Below are positions 1 to 64,000 of a DNA stretch of 64,000 nt, piece after piece (positions within the stretch are counted from its first letter, which is position 1; each line of letters opens with the position of its first letter). This DNA is from an uncultured virus (IMG/VR IMGVR_UViG_3300033069_000905) (taxonomy: Duplodnaviria > Heunggongvirae > Uroviricota > Caudoviricetes): positions 1 through 64,000 of the IMG/VR virus record IMGVR_UViG_3300033069_000905; one strand, 5' to 3'. The position numbers were made by a program, and so were the translations under genes. Under the pieces are notes generated by a model. The model was not told the DNA's origin. It worked only from the letters and a program-made list of their open reading frames with translations, and did no database searches.

Positions 1-54
1 CGTTATAAGTGGAAGTGATTCTACTCTATGCAACAGTTTTGTCAAGCATTATTT

Positions 55-88
55 TGGTGCCGGTTGTGTGAATCGAACACACTCAAGC
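55..88 (-). pseudogene. 3' half of a split tRNA (Thr-like)
   Basis: GTGTG-TTCGATT-CACAC T-arm plus AACCGGC-A-CCA; pairs with the GCCGGTT 5' half at 785-815. Confidence 0.8.
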
Positions 89-96
89 TGCGTTCT

Positions 97-172
97 TGGA
101 GCTTTCGGTCGGACTCGAACCGACAAATGCAACCTTACAAGAGTTGTCCTGTACCAATTGAGGCACGAAAGC
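97..172 (-). tRNA. tRNA-Thr(UGU)
   Basis: Cloverleaf, anticodon arm CAACT-CTTGTAA-GGTTG, encoded CCA. Confidence 0.92.
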
Positions 173-176
173 AAAA

Positions 177-719
177 TTACCAATACTTCATTACCGTGTT
201 CCTGCTAACGCCTAGAGCACTGGCTATTTCATAACCAGACTGCCCCAAAAGCCTAAGCTGTTTTATTTTAAGCTTAGTGTCGTCAGATGTACCTTTAGTG
301 CGTGCCGTAGCGCAGCTTATCGAACAGCTTGGAGCCCAACTATCACCATAAGACTTCATACTCTGGTTAACAATTCGCCTAGTGCGTTTAAATTTAACAC
401 CGCATGTAGGGCAAGAAAACTCTACCCACTCTATTTTGCTGGCAGCACTCTTAGCTGTCTTTTTCTTGTGGTCATCCACAGAGAGAACCTGTAGATTAGA
501 CAACGCATCGTTAAGCGGGTTATCGTCTATGTGGTCAACTTGTTCTTCTGGCAGCAAAAAGCGCCCCAACTCCACAGACAATAAATACCTAGCGTAAGCT
601 ATTAGACGCCTTCTTTTAGTTGTTGGGTTGTATAGGTACAAATACGCCCTGCCGTCCTTACTGTGTTGAATGTAACCCACACAATCATTATAAGGGTATG
701 TTAGTGGTATCCCTTTCAT
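177..719 (-). CDS. HNH homing endonuclease with Zn finger and C-terminal HTH
   Basis: VDHIDDNPLNDALSNL HNH motif, CPTC..CSISC, C-terminal GVSRNTVMKYW. Confidence 0.88.
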   Translation of the reverse strand: MKGIPLTYPYNDCVGYIQHSKDGRAYLYLYNPTTKRRRLIAYARYLLSVELGRFLLPEEQVDHIDDNPLNDALSNLQVLSVDDHKKKTAKSAASKIEWVEFSCPTCGVKFKRTRRIVNQSMKSYGDSWAPSCSISCATARTKGTSDDTKLKIKQLRLLGQSGYEIASALGVSRNTVMKYW

Positions 720-743
720 CGGCTAGTCTCCGCAAAAGCCAAC

Positions 744-772
744 AGTATACACGGAGAAAAGATTTAGTGCAA
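744..772 (-). promoter_or_regulatory. sigma70-type promoter of the HNH gene
   Basis: TTGCAC-N17-TATACT. Confidence 0.6.
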
Positions 773-784
773 TGCCACTAAGCT

Positions 785-815
785 AGTAAGGGCAATCCCA
801 CTATGCGAAACCGGC
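785..815 (-). pseudogene. 5' half of a split tRNA (Thr-like)
   Basis: GCCGGTT-TC-GCAT-AGTGGGA-TTGC-C-CTTAC-T, breaking at the anticodon loop. Confidence 0.8.
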
Positions 816-820
816 AAAAC

Positions 821-2452
821 TTATCTGAAGAACTTAGCGAACTTCTGTACGGGGGCAATGTACTGCTCAGGGACAAGGGGCTTGAACACCGCTGCAACCA
901 TCCCTAGACTCGGGTGCTTCAACCAGTATCCTGTATACCCTTTGCCCTTGATGTTTTTCTCATACAGGCTCATCTGGTTTGTCCAGCTATCCAGCGTGCC
1001 TTTGGGATTCAGCCCATCGGGGTCTTTGACAATATCGTAGAGCGACTTGGGATCAACACCACTGATGTACTTGTGACTACCCAAGCCTTCTTCTTTTTCA
1101 TAGCCCCCCGGCTGGCCTACACCAATGCCGTAGTAACTCCTGTCGACCCAATCATCAGGGTCAGAGTCCTTACGTGCTTTTTCAGCCCCCGCATAGCCGT
1201 GACCGTAGTGCGAAGGATCAATGCTGCTCAAATTAGCCGCATTCGACCAGTGCGTTAGCTCTACTTTCCCGTCTGCCCGAAGTGGAAGGGAACTGTCTCC
1301 GCTAGCTCCTGATTGATTTGTTCCACCACCTGTTCCAATGTCTTTGCTGGTGTATTGGTTTCCCCGGAAGGGGTGCCCTGCGGACTCGCCTTTCCGAACG
1401 CCGCTTGCACCTTCGGATTCTTCAGGTGTTCCGCTGCTCTGGCATCGGATTCCTTCTCCTGTTCCAAAGCAATATCGTCCAAAGTTTTTCCCGGATGTTT
1501 CTTTGAGAATTCGAGCGCAGCTTTTCTGAACGGATCGTCCTTTTGTAATGTGGGCGTAGATTTCATCACTAATTTCCTTGTTGGCATGCATTGTATCAGC
1601 AATTGCATGCAGTTTATCGGTTGTATCTGAACCGTATGTGGGAACATCCTCCAATTTTCCTTGGTGAATATCCTCGACACCCCCAAAATTATTGACCACG
1701 TGGATTTTCACACGAGGATTTCCAGCGTAGTGTTCTGCCAGCTTTCTAATATTATTAGAAGCACCGACATGTGCACCAACCAACGTCTTCGTCAAAACTG
1801 TGCGTGCACGTTTAGCGTTTGAACGGAAAGCGTCCTCAAGTTTTCTGTTGGTGTAGGCAATCACCACATCACCTTTAGTTTTAACCAAGGCTTCATCAAT
1901 CTTGCTCTTGGCTGAACCAAAGTTACCCAAGACAGAATCAAAAACCAAACCACCCTTTTTAGCGTTGATGGCCTTTAGCACAATCGGCATGGCTTCGCTC
2001 TTGCCCGACCCACTGCCACCTGCGGTCAGTATCGTGGGGCTAGTATCCCCTGCTTTGGCCTTAGCATCCAGTTCTGTACTAAACAACACCTTGGAGAGCA
2101 ACGAACTAGGCTCATGCACGGCAGCAGCAAACAAAGAAGGGTTCGACAGGAAATCGGGGGATAGTTCTTTTACCTTATCCGCGTCAATCGTGTGCCCGTT
2201 CTTTTCCTGATAGGCTTTGATCAGCGACGGCAAATCTTTTTCAATAGCACCATAAAACGCCGACTCTGCTCTGCGCTGTGTTGGGTCTAAATCACCAATA
2301 TGTGCACGGCCCTTACTGTCGGTATAGTCTTGGCCTTGGGATACGCCTTTTCCATATTGGTTTCCACGGAAAGGGTGGCCTACCACATCCCCTTTAAGGA
2401 CATAAGATATATCATTTCTTAGTAGGGCAGCAAACATAGCAACTCCAATCAA
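821..2452 (-). CDS. Two-module putative virion effector: zeta-toxin-like P-loop kinase plus uncharacterised C-terminal domain
   Basis: TAGGSGSGKS Walker A and VFDS; the motif GHPFRGNQY occurs twice, once before each module. Confidence 0.75.
   Translation of the reverse strand: MIGVAMFAALLRNDISYVLKGDVVGHPFRGNQYGKGVSQGQDYTDSKGRAHIGDLDPTQRRAESAFYGAIEKDLPSLIKAYQEKNGHTIDADKVKELSPDFLSNPSLFAAAVHEPSSLLSKVLFSTELDAKAKAGDTSPTILTAGGSGSGKSEAMPIVLKAINAKKGGLVFDSVLGNFGSAKSKIDEALVKTKGDVVIAYTNRKLEDAFRSNAKRARTVLTKTLVGAHVGASNNIRKLAEHYAGNPRVKIHVVNNFGGVEDIHQGKLEDVPTYGSDTTDKLHAIADTMHANKEISDEIYAHITKGRSVQKSCARILKETSGKNFGRYCFGTGEGIRCQSSGTPEESEGASGVRKGESAGHPFRGNQYTSKDIGTGGGTNQSGASGDSSLPLRADGKVELTHWSNAANLSSIDPSHYGHGYAGAEKARKDSDPDDWVDRSYYGIGVGQPGGYEKEEGLGSHKYISGVDPKSLYDIVKDPDGLNPKGTLDSWTNQMSLYEKNIKGKGYTGYWLKHPSLGMVAAVFKPLVPEQYIAPVQKFAKFFR
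1261..1566 (-). CDS. Nested alternative-frame ORF, candidate antitoxin
   Basis: ATG at 1566 preceded by AAGGA; charged helical 101-aa product overlapping the linker of 821-2452. Confidence 0.45.
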   Translation of the reverse strand: MKSTPTLQKDDPFRKAALEFSKKHPGKTLDDIALEQEKESDARAAEHLKNPKVQAAFGKASPQGTPSGETNTPAKTLEQVVEQINQELAETVPFHFGQTGK

Positions 2453-2461
2453 CCGTGCAGA

Positions 2462-2680
2462 CTAACCGCGCCCCAAGATCACGTTAAGACCCTTGTTGTC
2501 CCCGGTCTTTTCTACAGCGTAACCCAATTCATGCAGTTCGTCGTCGGACACTTCAAGATCATCAGGCCATGCTGCGTCAATCAACGCTCTACGTCTTTTT
2601 AGCTCCGCAGAGATGGCTTCATCAGAGGGATAATGTTTCGAGTCTAAGGGGGGAAACTCAGGTAAATTTATCTTAGGCAT
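2462..2680 (-). CDS. Small acidic protein, candidate immunity protein
   Basis: AGGAG then ATG (MPKINLPEF), overlapping the stop of the upstream effector. Confidence 0.6.
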   Translation of the reverse strand: MPKINLPEFPPLDSKHYPSDEAISAELKRRRALIDAAWPDDLEVSDDELHELGYAVEKTGDNKGLNVILGRG

Positions 2681-3497
2681 AGGATACTCCTGTAAAAGCC
2701 TTCTTAAATAATATGTTGATGAACTTTGTGACACGGTGCTTCATCTTTTTCACCATGGCGTCCCAACCGGCTTTCAACTCCGGGTGCTTGGCAATATAGG
2801 GATCAATGACTTTATTGTACTCTGTTCTTCCTGCTTCACGGGTATCCCAACTCCCAATGAAGCCCCCGCTACCCTTCATATAGGTGTGCTTGCTGCCGAA
2901 AGACTTAGCCGCTTTGGTTACATTCAGGGACAGCGCCTTACCTTCTTTCGATGATGCGTTGTCGCTAAACACAATCACCTGAAATCCTTCATGTCCTGCA
3001 TGGGGGAGCAATGTATGAAATGGGAGTCCTTGCTCTACCAGTTCCTTGCTCAGCAACACAGGGTCAGAAATGTTCGCATCAAACGTATGCATCTTCTGGT
3101 TGCCTTTTCCTGTTTTAAAGGAAACTACGGCTTTCTGTTCTGCTAAATAGCCTTTCATCGCGGCTGAAACATTCAGCTTTTCTAATGGAAGGTCGTTAGC
3201 ACTAAATTGTGCGATTGAATTCTCACCACCGTCCGACCATGCGCCTATTGCATCTTCTTGAGCGCCTTGCGTCCCCAAAAGATTGTCAACGGCTTGGAAG
3301 TCTTTGCGGAAATGGCGCTGTAACGTGCCGCCTGAACGCCGCATGGCGTAGTTAATGTCCGTGCCTTCACGCACATTGGGGGAGACAAATTGAATGCCTA
3401 CAGGGGCGGTAGATTGAACAGACGCCGAACCGTTGGACGATGAAAACTTTCCATCAACCCCATGGTTGTGGTTGAACTTAAGGATATGTGAAAACAT
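2673..3497 (-). CDS. Putative virion effector, unknown function
   Basis: N-terminal MFSHILK-FNHNHGVDGKF tag; resembles 21008-21886. Confidence 0.7.
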   Translation of the reverse strand: MFSHILKFNHNHGVDGKFSSSNGSASVQSTAPVGIQFVSPNVREGTDINYAMRRSGGTLQRHFRKDFQAVDNLLGTQGAQEDAIGAWSDGGENSIAQFSANDLPLEKLNVSAAMKGYLAEQKAVVSFKTGKGNQKMHTFDANISDPVLLSKELVEQGLPFHTLLPHAGHEGFQVIVFSDNASSKEGKALSLNVTKAAKSFGSKHTYMKGSGGFIGSWDTREAGRTEYNKVIDPYIAKHPELKAGWDAMVKKMKHRVTKFINILFKKAFTGVSYA

Positions 3498-3509
3498 GGG
3501 GACGCGGCT

Positions 3510-3932
3510 TTAAGTAGTAAACTCACCGTTAGAATTAACAGCCAAACTAGCCGCTGGGTGTGCTTTACCCGCATCTGTTAACTCCCCTGTTAACAACGTG
3601 TGATCATGCTGCCTATACTTAGTAGGCTCGGGGGTGAATTTAGACGTCCACGGCTCTCTAACGTGATCTACACTGCTTACATGCTTAACTAGACCTTTAT
3701 CAACTAGCATCTGATAGGCATTCCTATTCAGTTCCGAGTCTTTAGCGTCTTTATTGTGATAAATTGGAACAACTACGGGTGTGTGTGACTGCTTACCCCC
3801 CCCATTTAAACGACTATTACGCAAGAGCATGTGTGATCTTTCTTCAATTTTTTTTCTTTGAGCGGGTGAATAGGCTCCCGCATGACGACCCGAACCCGGC
3901 CCACCTTTAAGAATCTTTGCAAAGTTATTCAT
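3510..3932 (-). CDS. Putative virion-packaged small protein
   Basis: MNNFAKILK-GGPGSGRH N-terminal tag. Confidence 0.65.
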   Translation of the reverse strand: MNNFAKILKGGPGSGRHAGAYSPAQRKKIEERSHMLLRNSRLNGGGKQSHTPVVVPIYHNKDAKDSELNRNAYQMLVDKGLVKHVSSVDHVREPWTSKFTPEPTKYRQHDHTLLTGELTDAGKAHPAASLAVNSNGEFTT

Positions 3933-3994
3933 ATCGCACCTAAAAAAAGCCAACTTTAACACTCTACACTAGGGGGGGACATTCTAATAATTTA

Positions 3995-4082
3995 TGGCGG
4001 AAACGGTGCGATTCGAACGCACGTGCCCTTTCGGACTGCCGGTATTCAAAGCCGGTGCAATTGACCACTCTGCCACGTTTCC
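3995..4082 (-). tRNA. tRNA-Ser(UGA)
   Basis: Long variable arm, loop TTTGAAT, G73, CCA. Confidence 0.92.
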
Positions 4083-4087
4083 AAAAC

Positions 4088-4627
4088 TTAAAAAAATTTA
4101 CTACGTCCTTTAAAAAAACCAGAGGGGATACAGCCCAACTCAGAACGCCACTTCTTATTAACTTTACCATCGGTAATCCAAAAAGACCCAAACTGCGAGT
4201 TGCGCTTACCCTTCTGGTGTTCAATGGCAATAAACGTATCTTTCCGCTTTTGCGTAGCCACTTCAGTATGTGCAGCAATCGTCCCCAAGTGCCTGAACTC
4301 ATGCAGTCGACTGCGCCCCTTAGCCCACATATCACCCATGTTATCTTGTTGAGTTCCAAGGAATAAGTGTTCGGGATTGCAACACAAGGGAGTATCGCAC
4401 TTGTGTAGGACAAATAACCCATCTGGTATTTCACCTTTAACTAGAAGCCAAGCTAGCCTGTGTGCCAATAGCATTACACGCTCTTGACTATTCGGCCTTA
4501 TAGTTACCTTACCGTAGCCTTTATTATTTGGTTGCCGCAACCAAAGCCAACAGCTATCTGTTTTCTGCACGTTAGACCAAAACCTAGCTATTTGTTTTTT
4601 ACTTATCCGCATGGTTCGACTCCACAA
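4088..4627 (-). CDS. HNH homing endonuclease
   Basis: CWLW..AHRLAW..VLHKCDTPLCCNPEHL..DN motif. Confidence 0.9.
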   Translation of the reverse strand: MWSRTMRISKKQIARFWSNVQKTDSCWLWLRQPNNKGYGKVTIRPNSQERVMLLAHRLAWLLVKGEIPDGLFVLHKCDTPLCCNPEHLFLGTQQDNMGDMWAKGRSRLHEFRHLGTIAAHTEVATQKRKDTFIAIEHQKGKRNSQFGSFWITDGKVNKKWRSELGCIPSGFFKGRSKFF

Positions 4628-4663
4628 AAATAATATTTTAGCAGAAGTCGAACAGTTTTAGTG

Positions 4664-4747
4664 TGGAAAATTGAGTAATCGAAACTCATCCCTTTCGGAA
4701 CCTTCTGTTTTCGAGGCAGAGGCTATACCCTGATAGCTTAATTTTCC
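4664..4747 (-). tRNA. tRNA-Ser(CGA), no encoded CCA
   Basis: TCTGC-CTCGAAA-ACAGA arm and long variable arm; 5' end overlapped by the HNH stop codon. Confidence 0.8.
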
Positions 4748-5145
4748 TTTTTAACTTTTTTGTCATGCTGCTGCTTCTTGACTTGGCACGACCTTCCACA
4801 ACACACATCAGCATGCCCGTTAGCTCTAACCCTGCACACGTAAACATGCTTCCTCAAGGTGAAAGCAGAACCGCACCAAAAACAAAAAAGAGACACCAGA
4901 ACAGGCGACTTAATCGGTAGGTTACTGTGGTGTGCATCATGAGAAGTCTTTGACATTTTCTCAAGGTTAAGGAAAACGTTATTGCGCTTGTCCTCATCTT
5001 TGTGGTGAATCAACTCGCCAGCAAGTACGACTTCACCTGTATTCAACCACCAAACCAAATGATGTTCATAGCAGTAGCGACCACGGTACCTCTTGCCCGG
5101 ATACCCTTCAGGCGCTATGACTAAAGTATACTCACCATTCTTCAT
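4738..5145 (-). CDS. HNH homing endonuclease
   Basis: YEHHLVWW..IHHKDEDKRNN..NL..H, followed by CFWC Zn finger. Confidence 0.88.
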   Translation of the reverse strand: MKNGEYTLVIAPEGYPGKRYRGRYCYEHHLVWWLNTGEVVLAGELIHHKDEDKRNNVFLNLEKMSKTSHDAHHSNLPIKSPVLVSLFCFWCGSAFTLRKHVYVCRVRANGHADVCCGRSCQVKKQQHDKKVKKEN

Positions 5146-5150
5146 ACGTG

Positions 5151-5239
5151 CTCCCCAGAGAAGACTCGAACTTCTATACGGCGCTAGGCCGACTACACGA
5201 TATTAACAGTATCGCCTCTTACCATTAGAGTACCGGGGA
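5151..5239 (-). tRNA. tRNA-Asn(GUU) with long variable arm, no encoded CCA
   Basis: CGATA-CTGTTAA-TATCG arm, TCCCCGG/CTGGGGA acceptor, G73. Confidence 0.85.
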
Positions 5240-5266
5240 ATTGATCTTTTTGCACCCACTTTCCGA

Positions 5267-5298
5267 CAAGTCCTTGCACCTTGCTTGGATTCTGCGGA
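5267..5298 (-). pseudogene. 5' half of a tRNA (Asn-like)
   Basis: TCCGCAG-AA-TCC-AAGCAAGGTGCA-AGGA-CTTG, stopping before an anticodon loop. Confidence 0.6.
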
Positions 5299-5307
5299 AT
5301 TGAAACT

Positions 5308-5347
5308 TGGTATCCGGTACGGGAGTCAAACCCGCCTCACCTTGAAC
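5308..5347 (-). pseudogene. 3' half of a tRNA (Glu-like)
   Basis: TTC-AA-GGTGA..CGGG-TTTGACT-CCCG..ACCGGAT-A-CCA with no 5' half. Confidence 0.65.
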
Positions 5348-5380
5348 GGTATCGGTCAACAAAGATTTCTTACTAAGTAA

Positions 5381-5457
5381 TGGCGCTGGCGATGGGAGTC
5401 GAACCCACATTGCTTTGATTGAAGGTCAAATGTCCTAGTCCATTAGACGACACCAGC
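5381..5457 (-). tRNA. tRNA-Glu(UUC)
   Basis: TTTGA-CCTTCAA-TCAAA arm, CCA. Confidence 0.9.
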
Positions 5458-5579
5458 ATTGTTACCCGCCTCGCATAGCTTAATCATACGAGACTTTTTA
5501 CCGTTACAGCTACGACTACAAGAAAAACTGGAACACCCGTGCGCTAATTAGTAGCTTCCGTTAAAGCCTTTGATGCAGT

Positions 5580-5668
5580 TGGGGAGTCGTGTGGGGCTTG
5601 AACCCACTAACCTCTTTCGAGACACGGTTCACAGCCGTGTGGCGCGTCCTCTTTGCTCTTACGACTCC
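5580..5668 (-). tRNA. tRNA-His(GUG) with long variable arm
   Basis: 8-bp acceptor with G-1:C73, CACGG-CTGTGAA-CCGTG arm. Confidence 0.88.
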
Positions 5669-5732
5669 ATTGAAACTATGGCTGCTGGCGCGGCCAATTT
5701 GCTCTTCAATCACCATTGAAATTACTTGCAAC

Positions 5733-5807
5733 TGGTAGGCGCGCAGAGATTTGAACTCTGGTAAACCGGGTAAAAGCCGGTGATTCTCCCAATTGAATTA
5801 CACGCCC
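5733..5807 (-). tRNA. tRNA-Lys(UUU)
   Basis: ACCGG-CTTTTAC-CCGGT arm, CCA. Confidence 0.92.
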
Positions 5808-5866
5808 ATTATTCGGGGCGTTTGTCACTTTCTTCTGAACGCATGATAAATCTCCTAAAAATGGGT

Positions 5867-6202
5867 GGTGTTCGTAGTGTGCTACTACGCTAAAAGGAAT
5901 CGTTGGATTTAGCATCTCTGCCTTCCATTGATACTTGCCGTGTGGCTCTGTATGCCATTCGCTCTCAGTGGGTGCAACCCCCATTCCTTCAGCAGTTTGC
6001 GAGACTGCCTTGGCGTGATTTGCTTCGTCTTTCGATTGGTACTTGGAGTCCAGACCCCAAGCCGTTCTAAGAATCCACACAAACCCTATTGAACTTTTCG
6101 GCCAGTTAACTATGCCCTTAAACTGCCTATGTGTACCTGCATACAGCACTTGTCCTACTCTTTAAGGGATGGCTGCTTCTAAGCCCACCCTCTACGAACA
6201 CC
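5867..6202 (-). ncRNA. Structured RNA with a 23S rRNA H43/H44-like core, copy 1
   Basis: 11-bp terminal stem; GGTGGGCTTAGAAGCAGCCATC near the 5' end and AGCGTAGTAGCACAC near the 3' end; paralogue at 9643-9985. Confidence 0.8.
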
Positions 6203-6208
6203 GAAACT

Positions 6209-6508
6209 TTAAAAACTCAGACGATCATACATCGCCCAAACCTTCTTAGCCCCCGCAATAGCTTCCTTGTCGGCACGTTCAACGTTGTAGCTGACGTACC
6301 CCTTTTGATGAAGGATACGCAAAGGCGGGATGCCCAACTTGCGCTTGGCAAAGTATTCTTCGGGGCTGTAGTTCGCCTTCAGAAACTTCACAAAATGCTT
6401 GGCACTGGCCTTGGGGGATGCGTACTTGAACCGGGCCACGATTTCATTATTATGGCGAACGTACACTTCCTGACTACCTTCGATTACTATATTCCACATG
6501 ATCATCAC
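6209..6508 (-). CDS. Hypothetical protein
   Basis: ORF with GGAG RBS and an upstream TTGACA box. Confidence 0.65.
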   Translation of the reverse strand: MMIMWNIVIEGSQEVYVRHNNEIVARFKYASPKASAKHFVKFLKANYSPEEYFAKRKLGIPPLRILHQKGYVSYNVERADKEAIAGAKKVWAMYDRLSF

Positions 6509-6570
6509 TCCGTTGATTGACTATGGAGTAATGATAATCCAATCCCCACAGTTTGTCAAGGAGTATGTGA

Positions 6571-6647
6571 TGGTAGGACGTGTCAGGATCGAACTGACGA
6601 CCTATCGCTTAAGAGGCGAGTGCTACTACCGACTGAGCTAACGTCCC
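6571..6647 (-). tRNA. tRNA-Lys(CUU)
   Basis: Loop CTCTTAA, CCA. Confidence 0.92.
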
Positions 6648-6657
6648 ATTAAAACTC

Positions 6658-6732
6658 TGGTGCCCCTTGTCTGAATCAAACAGACGACCTATCGCTTACG
6701 AAACGATTGCTCTATCACTGCGCTAAAAGGGC
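6658..6732 (-). tRNA. tRNA-Thr(CGU)
   Basis: ATCGT-TTCGTAA-GCGAT arm, CCA. Confidence 0.88.
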
Positions 6733-6738
6733 GAAACT

Positions 6739-6813
6739 TGGTGCCCTTGGTCGGAATCGAACCCACGACCTCTCGCTTACCAAGCGAGTGCACTGCCACT
6801 GTGCTACAAGGGC
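6739..6813 (-). tRNA. tRNA-Thr(GGU)
   Basis: CTCGC-TTGGTAA-GCGAG arm, CCA. Confidence 0.92.
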
Positions 6814-6819
6814 GAAACT

Positions 6820-6893
6820 TGGAGCGGAAGACGAGAATCAAACTCGCGTATCTTGCTTGGCAAACAAGCGCTTTATCACTAAGCTACATCCGC
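6820..6893 (-). tRNA. tRNA-Gly(GCC)
   Basis: CTTGT-TTGCCAA-GCAAG arm, U73, CCA. Confidence 0.9.
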
Positions 6894-6899
6894 AAAACT

Positions 6900-6970
6900 T
6901 GGCACCCCGAGAAGGTTTCGAACCTCCCATTTTTGGCTTAGAAGGCCAAAATCTGTCCCACAGTCGGGGT
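6900..6970 (-). tRNA. tRNA-Arg(UCU), shortened D-arm
   Basis: TTGGC-CTTCTAA-GCCAA arm, CCA, 71 nt. Confidence 0.8.
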
Positions 6971-6971
6971 A

Positions 6972-7042
6972 TGGTGCCCTCAGACAGAGTTTAACTGTCA
7001 CAATCTGGTTTAGGAAACCTGATGCTATTCGATAGTGAGGGC
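6972..7042 (-). tRNA. tRNA-Arg(CCU), shortened D-arm and atypical T-loop
   Basis: Loop TTCCTAA, GCCCTCA/TGAGGGC acceptor, CCA. Confidence 0.7.
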
Positions 7043-7048
7043 ATAGAC

Positions 7049-7125
7049 TGGTACCCTTGGTCGGACTCGAACCGACAGAACCGCACCCCTCAAGCGCGTG
7101 TGTATGCCTATTCCACCACAAGGGC
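7049..7125 (-). tRNA. tRNA-Leu(GAG), short variable loop
   Basis: CGCGC-TTGAGGG-GTGCG arm, A73, CCA. Confidence 0.88.
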
Positions 7126-7131
7126 AAAACT

Positions 7132-7208
7132 TGGTGCCGGGTGCGGGAGTCGAACCCGCAAGATCAAGTTTTTGAAACTTGCACGTATGCCAATTCCGTC
7201 AACCCGGC
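7132..7208 (-). tRNA. tRNA-Leu(CAA), short variable loop
   Basis: CAAGT-TTCAAAA-ACTTG arm, CCA. Confidence 0.9.
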
Positions 7209-7214
7209 GTAACA

Positions 7215-7302
7215 TGGCGGTTAGGTAGGGGTTCGAACCCTAGTGCCCTTTCGGACTCATTGTTTAGCAAACAAGACGCTTTAGCCACTCGCGCACCTAA
7301 CC
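7215..7302 (-). tRNA. tRNA-Ser(GCU)
   Basis: Loop TTGCTAA, long variable arm, G73, CCA. Confidence 0.9.
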
Positions 7303-7310
7303 TTAAAACA

Positions 7311-7394
7311 TGGCAGAGAGATACAGAATCGAACTGTCACCCTTTCGGATGGACTACCTTTCCAAGATAGTTTGCTTCCAAAGCTCATCTCTCT
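7311..7394 (-). tRNA. tRNA-Ser(GGA)
   Basis: CTATC-TTGGAAA-GGTAG arm, long variable arm, CCA. Confidence 0.85.
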
Positions 7395-7400
7395 AAAAAC

Positions 7401-7475
7401 TGGAAGGGGTGGTAGGAATCGAACCTGACTAACCTTGGTTCAAAGCCAAGTATGCATCCATTGCATATCACCCCA
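7401..7475 (-). tRNA. tRNA-Gln(UUG)
   Basis: CTTGG-CTTTGAA-CCAAG arm, CCA. Confidence 0.85.
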
Positions 7476-7494
7476 CTCGACTATACAGTAATCT

Positions 7495-7572
7495 TGGTGC
7501 ACCCTCTAGGAATCGAACCTAGTTCTACAGTTCTTCAAACTGTCGCTGAATCACCAGACTAGCTCAGAGCGC
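7495..7572 (-). tRNA. tRNA-Phe(GAA)
   Basis: ACAGT-TTGAAGA-ACTGT arm, CCA. Confidence 0.9.
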
Positions 7573-7575
7573 AAA

Positions 7576-7727
7576 TACGTAGGAAGGTCTTACAGGGTTG
7601 CGCCCTGCTCACCTTCTTGTCAGCACAGCATTAAGCTTTGCATGTTAGGGCGTCGACCCCCACATGAAAACTGACCGTACCCCATCGACCTCGTGGGCCA
7701 CGCACGTTCCTTCCGTGATGCTACGTA
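7576..7727 (-). ncRNA. Candidate structured RNA between tRNA-Cys and tRNA-Phe
   Basis: Terminal TACGTAG/CTACGTA stem and internal hairpins; fills the spacer almost exactly. Confidence 0.45.
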
Positions 7728-7730
7728 ACT

Positions 7731-7805
7731 TGGAGTGTCCCCCCGGAATTGAACCGGGCTATCAGGGTTTGCAATCCTGCACATCGGCCTCTCTGTCAGG
7801 GACAC
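7731..7805 (-). tRNA. tRNA-Cys(GCA)
   Basis: Loop TTGCAAA, U73, CCA. Confidence 0.9.
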
Positions 7806-7841
7806 AGTTGAAACTACCTGTCTGTACGTTAGCACACACAG

Positions 7842-8342
7842 TTAAATTTTTATCCCCGCAACGTACTCTTTGTTCTCAAGGGCAAACTTGACCCCCATCG
7901 AAAACACGTCATCCGTGTAGTCACGCAGATTCTCATAATCCTTCTTGAGCCAGCGCATGTACAGCGCACGCTTCAAATCCTGCTCGGGGCTGTTTCGATA
8001 CTGCTCATCCCCACCTTCATAAACCTTGGACTGCCAGTACGCACCGTGACCCATGTGGGTATGCTTCTCAGTGGTGACCATGATCCCCACTTTTTGCATG
8101 ATGCCTTGCTTTTTGGCTTTCACGCAAATCGACCCCCAACAATCCCGCCAACCCTTGCCATTTCCGGGTGTTGTGCCCTTGCGAGCAAGGAAAGAAACGA
8201 GGACTTGTGCCGATGTAAAACGATAATGGAGTTTTGCGTAGGCATACCAGAAGCGTAGGGCTTCATCAACAATCTCGGGGGGTACGCTAGCTAAAGCATT
8301 CTCAATACCTTCGGATGTGGCTTGTTTCTGTTCGGGGGACAT
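7842..8342 (-). CDS. Hypothetical protein
   Basis: 166-aa ORF with AGGAG RBS. Confidence 0.7.
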   Translation of the reverse strand: MSPEQKQATSEGIENALASVPPEIVDEALRFWYAYAKLHYRFTSAQVLVSFLARKGTTPGNGKGWRDCWGSICVKAKKQGIMQKVGIMVTTEKHTHMGHGAYWQSKVYEGGDEQYRNSPEQDLKRALYMRWLKKDYENLRDYTDDVFSMGVKFALENKEYVAGIKI

Positions 8343-8403
8343 GTTGACTCCTGTGGGTATAAATACCTAAGACCATCCCGCCACTAAGACTGGGGAAATT
8401 AAT

Positions 8404-8464
8404 CGGGGAACAAACAGCTAGTCGGATTTTTCACCGAAAGAAGAACGACTAACCAACACCACCG
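8404..8464 (-). ncRNA. Y-RNA-like stem RNA, copy 1
   Basis: CGGTGGTGT...TTGTTCCCCG closing motif shared by four copies. Confidence 0.55.
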
Positions 8465-8469
8465 AAACT

Positions 8470-8546
8470 TGGTTGCTTGTGTCGGATTTGAACCGACGAC
8501 CTGTGCCTTATCAAGACAATGCTCTGCCGGACTGAGCTAACAAGCA
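8470..8546 (-). tRNA. tRNA-Ile(GAU)
   Basis: Loop TTGATAA, CCA. Confidence 0.9.
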
Positions 8547-8556
8547 ATAAATAAAT

Positions 8557-8620
8557 GCGGGAACAAGCGGTAACCGTGTGATTTCACTAAGATAGAAGTA
8601 ACGGTAACCATACACCACGC
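8557..8620 (-). ncRNA. Y-RNA-like stem RNA, copy 2
   Basis: GCGTGGTGTA...CTTGTTCCCGC. Confidence 0.55.
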
Positions 8621-8652
8621 AAATCTGCTACTGGGGTGATCCTTCTATGAAC

Positions 8653-8791
8653 ACAGGAACAAGCCCCCACGTAATTCTGTAAATACAACTGCTGACCTTT
8701 AGTGATTTTGAGGCTTTCCTAGCCCCCACCAAGGTTCTATGCTTTGATAAAATTTTGATTCTAGTAGAACCGGCACGAAAGCACACACCGT
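8653..8791 (-). ncRNA. Y-RNA-like stem RNA, copy 3
   Basis: ACGGTGTGT...CTTGTTCCTGT with a larger loop domain. Confidence 0.45.
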
Positions 8792-8903
8792 AAAACTGTC
8801 GCATGATCCCCCCGAACAGAAGTTGAAGAACAGTCTGTTCAAGGGAACCCCACGTTTACCGTATGCTCGGGGAACTACTTAGGCTTCTGGCCTTTGTTTA
8901 ATT

Positions 8904-9026
8904 CTGGGAACAAGCAACAACGAAATTTTTAGTGTCCTAACCACTAGACGACAGCCCTTACGAGCCGATGGGATTCGAACCCACGTTACTTCATTGGCAT
9001 TGAGGAAATCGTTATTTACGCCACAG
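8904..9026 (-). ncRNA. YrlA-like Y RNA with a circularly permuted tRNA-like domain
   Basis: CTGTGGCGTA...CTTGTTCCCAG stem enclosing a T-arm (GTGGG-TTCGAAT-CCCAT), a closed stem, then a D-arm (GTCTAGTGGTTAGGAC). Confidence 0.7.
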
Positions 9027-9030
9027 AAAC

Positions 9031-9108
9031 TGGTTGCGGGTACAGGGAGTCTAACCCTGCTGTTAATGGGATATGAACCCATTGTGTAAGACGTTTCACT
9101 CACCCGCG
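9031..9108 (-). tRNA. tRNA-Met(CAU), initiator-like
   Basis: C1:A72 mismatch, ATGGG-TTCATAT-CCCAT arm with three G-C pairs, CCA. Confidence 0.85.
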
Positions 9109-9548
9109 AAACTTTTTTCCAAATAGGCCAGCAAACTCTCCATGTGCTGTTTAACACTCTCGTAAGAATCCCCTAGCCTACCTAAAACTGTATTACAACG
9201 CATGCACAAGACGCCTCTAACTTTAGACGTGGTGTGGCAGTGGTCTAGCACAACAGAGACAGTGGAACCGCAGCTTTCACAAGCCCCAGAACTGCGCTCT
9301 ATTGCTTCTTCTACATCCGCTAACGGAACACCGTGCCGCCAAGCGATTTCTTTCAGTCTGTTGGCTGTTTTAAAACGAGCAACAGACGCTACCTGCTTAT
9401 CCTTGTTCTTTGGGTACCACACAGTACGCACGTAGGTATTATGGCAGTCTTTACATTTACTAGCGTACCCACGCTTTGAACTCTTGTCTTTGGAAAAGCT
9501 AGCTAAAGGCTTGCTTTCTTTACAACTGCAACATAGTAAGTGTGTCAT
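9096..9548 (-). CDS. Endonuclease VII-type HNH endonuclease
   Basis: CESC..VLDHCHTTSKVRGVLCMRCN motif and N-terminal CxxC repeats. Confidence 0.9.
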   Translation of the reverse strand: MTHLLCCSCKESKPLASFSKDKSSKRGYASKCKDCHNTYVRTVWYPKNKDKQVASVARFKTANRLKEIAWRHGVPLADVEEAIERSSGACESCGSTVSVVLDHCHTTSKVRGVLCMRCNTVLGRLGDSYESVKQHMESLLAYLEKSFAGE

Positions 9549-9588
9549 TGCATACCCCCACGGGTATCATAACACAACTAGCGAAAAA

Positions 9589-9626
9589 GGTTATGAGCCT
9601 GTCTGGTAACCAACAACCTCCTCGCC
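9589..9626 (-). pseudogene. 5' part of a tRNA with CAU anticodon
   Basis: GGCGAGG..GGT-TGTTGGTT-ACC..ACAGG-CTCATAA-CC, truncated just after the loop. Confidence 0.7.
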
Positions 9627-9642
9627 AAACTTTTTACAACAG

Positions 9643-9985
9643 TGTTAGATGCGTATTCTTGGTGTGCTGTCACGCCAAAAGGGATCGTGGGGATTACCGG
9701 CAACTTCCCCTTGATACTAGCTGTGTGGCCCTGTACGCCCATTCGTTCTCAGGGAGTGCTACTCCCATTCCTTCAGCAGTTTGCGAAGCTGCCTTGGCGT
9801 GATTTTGCTTCGTCTTTCGGCTATCTGGCCTAACGCCAGCCTCCCTAAGAATCCACACAAAACCCTATTGAACTTTTCGGCCTGAATGATGCCCTTCTCA
9901 GCCTATGTGTATCCGCATACAGCACTTGCCCTACTCATTAAGGATGGCTGCTTCTAAGCCCACCTCCAAAAACACGCATCTAACA
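9643..9985 (-). ncRNA. Structured RNA with a 23S rRNA H43/H44-like core, copy 2
   Basis: About 20-bp terminal stem; GGTGGGCTTAGAAGCAGCCATCC ... GGCGTGACAGCACAC. Confidence 0.8.
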
Positions 9986-10048
9986 GTGTTTTACTAATTA
10001 TATAAAAGCTCCCCCGATTTGTCAATGGGTATTTGCAATTACTTTCAT

Positions 10049-10124
10049 TGGCACCCCCTGACGGCCTCGAACCGCCTACCTTCAGTTTTGGAGACTGACA
10101 CACGTCCACATGTGCTTAGGGGGC
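10049..10124 (-). tRNA. tRNA-Trp(CCA)
   Basis: TCAGT-CTCCAAA-ACTGA arm, G73, CCA. Confidence 0.88.
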
Positions 10125-10205
10125 AAATCTAATAAAACTCTCAGGCAGCTTGCACACTGCCTTTCCCGGCACTGCTGCTGTGCAAGTCGCAATGACGGAG
10201 TATTC

Positions 10206-10283
10206 TGGTCTACCTGCTCAGATTTGAACTGAGGTTATGCCTGATCCCAAATCAGGGGCCATACCAGACTAGGCGACAGGTAG
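10206..10283 (-). tRNA. tRNA-Pro(UGG)
   Basis: CCTGA-TTTGGGA-TCAGG arm, C1:G72, CCA. Confidence 0.92.
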
Positions 10284-10291
10284 ATAAAACT

Positions 10292-10375
10292 TGGTGCGAG
10301 TGGGGGGAGTCGAACCCACCACGAATTAACGGCGGCTTCTAAAACCGCTGCGGCTACCAATTACGCCACACTCGC
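10292..10375 (-). tRNA. tRNA-Leu(UAG)
   Basis: GCGGT-TTTAGAA-GCCGC arm, CCA. Confidence 0.9.
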
Positions 10376-10475
10376 ATTGTAAAAAAGCGACCAGCTATCT
10401 CTTTTGGGGAGCCTTACTGGCTTGTCACGAACAAGAGAGCACCCGTAGCTCAATCTTGCCGTCTAGCTTGAAACT

Positions 10476-10547
10476 TGGTGGAGAATGACGGTAACGATCC
10501 GTCCCTAACTGATTGCAAATCAGTTGTTTAGCCCATCTATATCCCCC
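10476..10547 (-). tRNA. tRNA-Ala(UGC)
   Basis: G3:U70, ACTGA-TTTGCAA-TCAGT arm, CCA; 5' end overlapped by the HNH C-terminus. Confidence 0.85.
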
Positions 10548-11013
10548 AATACTTCATCACAGTGTTGCGACTAATACCTAACTCTCTGGAAATACTTCTA
10601 GTCGACCCACCAGAAATTCTAAGCAACCGCACTTTTTCCTTCATATCTTCGCTAAGGCGGCATCTTCCTGATGTGCTGAGCGCTGAACACCTTTTTGAGC
10701 AATAGATATGTTTTGACCCATCAGAAATAACTCTGGTATTTCGGTCAAACGTATTTCCGCACCTACGGCATACAAATCTAGCAATGGTGTGCTGTGTGTT
10801 GTGGTGGCGGATATGGTCACCCTCAAGCATCAACTCCAAGTTACTAAATTCATTGTTAGTTGGGTCTTCGTCTTTATGGTGCAAAACGTAACCATCTGGA
10901 ACAAGTAACCCCGTAGACAACCACCACACTAAATGGTGTTCTAAAATTCTATTACCGTACTGGTAGATCGTTCCGGGGTAATTCTCAGGGGCGGGTACAA
11001 ATATATAACTCAT
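10537..11013 (-). CDS. HNH homing endonuclease with Zn finger and HTH
   Basis: LEHHLVWW..LHHKDEDPTNN..NL, CRRC, ISRNTVMKYW. Confidence 0.9.
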   Translation of the reverse strand: MSYIFVPAPENYPGTIYQYGNRILEHHLVWWLSTGLLVPDGYVLHHKDEDPTNNEFSNLELMLEGDHIRHHNTQHTIARFVCRRCGNTFDRNTRVISDGSKHIYCSKRCSALSTSGRCRLSEDMKEKVRLLRISGGSTRSISRELGISRNTVMKYWGI

Positions 11014-11029
11014 ACCCTAGTATACCATA

Positions 11030-11057
11030 AGTGCTGTGCCAATTGAGCCATACCCCC
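11030..11057 (-). pseudogene. 5' half of a tRNA (Ala-like)
   Basis: GGGGGTA-TG-GCTC-AATTGGCA-CAGC-ACT, then breaks. Confidence 0.72.
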
Positions 11058-11066
11058 GTATAATAC

Positions 11067-11600
11067 TTAGTGTCTCCCGGTACAGGCTTTCACTGTCGCT
11101 CTACAAGTAGAGTCCGGTTATTCGGCTAACTGCATTCTTTTCTGATTAACGACAAATTCTGCCCCTTCTGTTTCTTGGTGGGGATAACCTCAGTGGGGGT
11201 AGATTAGCCCACGAAGCTTCGGATTTACACCGTAAGCGTTACGCTGTTCTTGACTCCGTTTAGGGCAGGACTTCGAAACCCGCATCTCCCCGCGCAAAAT
11301 GCAGGGTATCTTCCCATTGGACGACCTTGGAGTACCTTGATGATCAATCAAGGCTTTGCTTACAGGGGGCGACCCTGTTGGACAAAATAAGGTGATCTGC
11401 ATGGTTAGTGCTTCTCTCTCTGGTACCCGTAGAGATAGGGTGATCAAATCCCTAAGACCTTATTCAGATGAGTATCTAATCAACATCCTTCTACCAGTGA
11501 TTTAGTGAGCCAGACTCCCTGACATCCACGGTTGCCTATTAAGGTGACGGCATCTCCCACGTTTGAGTTATCGTCAGTTGTGCTCTGACTACTTCGCTAA
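11067..11600 (-). ncRNA. Candidate large structured RNA with an embedded tRNA-like domain
   Basis: About 535 nt without a credible ORF, terminal TTAGCG/CACTAA pairing, cloverleaf-like insert at 11253-11333. Confidence 0.5.
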
Positions 11601-11612
11601 CCAAGCGAATTC

Positions 11613-11663
11613 TGGTGGTGGGTGAGGGAATCGAACCCCCTATGTCTAGCATACCACTGTTTT
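11613..11663 (-). pseudogene. 3' half of a tRNA (Tyr-like)
   Basis: Long variable arm TATG-CTAGA-CATA, T-arm, ACCCACC-A-CCA; the HNH ORF runs into it. Confidence 0.75.
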
Positions 11664-12050
11664 AGACCTACCCCTACGAGTAGCACCATATACTAATGGT
11701 GGCCTCTCTTTTTCATGTAATTCCAAATGACAGTTAGAGCAAAGCAAGATACACTTTTTAGCTTCGGCCAGTGCTACTTCGTATTTATTCCTAAGTAAAT
11801 CAGACACACCACGTTCTTTGTTAGGCTCGTGGTGATGAAACTGTAGAACTTGTAGGGATTTACTGTATCCGCAGACGCTACAACAACCGCCAAAAGCATC
11901 AACAAGACGGCGCTTATTTTCTCTAGCTTTAACTTGCTTACCCGCGCCGTCGCAACGCTTGCACTGAGAACCTAGACCGTCCAGCGTAACGGCGTTCTTA
12001 TAAAACGCTTCCGAAGGAAGCTCTTGCTTGCAGGATGTGCATATTTTCAT
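11646..12050 (-). CDS. HNH endonuclease
   Basis: CSVCGY..LQFHHH..KCILLCSNCHLELH; probable start MKICTSC. Confidence 0.9.
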   Translation of the reverse strand: MKICTSCKQELPSEAFYKNAVTLDGLGSQCKRCDGAGKQVKARENKRRLVDAFGGCCSVCGYSKSLQVLQFHHHEPNKERGVSDLLRNKYEVALAEAKKCILLCSNCHLELHEKERPPLVYGATRRGRSKTVVC

Positions 12051-12056
12051 AATTAC

Positions 12057-12085
12057 AGAATACTGCACTCTGTAAAGAATGTCAA
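12057..12085 (-). promoter_or_regulatory. sigma70 promoter, probably giving a leaderless HNH mRNA
   Basis: TTGACA-N17-TATTCT, 6 nt before the ATG. Confidence 0.65.
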
Positions 12086-12172
12086 TGGTGGGTTAGGTTG
12101 GAATCGAACCAACTCGTGCAGCCACGCTCTCGGATTTACAGTCCGGGGCCATACCATTACGGCTTCTAACCC
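12086..12172 (-). tRNA. tRNA-Tyr(GUA)
   Basis: Loop CTGTAAA, long variable arm, CCA. Confidence 0.92.
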
Positions 12173-12181
12173 AATTTCCTG

Positions 12182-12261
12182 TGGCGGGAATGACGAGATT
12201 CGAACTCGCCTGAATATCTTCATTGACAGTGAAGCGACCACACCAAGCAGTCCCCATCCCC
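12182..12261 (-). tRNA. tRNA-Asp(GUC)
   Basis: CTTCA-CTGTCAA-TGAAG arm, G73, CCA. Confidence 0.9.
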
Positions 12262-12759
12262 GAAACAACACCCTCTTGCGAAGGTATTCAGTAAAACAAC
12301 CTGCTCCGATCAATCCGCAAAGGTGTGTCCTGAGTCGACCTCAACCTTCACAAGTTGTTTTACTGGTGGAGACTTTTCATCCCCTTGACCGCTGCTAGCG
12401 GCTCGTTGGTGGTGTCACATCGGCCAATATTAGGCACCCGTTGTTATCACTCCGCGACGTTTTTCTTTATAAGGAAGCATCCTGCTATCGCTGCGAACTA
12501 TTGTCAGGCGTTATCATGAAATCCCCGAAGTCTGGCAAAATCTGACCTACCCTATCGCTGCTCGCTATTGTCGCAAGGTGCTTGCTTATGAACTTGATCT
12601 TTTCGCCCACACTAGGGTTACGATCCTAAGTCCCGCCCGTTCTACCATGTTTTAAGTGGGGTATGCACCCTCGTTGCGCATCCACTGTTACTACTAGCGG
12701 AAAATTCTCCGCATCCATTCTTTTTGCATCTTGCTTCCTTTCTTGATTCAACAGTTCGC

Positions 12760-12788
12760 ATTCTACAGAACATCAAACCATTTGTCAA
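12760..12788 (-). promoter_or_regulatory. sigma70 promoter at the head of the tRNA array
   Basis: TTGACA-N17-TAGAAT. Confidence 0.7.
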
Positions 12789-12820
12789 GCACTTTCTTCA
12801 AAAACTTCATTTCATGTTGC

Positions 12821-12861
12821 AAAAATGGGAAAAGCCCAAAATCCGTTAGGGTCTTGGGCTT
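12821..12861 (-). terminator. Intrinsic terminator / attenuator hairpin
   Basis: AAGCCCAA...TTGGGCTT stem followed by TTCCCATTTTT. Confidence 0.7.
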
Positions 12862-12889
12862 CTCTTTTTAGAGTTAGAGGGGGTGAGTT

Positions 12890-13018
12890 TTATCCCATCC
12901 CTACAAGCCCACAACCAGACCAATCATAATTCTCCTGACTAATAAACGAAGTGGTAGCACACGCGGCCCTTTTGGGGCTTAGTGGTTTTTCAAGTCGTGA
13001 ATGCAGCAGTGAAAACAT
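12890..13018 (-). CDS. Candidate attenuator leader peptide (42 aa)
   Basis: MFSLLHSR...GCGLVGMG contains all 20 amino acids; its 3' end is complementary to the terminator arm. Confidence 0.55.
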   Translation of the reverse strand: MFSLLHSRLEKPLSPKRAACATTSFISQENYDWSGCGLVGMG

Positions 13019-13063
13019 GGTTCTGATCCGATTAGCTCTGAGGAATCCCCCAGAAGTGTTGCT

Positions 13064-13093
13064 ATGGTAACTCACCTAAAAACGAAGTGTCAA
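13064..13093 (-). promoter_or_regulatory. sigma70 promoter of the leader
   Basis: TTGACA-N18-TACCAT. Confidence 0.55.
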
Positions 13094-13121
13094 CTATTTT
13101 TTGAAATTATTTTTGTGGGGA

Positions 13122-13439
13122 CTAAGAGTGTTGTTTTTCTGCATCAACGACTTCCCATATGTAGGGGGGGTTAGACCCGTCCCGATCAACAGCACCCACA
13201 ACACGGACAAATCCTTTGGCCTCAAGCTTTCTTAGGTACATCAACCCGCTGTAGTAGAGTCCCGCTACTCTAAACCCGATGTCAGTTGTTGTCCCCCGGC
13301 CACCCATCGCAATTAACGCATCAAGATGATCCTGCTCACGTTGGGTTAGTCCAGAAGACTTTTTCCTTATCGTCGGCTTCCTCTTTGCCTTGGAGACTGA
13401 GTTTTTTGACGCGGCTACAAGCTGATCTAATAAAAACAT
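13122..13439 (-). CDS. Winged-helix-like DNA-binding protein
   Basis: TTTDIG..YLRKLEAKGFVRV pattern. Confidence 0.55.
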   Translation of the reverse strand: MFLLDQLVAASKNSVSKAKRKPTIRKKSSGLTQREQDHLDALIAMGGRGTTTDIGFRVAGLYYSGLMYLRKLEAKGFVRVVGAVDRDGSNPPYIWEVVDAEKQHS

Positions 13440-13445
13440 GGGGTA

Positions 13446-14225
13446 TCACCCTTCTGTTGGCTCGGGTTGATCGTCGTCCCCACCATCACCATCTTCCAGA
13501 ATGACTTCCAAGGCACGTGTGGTTAAGTCGTTTAGGTGCTGTTGCTGCTTGAACCGTTTTATCAACGCTTCCTGTTGCTGTTTGGCAACTACGTTCAGAC
13601 CCTTGGAATCCTTCTCTGTCTTTTCAAGAATACCCAAGTCCATTTGGAGTTGAGCTATCTTTGAGAACATGGCGAACGTAGATTCCAGTTGATCCCGCAA
13701 ACCGCAAACAGGGGAAATGAACCCCTCTGCCGTAGTTGATGCTTTTTCTTGCGCGTAAAGCTTCAGTGTACGTTCTTTTTGTATGAACGCCAGTAGCGTC
13801 ATTTCTTGCAGCGCTGTGAAATCCCGCACGTACTCCAAAGACTGCTCGTTTGCTCTTACCTGCTGCATCAAGTCTGACGCTTCCATAGCCTGTTTGTGCG
13901 TAAGGTCTATGGCTTCTAATACATTGGCCTTGGTTATCTCAACAAGCGTTGGGGGGAGTAGTTTATTTTCTTCGTAAGCTTTTGCTAAATGTTCTTTGTA
14001 ATCACGCACATAGGCGTAACAACTCTGGTAACTTGGGAACTCAATCAGTGTGGCTAAGAACTTAGCCCCTGCTGTTACTCCCTTCTTATCGAACAGCATA
14101 GCGTCCAGCTTGATTTTTATTTGTGGTGGAAGATTTTCTATCTTCGGGAAAGTGTGTTGTTTACTGCCCATGATCGCCCCCAAGCTATTTTTCGGCAGTG
14201 TACACTTAAACTTACACGATAACAA
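13446..14225 (-). CDS. Possible small terminase-like protein (Mu gp27/DUF3486-like)
   Basis: KIENLPPQIKIKLDAML N-terminus, helical body, acidic tail. Confidence 0.4.
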   Translation of the reverse strand: MLSCKFKCTLPKNSLGAIMGSKQHTFPKIENLPPQIKIKLDAMLFDKKGVTAGAKFLATLIEFPSYQSCYAYVRDYKEHLAKAYEENKLLPPTLVEITKANVLEAIDLTHKQAMEASDLMQQVRANEQSLEYVRDFTALQEMTLLAFIQKERTLKLYAQEKASTTAEGFISPVCGLRDQLESTFAMFSKIAQLQMDLGILEKTEKDSKGLNVVAKQQQEALIKRFKQQQHLNDLTTRALEVILEDGDGGDDDQPEPTEG

Positions 14226-14260
14226 GACTCAGCCTTGACAAAAACAAGTGCGAACCTATA

Positions 14261-14578
14261 ATGACTGCTTTTATGGAGAGAGAAACGATGACCAGCCGCT
14301 ACGATGAAATAGTAACAAACTTCGCCAAGGACAAAGGACTGTCAGAAGACAAGGGACACTTCTTTTTGGGCCTATGCAATACGTGTGGTACTGTGGCGCT
14401 CAAGGAACTTGATGAAGAAAAACCACGCGGGTTTGAAGTTACTCCGCTGGGCACTGACTGCCCCAACTGTAAAGAAGTCCATCAAAGGAACCCCGAAGTA
14501 TTCCTGTGGACACTTAATACCCTGTCAAAACTGCACAGCGACATAATGGCGTCGATTAACGGCACCAAAGGCAGTTGA
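14261..14578 (+). CDS. Hypothetical Zn-ribbon protein
   Basis: CNTC..CPNC; TTGACA/TATAAT upstream, terminator downstream. Confidence 0.7.
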   Translation: MTAFMERETMTSRYDEIVTNFAKDKGLSEDKGHFFLGLCNTCGTVALKELDEEKPRGFEVTPLGTDCPNCKEVHQRNPEVFLWTLNTLSKLHSDIMASINGTKGS

Positions 14579-14593
14579 AATTACTTGCAAAAT

Positions 14594-14617
14594 AAACCTG
14601 CTTCGGCAGGTTTTTTT
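14594..14617. terminator. Bidirectional terminator
   Basis: AAACCTGC-TTCG-GCAGGTTTTTT between convergent genes. Confidence 0.75.
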
Positions 14618-14990
14618 AATGGCTGCGCCTATCCTTACCGACCCAAAACTTCACCCTGTCGGCACGCCTCTTGTTTCGCCGGGTAAATAGCCGTGAAACA
14701 AACCAGACGCAAGTAAAGAACGACAACCACAACGAACCAAAAACAATACAAGGCGTGTCTAGGGGTGTGGCTTTCTCCAAATCCCCAAACTGAACGTAGC
14801 CGTCGAAACCAAACATGGTATACCATGGATAGGCCAACCCCTGCTTTGGGACGTAGTGCGTCAGCTTACTGGTTTTCGGGTCTAAGTGCAGCGCATGTGG
14901 GATGCACCAATCCGTGTTTTTTCTAAACAGAATGTAGCCCCCTTCTTCCTGCCACTTATCAAGGGCGTAGTAAAGGCACATCTGCTTCAT
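14616..14990 (-). CDS. Hypothetical membrane protein
   Basis: C-terminal hydrophobic segment followed by a basic tail. Confidence 0.6.
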   Translation of the reverse strand: MKQMCLYYALDKWQEEGGYILFRKNTDWCIPHALHLDPKTSKLTHYVPKQGLAYPWYTMFGFDGYVQFGDLEKATPLDTPCIVFGSLWLSFFTCVWFVSRLFTRRNKRRADRVKFWVGKDRRSH

Positions 14991-15045
14991 AGGGTCACCG
15001 CTCGTTTGGATGCCCTATTCTACACCACCGGAAGGCACATTACGA

Positions 15046-15291
15046 TTAGAGCGGGATTCCGTAGTGTTCCAAGGTACCGTCTATGGCGTTGATTACAGAC
15101 GTTACCTGTGAATCCCAACTACGATCCTCATCAGCCCCCGATATACCTGACTCAGCGATGCACAACGCGGCTCGCAAGTCGTTAAAACGCAAAGCGCTAA
15201 GGATTCGTGAGTACAGTTCCTTGTAATAGGGAACTACTGCGTCTTCTTGTAGCTGCTCGATATGATTTACAATTTTGCTGATGCTTGCCAT
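15046..15291 (-). CDS. Hypothetical protein
   Basis: ORF with GGAGG RBS. Confidence 0.65.
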   Translation of the reverse strand: MASISKIVNHIEQLQEDAVVPYYKELYSRILSALRFNDLRAALCIAESGISGADEDRSWDSQVTSVINAIDGTLEHYGIPL

Positions 15292-15343
15292 TTGTCAACC
15301 CTCCGTGAGTATGACTATACTTTACAACAAACTACCTAATTTG

Positions 15344-15976
15344 TCAAGCAAATAGCTCTTCTGAAATGAGTACGTAGCCCTTATCAGGATGCAGAACATT
15401 CAAAGCCTCGACCACCAAAGCTAAAGGTGTGGTCAGCAGATACGTCTTAAGGTGTGGCAACTCGGGTGCTTCCTGTTTCGGCTCTTTGTAGCTCGGCTCA
15501 AGCGTAGACGCACTGGAAACCTTGTCAATAAAATCTTTTGCGGTCTTGGACATCCCCGCTAAAGCGGTTTCAACCTGCAAAGTCTTCAGCGGAAGTGCCC
15601 ACGATATGACGCTTTCGTAGTTTTCCTGCGTGAAGTAGGGTGCCAACAAAACGAGTTTCGTGTACCCTAACTTGACGGCTTCTTCAAACGGGATATGGTT
15701 GTTCACCAGTGACTCGTAGATCGTAATCAGGTACATGGCCTTGCGGTACTGTATTTCCGCGTAAGCATCACAAAAGTCTTGGAAGTTGGGGTAGTCTGGG
15801 TTGTACCATTTGTTCTTGCGTATGGTGTGCAACAAGCCCCCCATCATGATAAACGAACGGCTAATCTTCTCCGTGAGGAAAGACAGCAGATTCAGTATCT
15901 CTGGTTTGGAAAGCTTCGCTAGATTCTGGTATTCGAAGGTCAATTCTTGTGGGTAGTGTGGTAACAGTGCGGACAT
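15344..15976 (-). CDS. Helical DNA-binding-like protein, paralogue 1
   Basis: YRKAMYLITIYE..LGYTKL motif shared with 15977-16831 and 17925-18692. Confidence 0.7.
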   Translation of the reverse strand: MSALLPHYPQELTFEYQNLAKLSKPEILNLLSFLTEKISRSFIMMGGLLHTIRKNKWYNPDYPNFQDFCDAYAEIQYRKAMYLITIYESLVNNHIPFEEAVKLGYTKLVLLAPYFTQENYESVISWALPLKTLQVETALAGMSKTAKDFIDKVSSASTLEPSYKEPKQEAPELPHLKTYLLTTPLALVVEALNVLHPDKGYVLISEELFA

Positions 15977-16831
15977 CTAAATAACCCCCTTAGCCACAAT
16001 CTTCATATTAGGAAATAGTTCCGACACGGCTTTGATAACGTCATTGGCGCTGTACTGTTTGAGGACTCCAACGGCACCGGCGACAAGACTGGCATGTTCG
16101 GTAGTGTCGTGTTCAGTCGGTACTTCAACAGGTAAAACAGCATGTTCATGTACAAATACCTCCCCACCACCATCCGTGGTTCCAACAAAAACTGCCGTTA
16201 TATCAGCCCCCGAGGCTAGATCAACCCCCACAACAGGGCTAACAAAATAAGTATCCGCGCCGTTAACATAGTTGCCGTCTTCAGCTACGTCATCAGCGGC
16301 ACTAAAATCGGGTGAAGGTGTTACAGGATCGTCCGCGTTCGTATCTGACAGGTGCGAGTCCAGCATCACCGCTACTTTGGAGTCTGCTGTAGCCTTCGAT
16401 TTAAGCAGTGCTAAGAGGCTCTTTGTAGAGTTTTCTGTGGCAATCTGAACCCAGTACTCAACGTTGTCCTGTGTGAGTAGGTGGGCGATTTCCTTAAGCT
16501 TCGTCCAACCAATCTGCTTAACTTGTTCTACGGCAATGTTGCTCTTGGATAGGCTTTCGTAAATTCCGATCAGATAATAAGCTTTGCGCTTGTTGACCTG
16601 AAAATTGTCTTCCGCGTAGGACAGAAGATCGTTCCACTCGGAGTCTGTCCTGCCTGACCTATAGGCTGAAAGAACCCTGCCGATGTTGAACCAATCCTCA
16701 GATTCTTGCTGTGAAAGCTGCTTTATTGCAGCAAGGGCGTCTTCTCGTGTTACCGTTTGGAAGTAAGCTGCTGTGGAATCAGCAACAGGCAAGAAATCCT
16801 CACCCTGCGCAACTATCGGAAAAGGCGTCAT
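15977..16831 (-). CDS. Helical DNA-binding-like protein, paralogue 2
   Basis: KRKAYYLIGIYE..IGWTKL. Confidence 0.7.
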   Translation of the reverse strand: MTPFPIVAQGEDFLPVADSTAAYFQTVTREDALAAIKQLSQQESEDWFNIGRVLSAYRSGRTDSEWNDLLSYAEDNFQVNKRKAYYLIGIYESLSKSNIAVEQVKQIGWTKLKEIAHLLTQDNVEYWVQIATENSTKSLLALLKSKATADSKVAVMLDSHLSDTNADDPVTPSPDFSAADDVAEDGNYVNGADTYFVSPVVGVDLASGADITAVFVGTTDGGGEVFVHEHAVLPVEVPTEHDTTEHASLVAGAVGVLKQYSANDVIKAVSELFPNMKIVAKGVI

Positions 16832-16975
16832 TATAAAATCTTCAATTATTATTGGGATAGGAAGGATGATAATACACCCCCCTAATCTTAAATGAAAGAA
16901 ATATTTCTGTTATGTGGGGCAACGCACAAACGGCACAACTGCACCCCGTTATAGTCGCCCAACAGGGGCATATTC

Positions 16976-17569
16976 TCAGGCAGATGCCCTACAAAACCGA
17001 CCGTCTTTTCCACGCGCAAACGGTTTCGCTGGCTGTGGGTATTTCTTCGGATCAACCACGTCAACAACTTCACCAGACACCTTGAGAATTGAAGCCAAGC
17101 CATTGTAGACGCCAGCTTCATACAGGTTCTCTGGCGTACCAATATCGTCCAGCGCTGAAGACACCAAAGCAAAGAAATCAAAACTCTCTGCTTCGGGGGC
17201 AGGTGCGCTTGGCGTGTCGCGCAGTTCTTCCAACAATTTAATGTAGTTCTGCGCTGTGCCAAGTAGATGCTCTAGCAACTCCATGTGGGCTTTAATCTTG
17301 ACTAGGTTATCACGGTCTGCTTCGGCTTCCTCAAGCCGCTGCTTATTCATGAACAACGCCAAGTCTAGTTCTTTTATCTGTGCTTCAAGACCCTGTACTG
17401 TGTCTTCACCGACAGGTGGCTTGTCCTTTCCCCGGCGAGCTAGCCCCGCTAAGGTTCGGTAAAAATCAAGTGCAAAGTACCCCAAGGAGAACAAGAGGAT
17501 CAACACGCCTAACACTAAAAGAACATCAGCAAGACTCGTTATACGCAAAAAATCAAACATGCTGCACAC
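16976..17569 (-). CDS. Membrane-anchored coiled-coil protein
   Basis: N-terminal TM helix, heptad repeats, C-terminal RGKDGRF. Confidence 0.65.
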   Translation of the reverse strand: MCSMFDFLRITSLADVLLVLGVLILLFSLGYFALDFYRTLAGLARRGKDKPPVGEDTVQGLEAQIKELDLALFMNKQRLEEAEADRDNLVKIKAHMELLEHLLGTAQNYIKLLEELRDTPSAPAPEAESFDFFALVSSALDDIGTPENLYEAGVYNGLASILKVSGEVVDVVDPKKYPQPAKPFARGKDGRFCRASA

Positions 17570-17611
17570 CCCCTAAATAAAACTATAGTATTACACACAG
17601 CGTATAATTTG

Positions 17612-17863
17612 TCAAGACTTCTTCTCTCGCACCACGTCGTAGTTCAACCCTAAATGGGGTCTGAGCATGGATTTTATCCTGCCGCCGCTGAGGTCAATCA
17701 AATGCAATTCACCCGTTAGCGGGTAGTACTTTTTTACCTTGAACCGCCTTCCTGTTTTCCTGTTAACAATGTAGGTATCCATCCCCTTCTTCAGCGATGG
17801 GTCAAAGGGTTTCAAGGGAACTAGCTTGCCTTTACTCTTAAGGACGATCATTGTAATCCTCAC
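17612..17863 (-). CDS. Hypothetical basic protein
   Basis: ORF in the gene run. Confidence 0.55.
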   Translation of the reverse strand: MRITMIVLKSKGKLVPLKPFDPSLKKGMDTYIVNRKTGRRFKVKKYYPLTGELHLIDLSGGRIKSMLRPHLGLNYDVVREKKS

Positions 17864-17924
17864 AAAGAAAATCCCCGCCGAAGCGGGGACTCAACTAGCC
17901 ATGCACCGACGCTAAAAACCAGAC

Positions 17925-18692
17925 TTACGCTTGCGGCAAAGTTTTTTCGTCAATGACGATGCCGATGTCAGGCCAGATTTCACCGAACGTATCAAGCACC
18001 GCTTTGTACCCCGCTTCAGACAGAATCTGCTTCAGGCTCTTTTCAACACTGACCGAACCACCAAGGTAACCGATACAGATGTTTTCAAGCGCCACGGTGT
18101 CAAACTCCGTAGCCGTTTCTTCCTTCGCCTTTTCAAGCGCCGACTTGATGGTTTCCTTCTGGTCGGCATGCACCGTGAACGCCAGCTTGGATACATCCGT
18201 GGTCACCTTCTCGGGTACGCCTTCGTCGGCATCGCCACCCAAAGCCGCCTTGACCATCGCCTTAAGCGTGTCGCAATTAACCTTGCTGGCTTTTTCAACC
18301 CACTCGTCAACGTTAGCTTCGGTCAGCACCGGGCAAAGAATGGAAACTTTAGTCCAGCCCAAGGACGACACCTTAGACCACGAAATCGACTCGCCAACCA
18401 GCTTGTCATAGATACCGATCCAATACTGCGCCTTGCGGTATTCAAGGCCGAAGGTCTTGGACACGTAATCCTTGTAGTCCTTGAAACCATCGAACCAGCC
18501 GTTCGACTTGATGACTGATAGAACGCCGCCCAGCTTGAAGGCATTTGAGTTGTCTTGATCCAGCAGTTCAAAGACCAGTGCTTCCGCCTTGTCCTGTGTG
18601 AGATTTTCAATCTCGTGCGCTACGTCAAGAATCTGATCTTCGGACGACTCAGACTTCTTTGCTGACTTTTTAAGCAATTCAAGGGTAGACAT
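17925..18692 (-). CDS. Helical DNA-binding-like protein, paralogue 3
   Basis: YRKAQYWIGIYD..LGWTKV; AGGAG RBS, terminator at about 17871-17890. Confidence 0.75.
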   Translation of the reverse strand: MSTLELLKKSAKKSESSEDQILDVAHEIENLTQDKAEALVFELLDQDNSNAFKLGGVLSVIKSNGWFDGFKDYKDYVSKTFGLEYRKAQYWIGIYDKLVGESISWSKVSSLGWTKVSILCPVLTEANVDEWVEKASKVNCDTLKAMVKAALGGDADEGVPEKVTTDVSKLAFTVHADQKETIKSALEKAKEETATEFDTVALENICIGYLGGSVSVEKSLKQILSEAGYKAVLDTFGEIWPDIGIVIDEKTLPQA

Positions 18693-18803
18693 AGTATGCT
18701 CCTAAAAAATGGAATAACATAACGGGGCAGTGCCCCTGAGAAAGTAACTCTGTACTTATGCCGCTACTGTACCACTTGACAAAACAAAAGTCAACCAAAT
18801 AAG

Positions 18804-19085
18804 TTAACGGTCGCCTTCTGTAGTTTCTAGGGTATGCAGCAAACACGGCACCGTCTGTGCGGCAACGTACAGAGCGTAGAGCGTTGTTTCCTCTCCCGAG
18901 GGGGAAGTCACACGCCGTTTGGTTGCTTCTTTGATCGAAATCTCTTTAGCATGATAAGGGTCTAGCGTGTAATCCTCAGAAAGACCGGATAACAGCATGG
19001 ATGCAGCTACAGCATCCTTCTGTGTAAAAGCAGACCAGACCTCAAACTCATTAATCGCAAAAATTCTAGGCTTTACTTGCGACAT
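18804..19085 (-). CDS. Hypothetical protein
   Basis: Overlaps the end of the upstream resolvase. Confidence 0.6.
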   Translation of the reverse strand: MSQVKPRIFAINEFEVWSAFTQKDAVAASMLLSGLSEDYTLDPYHAKEISIKEATKRRVTSPSGEETTLYALYVAAQTVPCLLHTLETTEGDR

Positions 19086-19629
19086 AACCCTTCACCGATT
19101 CAACTTTAAAAATGGATGCTAATCCTGCTTTGGTGAACCCCACATCAACACCCAATATAGCCTGACCAATTTTAGCCAGCACGAAAGCATCAGCAATGTT
19201 GTTAGTGGTAGCATCAAACCCCCACCGCTTGAATACTTCTAATAAAATCTTTTCCTTCTTGCTGGCACCAGACCCCATAGACGCCTTCAACGTGGTTGGG
19301 GGTATATCAACCCACACGATCCCCGCATCATAGAGTGCCATGCGAACCACCGAACCAATCTCGTACTGAAACGAGTTGGTGAACTTTCCTGAAAAAGCAT
19401 AGCCCTCAATCACCACCAAATCGGGTGGGTACGTTGCAAGTAATTTCAACACGCGCTCTCGAAACCACGCTAGGCGTGCAAAACCCTTCTTTGGTGTGGA
19501 TAGCTCATCAGAAAACTGCTTCGGTGGATCATCTGAAAGCGCCACAAAACCTGTGCGGGTAGAAAGATCAAGGCCAACAGAAATCAACGTGCACCACTCT
19601 CGTATTCGTTTACGACCATCAGAACCCAC
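19066..19629 (-). CDS. RuvC-like Holliday junction resolvase
   Basis: VGLDLS, VVIEGYAF and NNIADA motifs. Confidence 0.88.
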   Translation of the reverse strand: MGSDGRKRIREWCTLISVGLDLSTRTGFVALSDDPPKQFSDELSTPKKGFARLAWFRERVLKLLATYPPDLVVIEGYAFSGKFTNSFQYEIGSVVRMALYDAGIVWVDIPPTTLKASMGSGASKKEKILLEVFKRWGFDATTNNIADAFVLAKIGQAILGVDVGFTKAGLASIFKVESVKGYVASKA

Positions 19630-19775
19630 TCGGCACCTGAGTTATCCAATCGGGTAAAGTCCCCACCGGATTCTTCAATACACTCCATCAAACGACGCGC
19701 CATGAACTCACAAAAAGACACTGCACCCACACGCTTCTCACTCTCAATCAAAAGCGTTGTTCCTTGAGTTTCCAT
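19584..19775 (-). CDS. Hypothetical protein
   Basis: Start coupled to the upstream stop (TAATG). Confidence 0.5.
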   Translation of the reverse strand: METQGTTLLIESEKRVGAVSFCEFMARRLMECIEESGGDFTRLDNSGAEWVLMVVNEYESGAR

Positions 19776-20659
19776 TATCGTTTATTCCCTGCGGAAGTAG
19801 TATTGAATCGAGAAATAGCATCATTCACGGATTCACCGTCAAGCATCGCCATATTCATAGCCATGGTGCCGCCTTTCCATGATCCTTTTCGTGCACCAAC
19901 CTCATGTTTGAATTCTATTTCTAGGCTACAAACAACTTTTTTGCTGCTGGGAAAAATACTAAGAAGTACACGCCAAAACTTACTTTTTCCTCTGCGCCAC
20001 TCACGCTCAGAAACATGCGCTTTAGTGGGTATGTCCATCCCATCAAACGTGTCACGATATATGAAATAGTAATACGCTCCTGTGGGATCACTAAGCCAAG
20101 CAAGGTCACGATCTTTAATATCGTACTTTACCCTGTCATGCTTGTGCCAATCACCATAACTATACTCACCGCCGTTTCGAGTATAAATCGTGTTCCTGAC
20201 ATGCGTGTAGTTCCACGGGTAATCCCATATCTTTACGTGGTCAGAGTTTTTCTTGTCGTTGGAAATGAAGCACCCCGGTTGAATACCGTGGGCTATGTGA
20301 ATGGAGTCTTCCAAGAAGGTAAAACCGTAGTTCTTTGGTGTGTAGTCCATGTACCAGTCCCGCCCTAATCGAGCGATTGTCGCCGCGTCCCATGTGGTCA
20401 CTTTAACCTTCTTACCTACGGGCTTGATGAACTGCGGGACTTTGATGTACCACGCCCATTTGATAAATGCAAATGACAAGATGTTATAGGCATCGTCAGG
20501 TTCTTCGTGGGGTGTGCTCAAACACAATGAAAAGGGCGTGTAACTTTTGTCGGTGTACTCAAGTACCTTAAGCATGATGTTCCCAAAACTATGGTTTAGT
20601 ATGCCGCTGAGTTTATAGGGCAGGAACAGGCTTGTCAACCGCCGCCAAACAAAACTCAC
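19775..20659 (-). CDS. Hypothetical phage protein
   Basis: Long ORF; real start probably MLKVLEY. Confidence 0.7.
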   Translation of the reverse strand: MSFVWRRLTSLFLPYKLSGILNHSFGNIMLKVLEYTDKSYTPFSLCLSTPHEEPDDAYNILSFAFIKWAWYIKVPQFIKPVGKKVKVTTWDAATIARLGRDWYMDYTPKNYGFTFLEDSIHIAHGIQPGCFISNDKKNSDHVKIWDYPWNYTHVRNTIYTRNGGEYSYGDWHKHDRVKYDIKDRDLAWLSDPTGAYYYFIYRDTFDGMDIPTKAHVSEREWRRGKSKFWRVLLSIFPSSKKVVCSLEIEFKHEVGARKGSWKGGTMAMNMAMLDGESVNDAISRFNTTSAGNKR

Positions 20660-20790
20660 AGAGCCACTGCCGCCTCAACAAAGTCTTATTGACGTACTTA
20701 CCCTTTGAACTCAGTCGATACTGCTGACACCGCTCACACCGACGTTCACCGGACGGAACAGAATAAGTCATGCTGTGCCGAACTACCATT

Positions 20791-20813
20791 AAAAAAGCCC
20801 CTCGTGGGGGCTT
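20791..20813 (-). terminator. Intrinsic terminator
   Basis: AAGCCCC-CACGA-GGGGCTT followed by a T run. Confidence 0.7.
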
Positions 20814-20822
20814 GGTAGTGCA

Positions 20823-21005
20823 TCAGGCATCGTCAGGCACACCTTCACCATCGTACACATCCAACTCTGTATAGGCATCGTCGCCTTCTGGGAAGTCGTT
20901 TTCAAACGCAGCATCCAACTCATCCTCTGTCCACCCTGCGGCTAAACAAGATTCGTAATAATCCGTAGGGGATTGTCCAGCGATATACTCAGGCAGCTTC
21001 TTCAT
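20823..21005 (-). CDS. Small acidic protein, candidate immunity protein
   Basis: 60 aa, very D/E-rich, directly after 21008-21886. Confidence 0.6.
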   Translation of the reverse strand: MKKLPEYIAGQSPTDYYESCLAAGWTEDELDAAFENDFPEGDDAYTELDVYDGEGVPDDA

Positions 21006-21007
21006 GG

Positions 21008-21886
21008 TTATTTACCTTGTACGTATTTGGTTTTCAACTCGGCGTATTTTGCTGTTGCAGTAGCATCTGAGGCTAACCGCTGACTTACCTTGGTGTCAAC
21101 GTTGTTCGCTCTCAACAACGTGCACTGACCGTTGAAGTGTTCCCCTGTCAAGCCGTACTTCCTTCGGAACATCACTGCAAGGGCGCGTAATCCCTTCCCG
21201 TGGGCACTGTTCTGCTTGGGTATGTCAATGCTCACATTGAAGCCGTTGGACTCTTTCTGAACGATTGCATAGCCGTGTAGGCCGGATTCTTCCAATGCTT
21301 TGGTTGCACCATTGAGACTGTGGAATGCCTTTGTCCCCGCGTGCATGAGAATCTTCTTGGATACTTGTTCTTTGGCTTTCAGGTGCGGGTCAGATTGGAA
21401 GATAACAGCGTTCTTTCCGTACAGCCCTGCCTTCATCATTGATGCGTCCATCAGCGTATTGTTTATTTGCGACTGAATGATCCCCGACTTCTGACGATCA
21501 GTATAAACCATGTCAGATTGAACCGCTTGCACGTGCTTAACACCGTCGTCATCGGCGTGAGGGTAGACGCCAGAGACAGCGCTACGACGTATTTTTTGAT
21601 TTTCGTTTAGTTTGAAAAAGGAATCGACATCGGCGCGGATACCTTTGCTAGCCCTGCTTCTCCCACGGTTGGTGGATTCAGCGATAGCGCCTTTAGCTTG
21701 ATCATGGTCTTTGCCGTAGCTTCGGGCTTGAGTGATCCCCGCATGCCCCGATTCAATAACGGAATGCTCGGCGTCCGTAAATTTACCATCATCCCCGTGG
21801 TACACGTTGAATGCTAATTTAAGGTCACGTTTTAATATCCTACTATATAGGGGCATGATAGTTCTCCGTTTTCCAAGTCTTACCAC
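21008..21886 (-). CDS. Putative virion effector, resembling 2673-3497
   Basis: MPLYSRILK..FNVYHGDDGKF tag. Confidence 0.7.
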   Translation of the reverse strand: MVRLGKRRTIMPLYSRILKRDLKLAFNVYHGDDGKFTDAEHSVIESGHAGITQARSYGKDHDQAKGAIAESTNRGRSRASKGIRADVDSFFKLNENQKIRRSAVSGVYPHADDDGVKHVQAVQSDMVYTDRQKSGIIQSQINNTLMDASMMKAGLYGKNAVIFQSDPHLKAKEQVSKKILMHAGTKAFHSLNGATKALEESGLHGYAIVQKESNGFNVSIDIPKQNSAHGKGLRALAVMFRRKYGLTGEHFNGQCTLLRANNVDTKVSQRLASDATATAKYAELKTKYVQGK

Positions 21887-22595
21887 TGAGAATCATGCAT
21901 AGACTTGCCGCTTTAATTCCGTACTTCTTAGACAACTCAAATTGGCGATAGCCGCCCGAAGCATAATCAAGCCTAACAGCGTTAACGACTTCCCAAGAAT
22001 GTTTAGAAAAGTGACTGGCTTCTCCGCTTAGTTTACCTAACATCGAGGGCACCTTTTTTCCTTTTTTAGCTGCACTTATTCTCGCCCTATGCTCAGGAGA
22101 AAAGAAACGGACTTTCATGGCTGCACGTATTTTTTCTTTTGTGTCCTCTTTTACGACAAAACCTTTATGCGATTCGGACATGCGTTGTAGCGTGTCTTTA
22201 CTAATTTCTCCACGCCCTCTTCCCCCACCACGTAAGTTGTATCCCTCTGGGTGTACGCTATTAAAGTACAACACCCATTTACGTTCTGCTGAATCTAGCT
22301 CTTCCTGTGTTGTAACAACTTCCAGAACACGCACGCTAAAAGATGACTCCCCATACTTTCTAATAGCTGCGTATAAAGGGTGCATACGCCCACGCCTAGC
22401 ATGCTCCCAATGCCGATACATTCTTTTGTGTAAAGGGCGTACTGTTTGACCGACATAAACCCTACCCGTATCTTTGCTAGTAATGAGGTAAACTAGCATG
22501 GTCGGTCGTCGTGATATGGGTTGAAGGCTAGCTTCAGTTCGCGCTTCAATATGCGTGCGTACATGGGGGATGCCTTTTAGAGTAACTACCCCCAT
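21843..22595 (-). CDS. GIY-YIG homing endonuclease with NUMOD3-like repeats
   Basis: VYLIT..YVGQT..R..H, GYNL..GG, RMSESHKG / RISAAKKG. Confidence 0.9.
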   Translation of the reverse strand: MGVVTLKGIPHVRTHIEARTEASLQPISRRPTMLVYLITSKDTGRVYVGQTVRPLHKRMYRHWEHARRGRMHPLYAAIRKYGESSFSVRVLEVVTTQEELDSAERKWVLYFNSVHPEGYNLRGGGRGRGEISKDTLQRMSESHKGFVVKEDTKEKIRAAMKVRFFSPEHRARISAAKKGKKVPSMLGKLSGEASHFSKHSWEVVNAVRLDYASGGYRQFELSKKYGIKAASLCMILSGKTWKTENYHAPI

Positions 22596-22626
22596 GATAC
22601 AACTTCCTAACGGCTAAGCATAGCTC

Positions 22627-22950
22627 CTAGTCGTAGTAGCTATCTGGCTCGCAGAAGTCTTCGTCAACGTCCAGTTGCTCACGCGCCTTGATGACTAAAT
22701 CTTCCTGTTCATCCTCAGATAACTTGAGCCAAGGCACTTCAAAGCCGTTTCTCGTGGTGATAACAAACTCATCAACGTAGGAACGATTGATCCCCACTTC
22801 AAAATCAGCAGGTTGAACATTCATCCACACCCGTACTGGAAACCCCGTCTTGGTACGAACTTCCGTCGACATGCCATAGCCCGTCACCAAGTCCAAATAG
22901 CGTTGGTGCGCTTTTGAGCAGGGTCTTACCTTTTTACTTACTTTTTGCAT
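22627..22950 (-). CDS. Hypothetical protein
   Basis: GGAGG RBS and upstream TTGACA. Confidence 0.65.
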   Translation of the reverse strand: MQKVSKKVRPCSKAHQRYLDLVTGYGMSTEVRTKTGFPVRVWMNVQPADFEVGINRSYVDEFVITTRNGFEVPWLKLSEDEQEDLVIKAREQLDVDEDFCEPDSYYD

Positions 22951-23008
22951 TTTCCCCTCCGTGGGAAGTTGTTCGATGTAGCCAATTTACTACAGCTTAG
23001 TTAATTTG

Positions 23009-23221
23009 TCAAGGATTAGCCTTAAGATAGGCAGAGTAATTCTTACGATCTTCTTCTTCTGGAAGGTCTTCAATCTTAGTGCCTAAGAACTTCATCAGGG
23101 CGTAATCCCCATCGTCGTCAGTCATGTCAGTGACAAGGCTATACGCTTCGTCCATCTCTTTCATTGCCGCGAGCGCACGATGTTCTCTTTCTTCGGGTGT
23201 GCATGTATCAACATATTTCAT
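23009..23221 (-). CDS. Small acidic protein, candidate antitoxin
   Basis: 70 aa, acidic, follows the zeta-like gene. Confidence 0.6.
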   Translation of the reverse strand: MKYVDTCTPEEREHRALAAMKEMDEAYSLVTDMTDDDGDYALMKFLGTKIEDLPEEEDRKNYSAYLKANP

Positions 23222-23254
23222 TTAATAGTCCTCTCTTTATTAAAGTGTAGCACT

Positions 23255-24508
23255 TTAGGTATAGTTTGTCAATAGTTTTGAATACTTCTTCACCTTGGGA
23301 TCGTCCGACACCACACCCTTTTCAGTTGCGTACAGACTGGCAGGAACCAGCTTTGATGGGGCGTCGTTGCGGTAGAACGCCCAACTGTCTGCGTGCTTTT
23401 TTGTCTTGTCAAAGTTACTCTCGTTATTAGTCATCCCCAAACAAATCTGAGGATTAACCAGCCGCCCCCTGTCTGGTGTGCCATCTTTCTTCTTTTTTCC
23501 TACGTTAGCCCACCGTAGCAAAGAGCGTCCCGCAGATTCATATGGGGGCACATGCATAAAGACAGCCCGTGTAGAAAATTGGTGACGATGGAAGGTCTGT
23601 ACAACTCTGGAATCATCTTGGCTCATCGTAGAGTCATATACCGTATTGATATGCAGTTTTCTGGCTTGCCGTAACAGACGGGTCACAAGATAGTGCGCTT
23701 CCTTGTGAAAAAGGTGGGCTTTTTCTGGATCGTAATCAGGGAGCATACTTTTCACTATGTCGCTGTCAATCACCAGTTGTTTGTTCCTGTCGTACTCTTT
23801 AAGACCCTTCTCGTCTAACCCGCCCTTACCTGACCCTGCTCTACCCCCGATGATGGTAAAGGTAGGCTCTTTCCCTTTTTCGGGTAAAAATCGGGAAATA
23901 TCCCCCATGTATTCTTTTATTAGATCGTTATGAACCTGAGTCCGCTCGGATGTGTAGGTTTTTTCATCACCATCCTTGGTGTAAAACTTGGCTGTTATTT
24001 TTCCATTGGCAATATCGTCCTGCAACTCATTTTGCTTGGCTACAAAATCGTTGTAATCTTCCTTGGAAAGAATTTTACTGGCTAACGCATAGCCCCGTTT
24101 CATCCTGTCCATAGAAGACATCTTGGCGTAAGGATCAATCTTCTTTTTAGCAAACGATGCCGCTGAAAATCCTTCGGAAGCAAACTCCCCACCACCGGGG
24201 TTTCCTTTAGGAATACGAGGTTGATCTTTGCTTCCCTTCACTACAGAGTTTATGCGTGTAGCAAGGTTGGGTTCATACGTTAAATCTTCATCGGCATAGG
24301 GGTAGGTGTGGTCGTAAGCCCCCATCAAAATTAGTGTGGGGACACCCTCTGGAAAGGCTTCGCATGTCGCCTGTGCGGGATGATACCAACGGCAGGTTTG
24401 GCACTGGCTGTCTAGGGACTCCCCGTATGAACTCTCATCATCCACACGCCCCATGACACGCTGCTTTTCACTTATCGGTTCTTTTTTGAAAAGTTTAGAG
24501 AAAATCAT
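23255..24508 (-). CDS. Fusion of a Cys-rich immunity-like domain and a zeta-toxin-like kinase
   Basis: CQTC..CEAFPEGVP..DH; QPRIPKGNPGGGEF; GGRAGSGKG, IDSDIVK, YDST. Confidence 0.8.
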   Translation of the reverse strand: MIFSKLFKKEPISEKQRVMGRVDDESSYGESLDSQCQTCRWYHPAQATCEAFPEGVPTLILMGAYDHTYPYADEDLTYEPNLATRINSVVKGSKDQPRIPKGNPGGGEFASEGFSAASFAKKKIDPYAKMSSMDRMKRGYALASKILSKEDYNDFVAKQNELQDDIANGKITAKFYTKDGDEKTYTSERTQVHNDLIKEYMGDISRFLPEKGKEPTFTIIGGRAGSGKGGLDEKGLKEYDRNKQLVIDSDIVKSMLPDYDPEKAHLFHKEAHYLVTRLLRQARKLHINTVYDSTMSQDDSRVVQTFHRHQFSTRAVFMHVPPYESAGRSLLRWANVGKKKKDGTPDRGRLVNPQICLGMTNNESNFDKTKKHADSWAFYRNDAPSKLVPASLYATEKGVVSDDPKVKKYSKLLTNYT

Positions 24509-27500
24509 TTCTTTGGTTCCTGTGTGTAGCCGATTAAGTCAAGGTCAATGGTGTATGAGTACGGGCCGTAGCTAGACGTATCATTGCGCTGTATTCCACG
24601 AATCAAATACGTTGCCCCTTTGTTCAGCATAACCTCACGCTCACTGGAACAAGTCGAGTGAGTATCTATCCACAACCCCTGTGAAATATCCTTGGCGGCT
24701 CTGATGTGAAGCTTAAGATAGCCTGACTGGTCCCCCGTATTAGTAACGGACACGCCGCAGTCCTGATCATACGACGTTGAACTTATCCCCGGCTCATGAT
24801 AAACCTTACCCACACAAGCTTGAAGCTGTTCGTCTGTCAAATTGTTCATTTCTGCTCTGGTGTCGTTAGGAAGCCCCATCGCCTTCCAAAACCACTTCTG
24901 CGGCATATTCCGCCCAAGCTTAACATCAACCCCCAAAGATTGACCGTCCATGGCTTTGGATAAAACATCCGCTAGATCAGTAGTCGTTCCTTGTGCCAGA
25001 TTCTTGTTAACGCCTTTGTGTCCAGACCCAGTATAGCTTGTGAAAGCGGAACGTTGCGATGGTGTAAGAGATTTCCACAAAGCATCCCCAACCGCTTTTG
25101 CTTGGTTAAACTCGTCGCTTCCTTTAGGTGCCCATTTGCAATTAATTTCACCGGAATCATATTTCTGTGCAGCGGCACCCAAGTCGCCCAGCAGCTTCAT
25201 GTTAGCCACTGTTTTTTCAGCAGCACCCTTCGACCTTCCGAAAGCGTCAATCTTCTCGGCTTCTGAAAGCAGCATGCTATGCTTTGCCATGATGTTCAAA
25301 GCGTTCATGTTAGCGGCTTTAGTTTCTGGGTCGTCCTCACCCTTTAAACCGCTCTTCATGAAGTAGTCGTGACTTGCCGCCGCTATTTCTTTCATGGCAT
25401 CGTCTTTTTGTTTTTTAACGAAAGCCGCAGAATTAGCTTTACCTGATTCAAACAACGTACCGATAGTATTCGAAGGCACACCCGCAATAACCGCTTGCTT
25501 GGCGTTCGTGACCATCATATCTTTCAGGTAGTCTTCGTTGTCGGGGTCAATATTCTTCTTTGACGCTTCAGCACTCCATGCCGCAACAGAATCCACGTAA
25601 TCCGATGTGGCTTTTGCTTTTTTATCGGCAGCGGCCTGTCCACTGTTGTCCCATAGAGATTGGGCTTTACTGTTCAAGTCGCTAGATGAGCTACTAAAGA
25701 AACTCTTGTCATAGCCCAAATTGGCTTTCATGTGGTCTTTTAGCGTATCCCACACTTTGTAGGATGCGAGCACATCAGGGGCATTTTTATCCCCACCATT
25801 CTCATGACGAATAGTATAGTAAGCCAACCCCAACTTCTCGTTAAGGGCTTCGGCTTCGGTCTTGTCCGTGGGGAGAACGTCAGGCAATTTGGGTACTTGT
25901 GTTTTGCTTGCCGTGTTAACGCTATCCCCCACTGCGATGACATCGTTCAATTCTTTTGGCATTTCCAATGCAGCAACCGTTCCCGTATTAGCCTTGGCTT
26001 CTTTTTTGTTTGCCGCACCAATCCACTTCAATGCCGTGCCACTGCCGTACTTTGCGTCCGCATCGGACAATAGGCTTGAAAACGCTGCGGCATGCTGTGG
26101 GGATGTTGGGTTTGCAATTAATGCCTTAGCCGCAGCAAGTACCGACTTCTTCATCTTGGCTGTTGCTGCTTTTACGGCTTTGGGGTCTACTGGAGTTATT
26201 GGTGCTGGTGAACTCTTTCCCTGAGCTAACTGCTCAATATGCTGCGCCAACCAGTAGTTGTACGTGGCTAAACCAAAACTAGCATTAGCTGTCTTGGCGT
26301 ACACAGGTATCGCCTGATTTGTGGCGTATGCATTTTTAACTGCTGCGTCGTAAGAATCACCCAAAGACTTTTTGCACTCCGCAGCAGTCTTCCCGTTCTG
26401 GTCAACTGTGTCGTCTGACGGAATAACAAGACTATCCGTGTCTGCTAGGTGCTTTGATGCATACCCTTCACCATATAGGTTATTGTACTCAGTAACCTTA
26501 CTGGCAAAAATAATCATATCTCTGATCTTAGCCCCACTTGCGCCTAGCTTATTACCTGCATCAAGCAGAGCTTGGGTAGGGCTAGATGTAGTTGGTGTAG
26601 GTGCCGTCGTTTTAGCTTCTTTATCCAAACTTTCAATATGCTGTGTCAGCCAATATTGATGCATCCCCGTACCGTAGCTCTTATCCACATTAGAAAGCTG
26701 TGGGTAATCTTCGACATCGCTAGAATGAAAAACCAAACTCGACACAGACGAGTCGTAGTTATCCTTAATTATTTCCTTCCATGCTAGTGGGGTGGTTCCG
26801 TTGACACCACTTACGTCCATGTCATTGGGGATTTTTAAGTTTTTAGCTTCTTTGATGTAGGCAGAAGCAGCACCCTCCCCGTAAATGCTGTTGAACATCT
26901 TAACTTTTTTTGCAAAATCCACAGCATCAGCTACTTTCGCCCCTGTGGCAGCGAGGGTGTCGGATGCGGCCAGAAGGTAATCTTTATCTTCTTGAGTAGG
27001 CTTTGGTTTTGAACCCAAAACATCGGGCTTGTGCCCCGTCAGCATGTATTTTGCCGTGCCGTCCCCGTAGGCCGCATCAATCGTTTTTGTAGTGCTGCTT
27101 ATGGCAGCTACAGCTTCGGGGGATGGGTTATCTAAATAATCCAGATTTTTCCCCTGTAGCATTTTCTTGTCAGCATTAAAATCCTTAACCCAACCCTGAA
27201 CAGTATCCACGCCATACTTGGCGTTCATAGTCTGTTCTATAGGTTTGTGTTCTGGAACCATGTTTGCAATGTAGGAATTGATATACTTCTTTTTATCTTC
27301 GGCTTTTTGGTCTACAGGCTTAGGCGGATTACCTCCGTAGGCGTCTGCCCACAGCTTCTTAGAGTTGAATTCATCAGCCCACAGGCTTGATGTTCCCTTG
27401 CCAAATAGCTCGTCAACTTTGTTGATATGCATCCCCAAAGCCAAGGCGTTGTCTGCGTTGGCTTTCCCACCTTGTACCGCGTCCATCTTGGCAAAGAATT

Positions 27501-30267
27501 GTTTTTTGTGGTCTGCTTTAGCCTCGTCATAGGAGTCCAACAAGTCAGCACTTGCACCTTGCCCAAGGTACTTATCTACGTCTTGCTTCAGGCCAGTAAG
27601 TGCTTTAACCGCGTCTTTCTTTGATAGCTCAAGAATTGGATCAACTAAGCTATCTACTTTTGCTTGCGCGTCAACCAACATCTTGGTCGCTACCTCTTTA
27701 GCAAAATTAGAAAACTCAGGGTTCGGATTATCGTTACTGTGGTCGGTGTACTTACCATTAAGGTACTTCAGCCCTGCGTCTTTAACACCCGAAGCAAGGT
27801 CAATATCCGCTTTTGCCTTATCAATGATGTTCTGTATCAGGTCAGACTTGTCATCCAGTGTGTGCGGAATTCTCAGCGCGGCTAGGGCGTCGGCTTTAGT
27901 GTCGGTTAGGTTATATTCCTGCTTCCCATAATCGTAACTTTTCGCTGTGGCGGCTTGACCAACAGCTTTGATGTTTTCTGTCATCCACGTTGTAGCCGTG
28001 CCATCCCCGTACTTCGCGTCAATGTTTTTCTTCATCTCTGCAATAGCACTCTGCTGACTGGCATCAGGGTTCGCGTAGTTAAGAATGCTAAGGTAAGACG
28101 CTTTTACATTTTCTTTTACAGCGGCATCCGCATGCATCCCCTTAATCTTTTCGGCAATCCACGAGTTAGCTGTGCCGTCGCCATACTTCTTGTCGATGTC
28201 CAATTTCATCTGCATCAACTTAGGATCAGCCTCTCCCTTGGGGCTGTCTGGCGTGCTATCTATGGCTTTGAAATAGTCTGACTTATCCTTCGCCAGCATC
28301 ATACCGTCAGGCGAAGTTGCGAGGGGCTTGGCAGTGGTCGCAGTGTCATACGCAGCAATAGCCTTATCCGAATACCCTGCCCCCATAGACGCATCAAGTG
28401 AAGCCTTAGCCCCATTAAGCATGGCCTGTGTGTCGGGTGTCGGTGCTGCTTTGTGGTCGCTGTAGGCATTGGTCATGTAGGCCAATTTACCTGTGTTACC
28501 TTTGCCTTTGGCGTCATTAACAAAATCGGAGAAGGTTTTAGGTTCAACCTGCTTGTTCTTGGCGTTGTACTCTTTCAGCCACGCCAGCGTAGTCCCTGCC
28601 CCGTAGGTATCGTTAATCTCCTTGTGGTTATCAGCTAGTTTTGCTGACGCCTCTTTGTCATTAGGGTAAGCTTTCAGGTAATCCAGACCACCAAAGAAAT
28701 CTTTCTTCTGCGCTTCTTTTTCCGCTTCTTTATCCTTAGCCTGACTATCCACCAAATTGTTCTTCAAGGCATAGTAAGCCGCTAGCGCTTTGTCGGAGTA
28801 CCCAACCCCCATCGTCGTGTCGAAGTTTTTCTTGGCTTCAAGGAAATCAGAGTAGTAGGTCTGATTGTTAGGCATCGTCATGTGGGCGTTGTAGCTGGTC
28901 GTCAAATCAACCAACTGCTGCAAACCGTCTTTAGCCTTGGCCTCGGAAGAAATGTCGGAGAACGTTTTTGGTGATTCTGGTTTCACTTCCACAGCGGGTT
29001 TTGGTGCGGGAGCAAGTTTCTCAAAACCGGGAACATCAGGCGGGGCAACCTTCTCCATGTTCTTGTTAGCCTTCATGGATGAGAATGCCAGCTTACCCGT
29101 CTTGACCGCTTGTTTTAGGTCGTCTTTGTTTAGCCCGTTATATATCGCCCCGGTGTTGTAGTAGTATTTATAGGCGTTCGCCGCGTCCTTGTATTCTTTG
29201 TAGGCGTCGGAATCCTTGGCTTCATGCTGTTGGTGCTGAACCTGAGCATGAGCAATTACTGAAATAGATAGCAGGGTTTTACCGTTGGCAATCTTTGCGG
29301 CATTGGTAGCTTTCCCTGCTTCAATCGCCTTGTTAGTCTCGTTTTCGTCAGCATACTTCGCAGCAGCTACGGCATCAGAAACAGCATTGTAGTAGGCTGT
29401 GTTCTGCGTGCCCATATGCTCTTGATGAGCCAATTCCTCTGCTGCGTCATGTATGGCCTTAAGCTGTGCTACCTTCTCAGCATCGTGGTTTTCTTTAACT
29501 ACTTCTTTTTCCTTTACAGCATCGGCAGGAAGAACCCCATAGCTCATGGCTTTGTTTAGGTCTTTTTCGGCTTTGTTTTTTAGCTTTTTGTACTGCGCCG
29601 AATCCTCCCCAAACTTAACTTTGGCTTCTTCCGCCAGCGCTGAATTCTTTTTGTGGTCTTCCAGTTTTTTAGCCGCTTGCTTCTTGTTCTGCAAGGCGAT
29701 AGCCGACTTCATGGTAGAGGCAATGTTCTTTTCCTCTTGCGCTGTGAGCGGTAGGCCATGCTTTTTCTTCAGCCACATGCTCAGACCTTGTGTGCTGAGT
29801 CCTTTGGCTAGTTCTTCCTTGCTCATCCCACCAAGATCAGACAGCGCGTCAACGTGGTTCGCAATGTTCCCTGCTAGAATTTTTGCGTTGGTATCGGTAG
29901 GCTTCCCCCCGTCCTGTTTGATGTACTGATTCAGCAGCTTGGCGCTCTTTTCAAGCCCTGCCTTGTGGTGTGCAATCAAATCTTCAGGGCTGACATCAGG
30001 CGCTGTGGGTTCCTTCGGCTTGTTGACTGCCATAGAATTCACTAGGGAAGTCTGACCATCAGAATAAACGAATGGTTTTTCCTTGGTTTCCTGTGCTACT
30101 TCACCTGTCGTATCTTTCGGGGCAAACTGTCCCCCCTTATGCCCTTCGGGGTCAGTGTATCCAGCGGGAAAATGCTTTTCCTCTTTGCTCAATAGCGCAG
30201 AAAAAGGTGTCTTGGGGGTTTTGTTGGACATAGTTTTAGCTGTCCCACCAAGCAGAGAAGAATACAT
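24505..30267 (-). CDS. Large virion protein with a C-terminal ADP-ribosyltransferase (R-S-E / VIP2-like) domain
   Basis: YTGSGH..VNKNL, LGRN, ISSTS, SEREVML; repeats of IDxKYGxGTA. Confidence 0.82.
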   Translation of the reverse strand: MYSSLLGGTAKTMSNKTPKTPFSALLSKEEKHFPAGYTDPEGHKGGQFAPKDTTGEVAQETKEKPFVYSDGQTSLVNSMAVNKPKEPTAPDVSPEDLIAHHKAGLEKSAKLLNQYIKQDGGKPTDTNAKILAGNIANHVDALSDLGGMSKEELAKGLSTQGLSMWLKKKHGLPLTAQEEKNIASTMKSAIALQNKKQAAKKLEDHKKNSALAEEAKVKFGEDSAQYKKLKNKAEKDLNKAMSYGVLPADAVKEKEVVKENHDAEKVAQLKAIHDAAEELAHQEHMGTQNTAYYNAVSDAVAAAKYADENETNKAIEAGKATNAAKIANGKTLLSISVIAHAQVQHQQHEAKDSDAYKEYKDAANAYKYYYNTGAIYNGLNKDDLKQAVKTGKLAFSSMKANKNMEKVAPPDVPGFEKLAPAPKPAVEVKPESPKTFSDISSEAKAKDGLQQLVDLTTSYNAHMTMPNNQTYYSDFLEAKKNFDTTMGVGYSDKALAAYYALKNNLVDSQAKDKEAEKEAQKKDFFGGLDYLKAYPNDKEASAKLADNHKEINDTYGAGTTLAWLKEYNAKNKQVEPKTFSDFVNDAKGKGNTGKLAYMTNAYSDHKAAPTPDTQAMLNGAKASLDASMGAGYSDKAIAAYDTATTAKPLATSPDGMMLAKDKSDYFKAIDSTPDSPKGEADPKLMQMKLDIDKKYGDGTANSWIAEKIKGMHADAAVKENVKASYLSILNYANPDASQQSAIAEMKKNIDAKYGDGTATTWMTENIKAVGQAATAKSYDYGKQEYNLTDTKADALAALRIPHTLDDKSDLIQNIIDKAKADIDLASGVKDAGLKYLNGKYTDHSNDNPNPEFSNFAKEVATKMLVDAQAKVDSLVDPILELSKKDAVKALTGLKQDVDKYLGQGASADLLDSYDEAKADHKKQFFAKMDAVQGGKANADNALALGMHINKVDELFGKGTSSLWADEFNSKKLWADAYGGNPPKPVDQKAEDKKKYINSYIANMVPEHKPIEQTMNAKYGVDTVQGWVKDFNADKKMLQGKNLDYLDNPSPEAVAAISSTTKTIDAAYGDGTAKYMLTGHKPDVLGSKPKPTQEDKDYLLAASDTLAATGAKVADAVDFAKKVKMFNSIYGEGAASAYIKEAKNLKIPNDMDVSGVNGTTPLAWKEIIKDNYDSSVSSLVFHSSDVEDYPQLSNVDKSYGTGMHQYWLTQHIESLDKEAKTTAPTPTTSSPTQALLDAGNKLGASGAKIRDMIIFASKVTEYNNLYGEGYASKHLADTDSLVIPSDDTVDQNGKTAAECKKSLGDSYDAAVKNAYATNQAIPVYAKTANASFGLATYNYWLAQHIEQLAQGKSSPAPITPVDPKAVKAATAKMKKSVLAAAKALIANPTSPQHAAAFSSLLSDADAKYGSGTALKWIGAANKKEAKANTGTVAALEMPKELNDVIAVGDSVNTASKTQVPKLPDVLPTDKTEAEALNEKLGLAYYTIRHENGGDKNAPDVLASYKVWDTLKDHMKANLGYDKSFFSSSSSDLNSKAQSLWDNSGQAAADKKAKATSDYVDSVAAWSAEASKKNIDPDNEDYLKDMMVTNAKQAVIAGVPSNTIGTLFESGKANSAAFVKKQKDDAMKEIAAASHDYFMKSGLKGEDDPETKAANMNALNIMAKHSMLLSEAEKIDAFGRSKGAAEKTVANMKLLGDLGAAAQKYDSGEINCKWAPKGSDEFNQAKAVGDALWKSLTPSQRSAFTSYTGSGHKGVNKNLAQGTTTDLADVLSKAMDGQSLGVDVKLGRNMPQKWFWKAMGLPNDTRAEMNNLTDEQLQACVGKVYHEPGISSTSYDQDCGVSVTNTGDQSGYLKLHIRAAKDISQGLWIDTHSTCSSEREVMLNKGATYLIRGIQRNDTSSYGPYSYTIDLDLIGYTQEPKK

Positions 30268-30357
30268 AGGTTCGCCTGTACAATAAATACAAAGTAACGC
30301 CAGTGTAAACGAAAGAAGCCCCGCCTAAGCAGGGCATTCTAATAAAAACAAACAAGG

Positions 30358-31131
30358 TCAGCAGTAGGCTACGGACAGACCAACTACAGTGTCGTCGGAG
30401 AGGTCGATTTGTTCAGCGCCGGAATAGATAAGCGATGCCACCGTGTTTGAGTCTGTTTCAAAACCAGCGTCCCCGAAGGCTTTAGCAACAGCATCAACTG
30501 CTAGTTCACGTACACCGCAGAGGTCAACCGTCCTGACACCGAACGCACCAGCTACGCAGAATCCTTTGATCGTCAGCACATGCGCGTCCTCGTGGGCACC
30601 AGATTCACGAAGAAACGTGAAGTCTCCCCCTTTGAGGATCACCTTGATACCCCCTGCGTATGCACGACCGTAGGCTCTGGCCGTATCGGACTTGGCAAAG
30701 AGTACGTACTTAAAGTCAAAAAGAGAACCAAATTCATCGCTGACAACATCACCACTTTCAGCGCCGTCATCGACATACGCAGCTTCAATGGTAGCTTTGA
30801 TGACCGCTGCATCGCTTTCGTCGTTCGGTTCGATTTTCACAGACGGGGTAACAATGGTTGCCTTCGGTGCGTAGAACTTGCCGTCACTGCCTTGCACAAG
30901 GTAACGATCAATGGATGACGAATCCTTGTAGGACACGTCCTTGTTTGGCTGAATACCAGCAACGCCAGCCAAATGTTCGATGGATTCAAACTCGGGTACA
31001 AACAGAACAATTGTACCCTGACGGAAGCCGTGCACTTTTCCCGCATGATACGCCCACTCAACTACAAGTCCTTTTTCGTATGGCATGATATTCTCCAAAT
31101 GGATTAGCCCTATGCTGGGCAACAGTTGCAA
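30358..31131 (-). CDS. Hypothetical protein
   Basis: Long ORF; probable start MPYEKG after GGAG. Confidence 0.7.
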   Translation of the reverse strand: MQLLPSIGLIHLENIMPYEKGLVVEWAYHAGKVHGFRQGTIVLFVPEFESIEHLAGVAGIQPNKDVSYKDSSSIDRYLVQGSDGKFYAPKATIVTPSVKIEPNDESDAAVIKATIEAAYVDDGAESGDVVSDEFGSLFDFKYVLFAKSDTARAYGRAYAGGIKVILKGGDFTFLRESGAHEDAHVLTIKGFCVAGAFGVRTVDLCGVRELAVDAVAKAFGDAGFETDSNTVASLIYSGAEQIDLSDDTVVGLSVAYC

Positions 31132-31181
31132 TTAACTTCACGGGCAATGATACACATTGCCACTTAGTTTGTCAAGCAATA

Positions 31182-31811
31182 TTATATGGTTGAAATGACA
31201 ATGTTGGAAAAGTCAGGCTTGCCTATCTTGGACGCAAACACCTTGAACACGTTGTAGTCCGACTTAACACCCGCTTCGTCTTTCAAAATCCGCATCACTT
31301 CGTCATGCGAGCGTTTTTCATGGTACGTGCGTGCTTCCAATACCCCGTCGTAACAGTCAGCAACAAAAAGGATTCTCGATAAAAGAGGAATTTCTTCGCC
31401 AACTAATCCGTCAGGATAACCGCCCCCATCAAAATGCTCATGGTGGTGCCTAATTATGGTCGCAGCTTTTCTAGCCAGTGGGCTAGGTATCTCCCGAACA
31501 ATTCGCTCCCCACGCTCAGGGTGGGTTTTTATAACCTCGTATTCTTCGTTCGACAACCTGCGAGGGGAAAGCAGTATTGAATCAGGTATTCCTATCTTAC
31601 CCACGTCATGCAACACAGCAGCAGCATAAAGCTGTGCCATTTCTTTGGATTTGATATTGCAAAAATAACCCAGAGCGCACGCCAGTTGGCTAACCCTTTT
31701 GCAATGTTCCATTGTACGAGTATCTCGCTCGTCCAATGCAGTAGACAAAGCTTGGACGGTCTGTTCATCTAAAGCCAAGTCGATTGCGATACGCATAAGA
31801 GTCCCACACAA
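31182..31811 (-). CDS. Stand-alone HD-GYP phosphodiesterase
   Basis: TMEHCKRV, LHDVGKIG, HHHEHFDGGGYPDGL, VADCYD. Confidence 0.92.
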   Translation of the reverse strand: MCGTLMRIAIDLALDEQTVQALSTALDERDTRTMEHCKRVSQLACALGYFCNIKSKEMAQLYAAAVLHDVGKIGIPDSILLSPRRLSNEEYEVIKTHPERGERIVREIPSPLARKAATIIRHHHEHFDGGGYPDGLVGEEIPLLSRILFVADCYDGVLEARTYHEKRSHDEVMRILKDEAGVKSDYNVFKVFASKIGKPDFSNIVISTI

Positions 31812-31866
31812 AAAACCGCCTTGTATAGTAAGACGGCTTGCTGTGAGTATGGGCTTCCTAACAGGA

Positions 31867-32346
31867 TTACGCTACAGAAAGCAGACCTAGCCCACGTAGT
31901 TCTTCTAGTGTCTCTGGAACAGACTTGTGAAGGATACCGATCCCCCCCGCATTCTCCCACATGCCGATGTTACGTTGAAGATCGTCAATCAAGATTTTGT
32001 TCGGTGCTGCATGCGCTGCTTTTTCTTTTCCTGAAGAAACAACTACCACGTCCACATCGGGACTCACGTTATTTGCCCACCACTTCACCTTGTCTTCTTT
32101 TGAGGTAGACAGGTATCCTGTGGGGCGCGGCATCGCTGTGAGAACATAATGACGATGATGCTTTATGGCCGCATAGAGTTTAAGTGCGTCAGGCAAAACC
32201 TTCATTTTATAGAAGGCATTGGGAATCTTGGACAACTCTGCCCACATGTTCCTATCACCGTGAACTAGCCCATGATCTTTCAGAAACCCATGAAAGTCAG
32301 AAAACACACCATCGGAGTCAAGACAAATAACAGGCTTACCGACCAC
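31867..32346 (-). CDS. 5'(3')-deoxyribonucleotidase (HAD family)
   Basis: LDSDGVFSDF, VLTA and ILIDD motifs. Confidence 0.85.
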   Translation of the reverse strand: MVGKPVICLDSDGVFSDFHGFLKDHGLVHGDRNMWAELSKIPNAFYKMKVLPDALKLYAAIKHHRHYVLTAMPRPTGYLSTSKEDKVKWWANNVSPDVDVVVVSSGKEKAAHAAPNKILIDDLQRNIGMWENAGGIGILHKSVPETLEELRGLGLLSVA

Positions 32347-32785
32347 GCCTAGACCCCCGCTTCAATGCGTTGATTTCCGTCTGACGAGAGACTTCAAACT
32401 TGCCCTTGCCCACCAGCTTTGGAAAGACTGTCGGTGCGGCATGGCTTCGAGTGCCCTTGAACGGTACATGGTAAGGCGGGGTTTCCTGTAGCCGTGCCAT
32501 ACGCCCCCACACGTCGCTATAGGCATCATGCAGCTTGTCGTCTTTGACGCTATCCTTAAAGTTCGGATAGGTGATACCCATCACCTGCTTATGCAGGGCA
32601 TCGGCAACCAGTTCACGCTTGATGCTGGCGCGAAAAAGGTAATCACGTCCTACGGCACTGGTCACTTTAGCATCAGGGAACACCTTTTCAATATCACCAC
32701 GACGACGTGCACGAACCAACAGTTCGCCTTTTGTATTTGAGTTATCAACGATGGACAAAAATCCACCATTCAGCATGATCCACAT
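32336..32785 (-). CDS. Conserved-type phage protein, candidate partner of the upstream kinase
   Basis: MWIMLNGGFLSIV..LLVRAR..DYLFRA..YPNFK. Confidence 0.65.
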   Translation of the reverse strand: MWIMLNGGFLSIVDNSNTKGELLVRARRRGDIEKVFPDAKVTSAVGRDYLFRASIKRELVADALHKQVMGITYPNFKDSVKDDKLHDAYSDVWGRMARLQETPPYHVPFKGTRSHAAPTVFPKLVGKGKFEVSRQTEINALKRGSRRGR

Positions 32786-32804
32786 ATATTATACTTTCCT
32801 TATG

Positions 32805-33584
32805 TTATGTCCCCCTTCCGTATCTCGAAATGAGATAGTTCTTACGGGCAATTAGCTTGTTAGCCAAGATACTTCTTTTTTCAGTTGACGCATTATAATA
32901 CGTAGCAACTAATTTGTCAATATCCTCATCCGAAACCGCTGCAACCTTCTTCACAGAATTAGCCACTTCCTGCTCAGACATGCCCCCAAAAACCTGAGCG
33001 GCGTTGAAGGATTTTGTTTGATCCCGCATCCGATCTATTTCAGGAACCGTATCACCAAACACGTCACCTTTGGGTTGTCCTTGGGCACGGTACTGCATGG
33101 AACCCCCCACATCGACACGGAAGGCTTTTCCGTCAGGGTGCATGAGCATGTTATCGTGACCCATCCCTGCGGTATCCCAATTCGACAACCACGCATCCAC
33201 AGCGAAACCTTCTTTAGCCCCTTCAACATGTCGAATCTCACGGTGCATGTTTTTCATCCCCGAAGTCCATTTCGAGGCAACGCCAATATGCCCGTTGTAC
33301 ATGATAGGCTTCACATCGGGAACACGAACCCCTGCGGCTTTGTATAGGTGTGATGCTAGGACTTCGTTATAAACGTGGTCTGCTGTTTTGGGGAACTTGA
33401 CGTAGTACTTCTGCCCTGTTTCATCATAGGCTTGGAATCCGGGGTTTGATCCGCCCTGTGAATCATCTTTTTTCGTCCAGTGGTCTATTGACTCTGGTAC
33501 AGGGGAGTTACCTGCGCGAAACTTGCCGCCCATCGGGGAGCCTTTAGGCCAGCGTAGTTCTTCTTTCAATATGGATGCGTACAT
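32805..33584 (-). CDS. HipA/PI3K-like kinase, putative virion effector
   Basis: GGSNPG, YYVK, NEVLA, DAWLSNWD..DNML, VDVG; MYASILK..RWPKGSPMGGKF tag. Confidence 0.75.
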   Translation of the reverse strand: MYASILKEELRWPKGSPMGGKFRAGNSPVPESIDHWTKKDDSQGGSNPGFQAYDETGQKYYVKFPKTADHVYNEVLASHLYKAAGVRVPDVKPIMYNGHIGVASKWTSGMKNMHREIRHVEGAKEGFAVDAWLSNWDTAGMGHDNMLMHPDGKAFRVDVGGSMQYRAQGQPKGDVFGDTVPEIDRMRDQTKSFNAAQVFGGMSEQEVANSVKKVAAVSDEDIDKLVATYYNASTEKRSILANKLIARKNYLISRYGRGT

Positions 33585-33658
33585 AAGTCCCCCACAAAAG
33601 GGCAGTATAGACTGAAATGACGCTTCCTATAGTGTGCGTTGAAATTACTTGCAATTAA

Positions 33659-33734
33659 TGGTGGACGGGTCTGGACTCGAACCAGAATAAGGCTATTATG
33701 AGTAGCCCGTAATCAACCCTTATACGACACGTCC
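33659..33734 (-). tRNA. tRNA with CAU anticodon (Ile2 or elongator Met)
   Basis: GGCTA-CTCATAA-TAGCC arm, CCA. Confidence 0.85.
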
Positions 33735-33743
33735 TAATTTAAC

Positions 33744-34286
33744 TCAAACACGATACTTCCTAATGGTGTTACCACTGACACCCAAAGCCAAGGCTATGCC
33801 AGAAGTGGCGACACCGCTGGCGTGTAGTCTTTTTATTTCAGCTACCACCGTGTCGGACAGACTTTTATAGGAACCCATATTTACATTGCCCGAACACGAA
33901 CGAGAACAGTAACTAGGTTTTCCCAAATGCGTGTGCTTGTACGCATGACTTTTTGATCGTACAAACGCTAGACCACACTTTTTACAGGTTAGGTGAACCA
34001 ACTCAGCAGGGTTATCAGCGACGTACTTCTCTCTATTGGCCTTTGCACTGAGTATTTGAAAGTTCTCTAGTCTATCATCAAGTTTATCCCCGTTTACGTG
34101 GTCAACTGTCTCATCACGCAGCATAACCCTACCTAAGTGGACGGACATTAGGTACTTAGCATAAGACAATGTGAGTCTTTCCCTGCTTCCGGGTTTAACT
34201 AAGCACGCCATTCTACGTTTTTCTTTCTTGTGGAGAACAACGTAGAGTCTATACTCTTGGTACGGATAGTCAGCTTGGGTAGGCAT
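33744..34286 (-). CDS. HNH homing endonuclease with Zn finger and HTH
   Basis: VDHVNGDKLDDRLEN, CKKC, GVSGNTIRKY; similar to 177-719. Confidence 0.88.
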   Translation of the reverse strand: MPTQADYPYQEYRLYVVLHKKEKRRMACLVKPGSRERLTLSYAKYLMSVHLGRVMLRDETVDHVNGDKLDDRLENFQILSAKANREKYVADNPAELVHLTCKKCGLAFVRSKSHAYKHTHLGKPSYCSRSCSGNVNMGSYKSLSDTVVAEIKRLHASGVATSGIALALGVSGNTIRKYRV

Positions 34287-34292
34287 GTTGCA

Positions 34293-34321
34293 ATTATACG
34301 GACTATACTTTTTGCCGTCAA
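34293..34321 (-). promoter_or_regulatory. sigma70 promoter, probably giving a leaderless HNH mRNA
   Basis: TTGACG-N17-TATAAT, 6 nt before the ATG. Confidence 0.7.
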
Positions 34322-34327
34322 CTACTA

Positions 34328-34356
34328 AGTTGCTACTGCCCCTGAGCTATACACCC
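34328..34356 (-). pseudogene. 5' half of a tRNA
   Basis: GGGTGTA-TA-GCTC-AGGGGCAG-TAGC-AACT, then breaks. Confidence 0.72.
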
Positions 34357-34360
34357 TGTT

Positions 34361-34400
34361 TGGTAGGCCGGGAGGGAGTCGAACCCTCGGTGTTTCTAGT
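34361..34400 (-). pseudogene. 3' half of a split tRNA (Leu-like)
   Basis: GAGGG-TTCGACT-CCCTC-CCGGCCT-A-CCA; pairs with 35001-35034. Confidence 0.8.
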
Positions 34401-34403
34401 GTG

Positions 34404-34907
34404 TTACTGTACGTGCTGATACGACTTGTTGGCAAGAACATTATGTATTACGTGCCTACCAACACCAAAAATTCTACCCCACTCTGACGCCATACCGTAC
34501 TTTACTGGCAAAGAACGTAAGTGTCTCACTTGGTCATCCGTAAGCTTAGAAGCCGCTCTCCTAGCTGTTATACTATTAAAGCGTAGTAACTTAAGCTTCT
34601 CCAAGGCACCTTCCTTACCGTACTTCTTTACCATGCGATCCCACGGTGTAGGGTTACCGTCAGCTAACGCATCAAGACTGTTCTCTTTATACGTACCCCA
34701 ATACAGGTGCTTAGGGTTACTGCATTTACCGTTACTACAAGCGTGACAACAGCATACGCCCGTAGCTATATCGGTATCTAGCACGTAAGCCAGTATTGCC
34801 CTATGCTGCGTTGAACTACCACCCCTCTCAATACAAGGGGAAGCTAAATCTAGGTGTGCTTGCCTAGCTTCTTTTGGAAGCTTTATGTATTCAGACACAA
34901 GAATCAT
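34404..34907 (-). CDS. HNH (His-Cys box-like) endonuclease
   Basis: CCCHACSNGKCSNPKHLYWGTYKEN and C-terminal HTH. Confidence 0.85.
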   Translation of the reverse strand: MILVSEYIKLPKEARQAHLDLASPCIERGGSSTQHRAILAYVLDTDIATGVCCCHACSNGKCSNPKHLYWGTYKENSLDALADGNPTPWDRMVKKYGKEGALEKLKLLRFNSITARRAASKLTDDQVRHLRSLPVKYGMASEWGRIFGVGRHVIHNVLANKSYQHVQ

Positions 34908-34913
34908 AATGAG

Positions 34914-34989
34914 TGCCCCAAGTCAGAGTCGAACTGACAGAATCAAGGGATTTTAAATCCCCCCGCTTTACCAAATTGCGTATTGGGGC
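34914..34989 (-). tRNA. tRNA-Leu(UAA), short variable loop, no encoded CCA
   Basis: GGGGA-TTTAAAA-TCCCT arm, GCCCCAA/TTGGGGC acceptor, A73. Confidence 0.88.
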
Positions 34990-35000
34990 ATATTAACACA

Positions 35001-35034
35001 CCTAATGCGTTTCAACCAACTTCGCCACCGGCCC
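35001..35034 (-). pseudogene. 5' half of a split tRNA (Leu-like)
   Basis: GGGCCGG-TG-GCG-AAGTTGGTTGAAA-CGC-A, a Leu-type D-arm. Confidence 0.8.
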
Positions 35035-35040
35035 AAATGA

Positions 35041-35295
35041 TCACGCGGCTTGCAGTTTAAGCCTGTCGAAGTGGCGTGTCAAATAAAAAGATGAACCGTC
35101 AACCTTTGGAAAGGAAAACCCGCCACCGCGTTGCACTTGGTTCTTCGGATGAAGCAGCCAGCGTGTTCCGATCCGATTGATCGCATCAACCCGCTTGCTT
35201 TCCAGCGCGTCATCGGTGTAAGCCCGAATAATCACCGTCCCATCAGCAAGGACAGACGTTTTTGGCGTGTCCTCAATGCTATAAATATCAGTCAT
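35041..35295 (-). CDS. Hypothetical protein
   Basis: GGAG RBS and upstream TTGACA. Confidence 0.6.
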   Translation of the reverse strand: MTDIYSIEDTPKTSVLADGTVIIRAYTDDALESKRVDAINRIGTRWLLHPKNQVQRGGGFSFPKVDGSSFYLTRHFDRLKLQAA

Positions 35296-35342
35296 TTACC
35301 ACTCCGTTCGTAGAAAGAGCAGTAAGTATCCCACCTAGTCAG

Positions 35343-36230
35343 CTATTTGTCAAGAGGTATTATTGTCCCTGCGGGATATTTTCCTGTGAAACAGGATGTA
35401 GCTACGTTGCAGGATTTGAGTCGCTTGCAAAAAGAGTTGGGGCATATACCACTTGGAATCTCCCCTGTATCCTCAAACCGCTTGATCAGCTTTGCTTTGG
35501 AAACGTAATACTCTGTAGCTGCATCATCCCGCTTCACTATAAATTCTTTGAACGGCGTGAACTTTCCGTTGATGTCCTTTTTTCCGAAGGCTTTGGAGAC
35601 ATACAGGATACGCCCATGCGTCAAATCAATCTTGTCAACGTGAGAACTGTTACTGTGTTCAATCATCCGAAGGTAGAGGGATGTTCTAATACGGTGTTCA
35701 GCCTTTGGTGCAACCAACTCATTAAATTGATCCTTGTCTAATGACTTGATTTCAACAGCCACATGCTTAGGCAACCCCAAATCAACTACCAAGTCGATAC
35801 TGCCTGTCGCGTTGATTTCTTTCGACAGAAAGCTTAGTTCGACGTACTCCCATTTTTTTGACCCGCACTTGGCACAGGGGACTTTAGGCTCTTTGCTGAA
35901 ATAAACGCGATTTCCGCAGTGTGGGCATACCCAATCCCCCACAGCGATGTCCCTGAGCCACACGTCCCGCACAAGATCATGGTACGCATTGCCAATGCCG
36001 AAGGTAACGTTCAGCGCGACAGAAAAACTCTCGTCCCTGCGCTTGGTTTTCAGCAGACGAAGAAGAACGATTTCACGCGGACAAAACTCGGGATCATCCT
36101 TGGTAATATCTGACGCATGAATAACGTTTGGGGATCGTGCTGGCTTCCTAGTTTCCAAGTGCTTGTTTAAATAGCTGCACAGGGAAACCTCTTCTTTTTT
36201 CTCTTTCAGAGCGTTCGTGATGAAATCCAC
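35343..36230 (-). CDS. Cas4-like PD-(D/E)XK nuclease
   Basis: FCPR, GNAYHD, GSIDL..VEIKS, C-terminal cysteine cluster. Confidence 0.82.
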   Translation of the reverse strand: MDFITNALKEKKEEVSLCSYLNKHLETRKPARSPNVIHASDITKDDPEFCPREIVLLRLLKTKRRDESFSVALNVTFGIGNAYHDLVRDVWLRDIAVGDWVCPHCGNRVYFSKEPKVPCAKCGSKKWEYVELSFLSKEINATGSIDLVVDLGLPKHVAVEIKSLDKDQFNELVAPKAEHRIRTSLYLRMIEHSNSSHVDKIDLTHGRILYVSKAFGKKDINGKFTPFKEFIVKRDDAATEYYVSKAKLIKRFEDTGEIPSGICPNSFCKRLKSCNVATSCFTGKYPAGTIIPLDK

Positions 36231-36233
36231 GAA

Positions 36234-36716
36234 TTAGACCCACTTAGGCACGTCAACAAGAATCTTCCTTGGGGCAGGTTCTGGTTCTCCTGATTCAAAG
36301 CTAGAAAAAGACTCTACCCCCAAACGCTGTGTTTCTCCTGCGGCAACAGGTTCGGCAACGGGTGCTACGACAGGCGCGGCAAACGGGCCACACAAAGCAT
36401 AGGCCACATTCTTCACCAAAGCGTCTGGGTCGAAATCCATGTCTTTTCCGCACATCGTCGCCCCACGAACGGCGTACTTAGCCGCTGCAATTACCGCGTC
36501 ACGAAGGCTAACATGCAAGATGGGGTAAGGCGTGTCGGCACTGGTACCACGCGCATCATCCCACTCAGCGCATTGTGGGGCGTACAGCCAATGGTCTTTC
36601 GGTAATGGGAAAGAACCTGTGAAAAAACCACTACCGTCTGGTAGAACATTGAAGTCACCGTCTTTTGTTTCTACGGTAAAACTGCTAGTCATTTGAAAAT
36701 ACTCCGTCATTAACAA
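36234..36716 (-). CDS. Hypothetical phage protein
   Basis: SFPLPKDHWLY..YAVRGATMCGKDMDFDPDAL. Confidence 0.7.
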   Translation of the reverse strand: MLMTEYFQMTSSFTVETKDGDFNVLPDGSGFFTGSFPLPKDHWLYAPQCAEWDDARGTSADTPYPILHVSLRDAVIAAAKYAVRGATMCGKDMDFDPDALVKNVAYALCGPFAAPVVAPVAEPVAAGETQRLGVESFSSFESGEPEPAPRKILVDVPKWV

Positions 36717-36737
36717 TTAAACAAACATCACAACTTC

Positions 36738-36878
36738 CTATTGAATACTCGGGGAGATTCCGCAAACACACAGGGTATTCCAAAAAGTACGATGTGCTTT
36801 TACGTGTGAGAAAGTTAGCGCTTTAAGCCTCCCGAATACCTTACCGGAAATGTCATCGTAGCGTCGTTCTTTTGGCAT
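36738..36878 (-). pseudogene. Truncated N-terminus of an HNH/AP2-type endonuclease
   Basis: MPKERRYDDISGKVFGRL..FWNTLCVCG then a stop at 46 aa; AGGAG RBS. Confidence 0.55.
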
Positions 36879-36911
36879 GATTACTCCTGAAATAGTGATA
36901 CTCCCACAGGA

Positions 36912-37328
36912 CTAATCATTGGAGAAACTTCCATTGTTTATTAGTGCCGCGAAAAGAAACTCTGGAATAGCCACGAAAGAACCACCCTTTTTAGGTGTGC
37001 CGTCAGGGTTAACAAACCGTATGGATAATGCGGGTGTCTTTCCTATGCTCAAGGCTTCGTGGGATATTTTTTGCAGCCAATGCAGTTCAACCCGCATCGT
37101 TTGATCCGACGTACTCTTGGCTTCTAATAAAAAATCAGCCACACGTACATCACCCTTAGCCCCGTGCATAGAACCTGATGCGGGGGTTAATCTCCCCCCG
37201 AGAGACTTGGCTACCTTCTTCTCAGACACAACACCGTGACTTCCTTTAGTGCGGGAAGCCAGACGTTTTTCATACGGGGAGTCAGCCAACAGTACTCTCC
37301 GAAAAAATTTCCCCTGTTTCCTTGTCAA
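36912..37328 (-). CDS. Hjc-like Holliday junction resolvase
   Basis: EKKVAK..PASG..KGDV..LLEAKST. Confidence 0.8.
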   Translation of the reverse strand: MTRKQGKFFRRVLLADSPYEKRLASRTKGSHGVVSEKKVAKSLGGRLTPASGSMHGAKGDVRVADFLLEAKSTSDQTMRVELHWLQKISHEALSIGKTPALSIRFVNPDGTPKKGGSFVAIPEFLFAALINNGSFSND

Positions 37329-38400
37329 CCTTGAATGCGGATGGTTCAGGGTTTATCTCAAACACGCCAGAAGAGGCCGCTTCCTTCGTAATGATTGAAT
37401 TTATTAGAAGGCTATACGTCTTGTCCGTTTCATACCAGTGACGAAGTTCTTTCTGGGTCTTGGCTGTTCTACCGCACAGCGTCCACGCCTTATCCCCCTT
37501 GGGGTCTTGCGTCATCAAGCCCAAATCCTTGCACCGAACCGCCACAAAACCCCAAGACGGGCACATCCCAACACCAAGATTACCGTGGGGTATAAGCGTA
37601 AGGTCGTACTCGAAAGAGCGCGATGTAACTGGAACTTTGGCTTTTTGAATAGAACCCGTGACATGAAGAAAAGTGGGGTTAGTTGGGTTTACATCTTTGA
37701 CTATTTCAAGCTTGCCGTACAAACGTAAAGTCATTGATGATGCAAACTTCAGGGCGTTACCACCGGGGAACTTCAGCGGGTCACCAAACATTTTCCCAAT
37801 TTCATAACGGGACTGATTTATTAGAAAAAGTGCGGGGCGATGTTCCCTTCCTTTACCCAAAGCAACCACAGATTTACGAACCAGCTTACCAACAACGTAT
37901 GAATTCCCACCGACGTTCATCTTCTGTGCTGACGAGGCTATTTCATTGTCTGTCGTCATGGCGGCAATGGAATCAACAACCACAATACCCACGTCGCTGG
38001 CATACAGCATAGCCTCTACCATGTCCACGGCTTGCTCTGCGAAGTCTGGTTGTAGAACAATCAGGTCGCTCATGTTCACACCAAACAAAGCCATCCAAGA
38101 CGGGTCTAGCGTAGTTTCCATGTCAACGTAGACGGCACGCTGCCCTTCTCGCTGAACCTGCGCCATGAGAAGATAAGCAATAGCTGTTTTTCCTGACGCC
38201 TCACTTCCCCAAGCGATAGTGACACGACTACGAGGTATCCCACCATTCGTAGCCACGTCCAGCGGAAGGATTCCTGTGGGGATACGAAGGACTGAAAGGG
38301 CTTCATTACCCATGTGGGCTACACCATCCCCCATGTCCTTTTTGAACTTCTTCAGTACAGACAAGGACTCGCTAGAACCACTCGAAAAAGAAATGCTCAT
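37282..38400 (-). CDS. recA: RecA-like recombinase
   Basis: IPTG..LD, GSEASGKT, VVVDSIAA, FINQ, PGGNALKF. Confidence 0.93.
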   Translation of the reverse strand: MSISFSSGSSESLSVLKKFKKDMGDGVAHMGNEALSVLRIPTGILPLDVATNGGIPRSRVTIAWGSEASGKTAIAYLLMAQVQREGQRAVYVDMETTLDPSWMALFGVNMSDLIVLQPDFAEQAVDMVEAMLYASDVGIVVVDSIAAMTTDNEIASSAQKMNVGGNSYVVGKLVRKSVVALGKGREHRPALFLINQSRYEIGKMFGDPLKFPGGNALKFASSMTLRLYGKLEIVKDVNPTNPTFLHVTGSIQKAKVPVTSRSFEYDLTLIPHGNLGVGMCPSWGFVAVRCKDLGLMTQDPKGDKAWTLCGRTAKTQKELRHWYETDKTYSLLINSIITKEAASSGVFEINPEPSAFKVDKETGEIFSESTVG

Positions 38401-38753
38401 GATGCAATGCCTTTGACCTCTTTATAGATCGCTGTCATCTTGGTATCAACCCACCGACGAGCAAAGTCATAAACCTCGTCTATCTCACCGTATTCAGCGG
38501 GGATGTTGATCATGGCGCTAACCTGCATGGATTCGTAGTTACCCAAGTTGTAGGTCGCTTTTGCAGAAACGCCCACGTTGCACATGGGTTTTGCTACGAC
38601 GACTTCCTTTACAGGAAGCTGCTTAACAACCTCGGAACCATCGGCATGAATGATCGTAATTGTCCCCAAGACGGTATCAATAACGAGCGTGCCGTCACTT
38701 GGGGTTTTTATCTTGTCTGTTTTGTTTGTCATGGTTACTCCGTATACTCCCAA
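38397..38753 (-). CDS. Hypothetical protein
   Basis: TYNLGNYES motif, coupled to recA. Confidence 0.7.
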   Translation of the reverse strand: MGVYGVTMTNKTDKIKTPSDGTLVIDTVLGTITIIHADGSEVVKQLPVKEVVVAKPMCNVGVSAKATYNLGNYESMQVSAMINIPAEYGEIDEVYDFARRWVDTKMTAIYKEVKGIAS

Positions 38754-39214
38754 GCGTTAGCTACCTGCGCGATGTAGGGTGCCAAGAATCCAGCGCGGCC
38801 AATCTTCATGTACCGTGATTCCAAAGCCTTCTGAGCCAACGCGCTTAGTGCGACCGCATGCGCCCCCGTAAACCATGTATTTTTCTTAATCTTTGGTATC
38901 CAGCCTAAGCGACGATAGCGACTGTAGGTATCTTCTGGAATCCCTGCGGCTTGACACAGCCCTGATAAATTTAGTTTTCCGGGGGGTGGAACAGCACGTG
39001 TACTTACGAAATTAACACCGCCCTTCACTTTGCTTAGCCTGTACCTTCTGGCGTTATCTTTAGCTTTTTGCCGGTACTCAGGGTCGGACTCGTACTTCTT
39101 TTTTCTTTTGGCGTTAAGGTCGTCTTTGTTCTTTTCGTACCAATCAGTAAATTTGAATTTCTGATCTGCTGGCTTGGTCATCGCGCTATTCCATATAAAA
39201 TTAACATACGCCAC
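38735..39214 (-). CDS. Hypothetical protein with a MerR-like HTH
   Basis: LCQAAGIPEDTYSRYRRLGWIP. Confidence 0.6.
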   Translation of the reverse strand: MAYVNFIWNSAMTKPADQKFKFTDWYEKNKDDLNAKRKKKYESDPEYRQKAKDNARRYRLSKVKGGVNFVSTRAVPPPGKLNLSGLCQAAGIPEDTYSRYRRLGWIPKIKKNTWFTGAHAVALSALAQKALESRYMKIGRAGFLAPYIAQVANAWEYTE

Positions 39215-39238
39215 AGTATGTCAAGGTTTTCTTATTTG

Positions 39239-41512
39239 TCAAGTAATATCGACTATTGTGGCATTCAACTTTTTGTATTGGCGCACCCTTGACTGGAAAG
39301 AATCAAGTAGTTCCTGTGCGCAACTGTCTAAAATGTCCATGATCACAGGTTCTTTTTTTCCGGGGACTTTACGCAAGATTCTCCCCACCGTCTGACTCAC
39401 GTTACTTCTCGGGGAACAAAGAATAGCCGTGTCCAAAAATGGAACGTCCGTACCCTCACTCATGTAGCTGTACGTTGCCAACAGCACACGCATGCTGTGT
39501 GCAGTAGCGGCGTCTGTTTTTGAAATACCCCCCGTGTACCTCAGTATTTCTGTCTTGGGGATGCCCATGCTGATTAGAAGTTTTTTTATGACTTCAATGT
39601 GCGCCAAAGAGTCAAAAAACATCACAATCCTACGATCCTTCTTGTAGGCTTTGAGGCACAGGTCGGCTAGCAGATGGTTACGTTCGGGGTCTTTTGCCAT
39701 CTTAGACGAAACCACAGCAGGACGCCCTCGCTGTAGTGGCATAGGAATCATTTTGTACCCGCCGAAGTCGTCTCGCACGCGCCATAGCGGGAGTTTCCAG
39801 TTCGTCCTGATTACCAGAACGCGGGGGGCTAACTGTACATGATCAGACGATGAACCTACTTCCCCGATATGAGCACGGAATATAAAAGACTTCCCATCAG
39901 GACGAACAGGCGTAGCACTCAACCCTAGCCTGAGATAAGAATTGAATTTGAACATGGCCTGACTAAACGTTTCCGCCGACATTCTATGGCAGTTCCCTGA
40001 AATGGAAAGTGAGCCTTTATACCTAGTCAGCACATTACCTGAAGGGACAGTAACGCAGTGCACATCCCCCGAGTAAGGAACCATTGTTTTTGTGTACCCC
40101 TTCGGAGAAATCCAAGGTTTGTCTGCGAACCATCGTACTCGATACCGCTTCTCACGGCCAGAATAACCTGTCTTAATTATAGACGCGGCTCTACCGCATA
40201 ACTTTGCTATGATGACTATAGTGTTAGCCGTAGATTCCAAAAGGTGTTCAAAAAAACAACCCTCATCATTTGACCAACCATCCCAATGAGTCAATTCTTC
40301 TAAAAAATCAGCATTTAACGGACTTGATACGTAGGGATCAAACCAGTCAAAGTTTTTGGGAAGTAGGCTTGTATGCTTAAAGGTGATGCTGGTGTCGCCA
40401 CGGCAATTAACGCTAACACTGTGGTCTATGCCGCAACCAGAAAGTATGGATTTTAATCTACTTATTTTTCTCGGCCTCCTGAAAGAAAACCTATATGTGC
40501 GTATTCCGCTGTTCTTACTGGTGTAAAGGTGGTGTCCGTCAGCTTCAAAGGCAATTAGTAGCCTCTCCCAATCTGTAATCCTACGCCCATCATCTCCTGA
40601 TACATAACCAGCAATAGGCAGCTTTATCCTCGATTTCAAAAGTAAGTCGGCTACTGGAATCCTGCACACAGACCAACCATGAGCCTTTTCGCGTTTAATA
40701 GGCTGTTCATGGTTTGGTGTTGTTACTGTATGAAAACCGCGACCAGCAATAGCTATTAAGTTTCCAGAAAAAAGCTTTACAACTTTCCTCAGAATAGGCT
40801 CAAAACGCATGGTATCAGTATGGGCATCGAAAGACATGACTTGGGCATCTTCAGGCAAGTCAGCAATACTAATCCACCCTGAAGGGGTCAATAACTCATG
40901 GTCAGGATGAAAACACTCATCAGCCACGGTTAGCCCAAAAGCACTATAGATGCTGCTTGGGTAGTCACGCCCCGCTAGGGAATGCACCAGACCAATTACC
41001 ACTTTCTTACCGTCGACTTGGCAAACGTCCTGTTGAATAAACCCGATTTCTTCTTCTTTTATTTTGGTGTATTTAAGCAGGTTGTCCTTCCACTGCTGCA
41101 TCAAATCTTCTTTGGTAACAATGATCAGTGTGGTCAACCCCATGTCACAAATAAGGCGTGTTGCAATATAGCTCTTTCCTAGCCCCATCAAAGCGTTCAG
41201 TGTGTGTGATACGCCTTGTTTTAACAGGGCAAGACTGTCCCCATGAAGCTGCTTTTGAACCTCATAGGTGTCGGGCTTGAAATCGGTAGTGCAAGTAATT
41301 GCAATAGGCTTCCCCCGAGAACGCCTATCCTCTCCGAGTGGTGCCAACTCACGCGGAACCAGCAGGAAATCACCCATCTTCTTCGTCAAAAATATAGGGT
41401 CAGGCTCATACTTCGTCTTGACGATGAAATGCGTTTCCATGTCTTTTGAGTATGGATAAACGGCTGTTGCCGCTGTGTAAAGCGGCTTGGTTTTCAGTTT
41501 TAGATCAAGCAT
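39239..41512 (-). CDS. SF2 (UvsW-like) helicase containing an intein
   Basis: GLGKS, VADE-[intein]-CH, GLSATP, EGTDVP, QTVGRILR. Confidence 0.9.
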   Translation of the reverse strand: MLDLKLKTKPLYTAATAVYPYSKDMETHFIVKTKYEPDPIFLTKKMGDFLLVPRELAPLGEDRRSRGKPIAITCTTDFKPDTYEVQKQLHGDSLALLKQGVSHTLNALMGLGKSYIATRLICDMGLTTLIIVTKEDLMQQWKDNLLKYTKIKEEEIGFIQQDVCQVDGKKVVIGLVHSLAGRDYPSSIYSAFGLTVADECFHPDHELLTPSGWISIADLPEDAQVMSFDAHTDTMRFEPILRKVVKLFSGNLIAIAGRGFHTVTTPNHEQPIKREKAHGWSVCRIPVADLLLKSRIKLPIAGYVSGDDGRRITDWERLLIAFEADGHHLYTSKNSGIRTYRFSFRRPRKISRLKSILSGCGIDHSVSVNCRGDTSITFKHTSLLPKNFDWFDPYVSSPLNADFLEELTHWDGWSNDEGCFFEHLLESTANTIVIIAKLCGRAASIIKTGYSGREKRYRVRWFADKPWISPKGYTKTMVPYSGDVHCVTVPSGNVLTRYKGSLSISGNCHRMSAETFSQAMFKFNSYLRLGLSATPVRPDGKSFIFRAHIGEVGSSSDHVQLAPRVLVIRTNWKLPLWRVRDDFGGYKMIPMPLQRGRPAVVSSKMAKDPERNHLLADLCLKAYKKDRRIVMFFDSLAHIEVIKKLLISMGIPKTEILRYTGGISKTDAATAHSMRVLLATYSYMSEGTDVPFLDTAILCSPRSNVSQTVGRILRKVPGKKEPVIMDILDSCAQELLDSFQSRVRQYKKLNATIVDIT
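39992..40915 (-). mobile_element. Intein (308 aa) in helicase motif II
   Basis: Begins CFHPDHELLT, TPNH block B, ends VHCVTVPSG..SISGN before Cys; central FEADG/THWDG endonuclease-like motifs. Confidence 0.9.
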
Positions 41513-41748
41513 CAGGCCAAACCAGCTTTAACCTGTAGTGTGAAAGCCTTAAGTTCGTCATTCCACGCCCTCATCAACTCCACACAGGCGTCTTCACTCT
41601 GGTTAGCCGTCTTACATTGCAAAGCAAGAAAAGACTCCATACCAGCGTAGAACGCCCTACGCATTTCTATTCTTTGTATCTCAGGAGCGTCTTTTGGAAT
41701 GCAATCCGACTCGAACAAAACCCACTCCGCAGCTAGCGCGTTAAACAT
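41512..41748 (-). CDS. Hypothetical protein
   Basis: EMRRAFYAG motif; coupled to the helicase. Confidence 0.7.
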   Translation of the reverse strand: MFNALAAEWVLFESDCIPKDAPEIQRIEMRRAFYAGMESFLALQCKTANQSEDACVELMRAWNDELKAFTLQVKAGLA

Positions 41749-41812
41749 AACCCACTCCGTTAATGGAACAATCCAGCCGGGAGAACCCCGACCGGACGAT
41801 TAAAACTACTGC

Positions 41813-42538
41813 TTACAGGTTGTCTTCTAGCGCTGCCTTCTGCGCTGAAGTAACGTGCCCCACAGGTGCCGCTGACGCTAACGTGGGGATTTCCTTGCGG
41901 ATTTCTTCTGCTGAGAGGGGTGCACATTCCTTGGTGTAATCCAAAGGAACAAAGAAACAAATGGTCTTCTTCGTTTCAGGATCAACACGGGAATACTTCT
42001 TCTTGAGAACGTCTATTTCCTGCTTCTCAATGAAGTCAAACATGCTCCCCACACCGGGAGACTTGTCCCCTGAGCGAACCACGTCAAACGTGCATCCAGC
42101 CAAACCACCGCGCTTACCGCCCAAGATTTGCAACTGCTTCAGCGTCGTCGGCTTGGCAATAAACAACTTGGGCATGTCCACATAGACCACACCCTTCTTG
42201 GAAGTGTAGGGCGTGTGGTCAATAACCGTGAAAGCCCCCACCAAGGCGGGTGAATCATTGGCCCCGCAAATCGGGCAAGGTTCCATGTCCTTGATACACG
42301 TGTAGAAGTGCCCCCACGAGCCGTTCAACATCAGGTGATGCTCGTAGTACAGGAAATAATCCACCATACCATCTGCACCAAGTAAGCCGTCAACGAAGGT
42401 GATGCGACCTTCCATCCCTTCCTTCAAGCCAAAACGCCAAACCCTTCGCGTCTGCTCTGCCTTTGCTTTTTGTTCTTTTTCGTGTTTTTCTGCTTCGGCA
42501 TGTGCTGCTGCGCCTGTACGCGCCCATGTAATAGCCAT
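41813..42538 (-). CDS. Single-stranded DNA-binding protein (gp32-like)
   Basis: YEH..C..CPIC Zn site, acidic C-terminus, position in the replication block. Confidence 0.65.
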   Translation of the reverse strand: MAITWARTGAAAHAEAEKHEKEQKAKAEQTRRVWRFGLKEGMEGRITFVDGLLGADGMVDYFLYYEHHLMLNGSWGHFYTCIKDMEPCPICGANDSPALVGAFTVIDHTPYTSKKGVVYVDMPKLFIAKPTTLKQLQILGGKRGGLAGCTFDVVRSGDKSPGVGSMFDFIEKQEIDVLKKKYSRVDPETKKTICFFVPLDYTKECAPLSAEEIRKEIPTLASAAPVGHVTSAQKAALEDNL

Positions 42539-42620
42539 TTTGAGTCCTTTTGGGTATTTAGGTTAATTTACGGTTCTTGAATTCCGATTAAGGAACAGCA
42601 CCATATTGACAAGCCTGTAG

Positions 42621-43781
42621 TCAGGTGTCAAGCAGTAAATCATCCATTTCAACGTACTCGGACAAATAGTACTTTAGCATTTTTGGGTCTAGCGAATCGG
42701 GGTCTTTGGGGTCGCCTTCTTGATACTTCACGATGTCTATCTTAACGTCATGGTTGCTCTGATAATACTCAAAAGCGTCCTTAGACGACTTCAAACCCGC
42801 TGTGTCATTATCGGAAAACCAAACGATATAGGGGAACCGACGAAGGTGTTCTAATTTACGCTTTGTCGGAAAAGCTGTGAGTATTGCCGTCACATTGCGG
42901 TAAGCCTGATAAACACGTGCGCAATCGAACTGACCTTCGACAACTACCACAGCCTTGTCCACGTTCAGCTTACTTTCCCTGAACCATGTCGTATGCGTAT
43001 TGTTCACCGAGTTGTACAAGTAGTCATGATGCTTTTTTTCACTGGAAGGGTCAATGATCCGTGCACGCATCCCCGCCAGCTTCTTATGCATTTCATCGTA
43101 GTAAGGAAAACCCACGGCTTTCCTTGCATGATCAAACCGAAGGTCAAAATCAACAATCACCTTGTCAGGAACATTGCGCCCCTTGAGGTAGGCCATAGCC
43201 TCTGGACACGCCAACGCGCTAGGGAAGCCCTTCAACCAGAAGTCAGGAAACTCTACGAAACCCTTTACCTTATCGTCTTCAGGGTATTCGTCGGCGTCAT
43301 AAACGAAAATGTCTTCTTCGTCCATGTACTCAAGCGCCGTAGCAATGTGGGGGCTTGGTATCCCGTCTTTTTTGTTGAGCGCGTAGAGTTCTAACAGGAC
43401 GTTGGTTACGGCACCAGACGCACCGCAAGAAAAGCAGTGGTAGTTGCTGGTACCGCCAGAAGACAGGCTAATCCCCGCCGAAGCCGATGAGTCTTTTCCA
43501 GACGCATGCGTGTGGTGCGCAAAAATGCAAGAGAACATCACCCACTCATCGTGGTCGCTGATGTTCTTTGCTTTCAGGGACTTGAGTAACTGCTTTACTT
43601 TGCCACGATTCAAGGGTGACCTAGTGTAGTGTATTGTTCGATTGAAACACGGGCATACCTTGATAGTCGTCCATATACCCCGCGTAGTACGAGGATTCAA
43701 TTTCAGCCAGATGACGAGTGCACTCAGACACGTTATCCGCAGAGCACAGGGACGAAACCGCCCCGAAAAAAGTAGAAACAT
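42621..43781 (-). CDS. DNA primase (real start probably near 43613)
   Basis: CHC2 Zn finger YHCFSCG; Toprim VVEGQFD, FSDND and KDPD. Confidence 0.9.
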   Translation of the reverse strand: MFLLFSGRFRPCALRITCLSALVIWLKLNPRTTRGIWTTIKVCPCFNRTIHYTRSPLNRGKVKQLLKSLKAKNISDHDEWVMFSCIFAHHTHASGKDSSASAGISLSSGGTSNYHCFSCGASGAVTNVLLELYALNKKDGIPSPHIATALEYMDEEDIFVYDADEYPEDDKVKGFVEFPDFWLKGFPSALACPEAMAYLKGRNVPDKVIVDFDLRFDHARKAVGFPYYDEMHKKLAGMRARIIDPSSEKKHHDYLYNSVNNTHTTWFRESKLNVDKAVVVVEGQFDCARVYQAYRNVTAILTAFPTKRKLEHLRRFPYIVWFSDNDTAGLKSSKDAFEYYQSNHDVKIDIVKYQEGDPKDPDSLDPKMLKYYLSEYVEMDDLLLDT

Positions 43782-43959
43782 GCTCCTGCGGCAAGCACAA
43801 ATCTATAGAGGCATGCAACACCGCAAACGAGGTAACTGCCGCGTAGTAGGTGTCTTCTTCGACAGAACGAACAAGTTCATCCACCAGTTTCTTGGGGTTA
43901 TGCAAAAGCATATCCGTACAGGTGAAGACCAGTTCATCGAAATCAGAAGCTTGTATCAT
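43621..43959 (-). CDS. Hypothetical protein
   Basis: Acidic ORF upstream of the primase. Confidence 0.55.
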   Translation of the reverse strand: MIQASDFDELVFTCTDMLLHNPKKLVDELVRSVEEDTYYAAVTSFAVLHASIDLCLPQEHVSTFFGAVSSLCSADNVSECTRHLAEIESSYYAGYMDDYQGMPVFQSNNTLH

Positions 43960-44013
43960 TTCATCCCAAAAAGAAAGAAGGCTTGCCTCTATTAGAGCAA
44001 ACCTTTGCCCTAC

Positions 44014-44439
44014 CTAAGCCGCGTTCTTGCGCAGTTCTTCGATAATGCGCTCTGCGGCACCTTGCCCGTTGTCCCGGTTGTAAAGCCCCGTGAACAAGTC
44101 ATCTTCACTAAGGTCAATCTTCAACGCGCGACCGTACAGGTAGTCGAAGTACAGCGATTCCCTGCCTAGCTCTGATTCAGGAACGCCCAGACTTAAGGCA
44201 TACACGAGGCACTTGTCTATTTCCGCTTGCGCCTGTTCAACCGTCATACCTTCGCCACCACGCACATGCATGAAACCCATGCCTTGCTGCTTGGAACCGT
44301 TGTAAAGAGCCGCCAGAACAGCGGCCTTATTAAGTTTAGAAATATCCACGGTTTCCCCCTTACGCTTTAACAGCGTCGACAACAACACTGATGCGTCGTG
44401 CGCCGGTAAGCTTGGTTTCACAAAACGCCGCAAGTTCAA
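44014..44439 (-). CDS. Hypothetical phage protein (real start probably near 44350)
   Basis: VLAALYN..QGMG..YFDYLYGRALK..YNRDNG. Confidence 0.7.
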   Translation of the reverse strand: MNLRRFVKPSLPAHDASVLLSTLLKRKGETVDISKLNKAAVLAALYNGSKQQGMGFMHVRGGEGMTVEQAQAEIDKCLVYALSLGVPESELGRESLYFDYLYGRALKIDLSEDDLFTGLYNRDNGQGAAERIIEELRKNAA

Positions 44440-44818
44440 CCGCCGAAAGGTACTTCTTCAGGTCTTCAACCGAAACCTTGGCAATGGCGTAAAACGCGGC
44501 ATCGCCAAGCTTCTTGTGAACAGCCTTAGCGTCAACCAAAGATGTTTGTTCCGTCTTTGGAGAAAACTTGACCGATCCACCTTCAACGTTGTAGACCACT
44601 TCGTCTTCAGGCTTTGCGGTTTCATCCAACAGCGCGGCAAGAAACTTGCGGTCGACTTCGTAGTCGGCAACAACCTTCTTTGCTGCTTTTAGCTCCGTTT
44701 GAGCGGCAACAATGCGTTCTGCCTTGACATCAGCCTCAGACTTTACGGCTACTGGCTTGACGCTCTTGCTATCAACGTACTTAGCCGCCTTGGTGGTTTT
44801 GGTAATGGTTATGGGCAT
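44360..44818 (-). CDS. Hypothetical protein
   Basis: GGAG RBS, K/A-rich. Confidence 0.7.
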   Translation of the reverse strand: MPITITKTTKAAKYVDSKSVKPVAVKSEADVKAERIVAAQTELKAAKKVVADYEVDRKFLAALLDETAKPEDEVVYNVEGGSVKFSPKTEQTSLVDAKAVHKKLGDAAFYAIAKVSVEDLKKYLSAVELAAFCETKLTGARRISVVVDAVKA

Positions 44819-44891
44819 CTTTTTCTCCGTAAAAAGTAAAGTTGTTTTGAAACTATGTGCCTATTATAAGGCTATTTTATAGTTTGTCAAG

Positions 44892-45146
44892 CTAATCTTT
44901 CAATTTCGCATAACAAACGGCTTCTTGCCAGAACTCCCAGTGCGACTGCTTCACCAAATGTCCACCGTACTTGTTTGTATCGGCGTTATACGGATACCCC
45001 GGAGACAGATTGATACGCTTGCATATCTTTTCGAACCGCAGTCTTGTTTTTGTTTTAGTTTCATTGCACACGCCACTACACGAAAAATCACCCGCCATGT
45101 TTCGCCCTTTTCTCTGCTTTTCTTTTTCTCTTAGCTTCGGCAGCAT
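44892..45146 (-). CDS. Hypothetical protein
   Basis: Short ORF, probable start MAGDF. Confidence 0.45.
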   Translation of the reverse strand: MLPKLREKEKQRKGRNMAGDFSCSGVCNETKTKTRLRFEKICKRINLSPGYPYNADTNKYGGHLVKQSHWEFWQEAVCYAKLKD

Positions 45147-45306
45147 CTAAGAGTGCCGCGTCATCCCGCATCCTGTCCGAACGCTCTGCGGCTTTGTACA
45201 ATTCAACACACGCTTTATTGCCGAACACGGTTTCTCGCATGTGTGTCAACACCGCACCGTGCATGTGTTTTGTTGGTTGATACGCTTTTCTTTTCATTGT
45301 GTGCAT
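45088..45306 (-). CDS. Hypothetical basic protein
   Basis: Short ORF after a TTGACA promoter. Confidence 0.55.
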   Translation of the reverse strand: MHTMKRKAYQPTKHMHGAVLTHMRETVFGNKACVELYKAAERSDRMRDDAALLDAAEAKRKRKAEKRAKHGG

Positions 45307-45393
45307 CCCCTGATTTGAAGATGCAATGATACTACCACCTAACTAATTTGTCAATTACTGACTACCTAATAGTTGTGCAATTGACTTCAAAAA

Positions 45394-46644
45394 TCAGCCG
45401 TAAAAGTGGTCTTCGCCCTCGGCAACTTCGTCTAGTTGTGAGAAATCCAGCGCATCGAAACGCCAGTTAATAGAAAACTTTCCAGACTGACCATCGCGCC
45501 CTTTGAGTACAGTAATCTCCCGCTGCCCGGTAGTCTCTGTCGACTCGGGTTGCATCAGCGCCAAAACAACACTTGAAATCTGACCCACGGCATCCGAATA
45601 GGCAATATCCTCAAGGCCAGTGGAATCACTTTTCTTTTTCTTCGTAGACTCACGGTTCAACTGATAAGACAAAATCATAGGTATATTCTCCGCTCCTGAA
45701 AGTTGTTTCAATAACTCCACGTTTTCTGCTGCCCTGTTGAAACGATCCAAACGAGGGTTGCTGTGTTTTAACAAGTAAGCCCCGTCAACAATAACCAAAT
45801 CGGGGTGGTACTGTGCGATGAATGCGGCTAAGTCATCCACGCGGCTGTTCATGTTCCCATCAACAATCTTGAAGTAGTTCCCCAACTCGTTTTCTGCGGC
45901 TGCGAGTATCGCCATGCTGGCGCACAAAGACTCCCACTTCGCAGTGGACACCAGACCCTTCTTGAAGTTAGTCATGTCCAGCTTGGCGTGTATGCCGTGC
46001 ATCCGTTGGCAGATAGAAATAGGCGACATTTCCATCGACAAAACAAGCACCTTCTTCCCCTGCTTATAGGCGCTGTACCCCATCCACAGGTTAGCGTAGG
46101 TCTTTCCGCTCGCCGGTCGACCAACCACAGACAGAATATCCCCCCCGCTTAGCCCTGAAGTCATATCGTCTAGGTACTTCCAGCCTAGCTTTATGCCTTC
46201 TATAGCACCCATCAACGCCTTGTTCTTTTCGGCCTGTACTAGCTGGTGACCTTCTTTAACCCAATCCACCACGCTAGAACGCAAGGCGGATGATGTAAGT
46301 TTAGTCGCCACTTCGGTAAACGCAGCGATGATCCCCTTAACGTCTTTCTTCTTTAGAAGGTCAGAACTTTTCTGCAAGGTCTTGTTCAGGCACTGAAACC
46401 CAAAACGCTGCTCAATACGATCCAGATAGTAAGCGTGTGGTTCGGGTGTAGCGGCCAAAGCACCGAACTTTTCTTCCAGCGTCACCATGGACGGAAGAAC
46501 GCTGTAGGAATCAACATGGTTCTTAACGAACAGGTACACATCCAGTTCGTCAGAAACAAAATAGTCTGGTGATAGCCGTGCGTGATAGAAATCAGACACA
46601 CCACCACCCGTAACCATCGAAACGATCAAATCATGACCTAGCAT
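45394..46644 (-). CDS. dnaB: Replicative DnaB-like helicase
   Basis: GRPASGKT, SMEM, IVDG, QLNR, KGRDG. Confidence 0.92.
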   Translation of the reverse strand: MLGHDLIVSMVTGGGVSDFYHARLSPDYFVSDELDVYLFVKNHVDSYSVLPSMVTLEEKFGALAATPEPHAYYLDRIEQRFGFQCLNKTLQKSSDLLKKKDVKGIIAAFTEVATKLTSSALRSSVVDWVKEGHQLVQAEKNKALMGAIEGIKLGWKYLDDMTSGLSGGDILSVVGRPASGKTYANLWMGYSAYKQGKKVLVLSMEMSPISICQRMHGIHAKLDMTNFKKGLVSTAKWESLCASMAILAAAENELGNYFKIVDGNMNSRVDDLAAFIAQYHPDLVIVDGAYLLKHSNPRLDRFNRAAENVELLKQLSGAENIPMILSYQLNRESTKKKKSDSTGLEDIAYSDAVGQISSVVLALMQPESTETTGQREITVLKGRDGQSGKFSINWRFDALDFSQLDEVAEGEDHFYG

Positions 46645-46685
46645 ATCCCACGCTTTTTTAGTTTATTTTGTAGAAAACAATGTGG

Positions 46686-47318
46686 CTACACACTGAGGGT
46701 ACTTATTTTTTTCCCTGCTACCTTCTCTTTTTTAATGCTGTATGCCTCTACTTTAGAATTGTCTACACTCAAGTCCCCCATAAGATCGAAGTGCTGTTCA
46801 ATCAACGAATAAAACGGCTTCCCGTACAGCGTCTGTAACATAGTCAAGTCACTGACCCACGCTATAGTCATTTTGTTGGCGATGAACCGTTCCAAAATCA
46901 AATTGTATAGCTTGCTGATTTGCCCCGCAGTCAGAGTTATGCCTGAACACAGGTCGGGGATTATCAACACCGTGGGGTTGGGTGTCTCAACATAACGATC
47001 ATCCAAAGCGCTCAACAGCATGCCGGTGGAGTAAACACGCGCATCCTTACCGTTCCGCACCATGGTCGCCCCGATGCTGATAAGCTTCATTACAGGCGAT
47101 GATCCATCCGTACCCACCAGAATAAGCCCCGCCCGTCCTTCTTTAAGATAGGACTTGAAATTACGAACCCACTCAAATTCCGCAGGAGTACACACAGTCT
47201 CAGCACTCAGGTAATGCAAGTGGTGCTTCGATATGTGTGTCTGCTCAGAAATGAAATCCAGACTGTGCAGCAACGCCGCATGATGCTCTGGATCGAGGTA
47301 GTCTTTTTTGTCGCTCAT
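46686..47318 (-). CDS. DnaC-like helicase loader (degenerate P-loop)
   Basis: GLILVG, VLIIPDL, LILERF; lies between the Rep-like gene and dnaB. Confidence 0.6.
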   Translation of the reverse strand: MSDKKDYLDPEHHAALLHSLDFISEQTHISKHHLHYLSAETVCTPAEFEWVRNFKSYLKEGRAGLILVGTDGSSPVMKLISIGATMVRNGKDARVYSTGMLLSALDDRYVETPNPTVLIIPDLCSGITLTAGQISKLYNLILERFIANKMTIAWVSDLTMLQTLYGKPFYSLIEQHFDLMGDLSVDNSKVEAYSIKKEKVAGKKISTLSV

Positions 47319-47324
47319 AAAATC

Positions 47325-49010
47325 CTATAACTCTTTTGCATGCGTAACCTTGTACTCTTCAGTCTTAGCCAAACTAACGGCAAGGTCAACCGCATGTTTA
47401 GCAAGATAGTCTTTAATCTGCTGAATTATCCCCGCACCAACGTCACCTATCTCAGCACGAGCCAGCCTAAACTCCATTGTTTCCCTGTAGGCTACTGACG
47501 GGTACACGCTGAGCACGCTCTTTGGATACGTCATCCCCACGCTGTTAGCCGCATCAATGTAGCTTTCCTTCTTTGGTGGTGAAGATTTTACCACAGCACA
47601 GCCGTCAACAGCATCCTTGGTATTAACCGCAGCAGTTTTCGTCTGCTCGGCATACTTCTTCATATGAGATTCAATTTTCAGACTGGATTGATACCACGTC
47701 ATGAAGTGGGATTGGTACTTCAAGAAGAAGGTAAGTTCAAGGCGTGCGGGGAAAGTAAACAGCACCGTGTCCGTTTTCAGGATGCCTTGGATGATCCCCT
47801 TCTCCCACGCCTTGAAACAGGCATTGAACATGGAAAATATTTCAGGGTCGTTAAAATGCTCTCTGGCATTACTGATTATCTTTTTACACACACCAAAATC
47901 TTTCCCTGTGGGGGGCGTTAGAAGCGTTTCAGGGTAGTGTGCAAGGGTAGCCTTAGCCCAAGCCGAATAAAACGCCGCAGCGTTCAAGGAAGGGGCTTGC
48001 TTGGTCGAATTGTAGCTTAGGGCATGGTCTGCTAGGTGCTGTGGGGGTGCTTTTGCTTCATAGATGCCCTGTAACTCGCCAGAAGACAAAGAAGCCCCCA
48101 TCTTTGCCGCAGACTTGGGGGGTGTACTCCACGGTTTCTTCTCAACAATCACGGCAGCATCCTTGCAAGTAATTTCATCCTGAGTATCAGTGCAATTACC
48201 TTCAAATCCGGGTAAGCCTCTTGAAGACCCTATTGTAGACTCTATACCCACGTTTGTAAAGTTAATATTTTCTTCTTCTTTGCCTTGCCCTACCCGTTCT
48301 GTGTTGTTAGGGGTTGGGTCAACGCTGACAACGAAGTTGTCGGCAAGTACCTCTTTCTTCTTAGTAATACTAACTTCATTTATTAATTTATTATTCTTAT
48401 TAAAATCAATGGTAATTACGTTGTTAACAGTATTACTCGAACTGCTAAAAAGCATTTCGTGTACGAAGTGCACTTTCTCTTTTGATGAACTGTTTTTCAC
48501 CAGCCCCAAGACAGGTTTTCCGTTCAAACGGTCAATGAAAAAGCGCTTGGCGTTAAGCGGGTTGCGCATGAAACGAGCGTAGTGATTCTTCCTGTTGTAG
48601 ATGCAGACGTAGGGCTTCCCACGGAACGGGTCTTCCCCTACGGATACCGTTTCAAAGTAGTCCGTGAGTGTCGGGTAGTACTCCCCGATGAAAGAGAACT
48701 GCTCTTTGAAGACACGGGCAGAAGAATAGTCACACTTGTCAGCGAGGATGGGGATGTACTTGTTTTGTTTTTTGGGGGGCATGATGTAACGCGGCATGCC
48801 GTAGTGAGCATTTTTAGCTGTGCTGTGTTCGTGGCTAGAGAATCCCCACTCCAATTCAGCAATGAGCAAGGCTGTCTTCAGCCCCACCGTTTTTCTGACT
48901 TCACGGTGCACTACCGTAAAAGGCGTCCCCTTACCGATGTCACGTAGGTATTCAAATTTTGCTTTGGGATATTGAAAAGCCATGATTTTTCCTGAACAGT
49001 GTTGACACAA
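47325..49010 (-). CDS. Putative replication initiator
   Basis: N-terminal VGLKTALLIAEL wHTH-like segment, low-complexity linker, position before loader and helicase. Confidence 0.5.
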   Translation of the reverse strand: MCQHCSGKIMAFQYPKAKFEYLRDIGKGTPFTVVHREVRKTVGLKTALLIAELEWGFSSHEHSTAKNAHYGMPRYIMPPKKQNKYIPILADKCDYSSARVFKEQFSFIGEYYPTLTDYFETVSVGEDPFRGKPYVCIYNRKNHYARFMRNPLNAKRFFIDRLNGKPVLGLVKNSSSKEKVHFVHEMLFSSSSNTVNNVITIDFNKNNKLINEVSITKKKEVLADNFVVSVDPTPNNTERVGQGKEEENINFTNVGIESTIGSSRGLPGFEGNCTDTQDEITCKDAAVIVEKKPWSTPPKSAAKMGASLSSGELQGIYEAKAPPQHLADHALSYNSTKQAPSLNAAAFYSAWAKATLAHYPETLLTPPTGKDFGVCKKIISNAREHFNDPEIFSMFNACFKAWEKGIIQGILKTDTVLFTFPARLELTFFLKYQSHFMTWYQSSLKIESHMKKYAEQTKTAAVNTKDAVDGCAVVKSSPPKKESYIDAANSVGMTYPKSVLSVYPSVAYRETMEFRLARAEIGDVGAGIIQQIKDYLAKHAVDLAVSLAKTEEYKVTHAKEL

Positions 49011-49161
49011 TCACCAAGTATGCTACTATTCGCCCTGAAACGACGTGTGCGCTTTTTGCAACGAAAGGCGGCTTGACCCTAACCTTAACGGTAGCGGATC
49101 GAACGTGGTTTTTTACTTCTAGTTAGTCGGGATACCAACGGGAAGTTACTGTAGCACGAAG

Positions 49162-49195
49162 AAAGGGGGAACCGCAAGGTATCCCCCTTTTTTTA
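49162..49195. terminator. Terminator hairpin
   Basis: AAAGGGGGAACC-GCAA-GGTATCCCCCTTTTTTT. Confidence 0.75.
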
Positions 49196-49207
49196 TTTGC
49201 TGTGCGA

Positions 49208-50068
49208 TTATCGGGCGGCTTGTGCTTCTTCAGCCTTGGGCACGATAACAGGTCGGTTGATCGTGGTTTGCTTTTCGCCTTGGTACTCCGCGTGTTCTTT
49301 CACCGTGAACTTCAGGTCAAACTGCTCGCCTTCGTCCCCAACCTGCCCCCAATACACAAGGGCGTTGCCTTCGGAAGTCCTGAGTTTGGTGGTGTACTTG
49401 ACGACTGAGCGGCCACACCAATCCAAACCAACAAAGGACGACACACGCTCAACGGTTACGTTGGCAACCAGACGCTGCTTTTCTTCACCGACAAAAGAAC
49501 TTATAGCCGCTTTGAGCGCCTTGTCTTTCTCTCTTTCAATGGACTGCCTAACAGCGGCAACTTGGGCTTCAGTAAGCTGCCCACGATCTTGATACTGTCG
49601 ATACAGACTCTCGTAAAACGAGTTTGACTTGGCTTTAATCGCAGCAACCACATCTTCGTTGCCTACTTTGAATTCAGCTTGGAGTGCCGCCGCCGCAGCT
49701 TGTCGAGCCGCAACCTTGGCATTGTGTTTGGCAAGCTTCGCGGCATCACGTTTTGCTTGGGCTTCATCAAGCTTCGCATTCTTTTCGGCGCTATAGGCTT
49801 TGCCGTCGTGCTTGAACCATTTGCCTTTACCGCCGCAGTCAAAACACGTCCAGCCCGTATGATTCCACTGACTACCGCCACCCAAACCACCACAACGCGA
49901 ACAACTGTGCAGATACTTGTACGATGCGGATTGCCCGTCTTTAGAAACTGACAGGATGCGGTCTTCGGCTACAAGCGAACCGTGTCTGGTGAAATATTGC
50001 ATATACCCTCCGTGGTATGTAGTTGATGTAGGTAGACTACACCAACTACGCAGATTTGTCAAGCGCAA
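49208..50068 (-). CDS. Hypothetical Zn-finger/OB-fold-like protein (probable start MQYFTRH)
   Basis: CSRCGG..CFDCGG; FTVKEHAEYQGEKQT. Confidence 0.75.
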   Translation of the reverse strand: MRLTNLRSWCSLPTSTTYHGGYMQYFTRHGSLVAEDRILSVSKDGQSASYKYLHSCSRCGGLGGGSQWNHTGWTCFDCGGKGKWFKHDGKAYSAEKNAKLDEAQAKRDAAKLAKHNAKVAARQAAAAALQAEFKVGNEDVVAAIKAKSNSFYESLYRQYQDRGQLTEAQVAAVRQSIEREKDKALKAAISSFVGEEKQRLVANVTVERVSSFVGLDWCGRSVVKYTTKLRTSEGNALVYWGQVGDEGEQFDLKFTVKEHAEYQGEKQTTINRPVIVPKAEEAQAAR

Positions 50069-50482
50069 TCAAATCGGGGTTACTTCCACGGGAACGGGGT
50101 CAGTGAGAACTACGTAATAGGGAACCCCGCCCGGAAGGGAATTCCATATCTCCCGTGGGAGAAGGCACTTAACATAGCCCGTAGCTACCCCGAGAAGGAA
50201 AAGTTCTTCCATGTCCTTGTGCATACCCGTCCACTGAAGACCCGTGCTGTCTTCACAAGCACCCAAAAAGGAATAACCTCCCCCGTGTGCTTGATGGAAC
50301 GGCGACGGGAGTTGCATCAGGAAGTCATGGATTTTTTCCGTGTTTTTCGCAAGACTTTCGGGGTTAAATCCAACCGACAGGGTGATCCCTTCGGCTTTGA
50401 CGTATCCGCCGACAGTTGGCTTGTCTTTGAACAAGCAATCGAGGAACGTTTCGTTAACGGCATCGGCTTTGAGTTGGTTCAT
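50069..50482 (-). CDS. Hypothetical phage protein
   Basis: GGGYSFL..QWTG..LPGGVPY. Confidence 0.75.
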   Translation of the reverse strand: MNQLKADAVNETFLDCLFKDKPTVGGYVKAEGITLSVGFNPESLAKNTEKIHDFLMQLPSPFHQAHGGGYSFLGACEDSTGLQWTGMHKDMEELFLLGVATGYVKCLLPREIWNSLPGGVPYYVVLTDPVPVEVTPI

Positions 50483-51012
50483 TCGGCACCTTCGTTTTTC
50501 AGGGTGATGTAGAGGAATTCTGGATCAGTGTTGGTTTCAAGCACAAACTGAGGCACGGTATCGGCCAGCTTTTCTTGAAGGATAAAGATCAAATCTTCCT
50601 TTTTGATCGAGAACTTGACCGACTTGTAGAACTTGTCGGCAATCTGATTGACCAGATTTGAAGCCACGTCGCCCTGTGCAGCAAAAGCGGAATAGACTTC
50701 TGCCGGGGAGCAAAGCAGCTTAGCCAGCGGCAAAGCAAGGATAGCCGAACTGTGGTGTCCCGACTCGTAGAACCCGAACTGACCGAACACGTCAGTAGCC
50801 ATCCCCATAGAACAGGATGAACCATCAACCGTTTCAGCACGCAGACGAACAGCCACGGCAATCCACGGGTTGTCCTTGTGTTTGATGGGGATCATGAAAG
50901 GGCGAATGCTCAGCTTGAGATTACCACCCTTGGCAAAAACGAGGTAGGTGCTTCCTTCCTCAGACCCCTTCACAGTTTCGAGTGTGGGGGCATTAAATTT
51001 GAAATCAGACAC
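50479..51012 (-). CDS. Hypothetical protein
   Basis: ORF coupled to the next gene. Confidence 0.7.
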   Translation of the reverse strand: MSDFKFNAPTLETVKGSEEGSTYLVFAKGGNLKLSIRPFMIPIKHKDNPWIAVAVRLRAETVDGSSCSMGMATDVFGQFGFYESGHHSSAILALPLAKLLCSPAEVYSAFAAQGDVASNLVNQIADKFYKSVKFSIKKEDLIFILQEKLADTVPQFVLETNTDPEFLYITLKNEGAE

Positions 51013-51060
51013 GGTATGTTTTCCTTGTGTTATTGAAGTTGGGATAGTACGCTTATTTGC

Positions 51061-52248
51061 CTAGTTTGTCAAGAGATTGTTGGTTTTTATGTACTGATAC
51101 ACGTGGGCGGTTACTTTTGCTGGTGTCAGGTCAGCAGAAGACAGACCGGCAAGAAGACTTAGAAAACTAGAGCAAAACTTATCATAGTGCGCTTTGCTTG
51201 CCTTGATGGAAATGTATAGCCTCTTGGACAACTCAATAGCCGCTTCCATGCTTAAGGTGTGTATCACTATAACCTCGTCTATACGACCCGGCCTATAGAG
51301 TTCTACGGGTAGTTTGCTGAAGTTGTTGGCTGTCATCACCGTAAGAACGGGTTCCCTGTGCTCCTGCAAAAACCAGAGAAGCTGTGCCAGAAGACGATGT
51401 GTAACGCCTGTATCGTCTGTTTCACCGAACAGTTTTTCGACTTCATCTATTAGAAGCACGCACGTCCCTCTGGTTTGTACCGAAGATAGGACTTTGTTCA
51501 GTGCTTGCTCACTCTGACCCACATAGCGCCCCAAAGACGCTGAAATATCAAGGCGATACAAAGGGCAGTCAAACTGGTTTGCCAAGTATTTAGCGCCCAT
51601 TGTTTTTCCAACACCGCTCTCACCGGCAAGCAACACACCACGGGGGCGAAGTTGTGTAGGAACGTTTTTATTGAGGTACTTCAGATTGAGAGTAGCGTAA
51701 TCCACTAGCTGCTTGCAGGGTAAATAAACCCCCAAGTCCTTGTTGACTTCTTCCAGCCCCTGCACTTGTGAAGAAACCATCCACCGATTTTCAAGCAGCG
51801 TGTGATTGGTGATTGTTCCGCCAACAGATGTAATGCGTACCAATTCTGATACGCCTTTTAGGGTAAGCCCCTGTAGTGCGGGGAGACATTTAGTTGCTTC
51901 GTCCCCGCTCATGATGGTCGACAGGAAAGACTGTACGAGTGCACTAGGTGTCGGTAACTCTCCCCCGTCAAAAGCGAGGGAAGACCCTTCGTGGTTCAAC
52001 AGAAAGAGAACCTTTCCATGCTTAACCAGCCAATCGTAGGTATGCTCGCTTAGATCAAGCGCTGTATCCTTGGTATAGAAAAACTTGGCAAATTTAAGGT
52101 TGCCTTTATCCACCGCAGATGAACCACCTTGAGGCCATTCAGCCACGGGGGAATCAACGATGTGTGCCAACACAGACGATGCGTTCATCACGTCCGACGT
52201 GGTAACGGCAATAATCGGTATCCCTGCTTTAGCTACAGTTTTTAACAT
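51061..52248 (-). CDS. AAA+ ATPase (Ycf46-like)
   Basis: GESGVGKT, LLIDEVEK, TAN, RPGRID. Confidence 0.9.
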   Translation of the reverse strand: MLKTVAKAGIPIIAVTTSDVMNASSVLAHIVDSPVAEWPQGGSSAVDKGNLKFAKFFYTKDTALDLSEHTYDWLVKHGKVLFLLNHEGSSLAFDGGELPTPSALVQSFLSTIMSGDEATKCLPALQGLTLKGVSELVRITSVGGTITNHTLLENRWMVSSQVQGLEEVNKDLGVYLPCKQLVDYATLNLKYLNKNVPTQLRPRGVLLAGESGVGKTMGAKYLANQFDCPLYRLDISASLGRYVGQSEQALNKVLSSVQTRGTCVLLIDEVEKLFGETDDTGVTHRLLAQLLWFLQEHREPVLTVMTANNFSKLPVELYRPGRIDEVIVIHTLSMEAAIELSKRLYISIKASKAHYDKFCSSFLSLLAGLSSADLTPAKVTAHVYQYIKTNNLLTN

Positions 52249-52273
52249 ATCACTCCATTGAAATTAATTGCAA

Positions 52274-52678
52274 CTAATAAGTCTTTAACGCATCATCAGC
52301 CCGTTTAAGGGCATCAAAGTCACGCCCTGCCCTAAACCAATATTCAACGTGGTTCCGTAGTGCTTGTAGCTCACCTTGAAAAGCGATACGTCGGAGGCGT
52401 TCTGCTAAAGCAGCATCTTGCCACGTATCATAGCCTTCTGGGCCGCGCACAATAACGCGCAAACGGTGGATTTCAGCCCATAGCCGTGCAGGGTCTTCTT
52501 CGTTATCGGCTATCGGTGTCATCGTCTTCGCCTTCGATGTCGTCGTCTGCTTCAACAGCGCCGGGATTTTCTTTGTAGTAGGCTTTGATGCGGCCAATAC
52601 TCGCAGCGTCCACCACCATAAATTCGTTGGGGTACATGTAGTCCACACCAAGATGGATATAGTCGTCCCCCCCGTCAC
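52274..52678 (-). CDS. Hypothetical protein (probable start MTPIAD)
   Basis: LWAEIHRLR..GPEGYDTWQDAA. Confidence 0.6.
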   Translation of the reverse strand: MTGGTTISILVWTTCTPTNLWWWTLRVLAASKPTTKKIPALLKQTTTSKAKTMTPIADNEEDPARLWAEIHRLRVIVRGPEGYDTWQDAALAERLRRIAFQGELQALRNHVEYWFRAGRDFDALKRADDALKTY

Positions 52679-52913
52679 CTATATCCAGACCAAAAAACGT
52701 ATCCGAATCTTCTGTGCAGTTCAGAAAGTCGTCTTTCGCTGTGCTGGCTTCGAAGGTGTTCAAGTCTAAGACAGCGGGGGCGAAAACTTCATAACCACCG
52801 TCACCCACGGCAACCATTGTTACTTGTGCTTTTGGCATAGCTACTCCTATAAATTTGAAGGTGATTTCACTCGAATGCAACAACAACTTTGTGGACAATA
52901 CCAGACTGCTCAA
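52503..52913 (-). CDS. Hypothetical acidic protein (probable start MPKAQV)
   Basis: AGGAG RBS. Confidence 0.65.
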   Translation of the reverse strand: MSSLVLSTKLLLHSSEITFKFIGVAMPKAQVTMVAVGDGGYEVFAPAVLDLNTFEASTAKDDFLNCTEDSDTFFGLDIGDGGDDYIHLGVDYMYPNEFMVVDAASIGRIKAYYKENPGAVEADDDIEGEDDDTDSR

Positions 52914-53232
52914 GCGCTACCGCCAAAACCTTCTCTGCGGTCAAGTCGTAACCCAACAGACTGAATCGTGTTTCTTGTTCAACAGCGTCCTTTGCTTCTT
53001 TAAGCCCCAAGCCCGTCAAAGCCCGAAGCGTCTTGATACAATGAGTTTTAGTATGGCTGTTGTACAGCGCGGGAAAGTAAAAACCTTCACCCGCTTTTGT
53101 AGTAAAGTCGATGCTAGCCAGCCTTTTGAGAAGGTTCCTCTGTTGTTCCGTGAGGTCTTTGTACGCAGAAAAGCCAAACAAAAGACACTCAACGTCTTGT
53201 GGGGACACGTAAAGGTTTGGTTTCATGCACAC
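52867..53232 (-). CDS. Ribosomal protein bL12 C-terminal-domain-like protein
   Basis: KTHCIKTLRALTGLGLKEAKDAVE matches the L7/L12 signature. Confidence 0.75.
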   Translation of the reverse strand: MCMKPNLYVSPQDVECLLFGFSAYKDLTEQQRNLLKRLASIDFTTKAGEGFYFPALYNSHTKTHCIKTLRALTGLGLKEAKDAVEQETRFSLLGYDLTAEKVLAVALEQSGIVHKVVVAFE

Positions 53233-53290
53233 TCCGTTGTCTAATTGGGAACCACTATACCCCGTGGTTAAGGATTTGTCAAGAAATTAT

Positions 53291-53569
53291 TTACTTTGCG
53301 GGATCATCGTCAGCGCAAACCTTCAGAACGGCTTCCAGTTCGTTGATGTAGTTTCGGTAGTCCACGTTCTCACGTATCAGGGCGATGATCTGCTCATAGT
53401 ATTTCGTAGGAACCGCATCCTTCGTAATATCCACAGGCTTCTGTGGGTACTTCACCTTGCAGCGCGTCACCACGGGAATAGAAACTTCCTTTGTCTCTAT
53501 GATGACTTTAGGATCGCACGTAGCGCACGCGGAAAGGGCTAGGCATAGGGTAGCTATCAGATACTTCAT
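53291..53569 (-). CDS. o-spanin (Rz1-like lipoprotein)
   Basis: Signal peptide with lipobox LSAC. Confidence 0.8.
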   Translation of the reverse strand: MKYLIATLCLALSACATCDPKVIIETKEVSIPVVTRCKVKYPQKPVDITKDAVPTKYYEQIIALIRENVDYRNYINELEAVLKVCADDDPAK

Positions 53570-54060
53570 CTTGCTTCTCCTGACGCCGCTGTGGGGGGCG
53601 CTGTGGGGGTTTTTGGTGGATGAGTATCTGCGTACCGCATCTGTAAATACTCATTCACCTTCAAAGAGGCTTCCTTGCAATCGTCCGATGTTGTCCTTGG
53701 GGCAGTGAGCAAAGCCTCATACCTCGCCTTGTCCTTTTTAGCCGTGGCTACCGCTGCATCCGCTACCTTAATAGCCGCAGCTACCGCAGTAGTCTGTGCG
53801 TCAACCATTTCTTTGATCTTGGCGTTTTGAACGTCAATCGAAGCCGCCATTTTTACGTTAGCTTCAGTCAGCTTGGTATTTTCACTGGTCAACTCAGCGT
53901 TTTTGATGTTGAGGCTGGCAATCTTCTCCCCCTGCTTGGTGATGGTGTGCTCAAGGGACAACACAAGAAAATAATGGTACACACCAAACGCAGCGAAGAT
54001 GATAAGAAGGGCTAGACTCAAGCCCCCCATGATTTTACCTGTAAGCAGACTAGCGAACAT
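53566..54060 (-). CDS. i-spanin (Rz-like)
   Basis: N-terminal TM, coiled coil, follows the endolysin. Confidence 0.8.
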   Translation of the reverse strand: MFASLLTGKIMGGLSLALLIIFAAFGVYHYFLVLSLEHTITKQGEKIASLNIKNAELTSENTKLTEANVKMAASIDVQNAKIKEMVDAQTTAVAAAIKVADAAVATAKKDKARYEALLTAPRTTSDDCKEASLKVNEYLQMRYADTHPPKTPTAPPTAASGEAR

Positions 54061-54724
54061 TGCATTCTCCGAAGAAAGGCATATAGCGTGGCGGGAAGAC
54101 GTTAACTATGTTATTTGTATATGTTCGGTTAATTTGGAAGAAGCTCTGACCGTACCCGTGTACAGGAACCTTGGCTTTTTTGCTAGTGTGCTCTACGTGG
54201 TCGAACCATCGGTTAGGGTCGCACTCTGAAGTATTTCTACAAACAGCCTTGTCTGATAAGACCCCCCCAAGCCCCCCATTATACGCAGCAAAAGAAAAAG
54301 CCATACGTTCTTTTTCATCCGCTGCCAAAGAGAACTTGCCGTAGTTAAATTTATCCATCAACACAAGCGTCCTGATTTGGTAGGCGGCATCATACCTGTC
54401 CTCCCATTTCCAGTCACTCATCGTCGTATTCAGCTTCTTCGCCTCTTTGAAGTTGTCGAATTTGGCTGTGATTGTAATTTGTCCGAGGCCAAAGCCGTAC
54501 TCTCGGGATGTCTTGAGTTCCGCTCTCGGGTTCCAGCAAAACCTGTGCTTTAGACTCGGGCAGGTTTCTTGTCTTATCTGAGAACCTAACATTGATTTCC
54601 ATTTCAACTCAGGCCAATAGAGGTTGGATTCTAATAAAAGTGTAGGTAGATGCTGCTGCTCATTTGCAGTTAATTGCACAACCGGGCAAATAGGCTCAAG
54701 TGGGGGCGGGTGAGATGGAAGCAT
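54050..54724 (-). CDS. Endolysin, lytic transglycosylase (SLT)
   Basis: QET, GFGLGQ and AAYNGG motifs. Confidence 0.88.
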   Translation of the reverse strand: MLPSHPPPLEPICPVVQLTANEQQHLPTLLLESNLYWPELKWKSMLGSQIRQETCPSLKHRFCWNPRAELKTSREYGFGLGQITITAKFDNFKEAKKLNTTMSDWKWEDRYDAAYQIRTLVLMDKFNYGKFSLAADEKERMAFSFAAYNGGLGGVLSDKAVCRNTSECDPNRWFDHVEHTSKKAKVPVHGYGQSFFQINRTYTNNIVNVFPPRYMPFFGECNVR

Positions 54725-54896
54725 CTTTATTTTCCACTGATTCTACGGGAATATCCGCGTGCCCACAGTTCGGACACTCCACGGGAAGTCGCGTCCTGTT
54801 AATGCTAAACCAGTTCGGCCAGTTGAAAACATCCCACTTGTGATTGCAAACTGAGCACGAAAAATGAAACAGGCGTGATACTGACCAAACAATCAT
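54696..54896 (-). CDS. Small Zn-ribbon protein
   Basis: CSVC..CPNCG. Confidence 0.55.
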   Translation of the reverse strand: MIVWSVSRLFHFSCSVCNHKWDVFNWPNWFSINRTRLPVECPNCGHADIPVESVENKDASISPAPT

Positions 54897-54908
54897 AGAC
54901 CACCCCGC

Positions 54909-55226
54909 TTATTTGAAAACCTGCATGGAGAGTGACATCACCGCTATGAGGAACGCCACAACAGAAGCAAACACAATCGCTGCTGACATGTTGTTATCTC
55001 TTACGGCTAACCTAGCGATGGCCTGTAAATCAAGGCTGTTGAAAAGAATCCTTCGGGTTAGGTGTGTTCCACCGACCATGAACAGCGCGATCCCCATAGC
55101 CTGAAAGATCACAGCGTTGGTCGGGTCAGCTTGATACAGAAGAAAACCGACCGCGCCCATCAGAATAAAAATCTTGAAAAAGTCGTAGAAAAAACGACGT
55201 ACCTTGCTTACTTCATCCGTAATCAT
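54909..55226 (-). CDS. Holin-like membrane protein
   Basis: Three hydrophobic helices, in the lysis cassette. Confidence 0.7.
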   Translation of the reverse strand: MITDEVSKVRRFFYDFFKIFILMGAVGFLLYQADPTNAVIFQAMGIALFMVGGTHLTRRILFNSLDLQAIARLAVRDNNMSAAIVFASVVAFLIAVMSLSMQVFK

Positions 55227-55726
55227 ATTGGTGTCTCCTGTTTAGCATCTCTACGCAAGCTGTCTCTGTTTTTAAGCAACAGCATATCCATGAACTGCTT
55301 TCGTTCGTCCAAGCCCTGTGCAAGAAGACCTTTCATTTCTTCGTCTTTCACATCCAATTTGCTGCGCAAGCGCTCGTTGGTTTCTCGCAAAGATTCAAGG
55401 GAGAAGATTTGTGCTTCCAAATGAGCAACCCTAAGTACCAACTCATTACGTTCTTTGCTTGCTGAATCTGCCGCTAGTCGATATTCTTCAACTTGCTTGC
55501 TTAACTGTGTGTATAGCGTGCTGCCAACTTCTGATATGGCTGTCTCTAAGACGTTTGTGTTCTTGTCTTTTGTTTTTTTGTTGATTAGCATCATGAACGG
55601 TAAGCAAGCCCCCGCAACCATCAGAAGAATGACGACTACCCATTTAGTCGCTTCAAGGATGTCGCTGCCTCCTGTGGAGAGTCCTTGCACCATCGTAACA
55701 GCTTCGGATAGGGGTACGTCAGACAC
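55223..55726 (-). CDS. Membrane-anchored coiled-coil protein (lysis-associated)
   Basis: One TM helix plus heptad repeats. Confidence 0.65.
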   Translation of the reverse strand: MSDVPLSEAVTMVQGLSTGGSDILEATKWVVVILLMVAGACLPFMMLINKKTKDKNTNVLETAISEVGSTLYTQLSKQVEEYRLAADSASKERNELVLRVAHLEAQIFSLESLRETNERLRSKLDVKDEEMKGLLAQGLDERKQFMDMLLLKNRDSLRRDAKQETPI

Positions 55727-55845
55727 GGCAGGGCGTCCTTTTAATATGATGTGGCGTAAAGTTAGAGTATAGCGGGGGAGCTACCTTCCTTATGAAAACA
55801 AAAAGCGCACCGTACTGCGTGCGCTTTCGGCATTACCTGAGCGTA

Positions 55846-56016
55846 TCAAACCAAACTTCTAAGCTTGTCTAAGGTAATTTGGGTTTCAACCTGCTGTGAT
55901 TCAAGCACTAAAAGATGCTGAACATCGCCAGTAGCCAATGCCGACGCCCTTAGTTCTCCGATGTAAGCAAGACGGGATTCACTTAAAACGATAAGTTCTT
56001 GAATAGTCACGGTCAT
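55846..56016 (-). CDS. Small hypothetical protein (56 aa, not in the ORF track)
   Basis: MTVTIQELIVLSESRL..ETQITLDKLRSLV; followed by a terminator at about 55800-55827. Confidence 0.55.
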   Translation of the reverse strand: MTVTIQELIVLSESRLAYIGELRASALATGDVQHLLVLESQQVETQITLDKLRSLV

Positions 56017-56019
56017 TCC

Positions 56020-58878
56020 TTAGAAGAACATTTGAGCACGAGACATTAGGGTGCCCGTATTTTGCAGGCAGTAGAGGTATTCCTCCCCCGTGGTCGGTGC
56101 AGAACAAATTCCCATGAAATTTCCGATATGTGCCGTGCCTTGTACCCACGTTGTCGTGGCATAGCCGCTAATCTTGTTCGTGGCGAGGTTATAACGGAAA
56201 ACACGAACAGGTTGTCCTGTGGCTGACCGCGATGCAAGGATAGAATCAACCCCGTCATACGCATAACTTGAACCTGTGGTAAACGGTTCAGCCTGTGGCC
56301 CGAAGAAGTAACCGAATGCCCATGTTTCCTTGGCAATATCGTAGATGTCGGCTGAGTTAGAACCACCACCCCGAGGGCAGAACATCAACTTTTTGTTGGC
56401 TACAGCAGTAGCTCCCCACGCCCATATCAACTCAATACCCGCGCCCCTTGGTGGAATAGACACAATGGCATAAGCTGATGTGGTGTCAGGCGTACCTGTG
56501 ATGGTCAGTGCCGTTGCCGTATTGGCTGTGCAGGTTGTCTCCGTTCCTTGCAGCGTTCCTGCTGTAACACGAACACGCTTACCGCCCCACTGATTAGTCG
56601 CCCAATTTTTAGTGTTATCCGTTAGTGTTGAAGCGGCACCTGATGTCGCAATACCCCATGCATCCGCAATCTCATAGCGTGTTGTGGCGTCCGGTGTGAA
56701 GGATTGGGTTGTGTAGGTAAGAGTTGTTGCCGTATTGGCTGTGATGCTGATACGGCCTGAGCCGTAGCCTGTACCCGCTTCCACTTTGAACAAATAACCA
56801 ATCCACTGACCGGGAATCCAGTTCTTGCTTGAATCAGTTAGTGTTGTGAGTGAACCCCCTGAAGCATGGCCGTAGCCGTGCATGTTGGCTTCTTTACGCT
56901 GATCATCACAACCGAAAATGTTGGCGTCGTAAATGCAATATTTACTTGTTCCGTTAACACCTGCAACGATAGTGGCTACGGTTAACGTCGTTGCGGTATT
57001 TGCTGTAATCCAACGCTTCTGTGATGTAGGTGCGGTACCCGAAACACAAAGGTCAACAATGCGCCCCACATGCTCATTGACAATCCAGTTTTTACTTGGA
57101 TCGACAATGACTGTAGTTGATTGGGAGTTAGACGCTGCCATGTTGGCTGTCGCTGTGGTTGCAACAGAGAATGTGCAAGCGGATGTTGACACAGCACTCA
57201 CACCAAGAATGGTATAAGCAGCATTCCACAATCCTTCTGTACATCCAGCGAAGGTTACAGAATCGCCTTGCTTCAACCAACTAGCAGAAGCCAGAACAAT
57301 ATTTGCTGTTGGGCCAACTGTTGTGACACTCACAGTTAATCCCGAACCTGAACCCACAATGTTTGTGACCCCGCCTGATGTTGCAACCGTGTAGCCTGTG
57401 GTTGTGCCTGAATCAATCAATTCAATCGTAGAAGGAACACCCACGGCTGACAGAGCAACAACGCGACCTTTAGCACCGGCACCGGCACCAGTTACAAAAC
57501 TGAATGTGTCACCAATGGCATAACCCGTCCCCGCATTGGCTGGCGTTGTGTTGATTGCTTGGACACCCGCTGCAATACGTGTGCCCGAAGTGACGCCGAA
57601 AGGCTCCCATCCTGCCATGGTGCAGGTTATGTTAGCTGTAATGCCGTCATCGAAGTACTGCCCCTGCCCCCAGCAATCGTTGAATGTGGAATAGGCGAAT
57701 AAAGCAGAAGCCGCACCCCCCGCCATGTAGAGGCGAGCGTAATCCGGCCAGACTTCATACGTTGAACCTGTGGTGGGGTTTATATCCCAATTTCTATTGA
57801 CGGTAAACGCACCCGCTGTGTTGCTAACGATTCTTCGGGACTGACCAATACCCGTTCCACCTGTAATCACAATACGGTGATTTCTCCAACGATCAACTTC
57901 CAATGTGGTTTGACCCGCATCAGCAAGTGTTCGATTAGTTCCACTCACCACACCAAGATTTGTCACTAACGCTGAACCCAACTTCCCTGTGCGCTGAAGA
58001 GAAAAGTCAGTACCTAAAGCAGCAAGGATCATACCTTGTGGGGTTGTTTTGTTCTGCCAGCTATCAGCTATCACATCGTAGTATTGCAGGGAGAAATAGG
58101 GTGCGCCTGCAAGGGACGACAAAAGGTAAATCCCGCCCGATAACGTAGTGAAGAACGATGTGTAATCAGGGGTCGTTGTCCACGCCGTTACAGAAAACGT
58201 GCTGGACATGATTTGGAAGTGCGCTTGCGAACCTGCCGTTGTTACGGGGAGTGCATAAGGAAGGATCGCAGCATACGGCTGATTACTCCACGGATCGTGG
58301 GGCTGTAAGTTAATGTCGGACACATAGAGCGTCGTCGTGTCATTATAGAGAATCTTTTTATATTGTGTGGAGTCAGTACCAAAGGTTACACCAACCATGT
58401 ACCCTGCCCATTGATTAATCTTCCACTTCTTCAAGCTATCTGTGAGCAAGTTTGCTGCAACAGCGGTTACCACACCAGCGTCGTGAACAGTTTCTCCTGT
58501 GTACGTTAGCACACGAGTTTGACCCATACCTGTTCCGCTCAGAATTTCAATGGTTTGACCATCAAGAGTCGGCCCACGCAGTCCGGGGATTTGTATCGTG
58601 GTCGATGTTGCTGAAAGGACGCGCCCGTGAAAACCGCGCTTTGTTGTATAGCGTAGAGAACACCCAACCGTGGTGGTTTGATTAGGTGCTGCAAGTAATT
58701 GCCACGTATCTGCAATCGTGTCGTAGCGGTAGAAGGTAATACCAACGATGTAATAAATATAGCGATCCGTGCCGTCTTCCGATGTCGTCATGGCGGCAAT
58801 GGCTTGCGTTGCGACGGGGGCTTGGTTGCACAACTCGAAAAACGGTAGGTCAATTAGTTGTTTGTTTGCGTTAGCCAT
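56020..58878 (-). CDS. Tail-associated / adhesin-like virion protein
   Basis: T/G/A-rich, repeated LTDSSKNW..NQW.G..V.I..GTG.GQ.R.I..NTATTLT units. Confidence 0.75.
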   Translation of the reverse strand: MANANKQLIDLPFFELCNQAPVATQAIAAMTTSEDGTDRYIYYIVGITFYRYDTIADTWQLLAAPNQTTTVGCSLRYTTKRGFHGRVLSATSTTIQIPGLRGPTLDGQTIEILSGTGMGQTRVLTYTGETVHDAGVVTAVAANLLTDSLKKWKINQWAGYMVGVTFGTDSTQYKKILYNDTTTLYVSDINLQPHDPWSNQPYAAILPYALPVTTAGSQAHFQIMSSTFSVTAWTTTPDYTSFFTTLSGGIYLLSSLAGAPYFSLQYYDVIADSWQNKTTPQGMILAALGTDFSLQRTGKLGSALVTNLGVVSGTNRTLADAGQTTLEVDRWRNHRIVITGGTGIGQSRRIVSNTAGAFTVNRNWDINPTTGSTYEVWPDYARLYMAGGAASALFAYSTFNDCWGQGQYFDDGITANITCTMAGWEPFGVTSGTRIAAGVQAINTTPANAGTGYAIGDTFSFVTGAGAGAKGRVVALSAVGVPSTIELIDSGTTTGYTVATSGGVTNIVGSGSGLTVSVTTVGPTANIVLASASWLKQGDSVTFAGCTEGLWNAAYTILGVSAVSTSACTFSVATTATANMAASNSQSTTVIVDPSKNWIVNEHVGRIVDLCVSGTAPTSQKRWITANTATTLTVATIVAGVNGTSKYCIYDANIFGCDDQRKEANMHGYGHASGGSLTTLTDSSKNWIPGQWIGYLFKVEAGTGYGSGRISITANTATTLTYTTQSFTPDATTRYEIADAWGIATSGAASTLTDNTKNWATNQWGGKRVRVTAGTLQGTETTCTANTATALTITGTPDTTSAYAIVSIPPRGAGIELIWAWGATAVANKKLMFCPRGGGSNSADIYDIAKETWAFGYFFGPQAEPFTTGSSYAYDGVDSILASRSATGQPVRVFRYNLATNKISGYATTTWVQGTAHIGNFMGICSAPTTGEEYLYCLQNTGTLMSRAQMFF

Positions 58879-58928
58879 GAAAAATCCTTAGAGTAATTTG
58901 ATGTGGGTCGTGATCGTTACACGCGACA

Positions 58929-59273
58929 TCATGTAATACGTGACCGAATACCTTGATTGTAGCCTGTTCGGGACATCGCTTTTAGCATCTCAAAAGCAGA
59001 AACACCGCCAATATTAGTTTGGTTGCTCATTGTAGCCACCGTGGTCACCGTGGTCACCGTTCCTGACGCAATAGTGGCAGTGCAGTTCAAGTTACCTGCT
59101 GTGGCTTGGGTTGCGATCAGGGTTCCGCCTGTGACGTTGTTCACATCAACAGACAAACGATTACTGCCGCTACCCGTAACCACACCCAAAGGCTTCAGTG
59201 CTTGGAATATTCGACGCAAAAGCGTCAAACCTTTCTCTGTGGCTAGGTCTTCAAAAGCGTTTCTAAGGCTCAT
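58929..59273 (-). CDS. Virion structural protein
   Basis: T/V-rich, in the tail-fibre run. Confidence 0.65.
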   Translation of the reverse strand: MSLRNAFEDLATEKGLTLLRRIFQALKPLGVVTGSGSNRLSVDVNNVTGGTLIATQATAGNLNCTATIASGTVTTVTTVATMSNQTNIGGVSAFEMLKAMSRTGYNQGIRSRIT

Positions 59274-60757
59274 AGTCCATCCTCAATCCAAAACGTCATG
59301 CCGGTACCATCCCCTAAGCCTGTTTGAATCCACAACGCTTTATCGCCCGGAGCTATCGTTGGCGTTGCGTTCTGTATGTAAGTTGCGATACCGCTGCTGC
59401 CCCCCGTAATTGTAACGGTAACATCGTCACCTGTGTTAGTCGCCGTAACACCAGCCCCCACAAAATTTATTGATGCCGCTTTCGTTGTCTTTGTTACCCC
59501 TTCGTCCGCAACGAGAACATTGTATTGAGGGTGATCATCATCACCAAGACCACTCAAAGCACCATGATCCGTAATACTTGCGGGAACATCCACCGTAACC
59601 GCAGACCCAGTATTAGATGCGGTTACTCCCCCGCCTGTGAAATTTAGCGAAGAAACGTGGGGGGTTAAAGGTGTGCCCTCGTTAGCTATACTGACAACTG
59701 TTTCCAGATAAGGTGTGACCCACGCTATTGAACTACTGGAATCTATGACGCCAACTACTTGACGTATTGCAGGGGGAGTAAGAGTAACACCACCGGGTAC
59801 AGTGGCGCTTAGGTAAACTAAGTCGCCGGGTGAACCAGTTAGTGTAAGGTACGTAAGGTCACCGCAAAAACCGCCATATAAAGCGTAATCAAACTGACGC
59901 GCCCTGCCATCCAAAAGCACAGCCAAACCCAAAGTATTCGATACGTCATAACAAATAGAAAGGGCGGTTGCTAGCGTAGCTACGTTTGCCGCGCTGGCTG
60001 GCAAGTACGAGTCTGTTGTCGTGTCTAAGTAAAGAAATTTTTGACTTGGATCAGACTCCGCGTAGTAATACACCGTCGAAACAGCGTTTGCGTCGGCGAA
60101 AGCCGATTCATAGGGAACGATCTGTAAAGATGTGGCTGTTAAAGCCATACCAAAAATAACGGTATTACCGGCCAGCCTTGACATCATCTCTGGGGGAGAT
60201 GCAGGTATATCCCCGCGTGTCAATGTACCAATAGCGGTTCTTGATAGTAAATACGAAGCGTCAGGTTCTAACCCGGAAAAGCAATTGACTATCCCGCTGA
60301 AGGTCACCGTAAAATCATCAACACCTTGAATGGCTGTTACAACACCCATGCCGAAGTTAGACGTGTCTACAGTAATCCAAGTATCGAAAACACAGCGTGC
60401 AATATCCCCTACAGAAAAGCCGTGAGCAACTTGATGCACTTGAATAGAATCTTGGCCGTTTACAGCCACAGTAACATCACCACCAGAATTTGTTACAGTA
60501 ACTCCTGTGCCGACAAAATCGAGAGACGTAGCAGCAGATGTTTTGGATACCCCTTCATCTTTTACTGCAACGGCACTGCCTCCCCCCGGAATAGTGACAG
60601 TAGCTGCGCCACCTGTAGCCGTGACAGTAACGCCCGCACCAACAAAGTCAAAGCTGGAAACCCCAGCCGTCTTTTGCACGCCCTCGTCACGCACTTCAAC
60701 GGGTGTTCCGCTTGTCGCTATCGGACTAACTAAGGTGGATAGATTCACAGTCGTCAC
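59270..60757 (-). CDS. Tail-fibre-like protein
   Basis: Four V.DEG....SxNFVGAGVTAT repeats and a DHGALSGLGDDDHPQY motif. Confidence 0.75.
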   Translation of the reverse strand: MTTVNLSTLVSPIATSGTPVEVRDEGVQKTAGVSSFDFVGAGVTVTATGGAATVTIPGGGSAVAVKDEGVSKTSAATSLDFVGTGVTVTNSGGDVTVAVNGQDSIQVHQVAHGFSVGDIARCVFDTWITVDTSNFGMGVVTAIQGVDDFTVTFSGIVNCFSGLEPDASYLLSRTAIGTLTRGDIPASPPEMMSRLAGNTVIFGMALTATSLQIVPYESAFADANAVSTVYYYAESDPSQKFLYLDTTTDSYLPASAANVATLATALSICYDVSNTLGLAVLLDGRARQFDYALYGGFCGDLTYLTLTGSPGDLVYLSATVPGGVTLTPPAIRQVVGVIDSSSSIAWVTPYLETVVSIANEGTPLTPHVSSLNFTGGGVTASNTGSAVTVDVPASITDHGALSGLGDDDHPQYNVLVADEGVTKTTKAASINFVGAGVTATNTGDDVTVTITGGSSGIATYIQNATPTIAPGDKALWIQTGLGDGTGMTFWIEDGL

Positions 60758-60761
60758 GGCA

Positions 60762-61565
60762 CTACCTCCAATACTGCATTATATAAGATGCTGCGCTAGC
60801 GGGGATATTGATAAATATTGGTTTTGTTATGGTTTTAAAAATAAGCCAAGGGTTTGATGTTATTAAAGCCGCTTCGGCATCGGATAAAAGCCGATTCCAA
60901 GCACAAACTAAAATAGTCCAACCCGTACACTCGCCACCCCCGGCAGTGTTATTGCCTAGGAGTTTGTATGATGGACTTCCGGTTGACGGACTTCCCCCCA
61001 GTGTTCCCGTGGTTGTAGGGGTGAGCTTTATTCCGTTCTTGTAGGCTAGCCCACTTCCGCTTGTCTTACCCAGCAGATAGGTTGAAAACGTGCCGTCGAT
61101 TGCTCCTGCGACTTTAACCGATGACCGATTTACGCCTGTTTCCAGCAGACCTAGACATAGCTGCCCGTTAGTAGGCGTCTCGTTCTCGTCGTTGTTAGCT
61201 GAAAACCAAATCTTTCCACTTGTAGCGGTATGGTAAATCGGTGTTTGAGCCAACAAATTAGCAGTCGGATTGCCAAAAAATAACGCGGTTATGTCGCCGT
61301 TTCCTAACACACCAGCACTTGCGTTTAGACTAGCCCCCCCTGTACCAGAGGCTGTCCATCCTGTGCCTTTTGGGGTTGCGACTTTAGATAGCGTGCCTGA
61401 TCCCGCTGCATAGGTTTGCGGTAATCCTGTGACCAGATTGACGGCCATATTTCCCGTGGACACAAGCGAAAGTCCACGAGTGATCGGATTGCCCCAGTCA
61501 ATAGTGGCCCAGTCTTGTGTTTGTCCACCGCACGGCACTTGACGACCTATCATGTAGGCACCCAA
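60762..61565 (-). CDS. ConA/LamG-like virion protein
   Basis: IDWGNPITRGL..WNRLLSDAE..NPW. Confidence 0.7.
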   Translation of the reverse strand: MGAYMIGRQVPCGGQTQDWATIDWGNPITRGLSLVSTGNMAVNLVTGLPQTYAAGSGTLSKVATPKGTGWTASGTGGASLNASAGVLGNGDITALFFGNPTANLLAQTPIYHTATSGKIWFSANNDENETPTNGQLCLGLLETGVNRSSVKVAGAIDGTFSTYLLGKTSGSGLAYKNGIKLTPTTTGTLGGSPSTGSPSYKLLGNNTAGGGECTGWTILVCAWNRLLSDAEAALITSNPWLIFKTITKPIFINIPASAASYIMQYWR

Positions 61566-63097
61566 ATCGGTTTAGGGTTAGATTTGAGTATTTGCCACGG
61601 AGAAAAAAGAGAAGAAGAAATGCTTATCGCTTCTCCCACTGTCAGCGCCCTATTGTAAACTAGGTGCAGAGCATCCCTGTGGTTCTGAGTACCAACTACA
61701 AACCGATTAGTTAGTTTTGTTGTTCTGTTTGCGTTAGCTGTGCAAGTAAAGGTAGACGTTCCAGAGTTAACCTGCTTGCCGTTGGTGAACCAGCGCCACG
61801 TTGTACCATCCCACGTATAGATATAAACGTTATGAATGAGGTTGGAAGAAACAGCGTTATGTCCTGTGGTGTTAACATAAGCCCCGTTATTAGCGAACGA
61901 CGATGCACCGTTATTAACTCTGGACACGTTATCAATAGCCAGTGTGATCCCGTGACCCGAAGCCCCTTCATCAGACGTTAATACAGGGACATCAACTGGG
62001 TTTGTTTCTGCTCTCCCCACATAGACAATAGTGCCTTGTGTTGTTACGTCATCAGCACCTGTCCTACCGTAGTTTAAATACCCCCCCACACATTGAGATG
62101 CAACACCAAACTTTTCTGGTGTGGTGACAATAGAAGACCCTGAAAACGTGGGCTTTATACCCCTGACCAACTCCAAAGGAAGATTACAATTGACATTAAC
62201 TGCAAACACAAGCCCCTTTGTGATAGGGTTCCCCCAATCAATTTGGGCTGTCCATTGGGGTTGTTGAGTAACTATTATTTTTCGTGATCCTGCCGTTGAT
62301 GCTGTGGGGATGCTTCCTGAACTTGTGCCCAACAAGCGTGATTGACGAGTCAAAGCAGGGCCGCGAACTATGTCTATAACAGGAAGGCGTTTTTGGGGCG
62401 CTTGATACATTAGCCACGGGTTAGCTACTAACCTAGCTCTCTCTGCTGCGGTTAGAAAGCGTTTCCATCTGTGGAAACTTATAATCTGGCCGTTAATTAA
62501 ACCCCAACCCTCGCGGCATCCGATACGGGTATGCGCCCTTCCCGTAGCCCAGTTTAATCCACCAACAGTGGACACCACGTCACCGTTGAGGTCAACTGCG
62601 GTTATATTACCCCCAGCCGCCCACATAAAAACAGTATAAGCACCCCCTACGGCGACTGTTTCTGTCGTTGCCCCAAAACCCCCACCATAGTCGTAGGCTA
62701 ATTGCCCCGAGGAAGAAAAGTAAACATCAACGTTACCATCAAGTAAAAACGCCCCTGTATCGTCATATGCCCCACGTATCCCATGCAACATTACGGTTTG
62801 TGGGTAATCACCACTGATTTCAGTCATACCTCCTATTGACGTACCGCTAGTAGTAGCGTTATACCCATTTCTAGCATAGCTACGCCCAACTCCAAGACGA
62901 GTAGCGCGAAGGGTGTTCTCCGAATTTACGTTATGGTAGAGTATGCCTTCTCCGTAAGCAGGGTAAGTCGCCAGCGAAGGAAAAGCCGACGACAACCCTT
63001 CATTTATAGGATTGGATAGGTCAATCTGTGCATTACCCTGTGGTTGAGATGTACAAATCGCCAGAGGACGCAGCACTGAGCGTATCAGGCGGCTCAC
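61550..63097 (-). CDS. Tandem ConA/LamG-like virion protein
   Basis: Two QPQ..QID..NPI..GL ... YNRALT..E..PW units. Confidence 0.72.
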   Translation of the reverse strand: MSRLIRSVLRPLAICTSQPQGNAQIDLSNPINEGLSSAFPSLATYPAYGEGILYHNVNSENTLRATRLGVGRSYARNGYNATTSGTSIGGMTEISGDYPQTVMLHGIRGAYDDTGAFLLDGNVDVYFSSSGQLAYDYGGGFGATTETVAVGGAYTVFMWAAGGNITAVDLNGDVVSTVGGLNWATGRAHTRIGCREGWGLINGQIISFHRWKRFLTAAERARLVANPWLMYQAPQKRLPVIDIVRGPALTRQSRLLGTSSGSIPTASTAGSRKIIVTQQPQWTAQIDWGNPITKGLVFAVNVNCNLPLELVRGIKPTFSGSSIVTTPEKFGVASQCVGGYLNYGRTGADDVTTQGTIVYVGRAETNPVDVPVLTSDEGASGHGITLAIDNVSRVNNGASSFANNGAYVNTTGHNAVSSNLIHNVYIYTWDGTTWRWFTNGKQVNSGTSTFTCTANANRTTKLTNRFVVGTQNHRDALHLVYNRALTVGEAISISSSLFSPWQILKSNPKPIWVPT

Positions 63098-63106
63098 AGG
63101 TAAATC

Positions 63107-63592
63107 CTAGTTGTAATAAACTTCGGAGTACTTCGCTGCGTGACCAGAAGATGCGAGGTTAGCCCCTGTGTTGTTTTGGATAACCAGACCCCACTTACGC
63201 GGCATAATACCCCCGAAGGCGGCAGCAATGCTCATCGGTTCCGACTTGATGACAATGCTCGCTGTGTGGGCTTGGATTGTTCCGAGGAACTTCAGGTTGT
63301 TACCGTTGGCGGATAACGTCACTGAGCCATTACCGCCTCCCAATACTTCAGTCGTGGACGCCCCGCCCGGATAAGCGGTACCATCTTCTGAGCCAAAGGC
63401 ATAGATGGAGATATAGGTTGAAGCTGATGCGGTAATCGCCCCGATGCTTATTTCAACGTGAACCAAGGTATCTGTCGTGTTGTTACTGGTGCCTGTTGTT
63501 ACCACGTCACTCTGCACGGAACTTCCTGTTGCCAGAGAATTCAAGGCAGACGGAAGCGTTACAGTTTGCGAACTCGCGTAGTTAAGTGCCAT
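63107..63592 (-). CDS. Virion structural protein
   Basis: S/T/A-rich beta-type protein, FGGIMPRKWGLVIQNNTG. Confidence 0.7.
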   Translation of the reverse strand: MALNYASSQTVTLPSALNSLATGSSVQSDVVTTGTSNNTTDTLVHVEISIGAITASASTYISIYAFGSEDGTAYPGGASTTEVLGGGNGSVTLSANGNNLKFLGTIQAHTASIVIKSEPMSIAAAFGGIMPRKWGLVIQNNTGANLASSGHAAKYSEVYYN

Positions 63593-63593
63593 T

Positions 63594-64000
63594 TTAAACC
63601 CCTTCTTTCATTGCGCTAAAGCACTGTTCCCAACTTGCAAGGTCGGGAGAAACCCCCATAGTGGTTACATGGTCGTATTGTTCTTGGGTTAGTACATTGG
63701 TCGCCAGCAGCGCCCCCAACATCTGACCCACCAAAGGAATCGAGGTATCAATGTTGTTGTATCGCGCATTAGCTACGTCAATAACAGCTTCTGCCGCTGC
63801 TTTTGCGGGGTGATCCGTCGACGCTACTGTTTTTAGTGCCCACCAAACCCCTTGGGCTTGCAGGTAGGCTTGAACATCGGATATGGGAACTAGCTCAGTT
63901 TTAGTGCGCCCCGCGTTAACCTTCTCGGCAATAACGTGGTAATTCCCACCCGCTATTTCCTCTGGGGTGCACTTAGCCAGTATTTCATTTTTAGTGACGA
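63594..64000 (-). CDS. Partial hypothetical protein (start outside the window)
   Basis: Open frame ending ..EQCFSAMKEGV-stop. Confidence 0.6.
   Translation of the reverse strand, partial: VTKNEILAKCTPEEIAGGNYHVIAEKVNAGRTKTELVPISDVQAYLQAQGVWWALKTVASTDHPAKAAAEAVIDVANARYNNIDTSIPLVGQMLGALLATNVLTQEQYDHVTTMGVSPDLASWEQCFSAMKEGV

Follow-up and report, generated by a model that had tools for sequence, protein, structure and literature searches.

HNH-type nuclease genes and broken tRNA halves in a phage tRNA array, probably left by intronless homing

Layout of the tRNA array

The window is a 64,000-nt stretch of the genome of an uncultured virus (IMG/VR IMGVR_UViG_3300033069_000905, positions 1-64000). 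ARAGORN found 27 tRNA genes and none further across the whole 131,953-bp genome; one more (6903-6970) was added by Rfam at 30.6 bits, and a tRNA-His(GUG) at 5580-5668 was read by eye. Many of the tRNAs in the array are followed by a common spacer motif. The features of interest, all of which lie on the minus strand, are collected in Table 1. Orphan tRNA halves were scored (nhmmer) with a profile made from 289 viral tRNAs.

Table 1 Nuclease genes, adjoining tRNA genes and orphan tRNA halves in the window
Position	Strand	Feature	Evidence
55-88	-	Thr relic, 3' half: T arm, acceptor 3' strand, ACCA	nhmmer E 0.013 (55-81)
97-172	-	Intact tRNA-Thr(UGU), very different from the Thr relic	ARAGORN; Rfam 57.1 bits
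177-719	-	Family-A HNH endonuclease, 180 aa (HNH_3, zinc ribbon, C-terminal HTH)	phrog_14913, E 4e-33
785-815	-	Thr relic, 5' half: acceptor, D arm, anticodon-stem 5' strand	Sequence reading, library comparison
3995-4082	-	tRNA-Ser(UGA)	ARAGORN
4088-4627	-	Family-B HNH endonuclease, 179 aa, with a Ser tRNA on either side	HNH_3, E 1.6e-15; PHROGs
4663-4747	-	tRNA-Ser(CGA)	ARAGORN
4738-5145	-	Family-A HNH endonuclease without HTH, 135 aa	Pfam, PHROGs
5150-5239	-	tRNA-Asn(GUU), long variable arm	ARAGORN
5267-5298	-	Putative 5' half, Asn-like acceptor, weak	Acceptor only; no good library match
5308-5335	-	Orphan 3' half: T arm, acceptor, ACCA; isotype not assigned	E 0.86
8931-8958	-	Orphan 5' half, Glu-type D arm	Best library matches Glu, 6/6
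8961-8984	-	Orphan 3' half without CCA	E 0.041
9035-9107	-	tRNA(CAU), initiator hallmarks (C1xA72, GGG/CCC anticodon stem; by-eye reading)	ARAGORN
9096-9548	-	Endonuclease-VII-type nuclease, 150 aa	PF02945, E 4e-15; PHROGs
9586-9626	-	Met relic: acceptor, short D arm, CAU anticodon arm	By-eye reading; best library matches Met
10476-10547	-	Atypical tRNA-Ala(UGC), G3:U70	ARAGORN; Rfam 24.8 bits
10537-11013	-	Family-A HNH endonuclease with HTH, 158 aa	Pfam, PHROGs
11030-11057	-	Ala relic, 5' half	E 0.29, joint best 5' half in genome
11613-11640	-	Orphan 3' half, earlier annotated as Tyr	E 9e-4
11646-12068	-	HNH endonuclease, 140 aa	phrog_2255
12086-12172	-	Intact tRNA-Tyr(GUA)	ARAGORN
33659-33734	-	Intact tRNA(CAU), elongator Met or Ile2 type	ARAGORN; no Rfam report
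33744-34286	-	Family-A HNH endonuclease with HTH, 180 aa	Pfam, PHROGs
34328-34356	-	Orphan 5' half	Nearest tRNAs Asn, Ile(UAU), Val
34361-34400	-	Leu-site relic, 3' half: T arm, acceptor, ACCA	E 0.028 (34361-34388)
34404-34907	-	Family-B HNH/His-Me endonuclease, 167 aa	Pfam, PHROGs
34913-34989	-	Intact tRNA-Leu(UAA), CCA not encoded	ARAGORN; Rfam 53.2 bits
35001-35034	-	Leu-site relic, 5' half, class-II (Leu-like) D arm	Library comparison, profile search

Eight ORFs carry a homing-type endonuclease domain: Pfam matches at E ≤ 0.01 (HNH_3, Endonuclease_7 or zf-His_Me) were obtained for seven of them, and PHROGs assigned all eight to HNH or endonuclease VII. At least four nuclease subtypes had been claimed in a first-pass annotation of this DNA; several types are indeed present, but the count obtained here is three to four families, representing at least three lineages. 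The GC content of the genes is 0.43-0.46, against 0.48 genome-wide. The genes lie between RNA genes and not inside an intron or intein, and no intron family was matched at E ≤ 10 in 1-13000 or 33000-36000.

All eight genes abut an intact tRNA gene, as the first-pass annotation had reported, at distances of -12 to +17 nt. The nuclease stop codon lies 4 nt upstream of tRNA-Thr at 177-719, 5 nt upstream of tRNA-Ser(UGA) at 4088-4627 and 9 nt upstream of tRNA(CAU) at 33744-34286. It overlaps the tRNA by 12 nt at 9096-9548 and by 11 nt, with tRNA-Ala(UGC), at 10537-11013, while the first 10 nt of tRNA-Ser(CGA) are the last codons and stop of 4738-5145. The other order is found for tRNA-Leu(UAA) and tRNA-Tyr(GUA), which lie 5 and 17 nt upstream of the start codons of 34404-34907 and 11646-12068 respectively. 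Promoter-like sites were seen at 34321-34293 (TTGACG-17-TATAAT), by nuclease 33744-34286, and at 12085-12057, at nuclease 11646-12068.

The broken tRNA halves

Three orphan 3' halves score like genuine tRNA 3' ends (11613-11640, 55-81 and 34361-34388). Orphans cluster round the nuclease blocks, and a nuclease-free block of 12 tRNAs at 6571-7572 holds none. Relics had been claimed at seven of the eight nuclease sites, which is partly confirmed: the Asn relic is weak. No relic was found at the site of nuclease 4088-4627. The breaks do fall in or next to the anticodon arm, and the relics do differ strongly in sequence from the intact copies. Three further orphans were noticed, at 5308-5335, 8961-8984 (50 nt downstream of the initiator-like tRNA) and 8931-8958 (3.5 kb away from the intact tRNA-Glu); none of these directly adjoins a nuclease.

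The Thr site is the clearest. The acceptor strand of the 5' half (815-809) forms 7/7 Watson-Crick pairs with the strand after the orphan T arm, with its ACCA (55-82), and the two halves flank the nuclease and the intact tRNA, so that the claim that both halves are kept holds. The 5' half is preceded by the AGTTT-type spacer usual for the array and ends after about position 32, and in the 3' half neither the anticodon nor the 3' strand of its stem is present; together they miss roughly positions 33-48. Among the 73 IMG/VR tRNAs that have the relic's acceptor and T-loop, ARAGORN called 66 Thr and 7 Tyr(gta), and in all 73 the loop reads TTGTA or TCGTA. Judged by these relatives, the relic is a Thr tRNA.

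At the Leu site, complementary acceptor strands again flank a nuclease and an intact tRNA, in agreement with the earlier reading: strand 35034-35028 pairs 7/7 (one G-U) with the strand after the orphan T arm at 34361-34388. It is plausible that this relic is of the same isotype as the carried tRNA-Leu; none of the three IMG/VR tRNAs with its acceptor reads Leu. The same isotype is plausible too for the Ala relic, whose description as an Ala 5' half is supported, its sole non-self IMG/VR match (n = 1) being a tRNA-Ala.

The relic at 34328-34356 is an orphan 5' half, the first 18 nt of which are common to 11 IMG/VR sequences, but its assignment to a CAU tRNA is not supported: the nine matched tRNAs are six Asn, two Ile(UAU) and one Val. 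The "Tyr" 3' half at 11613-11640 scores like a genuine tRNA end, but no Tyr match was found for it in the tRNA comparisons. The Met relic, which ends after the anticodon arm, has, as claimed, a CAU loop readable by eye, and its best library matches are Met, but it is not initiator-like, unlike the adjacent tRNA(CAU). The supposed Asn 5' half at 5267-5298 shows an Asn-like acceptor and nothing further. The proposal that each carried tRNA replaces a broken one of its own isotype is borne out for Thr only, and the 34.3-kb, Met and Glu-like relics do not fit it.

Natural variants

Variants were identified from joints in contigs of other studies, at ≥85% likeness. Nuclease 4738-5145 is precisely missing in variants X7 and X9 (joint 4747 to 5150, 7 letters between). 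As both flanking tRNAs are kept, separated by this 7-nt spacer, they must be resident and not cargo. Between alleles with and without this nuclease, tRNA-Asn(GUU) differs by five small indels clustered at 5181-5214, which may be a hint, but only a hint, that the nuclease cuts the nuclease-free allele close to its insertion site and that its own allele resists. In X7 a 301-nt segment that includes 5267-5298 is absent or replaced.

X7 has other DNA in place of the blocks that hold nucleases 177-719, 9096-9548 and 11646-12068, and the 11646-12068 block is replaced in X9 also. The DNA that takes the place of these Thr, Met and Tyr blocks is shorter, and the joints lie at tRNA ends (61, 9623 and 11618). 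X7 also carries, where a tRNA ends, an additional insert of 575 nt. Of the six nuclease blocks within 1-12.5 kb, four are polymorphic between near-identical variants, the presence or absence at one locus in close relatives that is characteristic of homing endonuclease genes.

The first-pass annotation predicted that a nuclease-free site would hold one intact tRNA matching the relic. A nuclease-free variant of the Thr site does hold a single intact tRNA, but this resembles the Thr(CGU) gene of the window and not the relic. As this allele is not the intact form of the relic, the split would have arisen in another lineage and the whole block been imported.

Mechanism and rival explanations

The nuclease genes, which belong to three or more HNH/His-Me lineages, are best read as free-standing homing endonuclease genes that spread within a phage tRNA array by SegB-like intronless homing, each linked to a presumably resistant tRNA allele; a probability of roughly 0.6 is given to this reading. 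The tRNA beside each nuclease would be a cut-resistant allele of the target. The nuclease would cut the sensitive tRNA gene of a co-infecting relative, although its target could instead be intergenic, and the nuclease-bearing genome would serve as template for repair. Between a donor and a recipient that resemble each other, this would give a clean insertion or an allele swap, nuclease 4738-5145 being the example. Where the incoming tRNA is too divergent to recombine, the nuclease together with its tRNA would be patched into the break, leaving the recipient tRNA gene as two dead halves (Thr, Leu) or as one (Ala, Met, the 34.3-kb relic and the 11.6-kb relic). The split halves are thus best read as scars of invasion without flanking homology. 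The carried tRNA would take over the job of the broken one as a by-product of the linkage to a resistant allele, and not as a dedicated device. The layout looks like an untidy form of a known spreading route and not a wholly new kind of element.

In its strict form, the proposal of the first-pass annotation is a dedicated selfish composite of nuclease and resistant tRNA of the same isotype, which regularly inserts, with no need of homology, in the tRNA gene that it cuts and makes good the loss with its own tRNA. Both halves are found round the nuclease and tRNA at the Thr and Leu sites, which agrees with insertion into a tRNA gene, as do the Thr identity of the relic at the Thr site, the single Ala match of the Ala relic and the one tRNA carried at the Thr site by the nuclease-free variant. 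Against this, nuclease 4738-5145 has simply been inserted in the spacer between two tRNAs that are also present in its absence, no likeness to CAU tRNAs is seen in the 34.3-kb relic, the Met relic differs in kind from the initiator-like tRNA next to it, 4088-4627 has no relic, and the closest homologs elsewhere are flanked by intact tRNAs. A composite of this sort is considered unlikely. A little less credence is given to the halves as scars left when tRNA arrays undergo ordinary illegitimate recombination at conserved tRNA motifs and tRNA ends, with the nucleases as bystanders that favour the same intergenic spots. That variant blocks end at tRNA termini, that three orphans lack a directly adjoining nuclease and that a spacer motif is shared after many tRNAs would all suit such recombination; the polymorphism of the nuclease blocks and the orphan-free 12-tRNA block speak against it, and no orphan is more than about 70 nt away from a nuclease-linked tRNA.

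That the outer tRNAs still function, the insert being removed as an intron or the halves assembled in trans, is very improbable. The Leu insert is flanked by a 7-nt complement, which can be lengthened to 11 positions if one mismatch is allowed, as might be expected of an archaeal-type trans-split tRNA, but none is present at the Thr site, and the duplex energy of the flanks was reached by 62/500 shuffles for Leu and 449/500 for Thr. Neither a group I intron nor any other family was matched in the inserts (E ≤ 10), and the Thr halves do not supply an anticodon or the 3' strand of its stem. An intron-containing tRNA gene was rejected on the same grounds, and the earlier view that neither intron nor splicing is involved is upheld, with no intron signal at the Thr or Leu splits. 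An assembly chimera is scarcely credible, as the junctions are reproduced by contigs from other studies: the X4 records span 1-5739 (record 1, in two pieces, with 2340-2451 replaced) and 6209-12500 (record 3), and the X6 records span 220-1064 with one difference and 8956-9637 with none. The IMG/VR contig is identical.

Comparison with known systems

SegB of phage T4 is a free-standing homing endonuclease encoded in a tRNA gene cluster. It is described as recognising a T-arm motif in tRNA genes, with a favoured site within a relative's tRNA-Asn gene, and its homing leads to exclusion or replacement of a stretch of the relative's tRNA genes about 1250 bp long (PMC2330249). segB is commonly co-located with tRNAs (PMC2330249; PMC13096335). 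The two systems share a nuclease gene among tRNA genes. In the virus studied here, broken halves of the resident tRNA flank the immigrant block, whereas SegB homing is described as exclusion of the region (PMC2330249) and is not known to leave split half-genes. SegB is a GIY-YIG enzyme, whereas the nucleases here are of HNH/His-Me or endonuclease VII types, and no GIY-YIG domain was matched in the eight ORFs with Pfam or PHROGs; membership of the SegB family was therefore rejected, and the nucleases are regarded as functional analogues.

In the intronless homing of SegF, SegG and MobE the nuclease gene lies beside, and not inside, the gene that is cut, and the linked resistant allele is co-converted. 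The nucleases here likewise lie beside their presumed targets, but those targets would be tRNA genes and halves are left over, whereas SegF, SegG and MobE have protein-gene targets and their homing depends on homology in the flanks, with no fragments duplicated. Phage T5 encodes HNH nicking endonucleases in its tRNA region, and so resembles the present array in having HNH-type nucleases among phage tRNA genes; as far as we know, split tRNA relics have not been reported from T5.

Integrative elements that target tRNA genes likewise disrupt the gene and restore its function with carried DNA. They use an integrase, and an identical 3' tRNA segment is duplicated as direct repeats. Here an entire and very different tRNA gene is carried, and no integrase was recognised among the ORFs scanned at the cassette sites. 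An integrase-borne island was therefore rejected, the relic being unlike the intact tRNA and the ORFs at the sites being nucleases. In the mitochondrial atp6 gene of Allomyces, a mobile endonuclease element brought a replacement gene end and the displaced native part became a pseudogene; there the target is protein-coding, in a eukaryotic organelle, and part of a gene is replaced, whereas here a whole tRNA gene of a phage is concerned.

Homologs elsewhere

The five best loci with family-A homologs all lie within tRNA arrays, and in four of these the start of a tRNA lies at -10 to +28 nt relative to the nuclease stop; the sixth-best locus is 23 nt upstream of a tmRNA. Among the weaker family-A matches a tRNA was found inside the flank in only 2 of 75. 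The closest homologs are placed between intact tRNAs, and no orphan halves were seen at four of the six best loci. Two homolog loci (L078 and L079) each contain one unexplained T arm.

Nucleases and tRNA genes

The phage genome is a single contig of 131,953 bp whose first 64 kb make up the window, and the same sequence, without differences, forms part of a 178-kb IMG/VR contig. All genes of the region are carried on the minus strand. ARAGORN identified 27 tRNAs in the window and none in the remainder of the genome. An additional tRNA at 6903-6970 was found with Rfam (30.6 bits), and a tRNA-His(GUG) was recognised by eye (see table). The tRNA-Asn at 5150-5239 has a variable arm of about 23 nt, and three 'Leu' tRNAs of 77 nt each (7049-7208, 34913-34989) lack a long arm. 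No near relative was present in the phage collection, whether searched by DNA or by two flanking proteins; IMG/VR protein look-ups for close relatives returned the same phage only, and metagenome scans for them returned nothing.

Eight nuclease ORFs were found. PHROGs assigned all eight to HNH or endonuclease VII, and seven matched the Pfam families HNH_3, Endonuclease_7 or zf-His_Me. Alignment and tblastn sorted them into four families, A to D; the estimate of at least four subtypes in the first-pass annotation was about right. Their GC content is 0.43-0.46, compared with 0.48 for the genome. Every one of them lies within -12 to +17 nt of an intact tRNA, which follows the nuclease directly in six cases and precedes it directly in three, nuclease 4738-5145 being flanked on both sides. 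In three nucleases (4738-4747, 9096-9107, 10537-10547) the stop codon overlaps the downstream tRNA, falling within its first 10-12 nt, and RNase P processing of a shared transcript could strip these overlapping nucleases of their stop codon and act as a brake on their expression. A nuclease stop likewise lies inside the 5' end of a downstream tRNA in another viral contig (L080, 1932-1941). Promoter-like sites in 1-12500 numbered 17, which is no enrichment over shuffles (13.3 +/- 3.1).

Coordinates of the nucleases, orphan tRNA 3' halves and tRNA-His(GUG)
Feature	Position	Strand	3'-end profile E	T-arm scan	Remarks
Family A nucleases	177-719, 33744-34286, 10537-11013, 4738-5145	minus			HNH_3 and zinc ribbon; C-terminal helix-turn-helix in first three
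Family B nucleases	4088-4627, 34404-34907	minus			HNH/His-Me
Family C nuclease	9096-9548	minus			endonuclease VII type
Family D nuclease	11646-12068	minus			phrog_2255 HNH
Orphan 3' half	11613-11640	minus	9e-4	11613-11640
Orphan 3' half (Thr)	55-81	minus	0.013	55-82
Orphan 3' half (Leu)	34361-34388	minus	0.028	34361-34388
Orphan 3' half	8964-8984	minus	0.041	8957-8984	lacks CCA
Orphan 3' half	5308-5334	minus	0.86	5308-5335
tRNA-His(GUG)	5580-5668	minus		T arm found	read by eye; extra 5' G, long variable arm; missed by ARAGORN

An alignment of the four family-A members was used to scan IMG/VR and gave 80 loci. The best five all lie within tRNA arrays, and four have a tRNA whose start is -10 to +28 nt past the stop; the sixth-best homolog (L083, 1468-2283) is 23 nt upstream of a tmRNA gene in another viral contig. 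Only two of the 75 weaker loci have a tRNA in the flank. None of the six best loci contains a clear split tRNA; one unexplained T arm is present in each of two loci, L078 and L079. A permuted tmRNA is present in this phage as well, just past the window start (L001, 11347-11677).

Broken tRNA genes

The search pattern for orphan 3' halves was a T arm with 7 nt, a discriminator base and CCA behind it. A profile of tRNA 3' ends, derived from 289 distinct viral tRNAs, placed the orphans among genuine tRNA ends, and its matches beyond tRNA-like sequence were just three, all on the plus strand with E>1. The corresponding 5' profile is weak, recovering 6 of the 27 ARAGORN tRNAs; it picked up the Ala relic at E 0.29, joint best over the whole genome, and the 5' relic of Leu at E 6.5, with no match over the genome outside the array. 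The acceptor strands of the two Thr halves pair 7/7 with Watson-Crick pairs, for which the chance at fixed positions is about 6e-5, and those of the two Leu halves pair 7/7 with one G-U (about 1e-3). A nuclease-free block of 12 tRNAs at 6571-7572 contains no orphans. Three orphans were additional to those of the first-pass annotation, namely 5308-5335, 8961-8984 and a 5' half at 8931-8958 for which all six best library matches were Glu.

The Rfam tRNA model was powerless on cut-out 5' halves, scoring 0 of 14 relic loci, one of three positive controls and none of three negative controls. For cut-out 3' halves, it gave the Leu, 8961-8984 and 11613-11640 relics scores similar to those of the three positive controls, and the Thr and 5308-5335 halves, like the three negative controls, received no score. 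Searching for partners of single halves by acceptor complementarity produced hundreds of chance 7-mers when G-U was allowed. Two other viral contigs (L201 and L204, matches at 201-218) have a tRNA 5' half, comprising acceptor and D arm, that continues into sequence unrelated to tRNA, so broken tRNA genes are present outside this phage as well.

The acceptor stem, T loop and ACCA of the Thr relic were found in 73 tRNAs at 72 IMG/VR loci. ARAGORN called 48 of these Thr(UGU), 18 Thr(CGU) and seven 'Tyr(gta)', the last being taken to be a register ambiguity, and the loop reads TTGTA or TCGTA in all 73. Judged from these calls and loop readings, the relic is a Thr tRNA, and of a type common in phages. 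Its break comes after about position 32, and the anticodon, the 3' strand of the stem and the greater part of the variable loop are missing. The first 19 nt of the Ala relic are common to one non-self tRNA, a tRNA-Ala. The D arm of the Leu relic is class II and Leu-like: its motif occurs at 29 loci in bacterial genomes, 27 of which are not tRNAs and two of which are tRNA-Leu, and four of the relic's six nearest viral tRNAs are Leu. Against a Leu identity, the relic's acceptor pattern was found in three IMG/VR tRNAs reading CAU, CAU and CCA, none of them Leu. The tRNA on the viral contig L076 (match at 1501-1587, minus strand) is class II with a long arm, a Leu-like body and an ARAGORN anticodon of CCA.

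The relic at 34328-34356 had been assigned to a CAU tRNA; none of the 11 sequences sharing its first 18 nt is CAU (six Asn, two Ile(UAU), one Val and two truncated tRNAs). The 'Tyr' identity proposed for the 11.6-kb 3' half was not established, the acceptor pattern scan giving no hits and E. coli matching in tRNA-Thr only (E 0.3). The Asn 5' half has an Asn-like acceptor as its sole basis. When read by eye, the Met relic has a CAU loop without initiator hallmarks, and the intact tRNA beside it has the initiator hallmarks C1xA72 and a GGG/CCC stem.

Natural variants

Runs belonging to at least five other studies, covering river, activated sludge, wastewater and fresh water, contain the window stretch. 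Contigs of four of these runs (X4, X6, X7 and X9) were compared with 1-12500 and variants were read from the contig joints. X4 contigs span 1-5739 (in two pieces, with 2340-2451 replaced) and 6209-12500, and X6 contigs span 220-1064 (one difference) and 8956-9637 (no differences). X7, with contigs of 20 kb and 8.7 kb, and X9 have about 99% identity with the window where shared; blocks differ.

Both X7 and X9 lack nuclease 4738-5145, 4747 being joined to 5150 with 7 letters between, and both retain tRNA-Asn and tRNA-Ser(CGA), the tRNA-Asn with five small indels (5181-5214). In the same two runs 11618-12270 (relic, nuclease, tRNA-Tyr and tRNA-Asp) is replaced by 243 letters. X7 represents the 1150 nt of 8473-9623, which hold the Met relic, a nuclease, the initiator-like tRNA, two orphans and tRNA-Ile, by 364 letters; at the 3' end of tRNA-Gly (6821/6822) it carries 575 additional letters, and a 301-nt segment (5244-5546; tRNA-Glu and two orphans) is absent or replaced. 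X7 also has the Ala block and nuclease 4088-4627. At the Thr site, 879 to 61 is replaced by 81 letters matching the window's tRNA-Thr(CGU) gene and spacer. A single intact tRNA thus occupies this nuclease-free site, where the window has a relic, a nuclease, a tRNA and a second relic, and it is not of the relic's type. Variant joints coincide with tRNA ends at 61, 4747, 5150, 6821, 9623 and 11618.

Interpretation

The pattern fits free-standing homing endonucleases living beside tRNA genes. An assembly artefact was ruled out because the window junctions are reproduced in the X4 and X6 contigs. Sequence searches of the inserts gave no support to their being introns, and joining of the halves in trans is not favoured either, pairing between the flanks being no better than in shuffles.

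Intronless homing has as its standard layout a nuclease beside the resistant allele of its target, and the tRNA adjoining each nuclease would be such an allele. The absence and presence of nuclease 4738-5145 (4747 joined to 5150) would be the clean form of the process, and the Thr and Leu sites the untidy form, in which a foreign block would have filled the break in a resident gene in the absence of homology, both halves remaining. SegB, in the tRNA cluster of T4, has the same layout, with the nuclease next to a tRNA gene. According to the SegB study (PMC2330249), the enzyme recognises the T-arm motif, with a preference for the tRNA-Asn gene of a relative, and a region of tRNA genes of about 1250 bp is excluded through its action; co-location of segB and tRNA genes is called widespread in a 2026 paper (PMC13096335). 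Searches of the literature outside subscription journals found no description of tRNA halves flanking a nuclease and a tRNA.

The first-pass annotation had also proposed that the carried tRNA makes good the loss of the resident one. This is reasonable for Thr but is not supported as a general principle of design: at several sites the isotype test is failed or cannot be passed, and one nuclease clearly moves by itself. It is rather doubtful, at perhaps three chances in ten, that homing nucleases pair with divergent tRNAs as self-compensating mobile units, which would regularly eliminate a resident tRNA gene, put their own in its place and be a main driver of tRNA allele turnover in phage arrays. 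Such units could also spread tRNA variants escaping host tRNA-cutting defences, and the three stop/tRNA overlaps could link the expression of the nucleases with the processing of the tRNAs.

Phage tRNA arrays are now regarded as counter-defence tools. SegB is known to reshape them, and the present locus preserves an unusually full natural record of the process, comprising eight nucleases of several lineages, about a dozen half-gene scars and variants with and without single nucleases. It suggests that tRNA genes are both target and cargo of homing endonucleases, and that invasion across lineages is possible without flanking homology, the broken gene remaining while the immigrant tRNA assumes its job. 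The relic-type and carried-type tRNAs provide substrate pairs for studying how nucleases discriminate between tRNA alleles.

Other features of the region

A frame at 5446-5547 (minus strand), reading into tRNA-Glu, has a CSRSCxG motif like the family-A zinc ribbon and may, as a hint only, be a decayed nuclease: the match covers 7 residues (E 0.008 in a single comparison) and tblastn for a nuclease remnant there gave none. The 301-nt segment around it is the one absent or replaced in X7. Between two orphan halves, the approximately 550 nt of 11058-11612 (minus strand) contain a T-arm-like hairpin and end near ...CCACCA, with no convincing ORF and no Rfam match; variants have a 125- to 121-letter replacement and small indels there. 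Directly downstream of the 33.7-kb nuclease block, a 259-aa protein (32805-33584, minus strand) has 42-47% identity with phage proteins, some annotated as ADP-ribosyltransferase.

A non-coding element of about 330 nt is present in two copies that are 86% identical, A at 5850-6210 and B at 9640-10000, on the minus strand. It had no match in the phage collection. In X4, X6 and X7, 163 letters stand in place of copy A. The summed contig depth of copy B in X9 is 464, so the motif is widespread in that run, and copy B is preceded by a perfect TTGACA-17-TATAAT. Both copies start with a match to the GTPase-centre region of large-subunit rRNA (Rfam LSU positions 1184-1229, E 0.0011), and the element may be either a structured RNA or a mimic of rRNA.

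Follow-up and report, generated by a model that had tools for sequence, protein, structure and literature searches.

Ribosomal-protein operon leaders such as the L10 leader are extra-ribosomal RNAs that copy an rRNA site bound by a ribosomal protein, and in this they resemble the two phage RNAs analysed here. The leaders are, however, cis-acting elements of cellular mRNAs that serve feedback on their own operon and are loose mimics, whereas the phage elements are near-exact, lie between tRNA genes or after a promoter of their own, and are not consistently followed by any one gene. GOLLD and ROOL are likewise phage-borne, tRNA-adjacent, large and structured, but they are not rRNA mimics and match the phage copies in neither sequence nor structure. 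Small stable RNAs other than tRNAs are also encoded in the T4 (species 1 and 2) and T5 tRNA clusters and, like the present elements, are co-encoded with phage tRNAs; neither T4 nor T5 is among the 53 records of a phage collection that match the 5′ motif described below. An analogy in proposed mode only, that of an abundant RNA mimicking the target of a protein and titrating the protein, may be drawn with 6S RNA, which imitates a promoter to hold RNA polymerase, and with the sponge RNAs CsrB/RsmZ, all of which have other targets and other folds. No description of a phage family of GTPase-centre-mimic RNAs was found in the literature searched, and the widespread family to which the two RNAs belong is one that we could not find described.

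The window, that is, the whole stretch of DNA analysed, comprises 64,000 nucleotides of the 132-kb uncultured virus record IMGVR_UViG_3300033069_000905. The tRNA array of this phage contains 27 tRNA genes, all on the minus strand, and the two RNAs, copy A (5867–6202, 336 nt) and copy B (9643–9985, 343 nt), lie on the same strand. Exactly two core copies were found in the whole record when up to two mismatches were allowed, and a second viral contig of 178 kb carries the same two. Their alignment gave a mean column identity of 84%, with several 1-nt indels and differing closing stems. In copy A (anchors G1063 = 6184 and 1090 = 5891, in E. coli numbering), the 5′ strand of the H42-like closing stem (6192–6202) pairs with its 3′ strand (5867–5877) over 11 consecutive base pairs, in a fixed register from 1055:1104 outward. 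The 5′ half of the mimic (6158–6191), assigned from LSU model matches, the rrlH comparison and a position table, corresponds to E. coli 1056–1089 and comprises H43 with its loop, the 1082–1086 turn, G1087, A1088 and G1089. The 266-nt insert (5892–6157) is predicted to form a base helix, a long-range helix and hairpins, with a GNRA-capped hairpin near its 3′ end, and the 3′ half (5878–5891) corresponds to 1090–1103, the top of H44 with the hexaloop GUAGUA. The predicted fold has a minimum free energy of −105.8 kcal/mol (z = −2.06).

Copy B (anchors G1063 = 9959 and 1090 = 9676; −131.7 kcal/mol, z = −4.87) has the same parts. Its closing-stem strands (9966–9985 and 9643–9662), assigned from sequence and fold, pair over 20 bp, extendable past one C·C mismatch to 9990/9638 (20–24 bp); the stem takes up G9966 and G9967, the equivalents of 1056 and 1055, and the register is shifted by one base. 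The insert (9677–9933, 257 nt) is homologous to that of copy A, and the 3′ half (9663–9676) carries the H44 hexaloop GUGACA. The earlier note had placed both elements correctly, on the minus strand, and its distinct long closing stem for each copy was borne out. It had given one motif string for both copies; the motif is present in each, but the string does not match copy A exactly, because in the 5′ half of copy B (9934–9965) the 1081–1083 turn is one base shorter than in copy A.

The Rfam model LSU_rRNA_bacteria (RF02541) aligns 6151–6190 on the minus strand to model positions 1098–1144 (E = 4e-6 for the record), with a score of 22.4 bits against a cut-off of 50, so that no full-length alignment above the gathering score was obtained; LSU_rRNA_archaea aligns 6146–6190 on the same strand (18.9 bits, E = 0.0011). 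The LSU models match the 5′ half only. An 18-base run, GGCTTAGAAGCAGCCATC, is identical in E. coli 23S rRNA (rrlH, read directly), and the 23S stretch quoted in the earlier note agrees with rrlH in NC_000913.3. The LSU model matches, the rrlH comparison and a family-wide covariation that keeps the rRNA helices together strongly support copies A and B as a free-standing mimic of the 23S GTPase-associated centre (E. coli 1051–1108) with a big insert at 1089/1090. The stem-closed, insert-split mimic that had been proposed thus holds; the motif is indeed halved and rejoined, but the break falls within H44, in its 5′ strand (between 1089 and 1090), and not strictly at the H43/H44 junction. With the 23S centre the phage RNAs share the same helices, the H43 loop, the 1082–1086 turn, the G1087–C1102 pair, A1088 and an H44 hexaloop of the GUAAUA type, and identical pairs covary. 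They differ in being separate genes with their own closing stem, outside 23S and amid tRNA genes, in adding 28–370 nt between 1089 and 1090, and in having G·A or A·A for the 1090:1101 pair.

Among known RNA classes in Rfam 15, only tRNA and LSU families reached E ≤ 10 on the two copies. GOLLD (RF01998) and ROOL (RF03087) gave no match at the gathering score in the window or at E ≤ 10 in 5600–10300 and 5855–6215, and neither the L10 leader (RF00557) nor other ribosomal-protein leaders matched at E ≤ 10 in those two intervals. Flanking the copies are tRNA genes, one HNH gene and an uncharacterised ORF, with no ribosomal-protein gene among them. Membership in GOLLD or another known tRNA-associated class, which had been considered possible, was therefore not supported, and the full-length Rfam match that would have removed the novelty was not found, the best being the partial LSU alignment.

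The family was defined by two scans of viral contigs, one with a 5′ pattern (at least 117 loci) and one with a 3′ pattern (at least 119 loci). Among the 5′-pattern loci, one (L135) is true 23S rRNA, 109 have a single 3′ motif 55–377 nt downstream, one (L100) has two such motifs and six have none; the Pseudomonas-phage loci L001 and L002 each have one 3′ motif in this range. The carriers include cultured jumbo phages, and among the cultured phages that carry the family are Pseudomonas pf16, Cronobacter GAP32, Pectobacterium CBB and Xanthomonas XacN1, and the hosts of many carriers are Pseudomonas and enterobacteria. The 5′ motif comprises the H43 base, the loop UUAGAAGCA, the 1082–1086 turn and GAG; copy A matches it exactly, and copy B fits it save for one missing base in the 1081–1083 turn, as does locus L006. 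The 3′ motif, RGCGUNNNAGCNC (top of H44), lies 28–370 nt downstream, which is also the range of insert lengths, and is found at 5891 in copy A and 9676 in copy B. Both copies have the sequence-variable closing stem in register 1055:1104, with 11 bp in copy A and, after the one-base shift, 20–24 bp in copy B. Both also follow the family pattern in which the insert starts with one U and a helix and ends with the same helix and UUU; at the base of the copy A insert, AGGA pairs with UCCU, followed by UUU. Same-strand tRNAs lie near each copy, in a genome whose phage gene content was confirmed.

Covariation was assessed in 88 unique 5′-anchored sequences, and base conservation was also scored in a 3′-anchored sample of 100 sequences. 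The pair 1055:1104 is formed in 88/88 sequences, 1053:1106 in 81/88 with all four Watson–Crick types, 1057:1081 in 86/88 (AU 69, CG 14, GC 2, UA 1), 1058:1080 in 87/88 (UA 38, GC 31, AU 13, CG 5) and 1082:1086 in 79/88 (UA 48, CG 25, AU 6). Across the family the closing stem is 91.9% paired, compared with a mean of 54.0% and a maximum of 59.6% in 500 swaps of partner strands, and the H43 base is 98.3% paired (swap mean 54.1%, maximum 61.4%). The base helix of the insert is 88.4% paired in the family register, and the consensus fold of the insert from six relatives has compensatory changes in 24 of 43 pairs. Covariation among homologues, suggested as a check in the earlier note, is thus strong in the closing stem, the H43 base, 1082:1086 and the insert base helix. 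Near-invariant bases were scored at positions that the search patterns had left free: G1059, U1060 and G1062 (88/88 each), U1083 (87/88), and G1089, A1101 and A1103 (86/88 each). In the 3′-anchored sample U1066, G1071 and C1072 are invariant (100/100), with A1067 at 84/100 and G1068 at 80/100; in the 5′-anchored sample A1095 is kept in 84/88 and A1096 in 70/88, and position 1097 is U in 51, C in 26, A in 10 and G in 1. In H44 the A1089/A1090 region gives way to the insert, and 1090:1101 is G·A or A·A in 86/88. The core of the fold is therefore more strictly conserved than the two loop adenines, which fits a ligand that reads the fold; uL11 differs from thiostrepton in reading the fold as opposed to the loop adenines. 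The closing stems are unconstrained in both sequence and length and have no conserved lower-H42 features, which uL10 needs. As judged from these alignments, the pattern of conservation best fits uL11 and lends no support to a role for uL10.

A sigma-70-type promoter (9997–10025, minus strand; TTGACA-17 nt-TATAAT, 12/12 consensus) ends 7 nt short of the extended copy B stem, and another (6531–6559, minus strand; 11/12 consensus) lies upstream of a 99-aa ORF (6508..6209) that ends 6 nt before copy A. On the same strand, tRNA-Lys(UUU) (5733–5807) lies 59 nt downstream of copy A and tRNA-Trp (10049–10124) 63 nt upstream of copy B. Across the family, 63 unique loci have complete flanks, and in 40 of these a tRNA on the same strand lies no more than about 700 nt away; none of the 63 has opposite-strand tRNAs only, and in 29 the nearest tRNA is at most 30 nt away. 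A metatranscriptome run (X19) contains a 284-nt contig with zero differences over 9651–9934, the interior of copy B; this RNA-library trace is one contig from one run, in which DNA carry-over is possible. The phage record, which is 78% complete, contains no uL11 gene, and any uL11 partner would therefore be that of the host.

The uL11 C-terminal domain recognises the folded GTPase-centre domain, and we favour, with a probability of roughly 45%, a reading in which the phage RNAs act as off-ribosome decoys for something that binds this domain, uL11 being the likeliest ligand. Each copy would be a gene for a stable non-coding RNA within the tRNA array, with copy B read by host RNA polymerase from the consensus promoter in front of it and with copy A probably transcribed from the promoter ahead of the 99-aa ORF. 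The closing stem would join the ends into a self-contained 58-nt centre made up of the upper H42, H43 and its loop, the 1082–1086 turn, and H44 with its hexaloop, and the insert would form a fourth arm between 1089 and 1090, turning the native three-way junction into a four-way one. Away from the ribosome, such an RNA would offer a rival binding site to a reader of the domain; with uL11 or another binder held off ribosomes, the phage could alter how ribosomes handle translation GTPases and RelA during infection. We infer the identity of the ligand, the decoy action and the downstream effects alike. Several observations argue against a decoy: some family members differ at A1067 and in the H44 loop, the 1082:1086 turn of copy B is one base short, and the insert, which replaces the region of A1089/A1090 and comes with the altered 1090:1101 pair, might clash with uL11. 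With GUAGUA as the H44 loop of copy A and GUGACA as that of copy B, copy B at least may not present the canonical 1095 surface. A cell holds about 10^4 ribosomes, and a competing phage RNA would need very high abundance. For phages of many lineages, a broader version is somewhat more tentative: a highly expressed copy of the uL11 domain would pull uL11 or another reader off host translation, for example to weaken the stringent response that depends on RelA, or a defence directed at this site of the rRNA, and the variable insert would be a second, lineage-specific module, represented here by a structured insert of about 260 nt in two diverged paralogues that would be under separate promoters.

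The RNAs could instead absorb a weapon aimed at H43/H44, such as a toxin, a modifying or cutting enzyme or a thiopeptide, and so keep ribosomes active, much as phage tRNA arrays may replace tRNAs attacked by host defences. We know of no defence system aimed at the GTPase-centre domain, and thiopeptides enter Gram-negative hosts poorly, yet Pseudomonas and enterobacteria are the hosts of many carriers. A toxin that acts on this domain does occur in nature: Tre23 is reported (PMC8661411) to ADP-ribosylate 23S H44 near bases 1095–1098, which impairs the GTPase activity of EF-G. H44 and its loop are kept in most members, A1095 in particular, and the RNAs are located among tRNA genes, other translation spare parts carried by phages; the loop that Tre23 targets is nevertheless among the less conserved parts, as position 1097 illustrates, and we regard this explanation as unlikely. 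Somewhat less likely still is a scaffold for a mini-stalk of uL11 and uL10–bL12, possibly with a phage bL12-like protein, or a sink for EF-G, RelA and other GTPases, in which the structured and partly conserved insert would supply a second binding platform. A 119-aa protein encoded in the window partially matches the bL12 C-terminal domain (PF00542, 32.5 bits against a cut-off of 25.9), but only profile positions 11–36 of 67 are covered. Phage proteins with an L7/L12 domain have been described, and they enter ribosomes (bioRxiv 10.1101/174177). PF00542 matches at E ≤ 0.001 occur in 5 of the 50 other RNA-bearing viral records, a count that stands without a background rate, whereas 45 have no bL12-like match and only two pass the cut-off; the free variation of the closing stems, lacking the lower-H42 features, also speaks against a stalk.

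A passenger role, structural or selfish, in which a compact and nuclease-resistant fold stabilises or punctuates polycistronic tRNA transcripts, or in which the RNA rides homing-endonuclease cassettes with no role in translation, seems improbable. The array is rich in HNH/EndoVII homing-endonuclease genes (177–719, 4088–4627, 4738–5145, 9096–9548, 10537–11013 and 11646–12068), the copy-A stretch (5858–6208) and an HNH stretch (9032–9622) are not collinear with the window in contigs of a related strain, and the 20–24-bp stem of copy B may resemble an RNase III site. Such a role would, however, leave unexplained the faithful copying of one rRNA domain, tertiary-contact bases included, in hundreds of unrelated phages; inserts are unrelated across carriers, and punctuation would need just any stable hairpin. 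Functionless capture of host 23S gene fragments, or assembly contamination, is scarcely credible. The 18-base identity with E. coli 23S would agree with it, as would the accumulation of short rRNA-like contigs on the same stretch in metagenome runs, but the loci do not align to 23S beyond about 30–45 nt, the insert point is constant, the closing stem covaries, and both copies recur in the 178-kb contig. We rejected it on the alignment limits, the family covariation and the swap controls.

Phages are known to carry tRNAs and, in a few cases, ribosomal proteins; a copy of a functional rRNA centre acting in trans would, if the decoy reading is true, be a new viral route into translation and a new class of viral RNA that mimics part of the ribosome itself. 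Elongation factors, uL11-mediated control of RelA and thiopeptide antibiotics converge on the imitated domain, and a faithful natural decoy would therefore provide a probe of this site ready for use. The presence of the family in cultured phages makes the idea testable at the bench. To this the two copies described here add that the insert can expand to a large domain with its own structure, that one phage can keep two diverged paralogues, and that at least one copy has its own consensus promoter of the host type.

The two RNAs under study, copy A (6202..5867) and copy B (9985..9643), lie on the strand that carries all 27 tRNA genes of the window and 74 of its 85 candidate ORFs, the minus strand. 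Each is built as a closing stem, a 5′ motif ending at 1089 (E. coli 23S rRNA numbering), an insert, a 3′ motif starting at 1090 and the return of the stem. In copy A, 1055-1089 corresponds to 6192-6158 and 1090-1104 to 5891-5877, and an 18-base run is identical to E. coli (GGCTTAGAAGCAGCCATC); the E. coli 23S string quoted in the earlier note agreed with rrlH as read from NC_000913.3. The Rfam bacterial LSU model matched 6151-6190(-) at model positions 1098-1144 (22.4 bits, E 4e-6), and the archaeal LSU model gave 18.9 bits (E 0.0011). Beyond LSU, no Rfam 15 family matched either copy, whether at gathering thresholds or at E<=10. Among known families, the scans gave only tRNA, partial LSU and chance-level matches (EBv-sisRNA-1, 15.2 bits; YrlA, 27.5 bits at 8910-9001, outside the copies), which excludes GOLLD, ROOL and r-protein leaders; the suggestion in the earlier note of GOLLD or another known tRNA-associated class thus found no match down to E<=10. 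Rfam 15 has no model for this RNA, and a full-text literature search, subscription journals not covered, found no published description of such an RNA.

The RNA belongs to a large phage family. An exact 20-mer of the 5′ motif was found at 17 loci among viral contigs, two of which are in one 178-kb contig whose copies are 100% identical to those of the window and therefore add no variation; two exact 20-mers from the insert matched this near-identical contig only. A degenerate 5′ pattern identified at least 117 loci in viral contigs, one of which, L135, was rejected as true 23S. Among the other loci listed, a single 3′ motif (RGCGUNNNAGCNC) follows 55-377 nt downstream in 109 and in the Pseudomonas-phage loci L001 and L002; locus L100 has two, and six have none. 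A 3′ pattern with the H43 loop left free detected at least 119 loci, corresponding to 109 unique sequences among the matches listed, and the 5′ core was located upstream in 100 of these 109; in the remaining nine, the stored upstream sequence was 302 nt (seven), 65 nt (one) or the full 460 nt (one). Among the matches listed, family loci align to E. coli 23S over about 20-45 nt only, and the insert ranges from 28 to 370 nt. The smallest member listed is L132 (also L011 and L019), with a 28-nt hairpin as its whole insert; L132 is little more than the 58-nt rRNA domain in closed form.

In many genomes of the cultured phage collection, the 5′ motif falls in DNA that has no annotation: Pseudomonas phages pf16, UNO-G1W1, Astolliot and Milchi, Aeromonas phage 4_4572, Xanthomonas phages XacN1, XbC2 and XaC1, Cronobacter phage GAP32, Pectobacterium phage CBB, Serratia phage BF, several jumbo phages of Erwinia and Yersinia, and one Vibrio phage. 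Short records among these matches were true 23S contaminants. A search of 185,579 cellular species genomes gave 74 exact 3′-motif matches, none of them true 23S. Both the 5′ core and an insert accompany 31 of the 74, probably from prophages or mis-binned phage contigs; the remaining 43 resemble 17-mers that arise by chance, of which about 139 would be expected by a hand estimate.

Across the 88 unique 5′-anchored sequences among the matches listed, compensatory changes preserve the rRNA-domain helices. In this listed set, 1055:1104 is paired in all 88 (GC 73, AU 14, CG 1), 1057:1081 in 86 (AU 69, CG 14, GC 2, UA 1), 1058:1080 in 87 (UA 38, GC 31, AU 13, CG 5) and 1082:1086 in 79 (UA 48, CG 25, AU 6), and 1053:1106, paired in 81, shows all four Watson-Crick types. 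When each 5′ strand was given the 3′ strand of another member (500 times), pairing of the closing stem was 91.9% for true partners against a swapped mean of 54.0% (maximum 59.6%), and that of the H43 base 98.3% against 54.1% (maximum 61.4%). For 1082:1086, sliding the partner strand gives no usable control, as G1087 can pair with either U or C. Outside the positions fixed by the search pattern, G1059, U1060 and G1062 are conserved in 88/88 listed sequences, U1083 in 87, and G1089, A1101 and A1103 in 86; in the H44 loop, A1095 is found in 84/88 and A1096 in 70/88, and 1097 is free. In the 3′-anchored set, again among the matches listed, U1066, G1071 and C1072 are invariant (100/100) and A1069 is present in 97, with A1067 in 84 and G1068 in 80. 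We take U1060, A1088, G1071 and C1072 to be tertiary contacts of the 58-nt domain, and A1067 and A1095 to be contacts of thiostrepton and factors; if these roles hold, the factor-facing adenines are less strictly conserved than the fold core.

The insert always exits after G1089 and runs as one U, a helix, a variable body, the return strand of the helix and UUU before 1090. Over four base pairs, 88.4% of cells pair in this register of the base helix, against 41-75% in other registers. Opposite 1101, position 1090 forms G.A or A.A in 86/88 of the listed sequences, so a junction replaces the native A1090-U1101 pair of 23S. About a quarter of the family, among the matches listed, shares a hairpin at the insert 3′ end (GNCACCCCG-NAAN-YGGUAAGG), of which the window copies carry a diverged form (copy A: GGAAGGCAGAGAUGCUAAAUCC). 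Local BLAST against the fetched loci identified distant homologues of the window insert in L046, L087, L031, L102 and L125. The consensus fold of both copies with the first four of these has 43 predicted pairs, 24 with compensatory changes. Its helices are the closing stem, H43 and H44, the base helix of the insert and a long-range helix (copy A: GCUGUAUGC with GCAUACAG.GC), together with two hairpins, one internal and one GNRA-capped. Midway through the insert, about 100 nt are particular to the lineage of the window.

The two copies are diverged paralogues, and exactly two occur in the whole 132-kb record. Their mean column identity is 84%, they differ by several single-base indels, and their closing stems are unrelated, which rules out coding constraint. 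The only sizeable ORF over copy A (5706-6149(-)) was rejected, as it runs across tRNA-Lys too and copy B has no equivalent. Both fold more stably than shuffled controls as single sequences (z = -2.06 for copy A, -4.87 for copy B). One base is missing from the 1081-1083 turn of copy B, a deletion shared with L006 on a different contig. The closing helix of copy B takes in G1055 and G1056 and reaches 20 bp, or 24 bp with one mismatch, which would be long enough for an RNase III substrate.

Copy B is preceded by a perfect sigma-70 promoter (12/12; TTGACA, 17 nt, TATAAT) at 10025-9997 (-), ending 7 nt before its extended stem; by hand arithmetic, about 0.002 such matches are expected by chance in that stretch. 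Copy A starts 6 nt past the stop codon of a 99-aa ORF of unassigned family, to which an 11/12 promoter at 6559-6531 (-) belongs. Across the family, upstream promoters scoring at least 10/12 were found at 5/63 loci against 0/63 on the control strand (among the matches listed), too few for an own promoter to be a family rule. A same-strand tRNA lies nearby at 40/63 loci, within 30 nt at 29 (among the matches listed), and this adjacency in most members implies release by tRNA processing. In the metatranscriptome X19, a 284-nt contig matches the interior of copy B (9651-9934) without a difference; it ends at the border of the rRNA-like core, a branching point of assembly graphs, and places the sequence in an RNA library, short of proof of transcription. 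Neighbouring genes lack contig cover in X19, an absence that carries no evidential weight. At 6053-6203 and 9828-9978, the very high depth in sequencing runs X10, X12 and X19 derives from 28-33-nt contigs common to true rRNAs and is therefore uninformative on expression.

Strains differ in the make-up of the tRNA array, which is mosaic. A related strain has contigs in X10 and X12, both probably DNA runs, with the joints 5857->6209 and 9031->9623, so that the stretch of copy A and the HNH gene adjoining copy B differ between strains; a joint at 5899->6149 (side 23) was discounted as too short. Copy B is kept in the related strain with one letter changed, and the contig lacks 9032-9622, which holds one HNH/EndoVII gene. 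Related-strain contigs also have 542 other letters in place of tRNA-Lys(UUU) (window 5733-5805), and 153 letters where the window has 424 nt of the array (8474-8897). Homing-endonuclease genes of the HNH/EndoVII type are scattered through the array, which contains six of the eight in the window (177-719, 4088-4627, 4738-5145, 9096-9548, 10537-11013, 11646-12068, 33744-34286 and 34404-34907, all minus strand). A 490-nt gap at 8547-9034 (-) has no tRNA call and may hold a broken or unusual tRNA, with weak matches to YrlA (27.5 bits, 8910-9001) and tRNA (20.3 bits, 8960-9025). A further Rfam tRNA match at 6903-6970 (-) (30.6 bits, barely above the cut-off) is absent from the ARAGORN list. Elsewhere in the window, a 1920-aa ORF (24505-30267 (-)) has no PHROG match at E<=1e-5.

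The unit that the RNA reproduces in closed form is the minimal uL11-binding domain. This closed domain, the strictest conservation falling on its core, and a production that would take place alongside the phage tRNAs or from a consensus early-type promoter together suggest that the RNA may compete off the ribosome for a reader of the GTPase-associated centre, most likely uL11, a reading from sequence to which we assign a probability of roughly 0.45. No uL11 gene was found in the 132-kb record (78% complete). The RNA could instead be a decoy for weapons aimed at the same site, for which the toxin Tre23 is a precedent (PMC8661411); we regard this as unlikely. Somewhat less likely still is a scaffold for stalk proteins or GTPases. 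Such a role would suit the partial bL12-like protein encoded at 52870-53226 (-) (119 aa; PF00542 C-terminal domain at profile positions 11-36 of 67, scoring 32.5 bits where the cut-off is 25.9), but any PF00542 match at E<=0.001 occurs in no more than 5 of 50 other RNA-carrying viral records, a count that, with no background rate beside it, neither supports nor excludes the protein as an obligate partner. The ORF has a GLGLKEAK motif, and its N-terminal half has no family. Less probable again is that the RNA is a structural or selfish passenger of the tRNA array.

For competition with the ribosome for uL11, the pay-off to the phage can be sketched. RelA is not activated on ribosomes without uL11, and a block of the stringent response would be one plausible benefit of the RNA.

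Follow-up and report, generated by a model that had tools for sequence, protein, structure and literature searches.

The locus described here raises the question of what becomes of a tRNA gene when a second, complete tRNA gene of the same type comes to lie inside it together with a nuclease gene. It is found in a window of 64,000 nt, the whole stretch of DNA analysed, which was taken from an IMG/VR phage record of 132 kb. On the minus strand of this window, at 35034-34361, two halves of a tRNA-Leu(UAA) gene flank a complete tRNA-Leu(UAA) gene and an open reading frame (ORF) for an HNH endonuclease, and an 8-bp inverted repeat has one arm at each junction. The original prediction had offered two explanations for this repeat, namely that the outer tRNA could still fold as a scaffold around the insert, held by the 8-bp stem, or that the repeat is a trace of the insertion mechanism. 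The reading that we favour, and that we hold to be highly probable, is that a free-standing HNH homing-endonuclease cassette overwrites tRNA-Leu and brings a replacement with it, the inverted repeat being a by-product.

The disrupted tRNA-Leu(UAA) gene and its insert

The features of the locus and its surroundings are given in Table 1. The coordinates and sequences of the original prediction for the Leu locus were correct, and its description of two tRNA halves around an insert of tRNA-Leu(UAA) and an HNH gene was borne out by ARAGORN, Rfam, PHROG and an alignment (A2) of the two outer halves with eight intact tRNA-Leu(UAA) homologues. The order on the minus strand is 5' half, inner tRNA-Leu(UAA), five bases, HNH ORF and 3' half; only about 13 nt of the insert lie outside the tRNA and the ORF.

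Table 1. Features of the tRNA-Leu(UAA) locus and its surroundings, in window coordinates.
Feature	Position	Strand	Basis or remark
Outer tRNA-Leu(UAA) 5' half, tRNA positions 1-31	35034-35001	minus	Read from the sequence; aligned to 8 intact homologues
Acceptor 5' strand, GGGCCGG	35034-35028	minus	Followed by TG
Outer D arm	35025-35007	minus	Followed by A at 35006; identical in intact genes
Local hairpin, AACGCAT pairing with GTGTGTT	35011-35005 with 35001-34995	minus	Loop 35004-35002; RNAfold -5.1 kcal/mol
Anticodon-stem 5' strand, TTAGG	35005-35001	minus	
5' arm of 8-bp inverted repeat, GTGTGTTA	35001-34994	minus	tRNA G31 plus left end of insert; overlaps last G of TTAGG
Inner complete tRNA-Leu(UAA), 77 nt	34989-34913	minus	ARAGORN; Rfam tRNA 53.2 bits, E 6e-10
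HNH (His-Me finger) endonuclease ORF, 167 aa	34907-34404	minus	PHROG matches
3' arm of inverted repeat, TAACACAC	34406-34399	minus	HNH stop TAA plus first 5 nt of variable region
Outer tRNA-Leu(UAA) 3' half	34406-34361	minus	Alignment A2; T-arm match in Rfam scan
TAA, remnant of anticodon-stem 3' strand	34406-34404	minus	Also the HNH stop codon
Outer variable region, CACACTAGAAACAC	34403-34390	minus	Followed by one junction base
Outer T arm	34388-34372	minus	
Acceptor 3' strand, CCGGCCT	34371-34365	minus	Followed by ACCA at 34364-34361
Second HNH ORF (HNH-2)	34286-33744	minus	PHROG 14913, E 5e-26
tRNA-Met	33734-33659	minus	
Nuclease ORFs of the main tRNA cluster	177-719, 4088-4627, 4738-5145, 9096-9548, 10537-11013, 11646-12068		

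According to alignment A2, the outer gene retains positions 1-31 and about 41-76 plus CCA, and has lost the 7-nt anticodon loop with 2-5 neighbouring bases. The 5' half reaches through the 5' strand of the anticodon stem, while the 3' half begins with TAA, the last three bases of the 3' strand of that stem. With the loop and part of the 3' strand absent, the outer gene offers no complete cloverleaf with an anticodon arm. ARAGORN called no gene spanning the outer halves at its default threshold, with or without intron mode, and when the threshold was lowered in intron mode it made two other calls, neither matching the outer halves. In annotation, the appropriate label for the outer halves is a disrupted gene, rather than a functional tRNA that is split.

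The acceptor strands of the halves are complementary, as had been claimed, with pairing at 7/7 positions including a G1-U72 wobble; they match because these are halves of one gene, so that the complementarity is inherited and no special feature. Neither half shows decay. Intact tRNA-Leu(UAA) genes with exactly the same 20-21-nt D arm lie in four of six metagenome matches (the other two are not tRNAs) and in six viral loci besides the phage's own contig. The D arm is identical to the intact genes at 20/20 positions, the variable region CACACTAGAAACAC agrees with that of locus L157 at 12 of 14, and the outer T arm and acceptor recur in the intact tRNA-Leu(UAA) of locus L064. Undecayed halves of this kind fit a recent insertion and would equally fit selection.

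Two other interpretations of the flanks were considered and rejected. The bases 3' of the HNH stop were taken as a possible D-arm remnant of a lost downstream tRNA, and proved in alignment A2 to be the outer variable region. An integrative element with duplication of an att site was the second; no integrase match was found in the six ORFs around the locus, the halves do not overlap and nothing is duplicated.

The inner tRNA-Leu(UAA) has a short variable region and its CCA is not encoded. The HNH ORF matched PHROG 59 (E 9e-10), PHROG 6254 (E 5e-9) and PHROG 1872, all annotated as HNH endonuclease; matches to Pfam were weak and below the cut-off (PF05551, 19.2 vs 27 bits). The N-terminal portion of about 100 aa is common to a tRNA-Leu-linked family, whereas the C-terminal portion of about 60 aa is unlike that of most relatives. 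All residues invariant in an alignment of five family members (A1) are present in the 167-aa protein, the conserved residues being C54, H55, C57, N59, C62, N64, H67 and N76, and from these the nuclease looks intact.

ARAGORN placed 27 tRNA genes on the minus strand of the window, and an additional Rfam tRNA at 6903-6970 (30.6 bits) was missed by that program. Within the main tRNA cluster (window 1-12600), 6/11 tested ORFs between tRNA genes encode HNH or EndoVII-type nucleases, and a tRNA cluster so rich in nucleases fits the setting of a homing cassette. A second tRNA 5' fragment, in which an acceptor strand and a D arm are joined by a hairpin whose loop has 6 nt, starts at 34355 on the minus strand directly after the outer ACCA. 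Further along, a 9-bp direct repeat, TAATTGCAA, at 34296-34288 and 33657-33649 brackets HNH-2 and tRNA-Met.

Relatives of the cassette and a cassette-free allele

A first search for relatives of the HNH protein returned 60 loci; with alignment A1, 102 relatives were found in viral contigs, of which 80 were kept. With the locus of this same phage (L067) left out and identical loci collapsed, 59 non-redundant loci remained. At 49 of these 59 an intact tRNA-Leu had its start in the interval from 100 nt upstream to 20 nt downstream of the HNH stop, with the anticodon UAG in 28, UAA in 20 and AAG in 1. A tRNA-Leu ending no more than 70 nt upstream of the HNH start was seen at four of the 59, two of them also among the 49, and eight loci had neither placement. 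Partial copies were sought with a tRNA-Leu profile built from 53 of the family-linked genes, which revealed a 5' fragment of tRNA-Leu (model positions 1 to ~28) some 50 nt upstream of the HNH start at 26 of 52 non-redundant loci. Seven of these 26 carry a fully complementary outer acceptor 3' strand and ACCA just after the intact tRNA, and L128, with 6/7 acceptor pairs, is a possible eighth. The 3' remnant is eroded or gone in many relatives, which argues against a maintained function for the halves.

The usual layout of the family is half, HNH, whole tRNA-Leu, half; that of the window, half, whole tRNA-Leu, HNH, half, is the rarer order. The tRNA also precedes the HNH gene at L081, L074, L161 and L162, where outer halves were not detected. 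A scan of a genome collection with the HNH alignment added six loci, all in metagenome-assembled genomes (MAGs). At L161 and L162 the tRNA-Leu lies just upstream of the HNH gene, and at L164 about 110 nt downstream. The association of nuclease and tRNA-Leu is recurrent, being found in dozens of phages and often between a 5' fragment and a 3' remnant. We regard the locus in the window as an ordinary example of a tRNA-replacing homing cassette, a kind that is widespread and apparently undescribed, with its genes in the rarer order.

No deposited phage genome was matched by BLAST of 33500-35400, and searches with the neighbouring exonuclease, with 28 nt of the 5' half (exact matches) and with 25 nt of the inner tRNA led only to a near-identical contig of 178 kb, in which 3028 nt are 100% identical. 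L001, the sole other copy of this arrangement, is 100% identical too, and there is therefore no covariation to read for this exact stem. When six window proteins were compared by tblastn with ten loci holding intact homologous tRNAs, no shared neighbour genes were found, the sole match being a relative of HNH-2 in L064.

Several features of individual relatives were also recorded. Between L108 and L143 the two tRNA-Leu(UAA) types have changed places, L108 having GCGACTG as the outer and GCTCCGA as the inner type, with the reverse at L143; the two HNH proteins have 98/146 residues in common. The swap suggests that two tRNA-Leu alleles have overwritten each other repeatedly. At L094 (1647-1764), a tRNA-Leu-like gene downstream of the HNH gene matches profile positions 2-85 over 118 nt, without an ARAGORN call, and its anticodon loop is enlarged midway by about 33 nt; a small footprint or a mini-insert at this same position might account for the addition. 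A conserved mini-remnant lies 3' of the intact tRNA-Leu at L113 (750-785) and, in similar form, at L126 and L131. In it, 6 nt resembling an acceptor strand are followed by a short hairpin, the loop of which is of the TCTTAAC type, and then by the complementary strand and ACCA; the whole looks like a tRNA-Leu stripped of its D, variable and T arms. The HNH ORF overlaps the downstream tRNA-Leu at many loci, L072, L085, L087, L105 and L113 among them; its stop codon is a TAA of the D loop, and thus the last residues of the protein are encoded by tRNA sequence; the tRNA starts 14 nt before the end of the HNH ORF at 19 of the 80 listed loci.

Four sequencing runs were compared with the window over 33600-35300. 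A contig of 1134 nt from run X13 (record 8) carries the neighbour ORF of 35043-35300 with 6 differences in 258 nt and the D arm of 35006-35028 with 1 difference, and then departs from the window. Thirty letters of this contig, read on the tRNA strand, show a perfect 5-bp stem with the loop CTTAAAA, followed by CAC, which we read as an uninterrupted anticodon arm of tRNA-Leu(UAA) beside the same neighbour gene in a close relative. This allele is represented by a single contig of a single run, with an anticodon stem unlike the TTAGG of the window; a homing element would nevertheless be expected to show such a pattern of presence and absence. Searches of viral contigs turned up no relative lacking the cassette, and runs X8, X10 and X11 yielded nothing but identical pieces, with some parts uncovered and without joints. 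In another record of run X13 (record 7), the contig of a relative departs from the window right upstream of tRNA-Met.

Taking the family and the locus together, we propose that a cassette of about 590 nt, made up of a complete tRNA-Leu(UAA) and the HNH gene, has replaced the anticodon loop and 2-5 neighbouring bases of the outer gene. During co-infection the HNH nuclease would cut, near the anticodon arm, the tRNA-Leu genes of relatives that lack the cassette; the genome bearing the cassette would serve as template for repair, with the tRNA halves acting as homology arms, and the carried tRNA would make up for the gene that is destroyed.

The inverted repeat and rival readings

The 8-bp stem is real and its placement is unusual. 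Its pattern occurs 3 times in the window against an expectation of 2.5, and eight other perfect inverted repeats of 8-9 bp are present within the same 801 nt. Between two junction-sized segments (17 and 27 nt, ~600 nt apart), an inverted repeat of at least 8 bp was obtained in 54 of 20,000 random placements (P = 0.0027), with the boundaries of the segments having been set after the repeat was seen.

The arms can be traced separately. In alignment A2 the 3' arm, TAACACAC, is native tRNA, comprising the end of the anticodon stem and the start of the variable region. The 5' arm, GTGTGTTA, resembles a GTGT(T/G)T element at the left end of the family's cassettes, a likeness based on about 13 nt. 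Among 58 non-redundant relatives, 33 have a GTGTTT-type element ahead of a TATAAATA-like motif, which we take to resemble the T4 late-promoter consensus, and in 19 of the 33 relatives having the element it pairs locally with the 3' strand of the D arm. The same local hairpin is predicted in the window (Table 1), where it competes with the long-range stem. Complementarity of the 5' arm to both partners is expected, because the D-arm strand AACGCA and the right flank AACACA are one base apart. The repeat is most likely a by-product of two sequences of separate origin, and not a working part.

The left end is conserved in its own right across L068-L146, where a hairpin with the D-arm 3' strand, TTTAG, a TATAAATA-like motif and a ribosome-binding site lie upstream of the HNH start. 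The GTGTTT-type motif is combined with TAAATA at 33/58 loci, with pairing in 19/33, and the stems of the hairpin vary among loci while pairing is kept (ACACGC/GCGTGT, ACACCT/AGGTGT and ACGCGCT/AGCGCGT).

Conservation of the long-range stem was followed in the eight relatives that keep both outer halves. The longest inverted repeat across their junctions measures 3-7 bp and reaches 8 bp in none of the eight, so that the stem is not conserved; most relatives have the opposite order of tRNA and HNH gene, and the relatives are hence an imperfect test of the particular stem of the window.

A trace of insertion, as had been suggested, might have arisen if fold-back or template-switch repair, for instance, had placed an inverted copy of the right flank at the left junction. 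The arms do lie exactly at both junctions, with the low probability given above, and the 3' arm belongs to the native flank, which this model requires. The left-end sequence of GTGT(T/G)T type is, however, common in the family (33/58 loci) and needs no special origin, it has a partner of its own close by, and no relative with both halves shows a junction repeat of at least 8 bp; moreover, we know of no HNH homing pathway that makes such inverted repeats. We therefore consider it very improbable that the repeat is an insertion scar.

The possibility of a functional split tRNA requires that processed halves assemble, by way of the acceptor and the 8-bp stem, into a tRNA-like RNA ending in CCA, which might serve to guide RNase P or 3' processing, to stabilise the HNH message, or as a decoy lacking an anticodon. 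The claim that the outer tRNA could fold in this way holds for the halves in isolation, which are predicted to cofold with an acceptor stem, a D stem, a 9-bp stem and a T arm at -34.4 vs -16.5 kcal/mol apart. In the minimum-energy fold of the whole 674-nt precursor the acceptor strands do pair, but the 5' arm of the repeat pairs with a site inside the HNH ORF. The halves are undecayed, ACCA is encoded and the junction repeat is as rarely matched by chance placements as noted; set against this, the anticodon loop is absent, the 5' arm has a local partner, the stem is seen in 0/8 relatives keeping both halves, and a 3' remnant persists in only 7-8 of the 26 relatives with a 5' fragment. RNase P cleavage at the inner tRNA would, in addition, be expected to separate the halves. 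The 8-bp stem as a maintained scaffold is not supported by this comparison, and we judge the reading very improbable.

Still less probable, in our estimate, is the more specific proposal that the halves pair in trans, by the acceptor and a stem of 8-9 bp, into a stable, CCA-ending look-alike of tRNA-Leu without an anticodon that is put to use by the phage. Were it true, such an RNA could be a handle for the processing or stability of the nuclease message, or a decoy for enzymes that read tRNA-Leu by shape and not by anticodon, and a selfish cassette would have created a new small RNA and not merely a scar.

There is next to no likelihood that the insert is a self-splicing, group I-like intron from which the outer tRNA is still made, and this candidate was rejected: the insertion does fall at the anticodon loop, the site of the classical cyanobacterial tRNA-Leu(UAA) intron, but Rfam gave no match to group I or any other intron family at E ≤ 1 in 33000-36000 and none at the gathering score in 20 related loci, the insert is nearly all tRNA or ORF with no non-coding room for a ribozyme core (P3-P8), and the anticodon is missing from both exons in alignment A2.

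Comparison with known systems

The homing cassette that we favour has a parallel in phage T4, where SegB is described as a free-standing GIY-YIG homing endonuclease encoded in a tRNA gene cluster (PMC2330249). SegB cuts within tRNA genes of relatives that lack it and drives the inheritance of itself and of neighbouring tRNA genes, a process of intronless homing with co-conversion (PMC2330249). What the two have in common is a free-standing nuclease gene among phage tRNA genes. SegB belongs to the GIY-YIG type, recognises a T-psi-C stem-loop motif of many tRNAs and sits between genes, whereas the cassette in the window encodes an HNH nuclease of putative cleavage activity, lies inside one tRNA gene at the anticodon loop and carries a replacement tRNA of the same specificity. 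SegB is the closest worked example.

Other interrupted genes resemble the locus in part. In Aeromonas phage Aeh1, insertion of mobE reportedly splits nrdA into 'genes in pieces' whose protein products are said to reassemble and still work. There too a free-standing HNH homing gene splits a phage gene in two; in the window, by contrast, the tRNA halves are without an anticodon loop and function would come from a second, complete gene within the insert. Group I introns interrupt the anticodon loop of bacterial and plastid tRNA-Leu(UAA), the same type of gene in the same region, but no ribozyme was found here and the anticodon is deleted, so that splicing cannot restore the outer tRNA. The split tRNA halves of Nanoarchaeum equitans, like those of the window, have a complementary stretch able to bring them together. 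The archaeal halves, however, include the parts of the anticodon loop and rely on the archaeal splicing machinery to be joined, whereas in the window the loop is absent, a selfish cassette separates the halves within a single transcript and the stem shows no conservation (0/8).

The F-Tfl endonucleases of phage T5 were reportedly first described by Akulenko in 2004. These H-N-H endonucleases of the T5 tRNA region are mentioned in a passage of PMC10644984, and the likeness to the window lies in HNH-type homing genes scattered through a tRNA region, with local differences between related phages. The comparison is one of descriptions, and a split tRNA with a nested replacement tRNA does not figure in that passage (PMC10644984). 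HNH genes adjoining tRNA arrays are likewise noted in PMC8421152. A full-text literature search of journals other than subscription titles returned no description of the nested layout, a tRNA within a broken tRNA together with an HNH gene.

If the favoured reading is right, a nuclease gene destroys a leucine tRNA gene and in the same step supplies a whole leucine tRNA, and the phage would lose nothing. This would explain how such elements can repeatedly overwrite essential small RNA genes, and why the tRNA clusters of phages are littered with fragments of tRNA.
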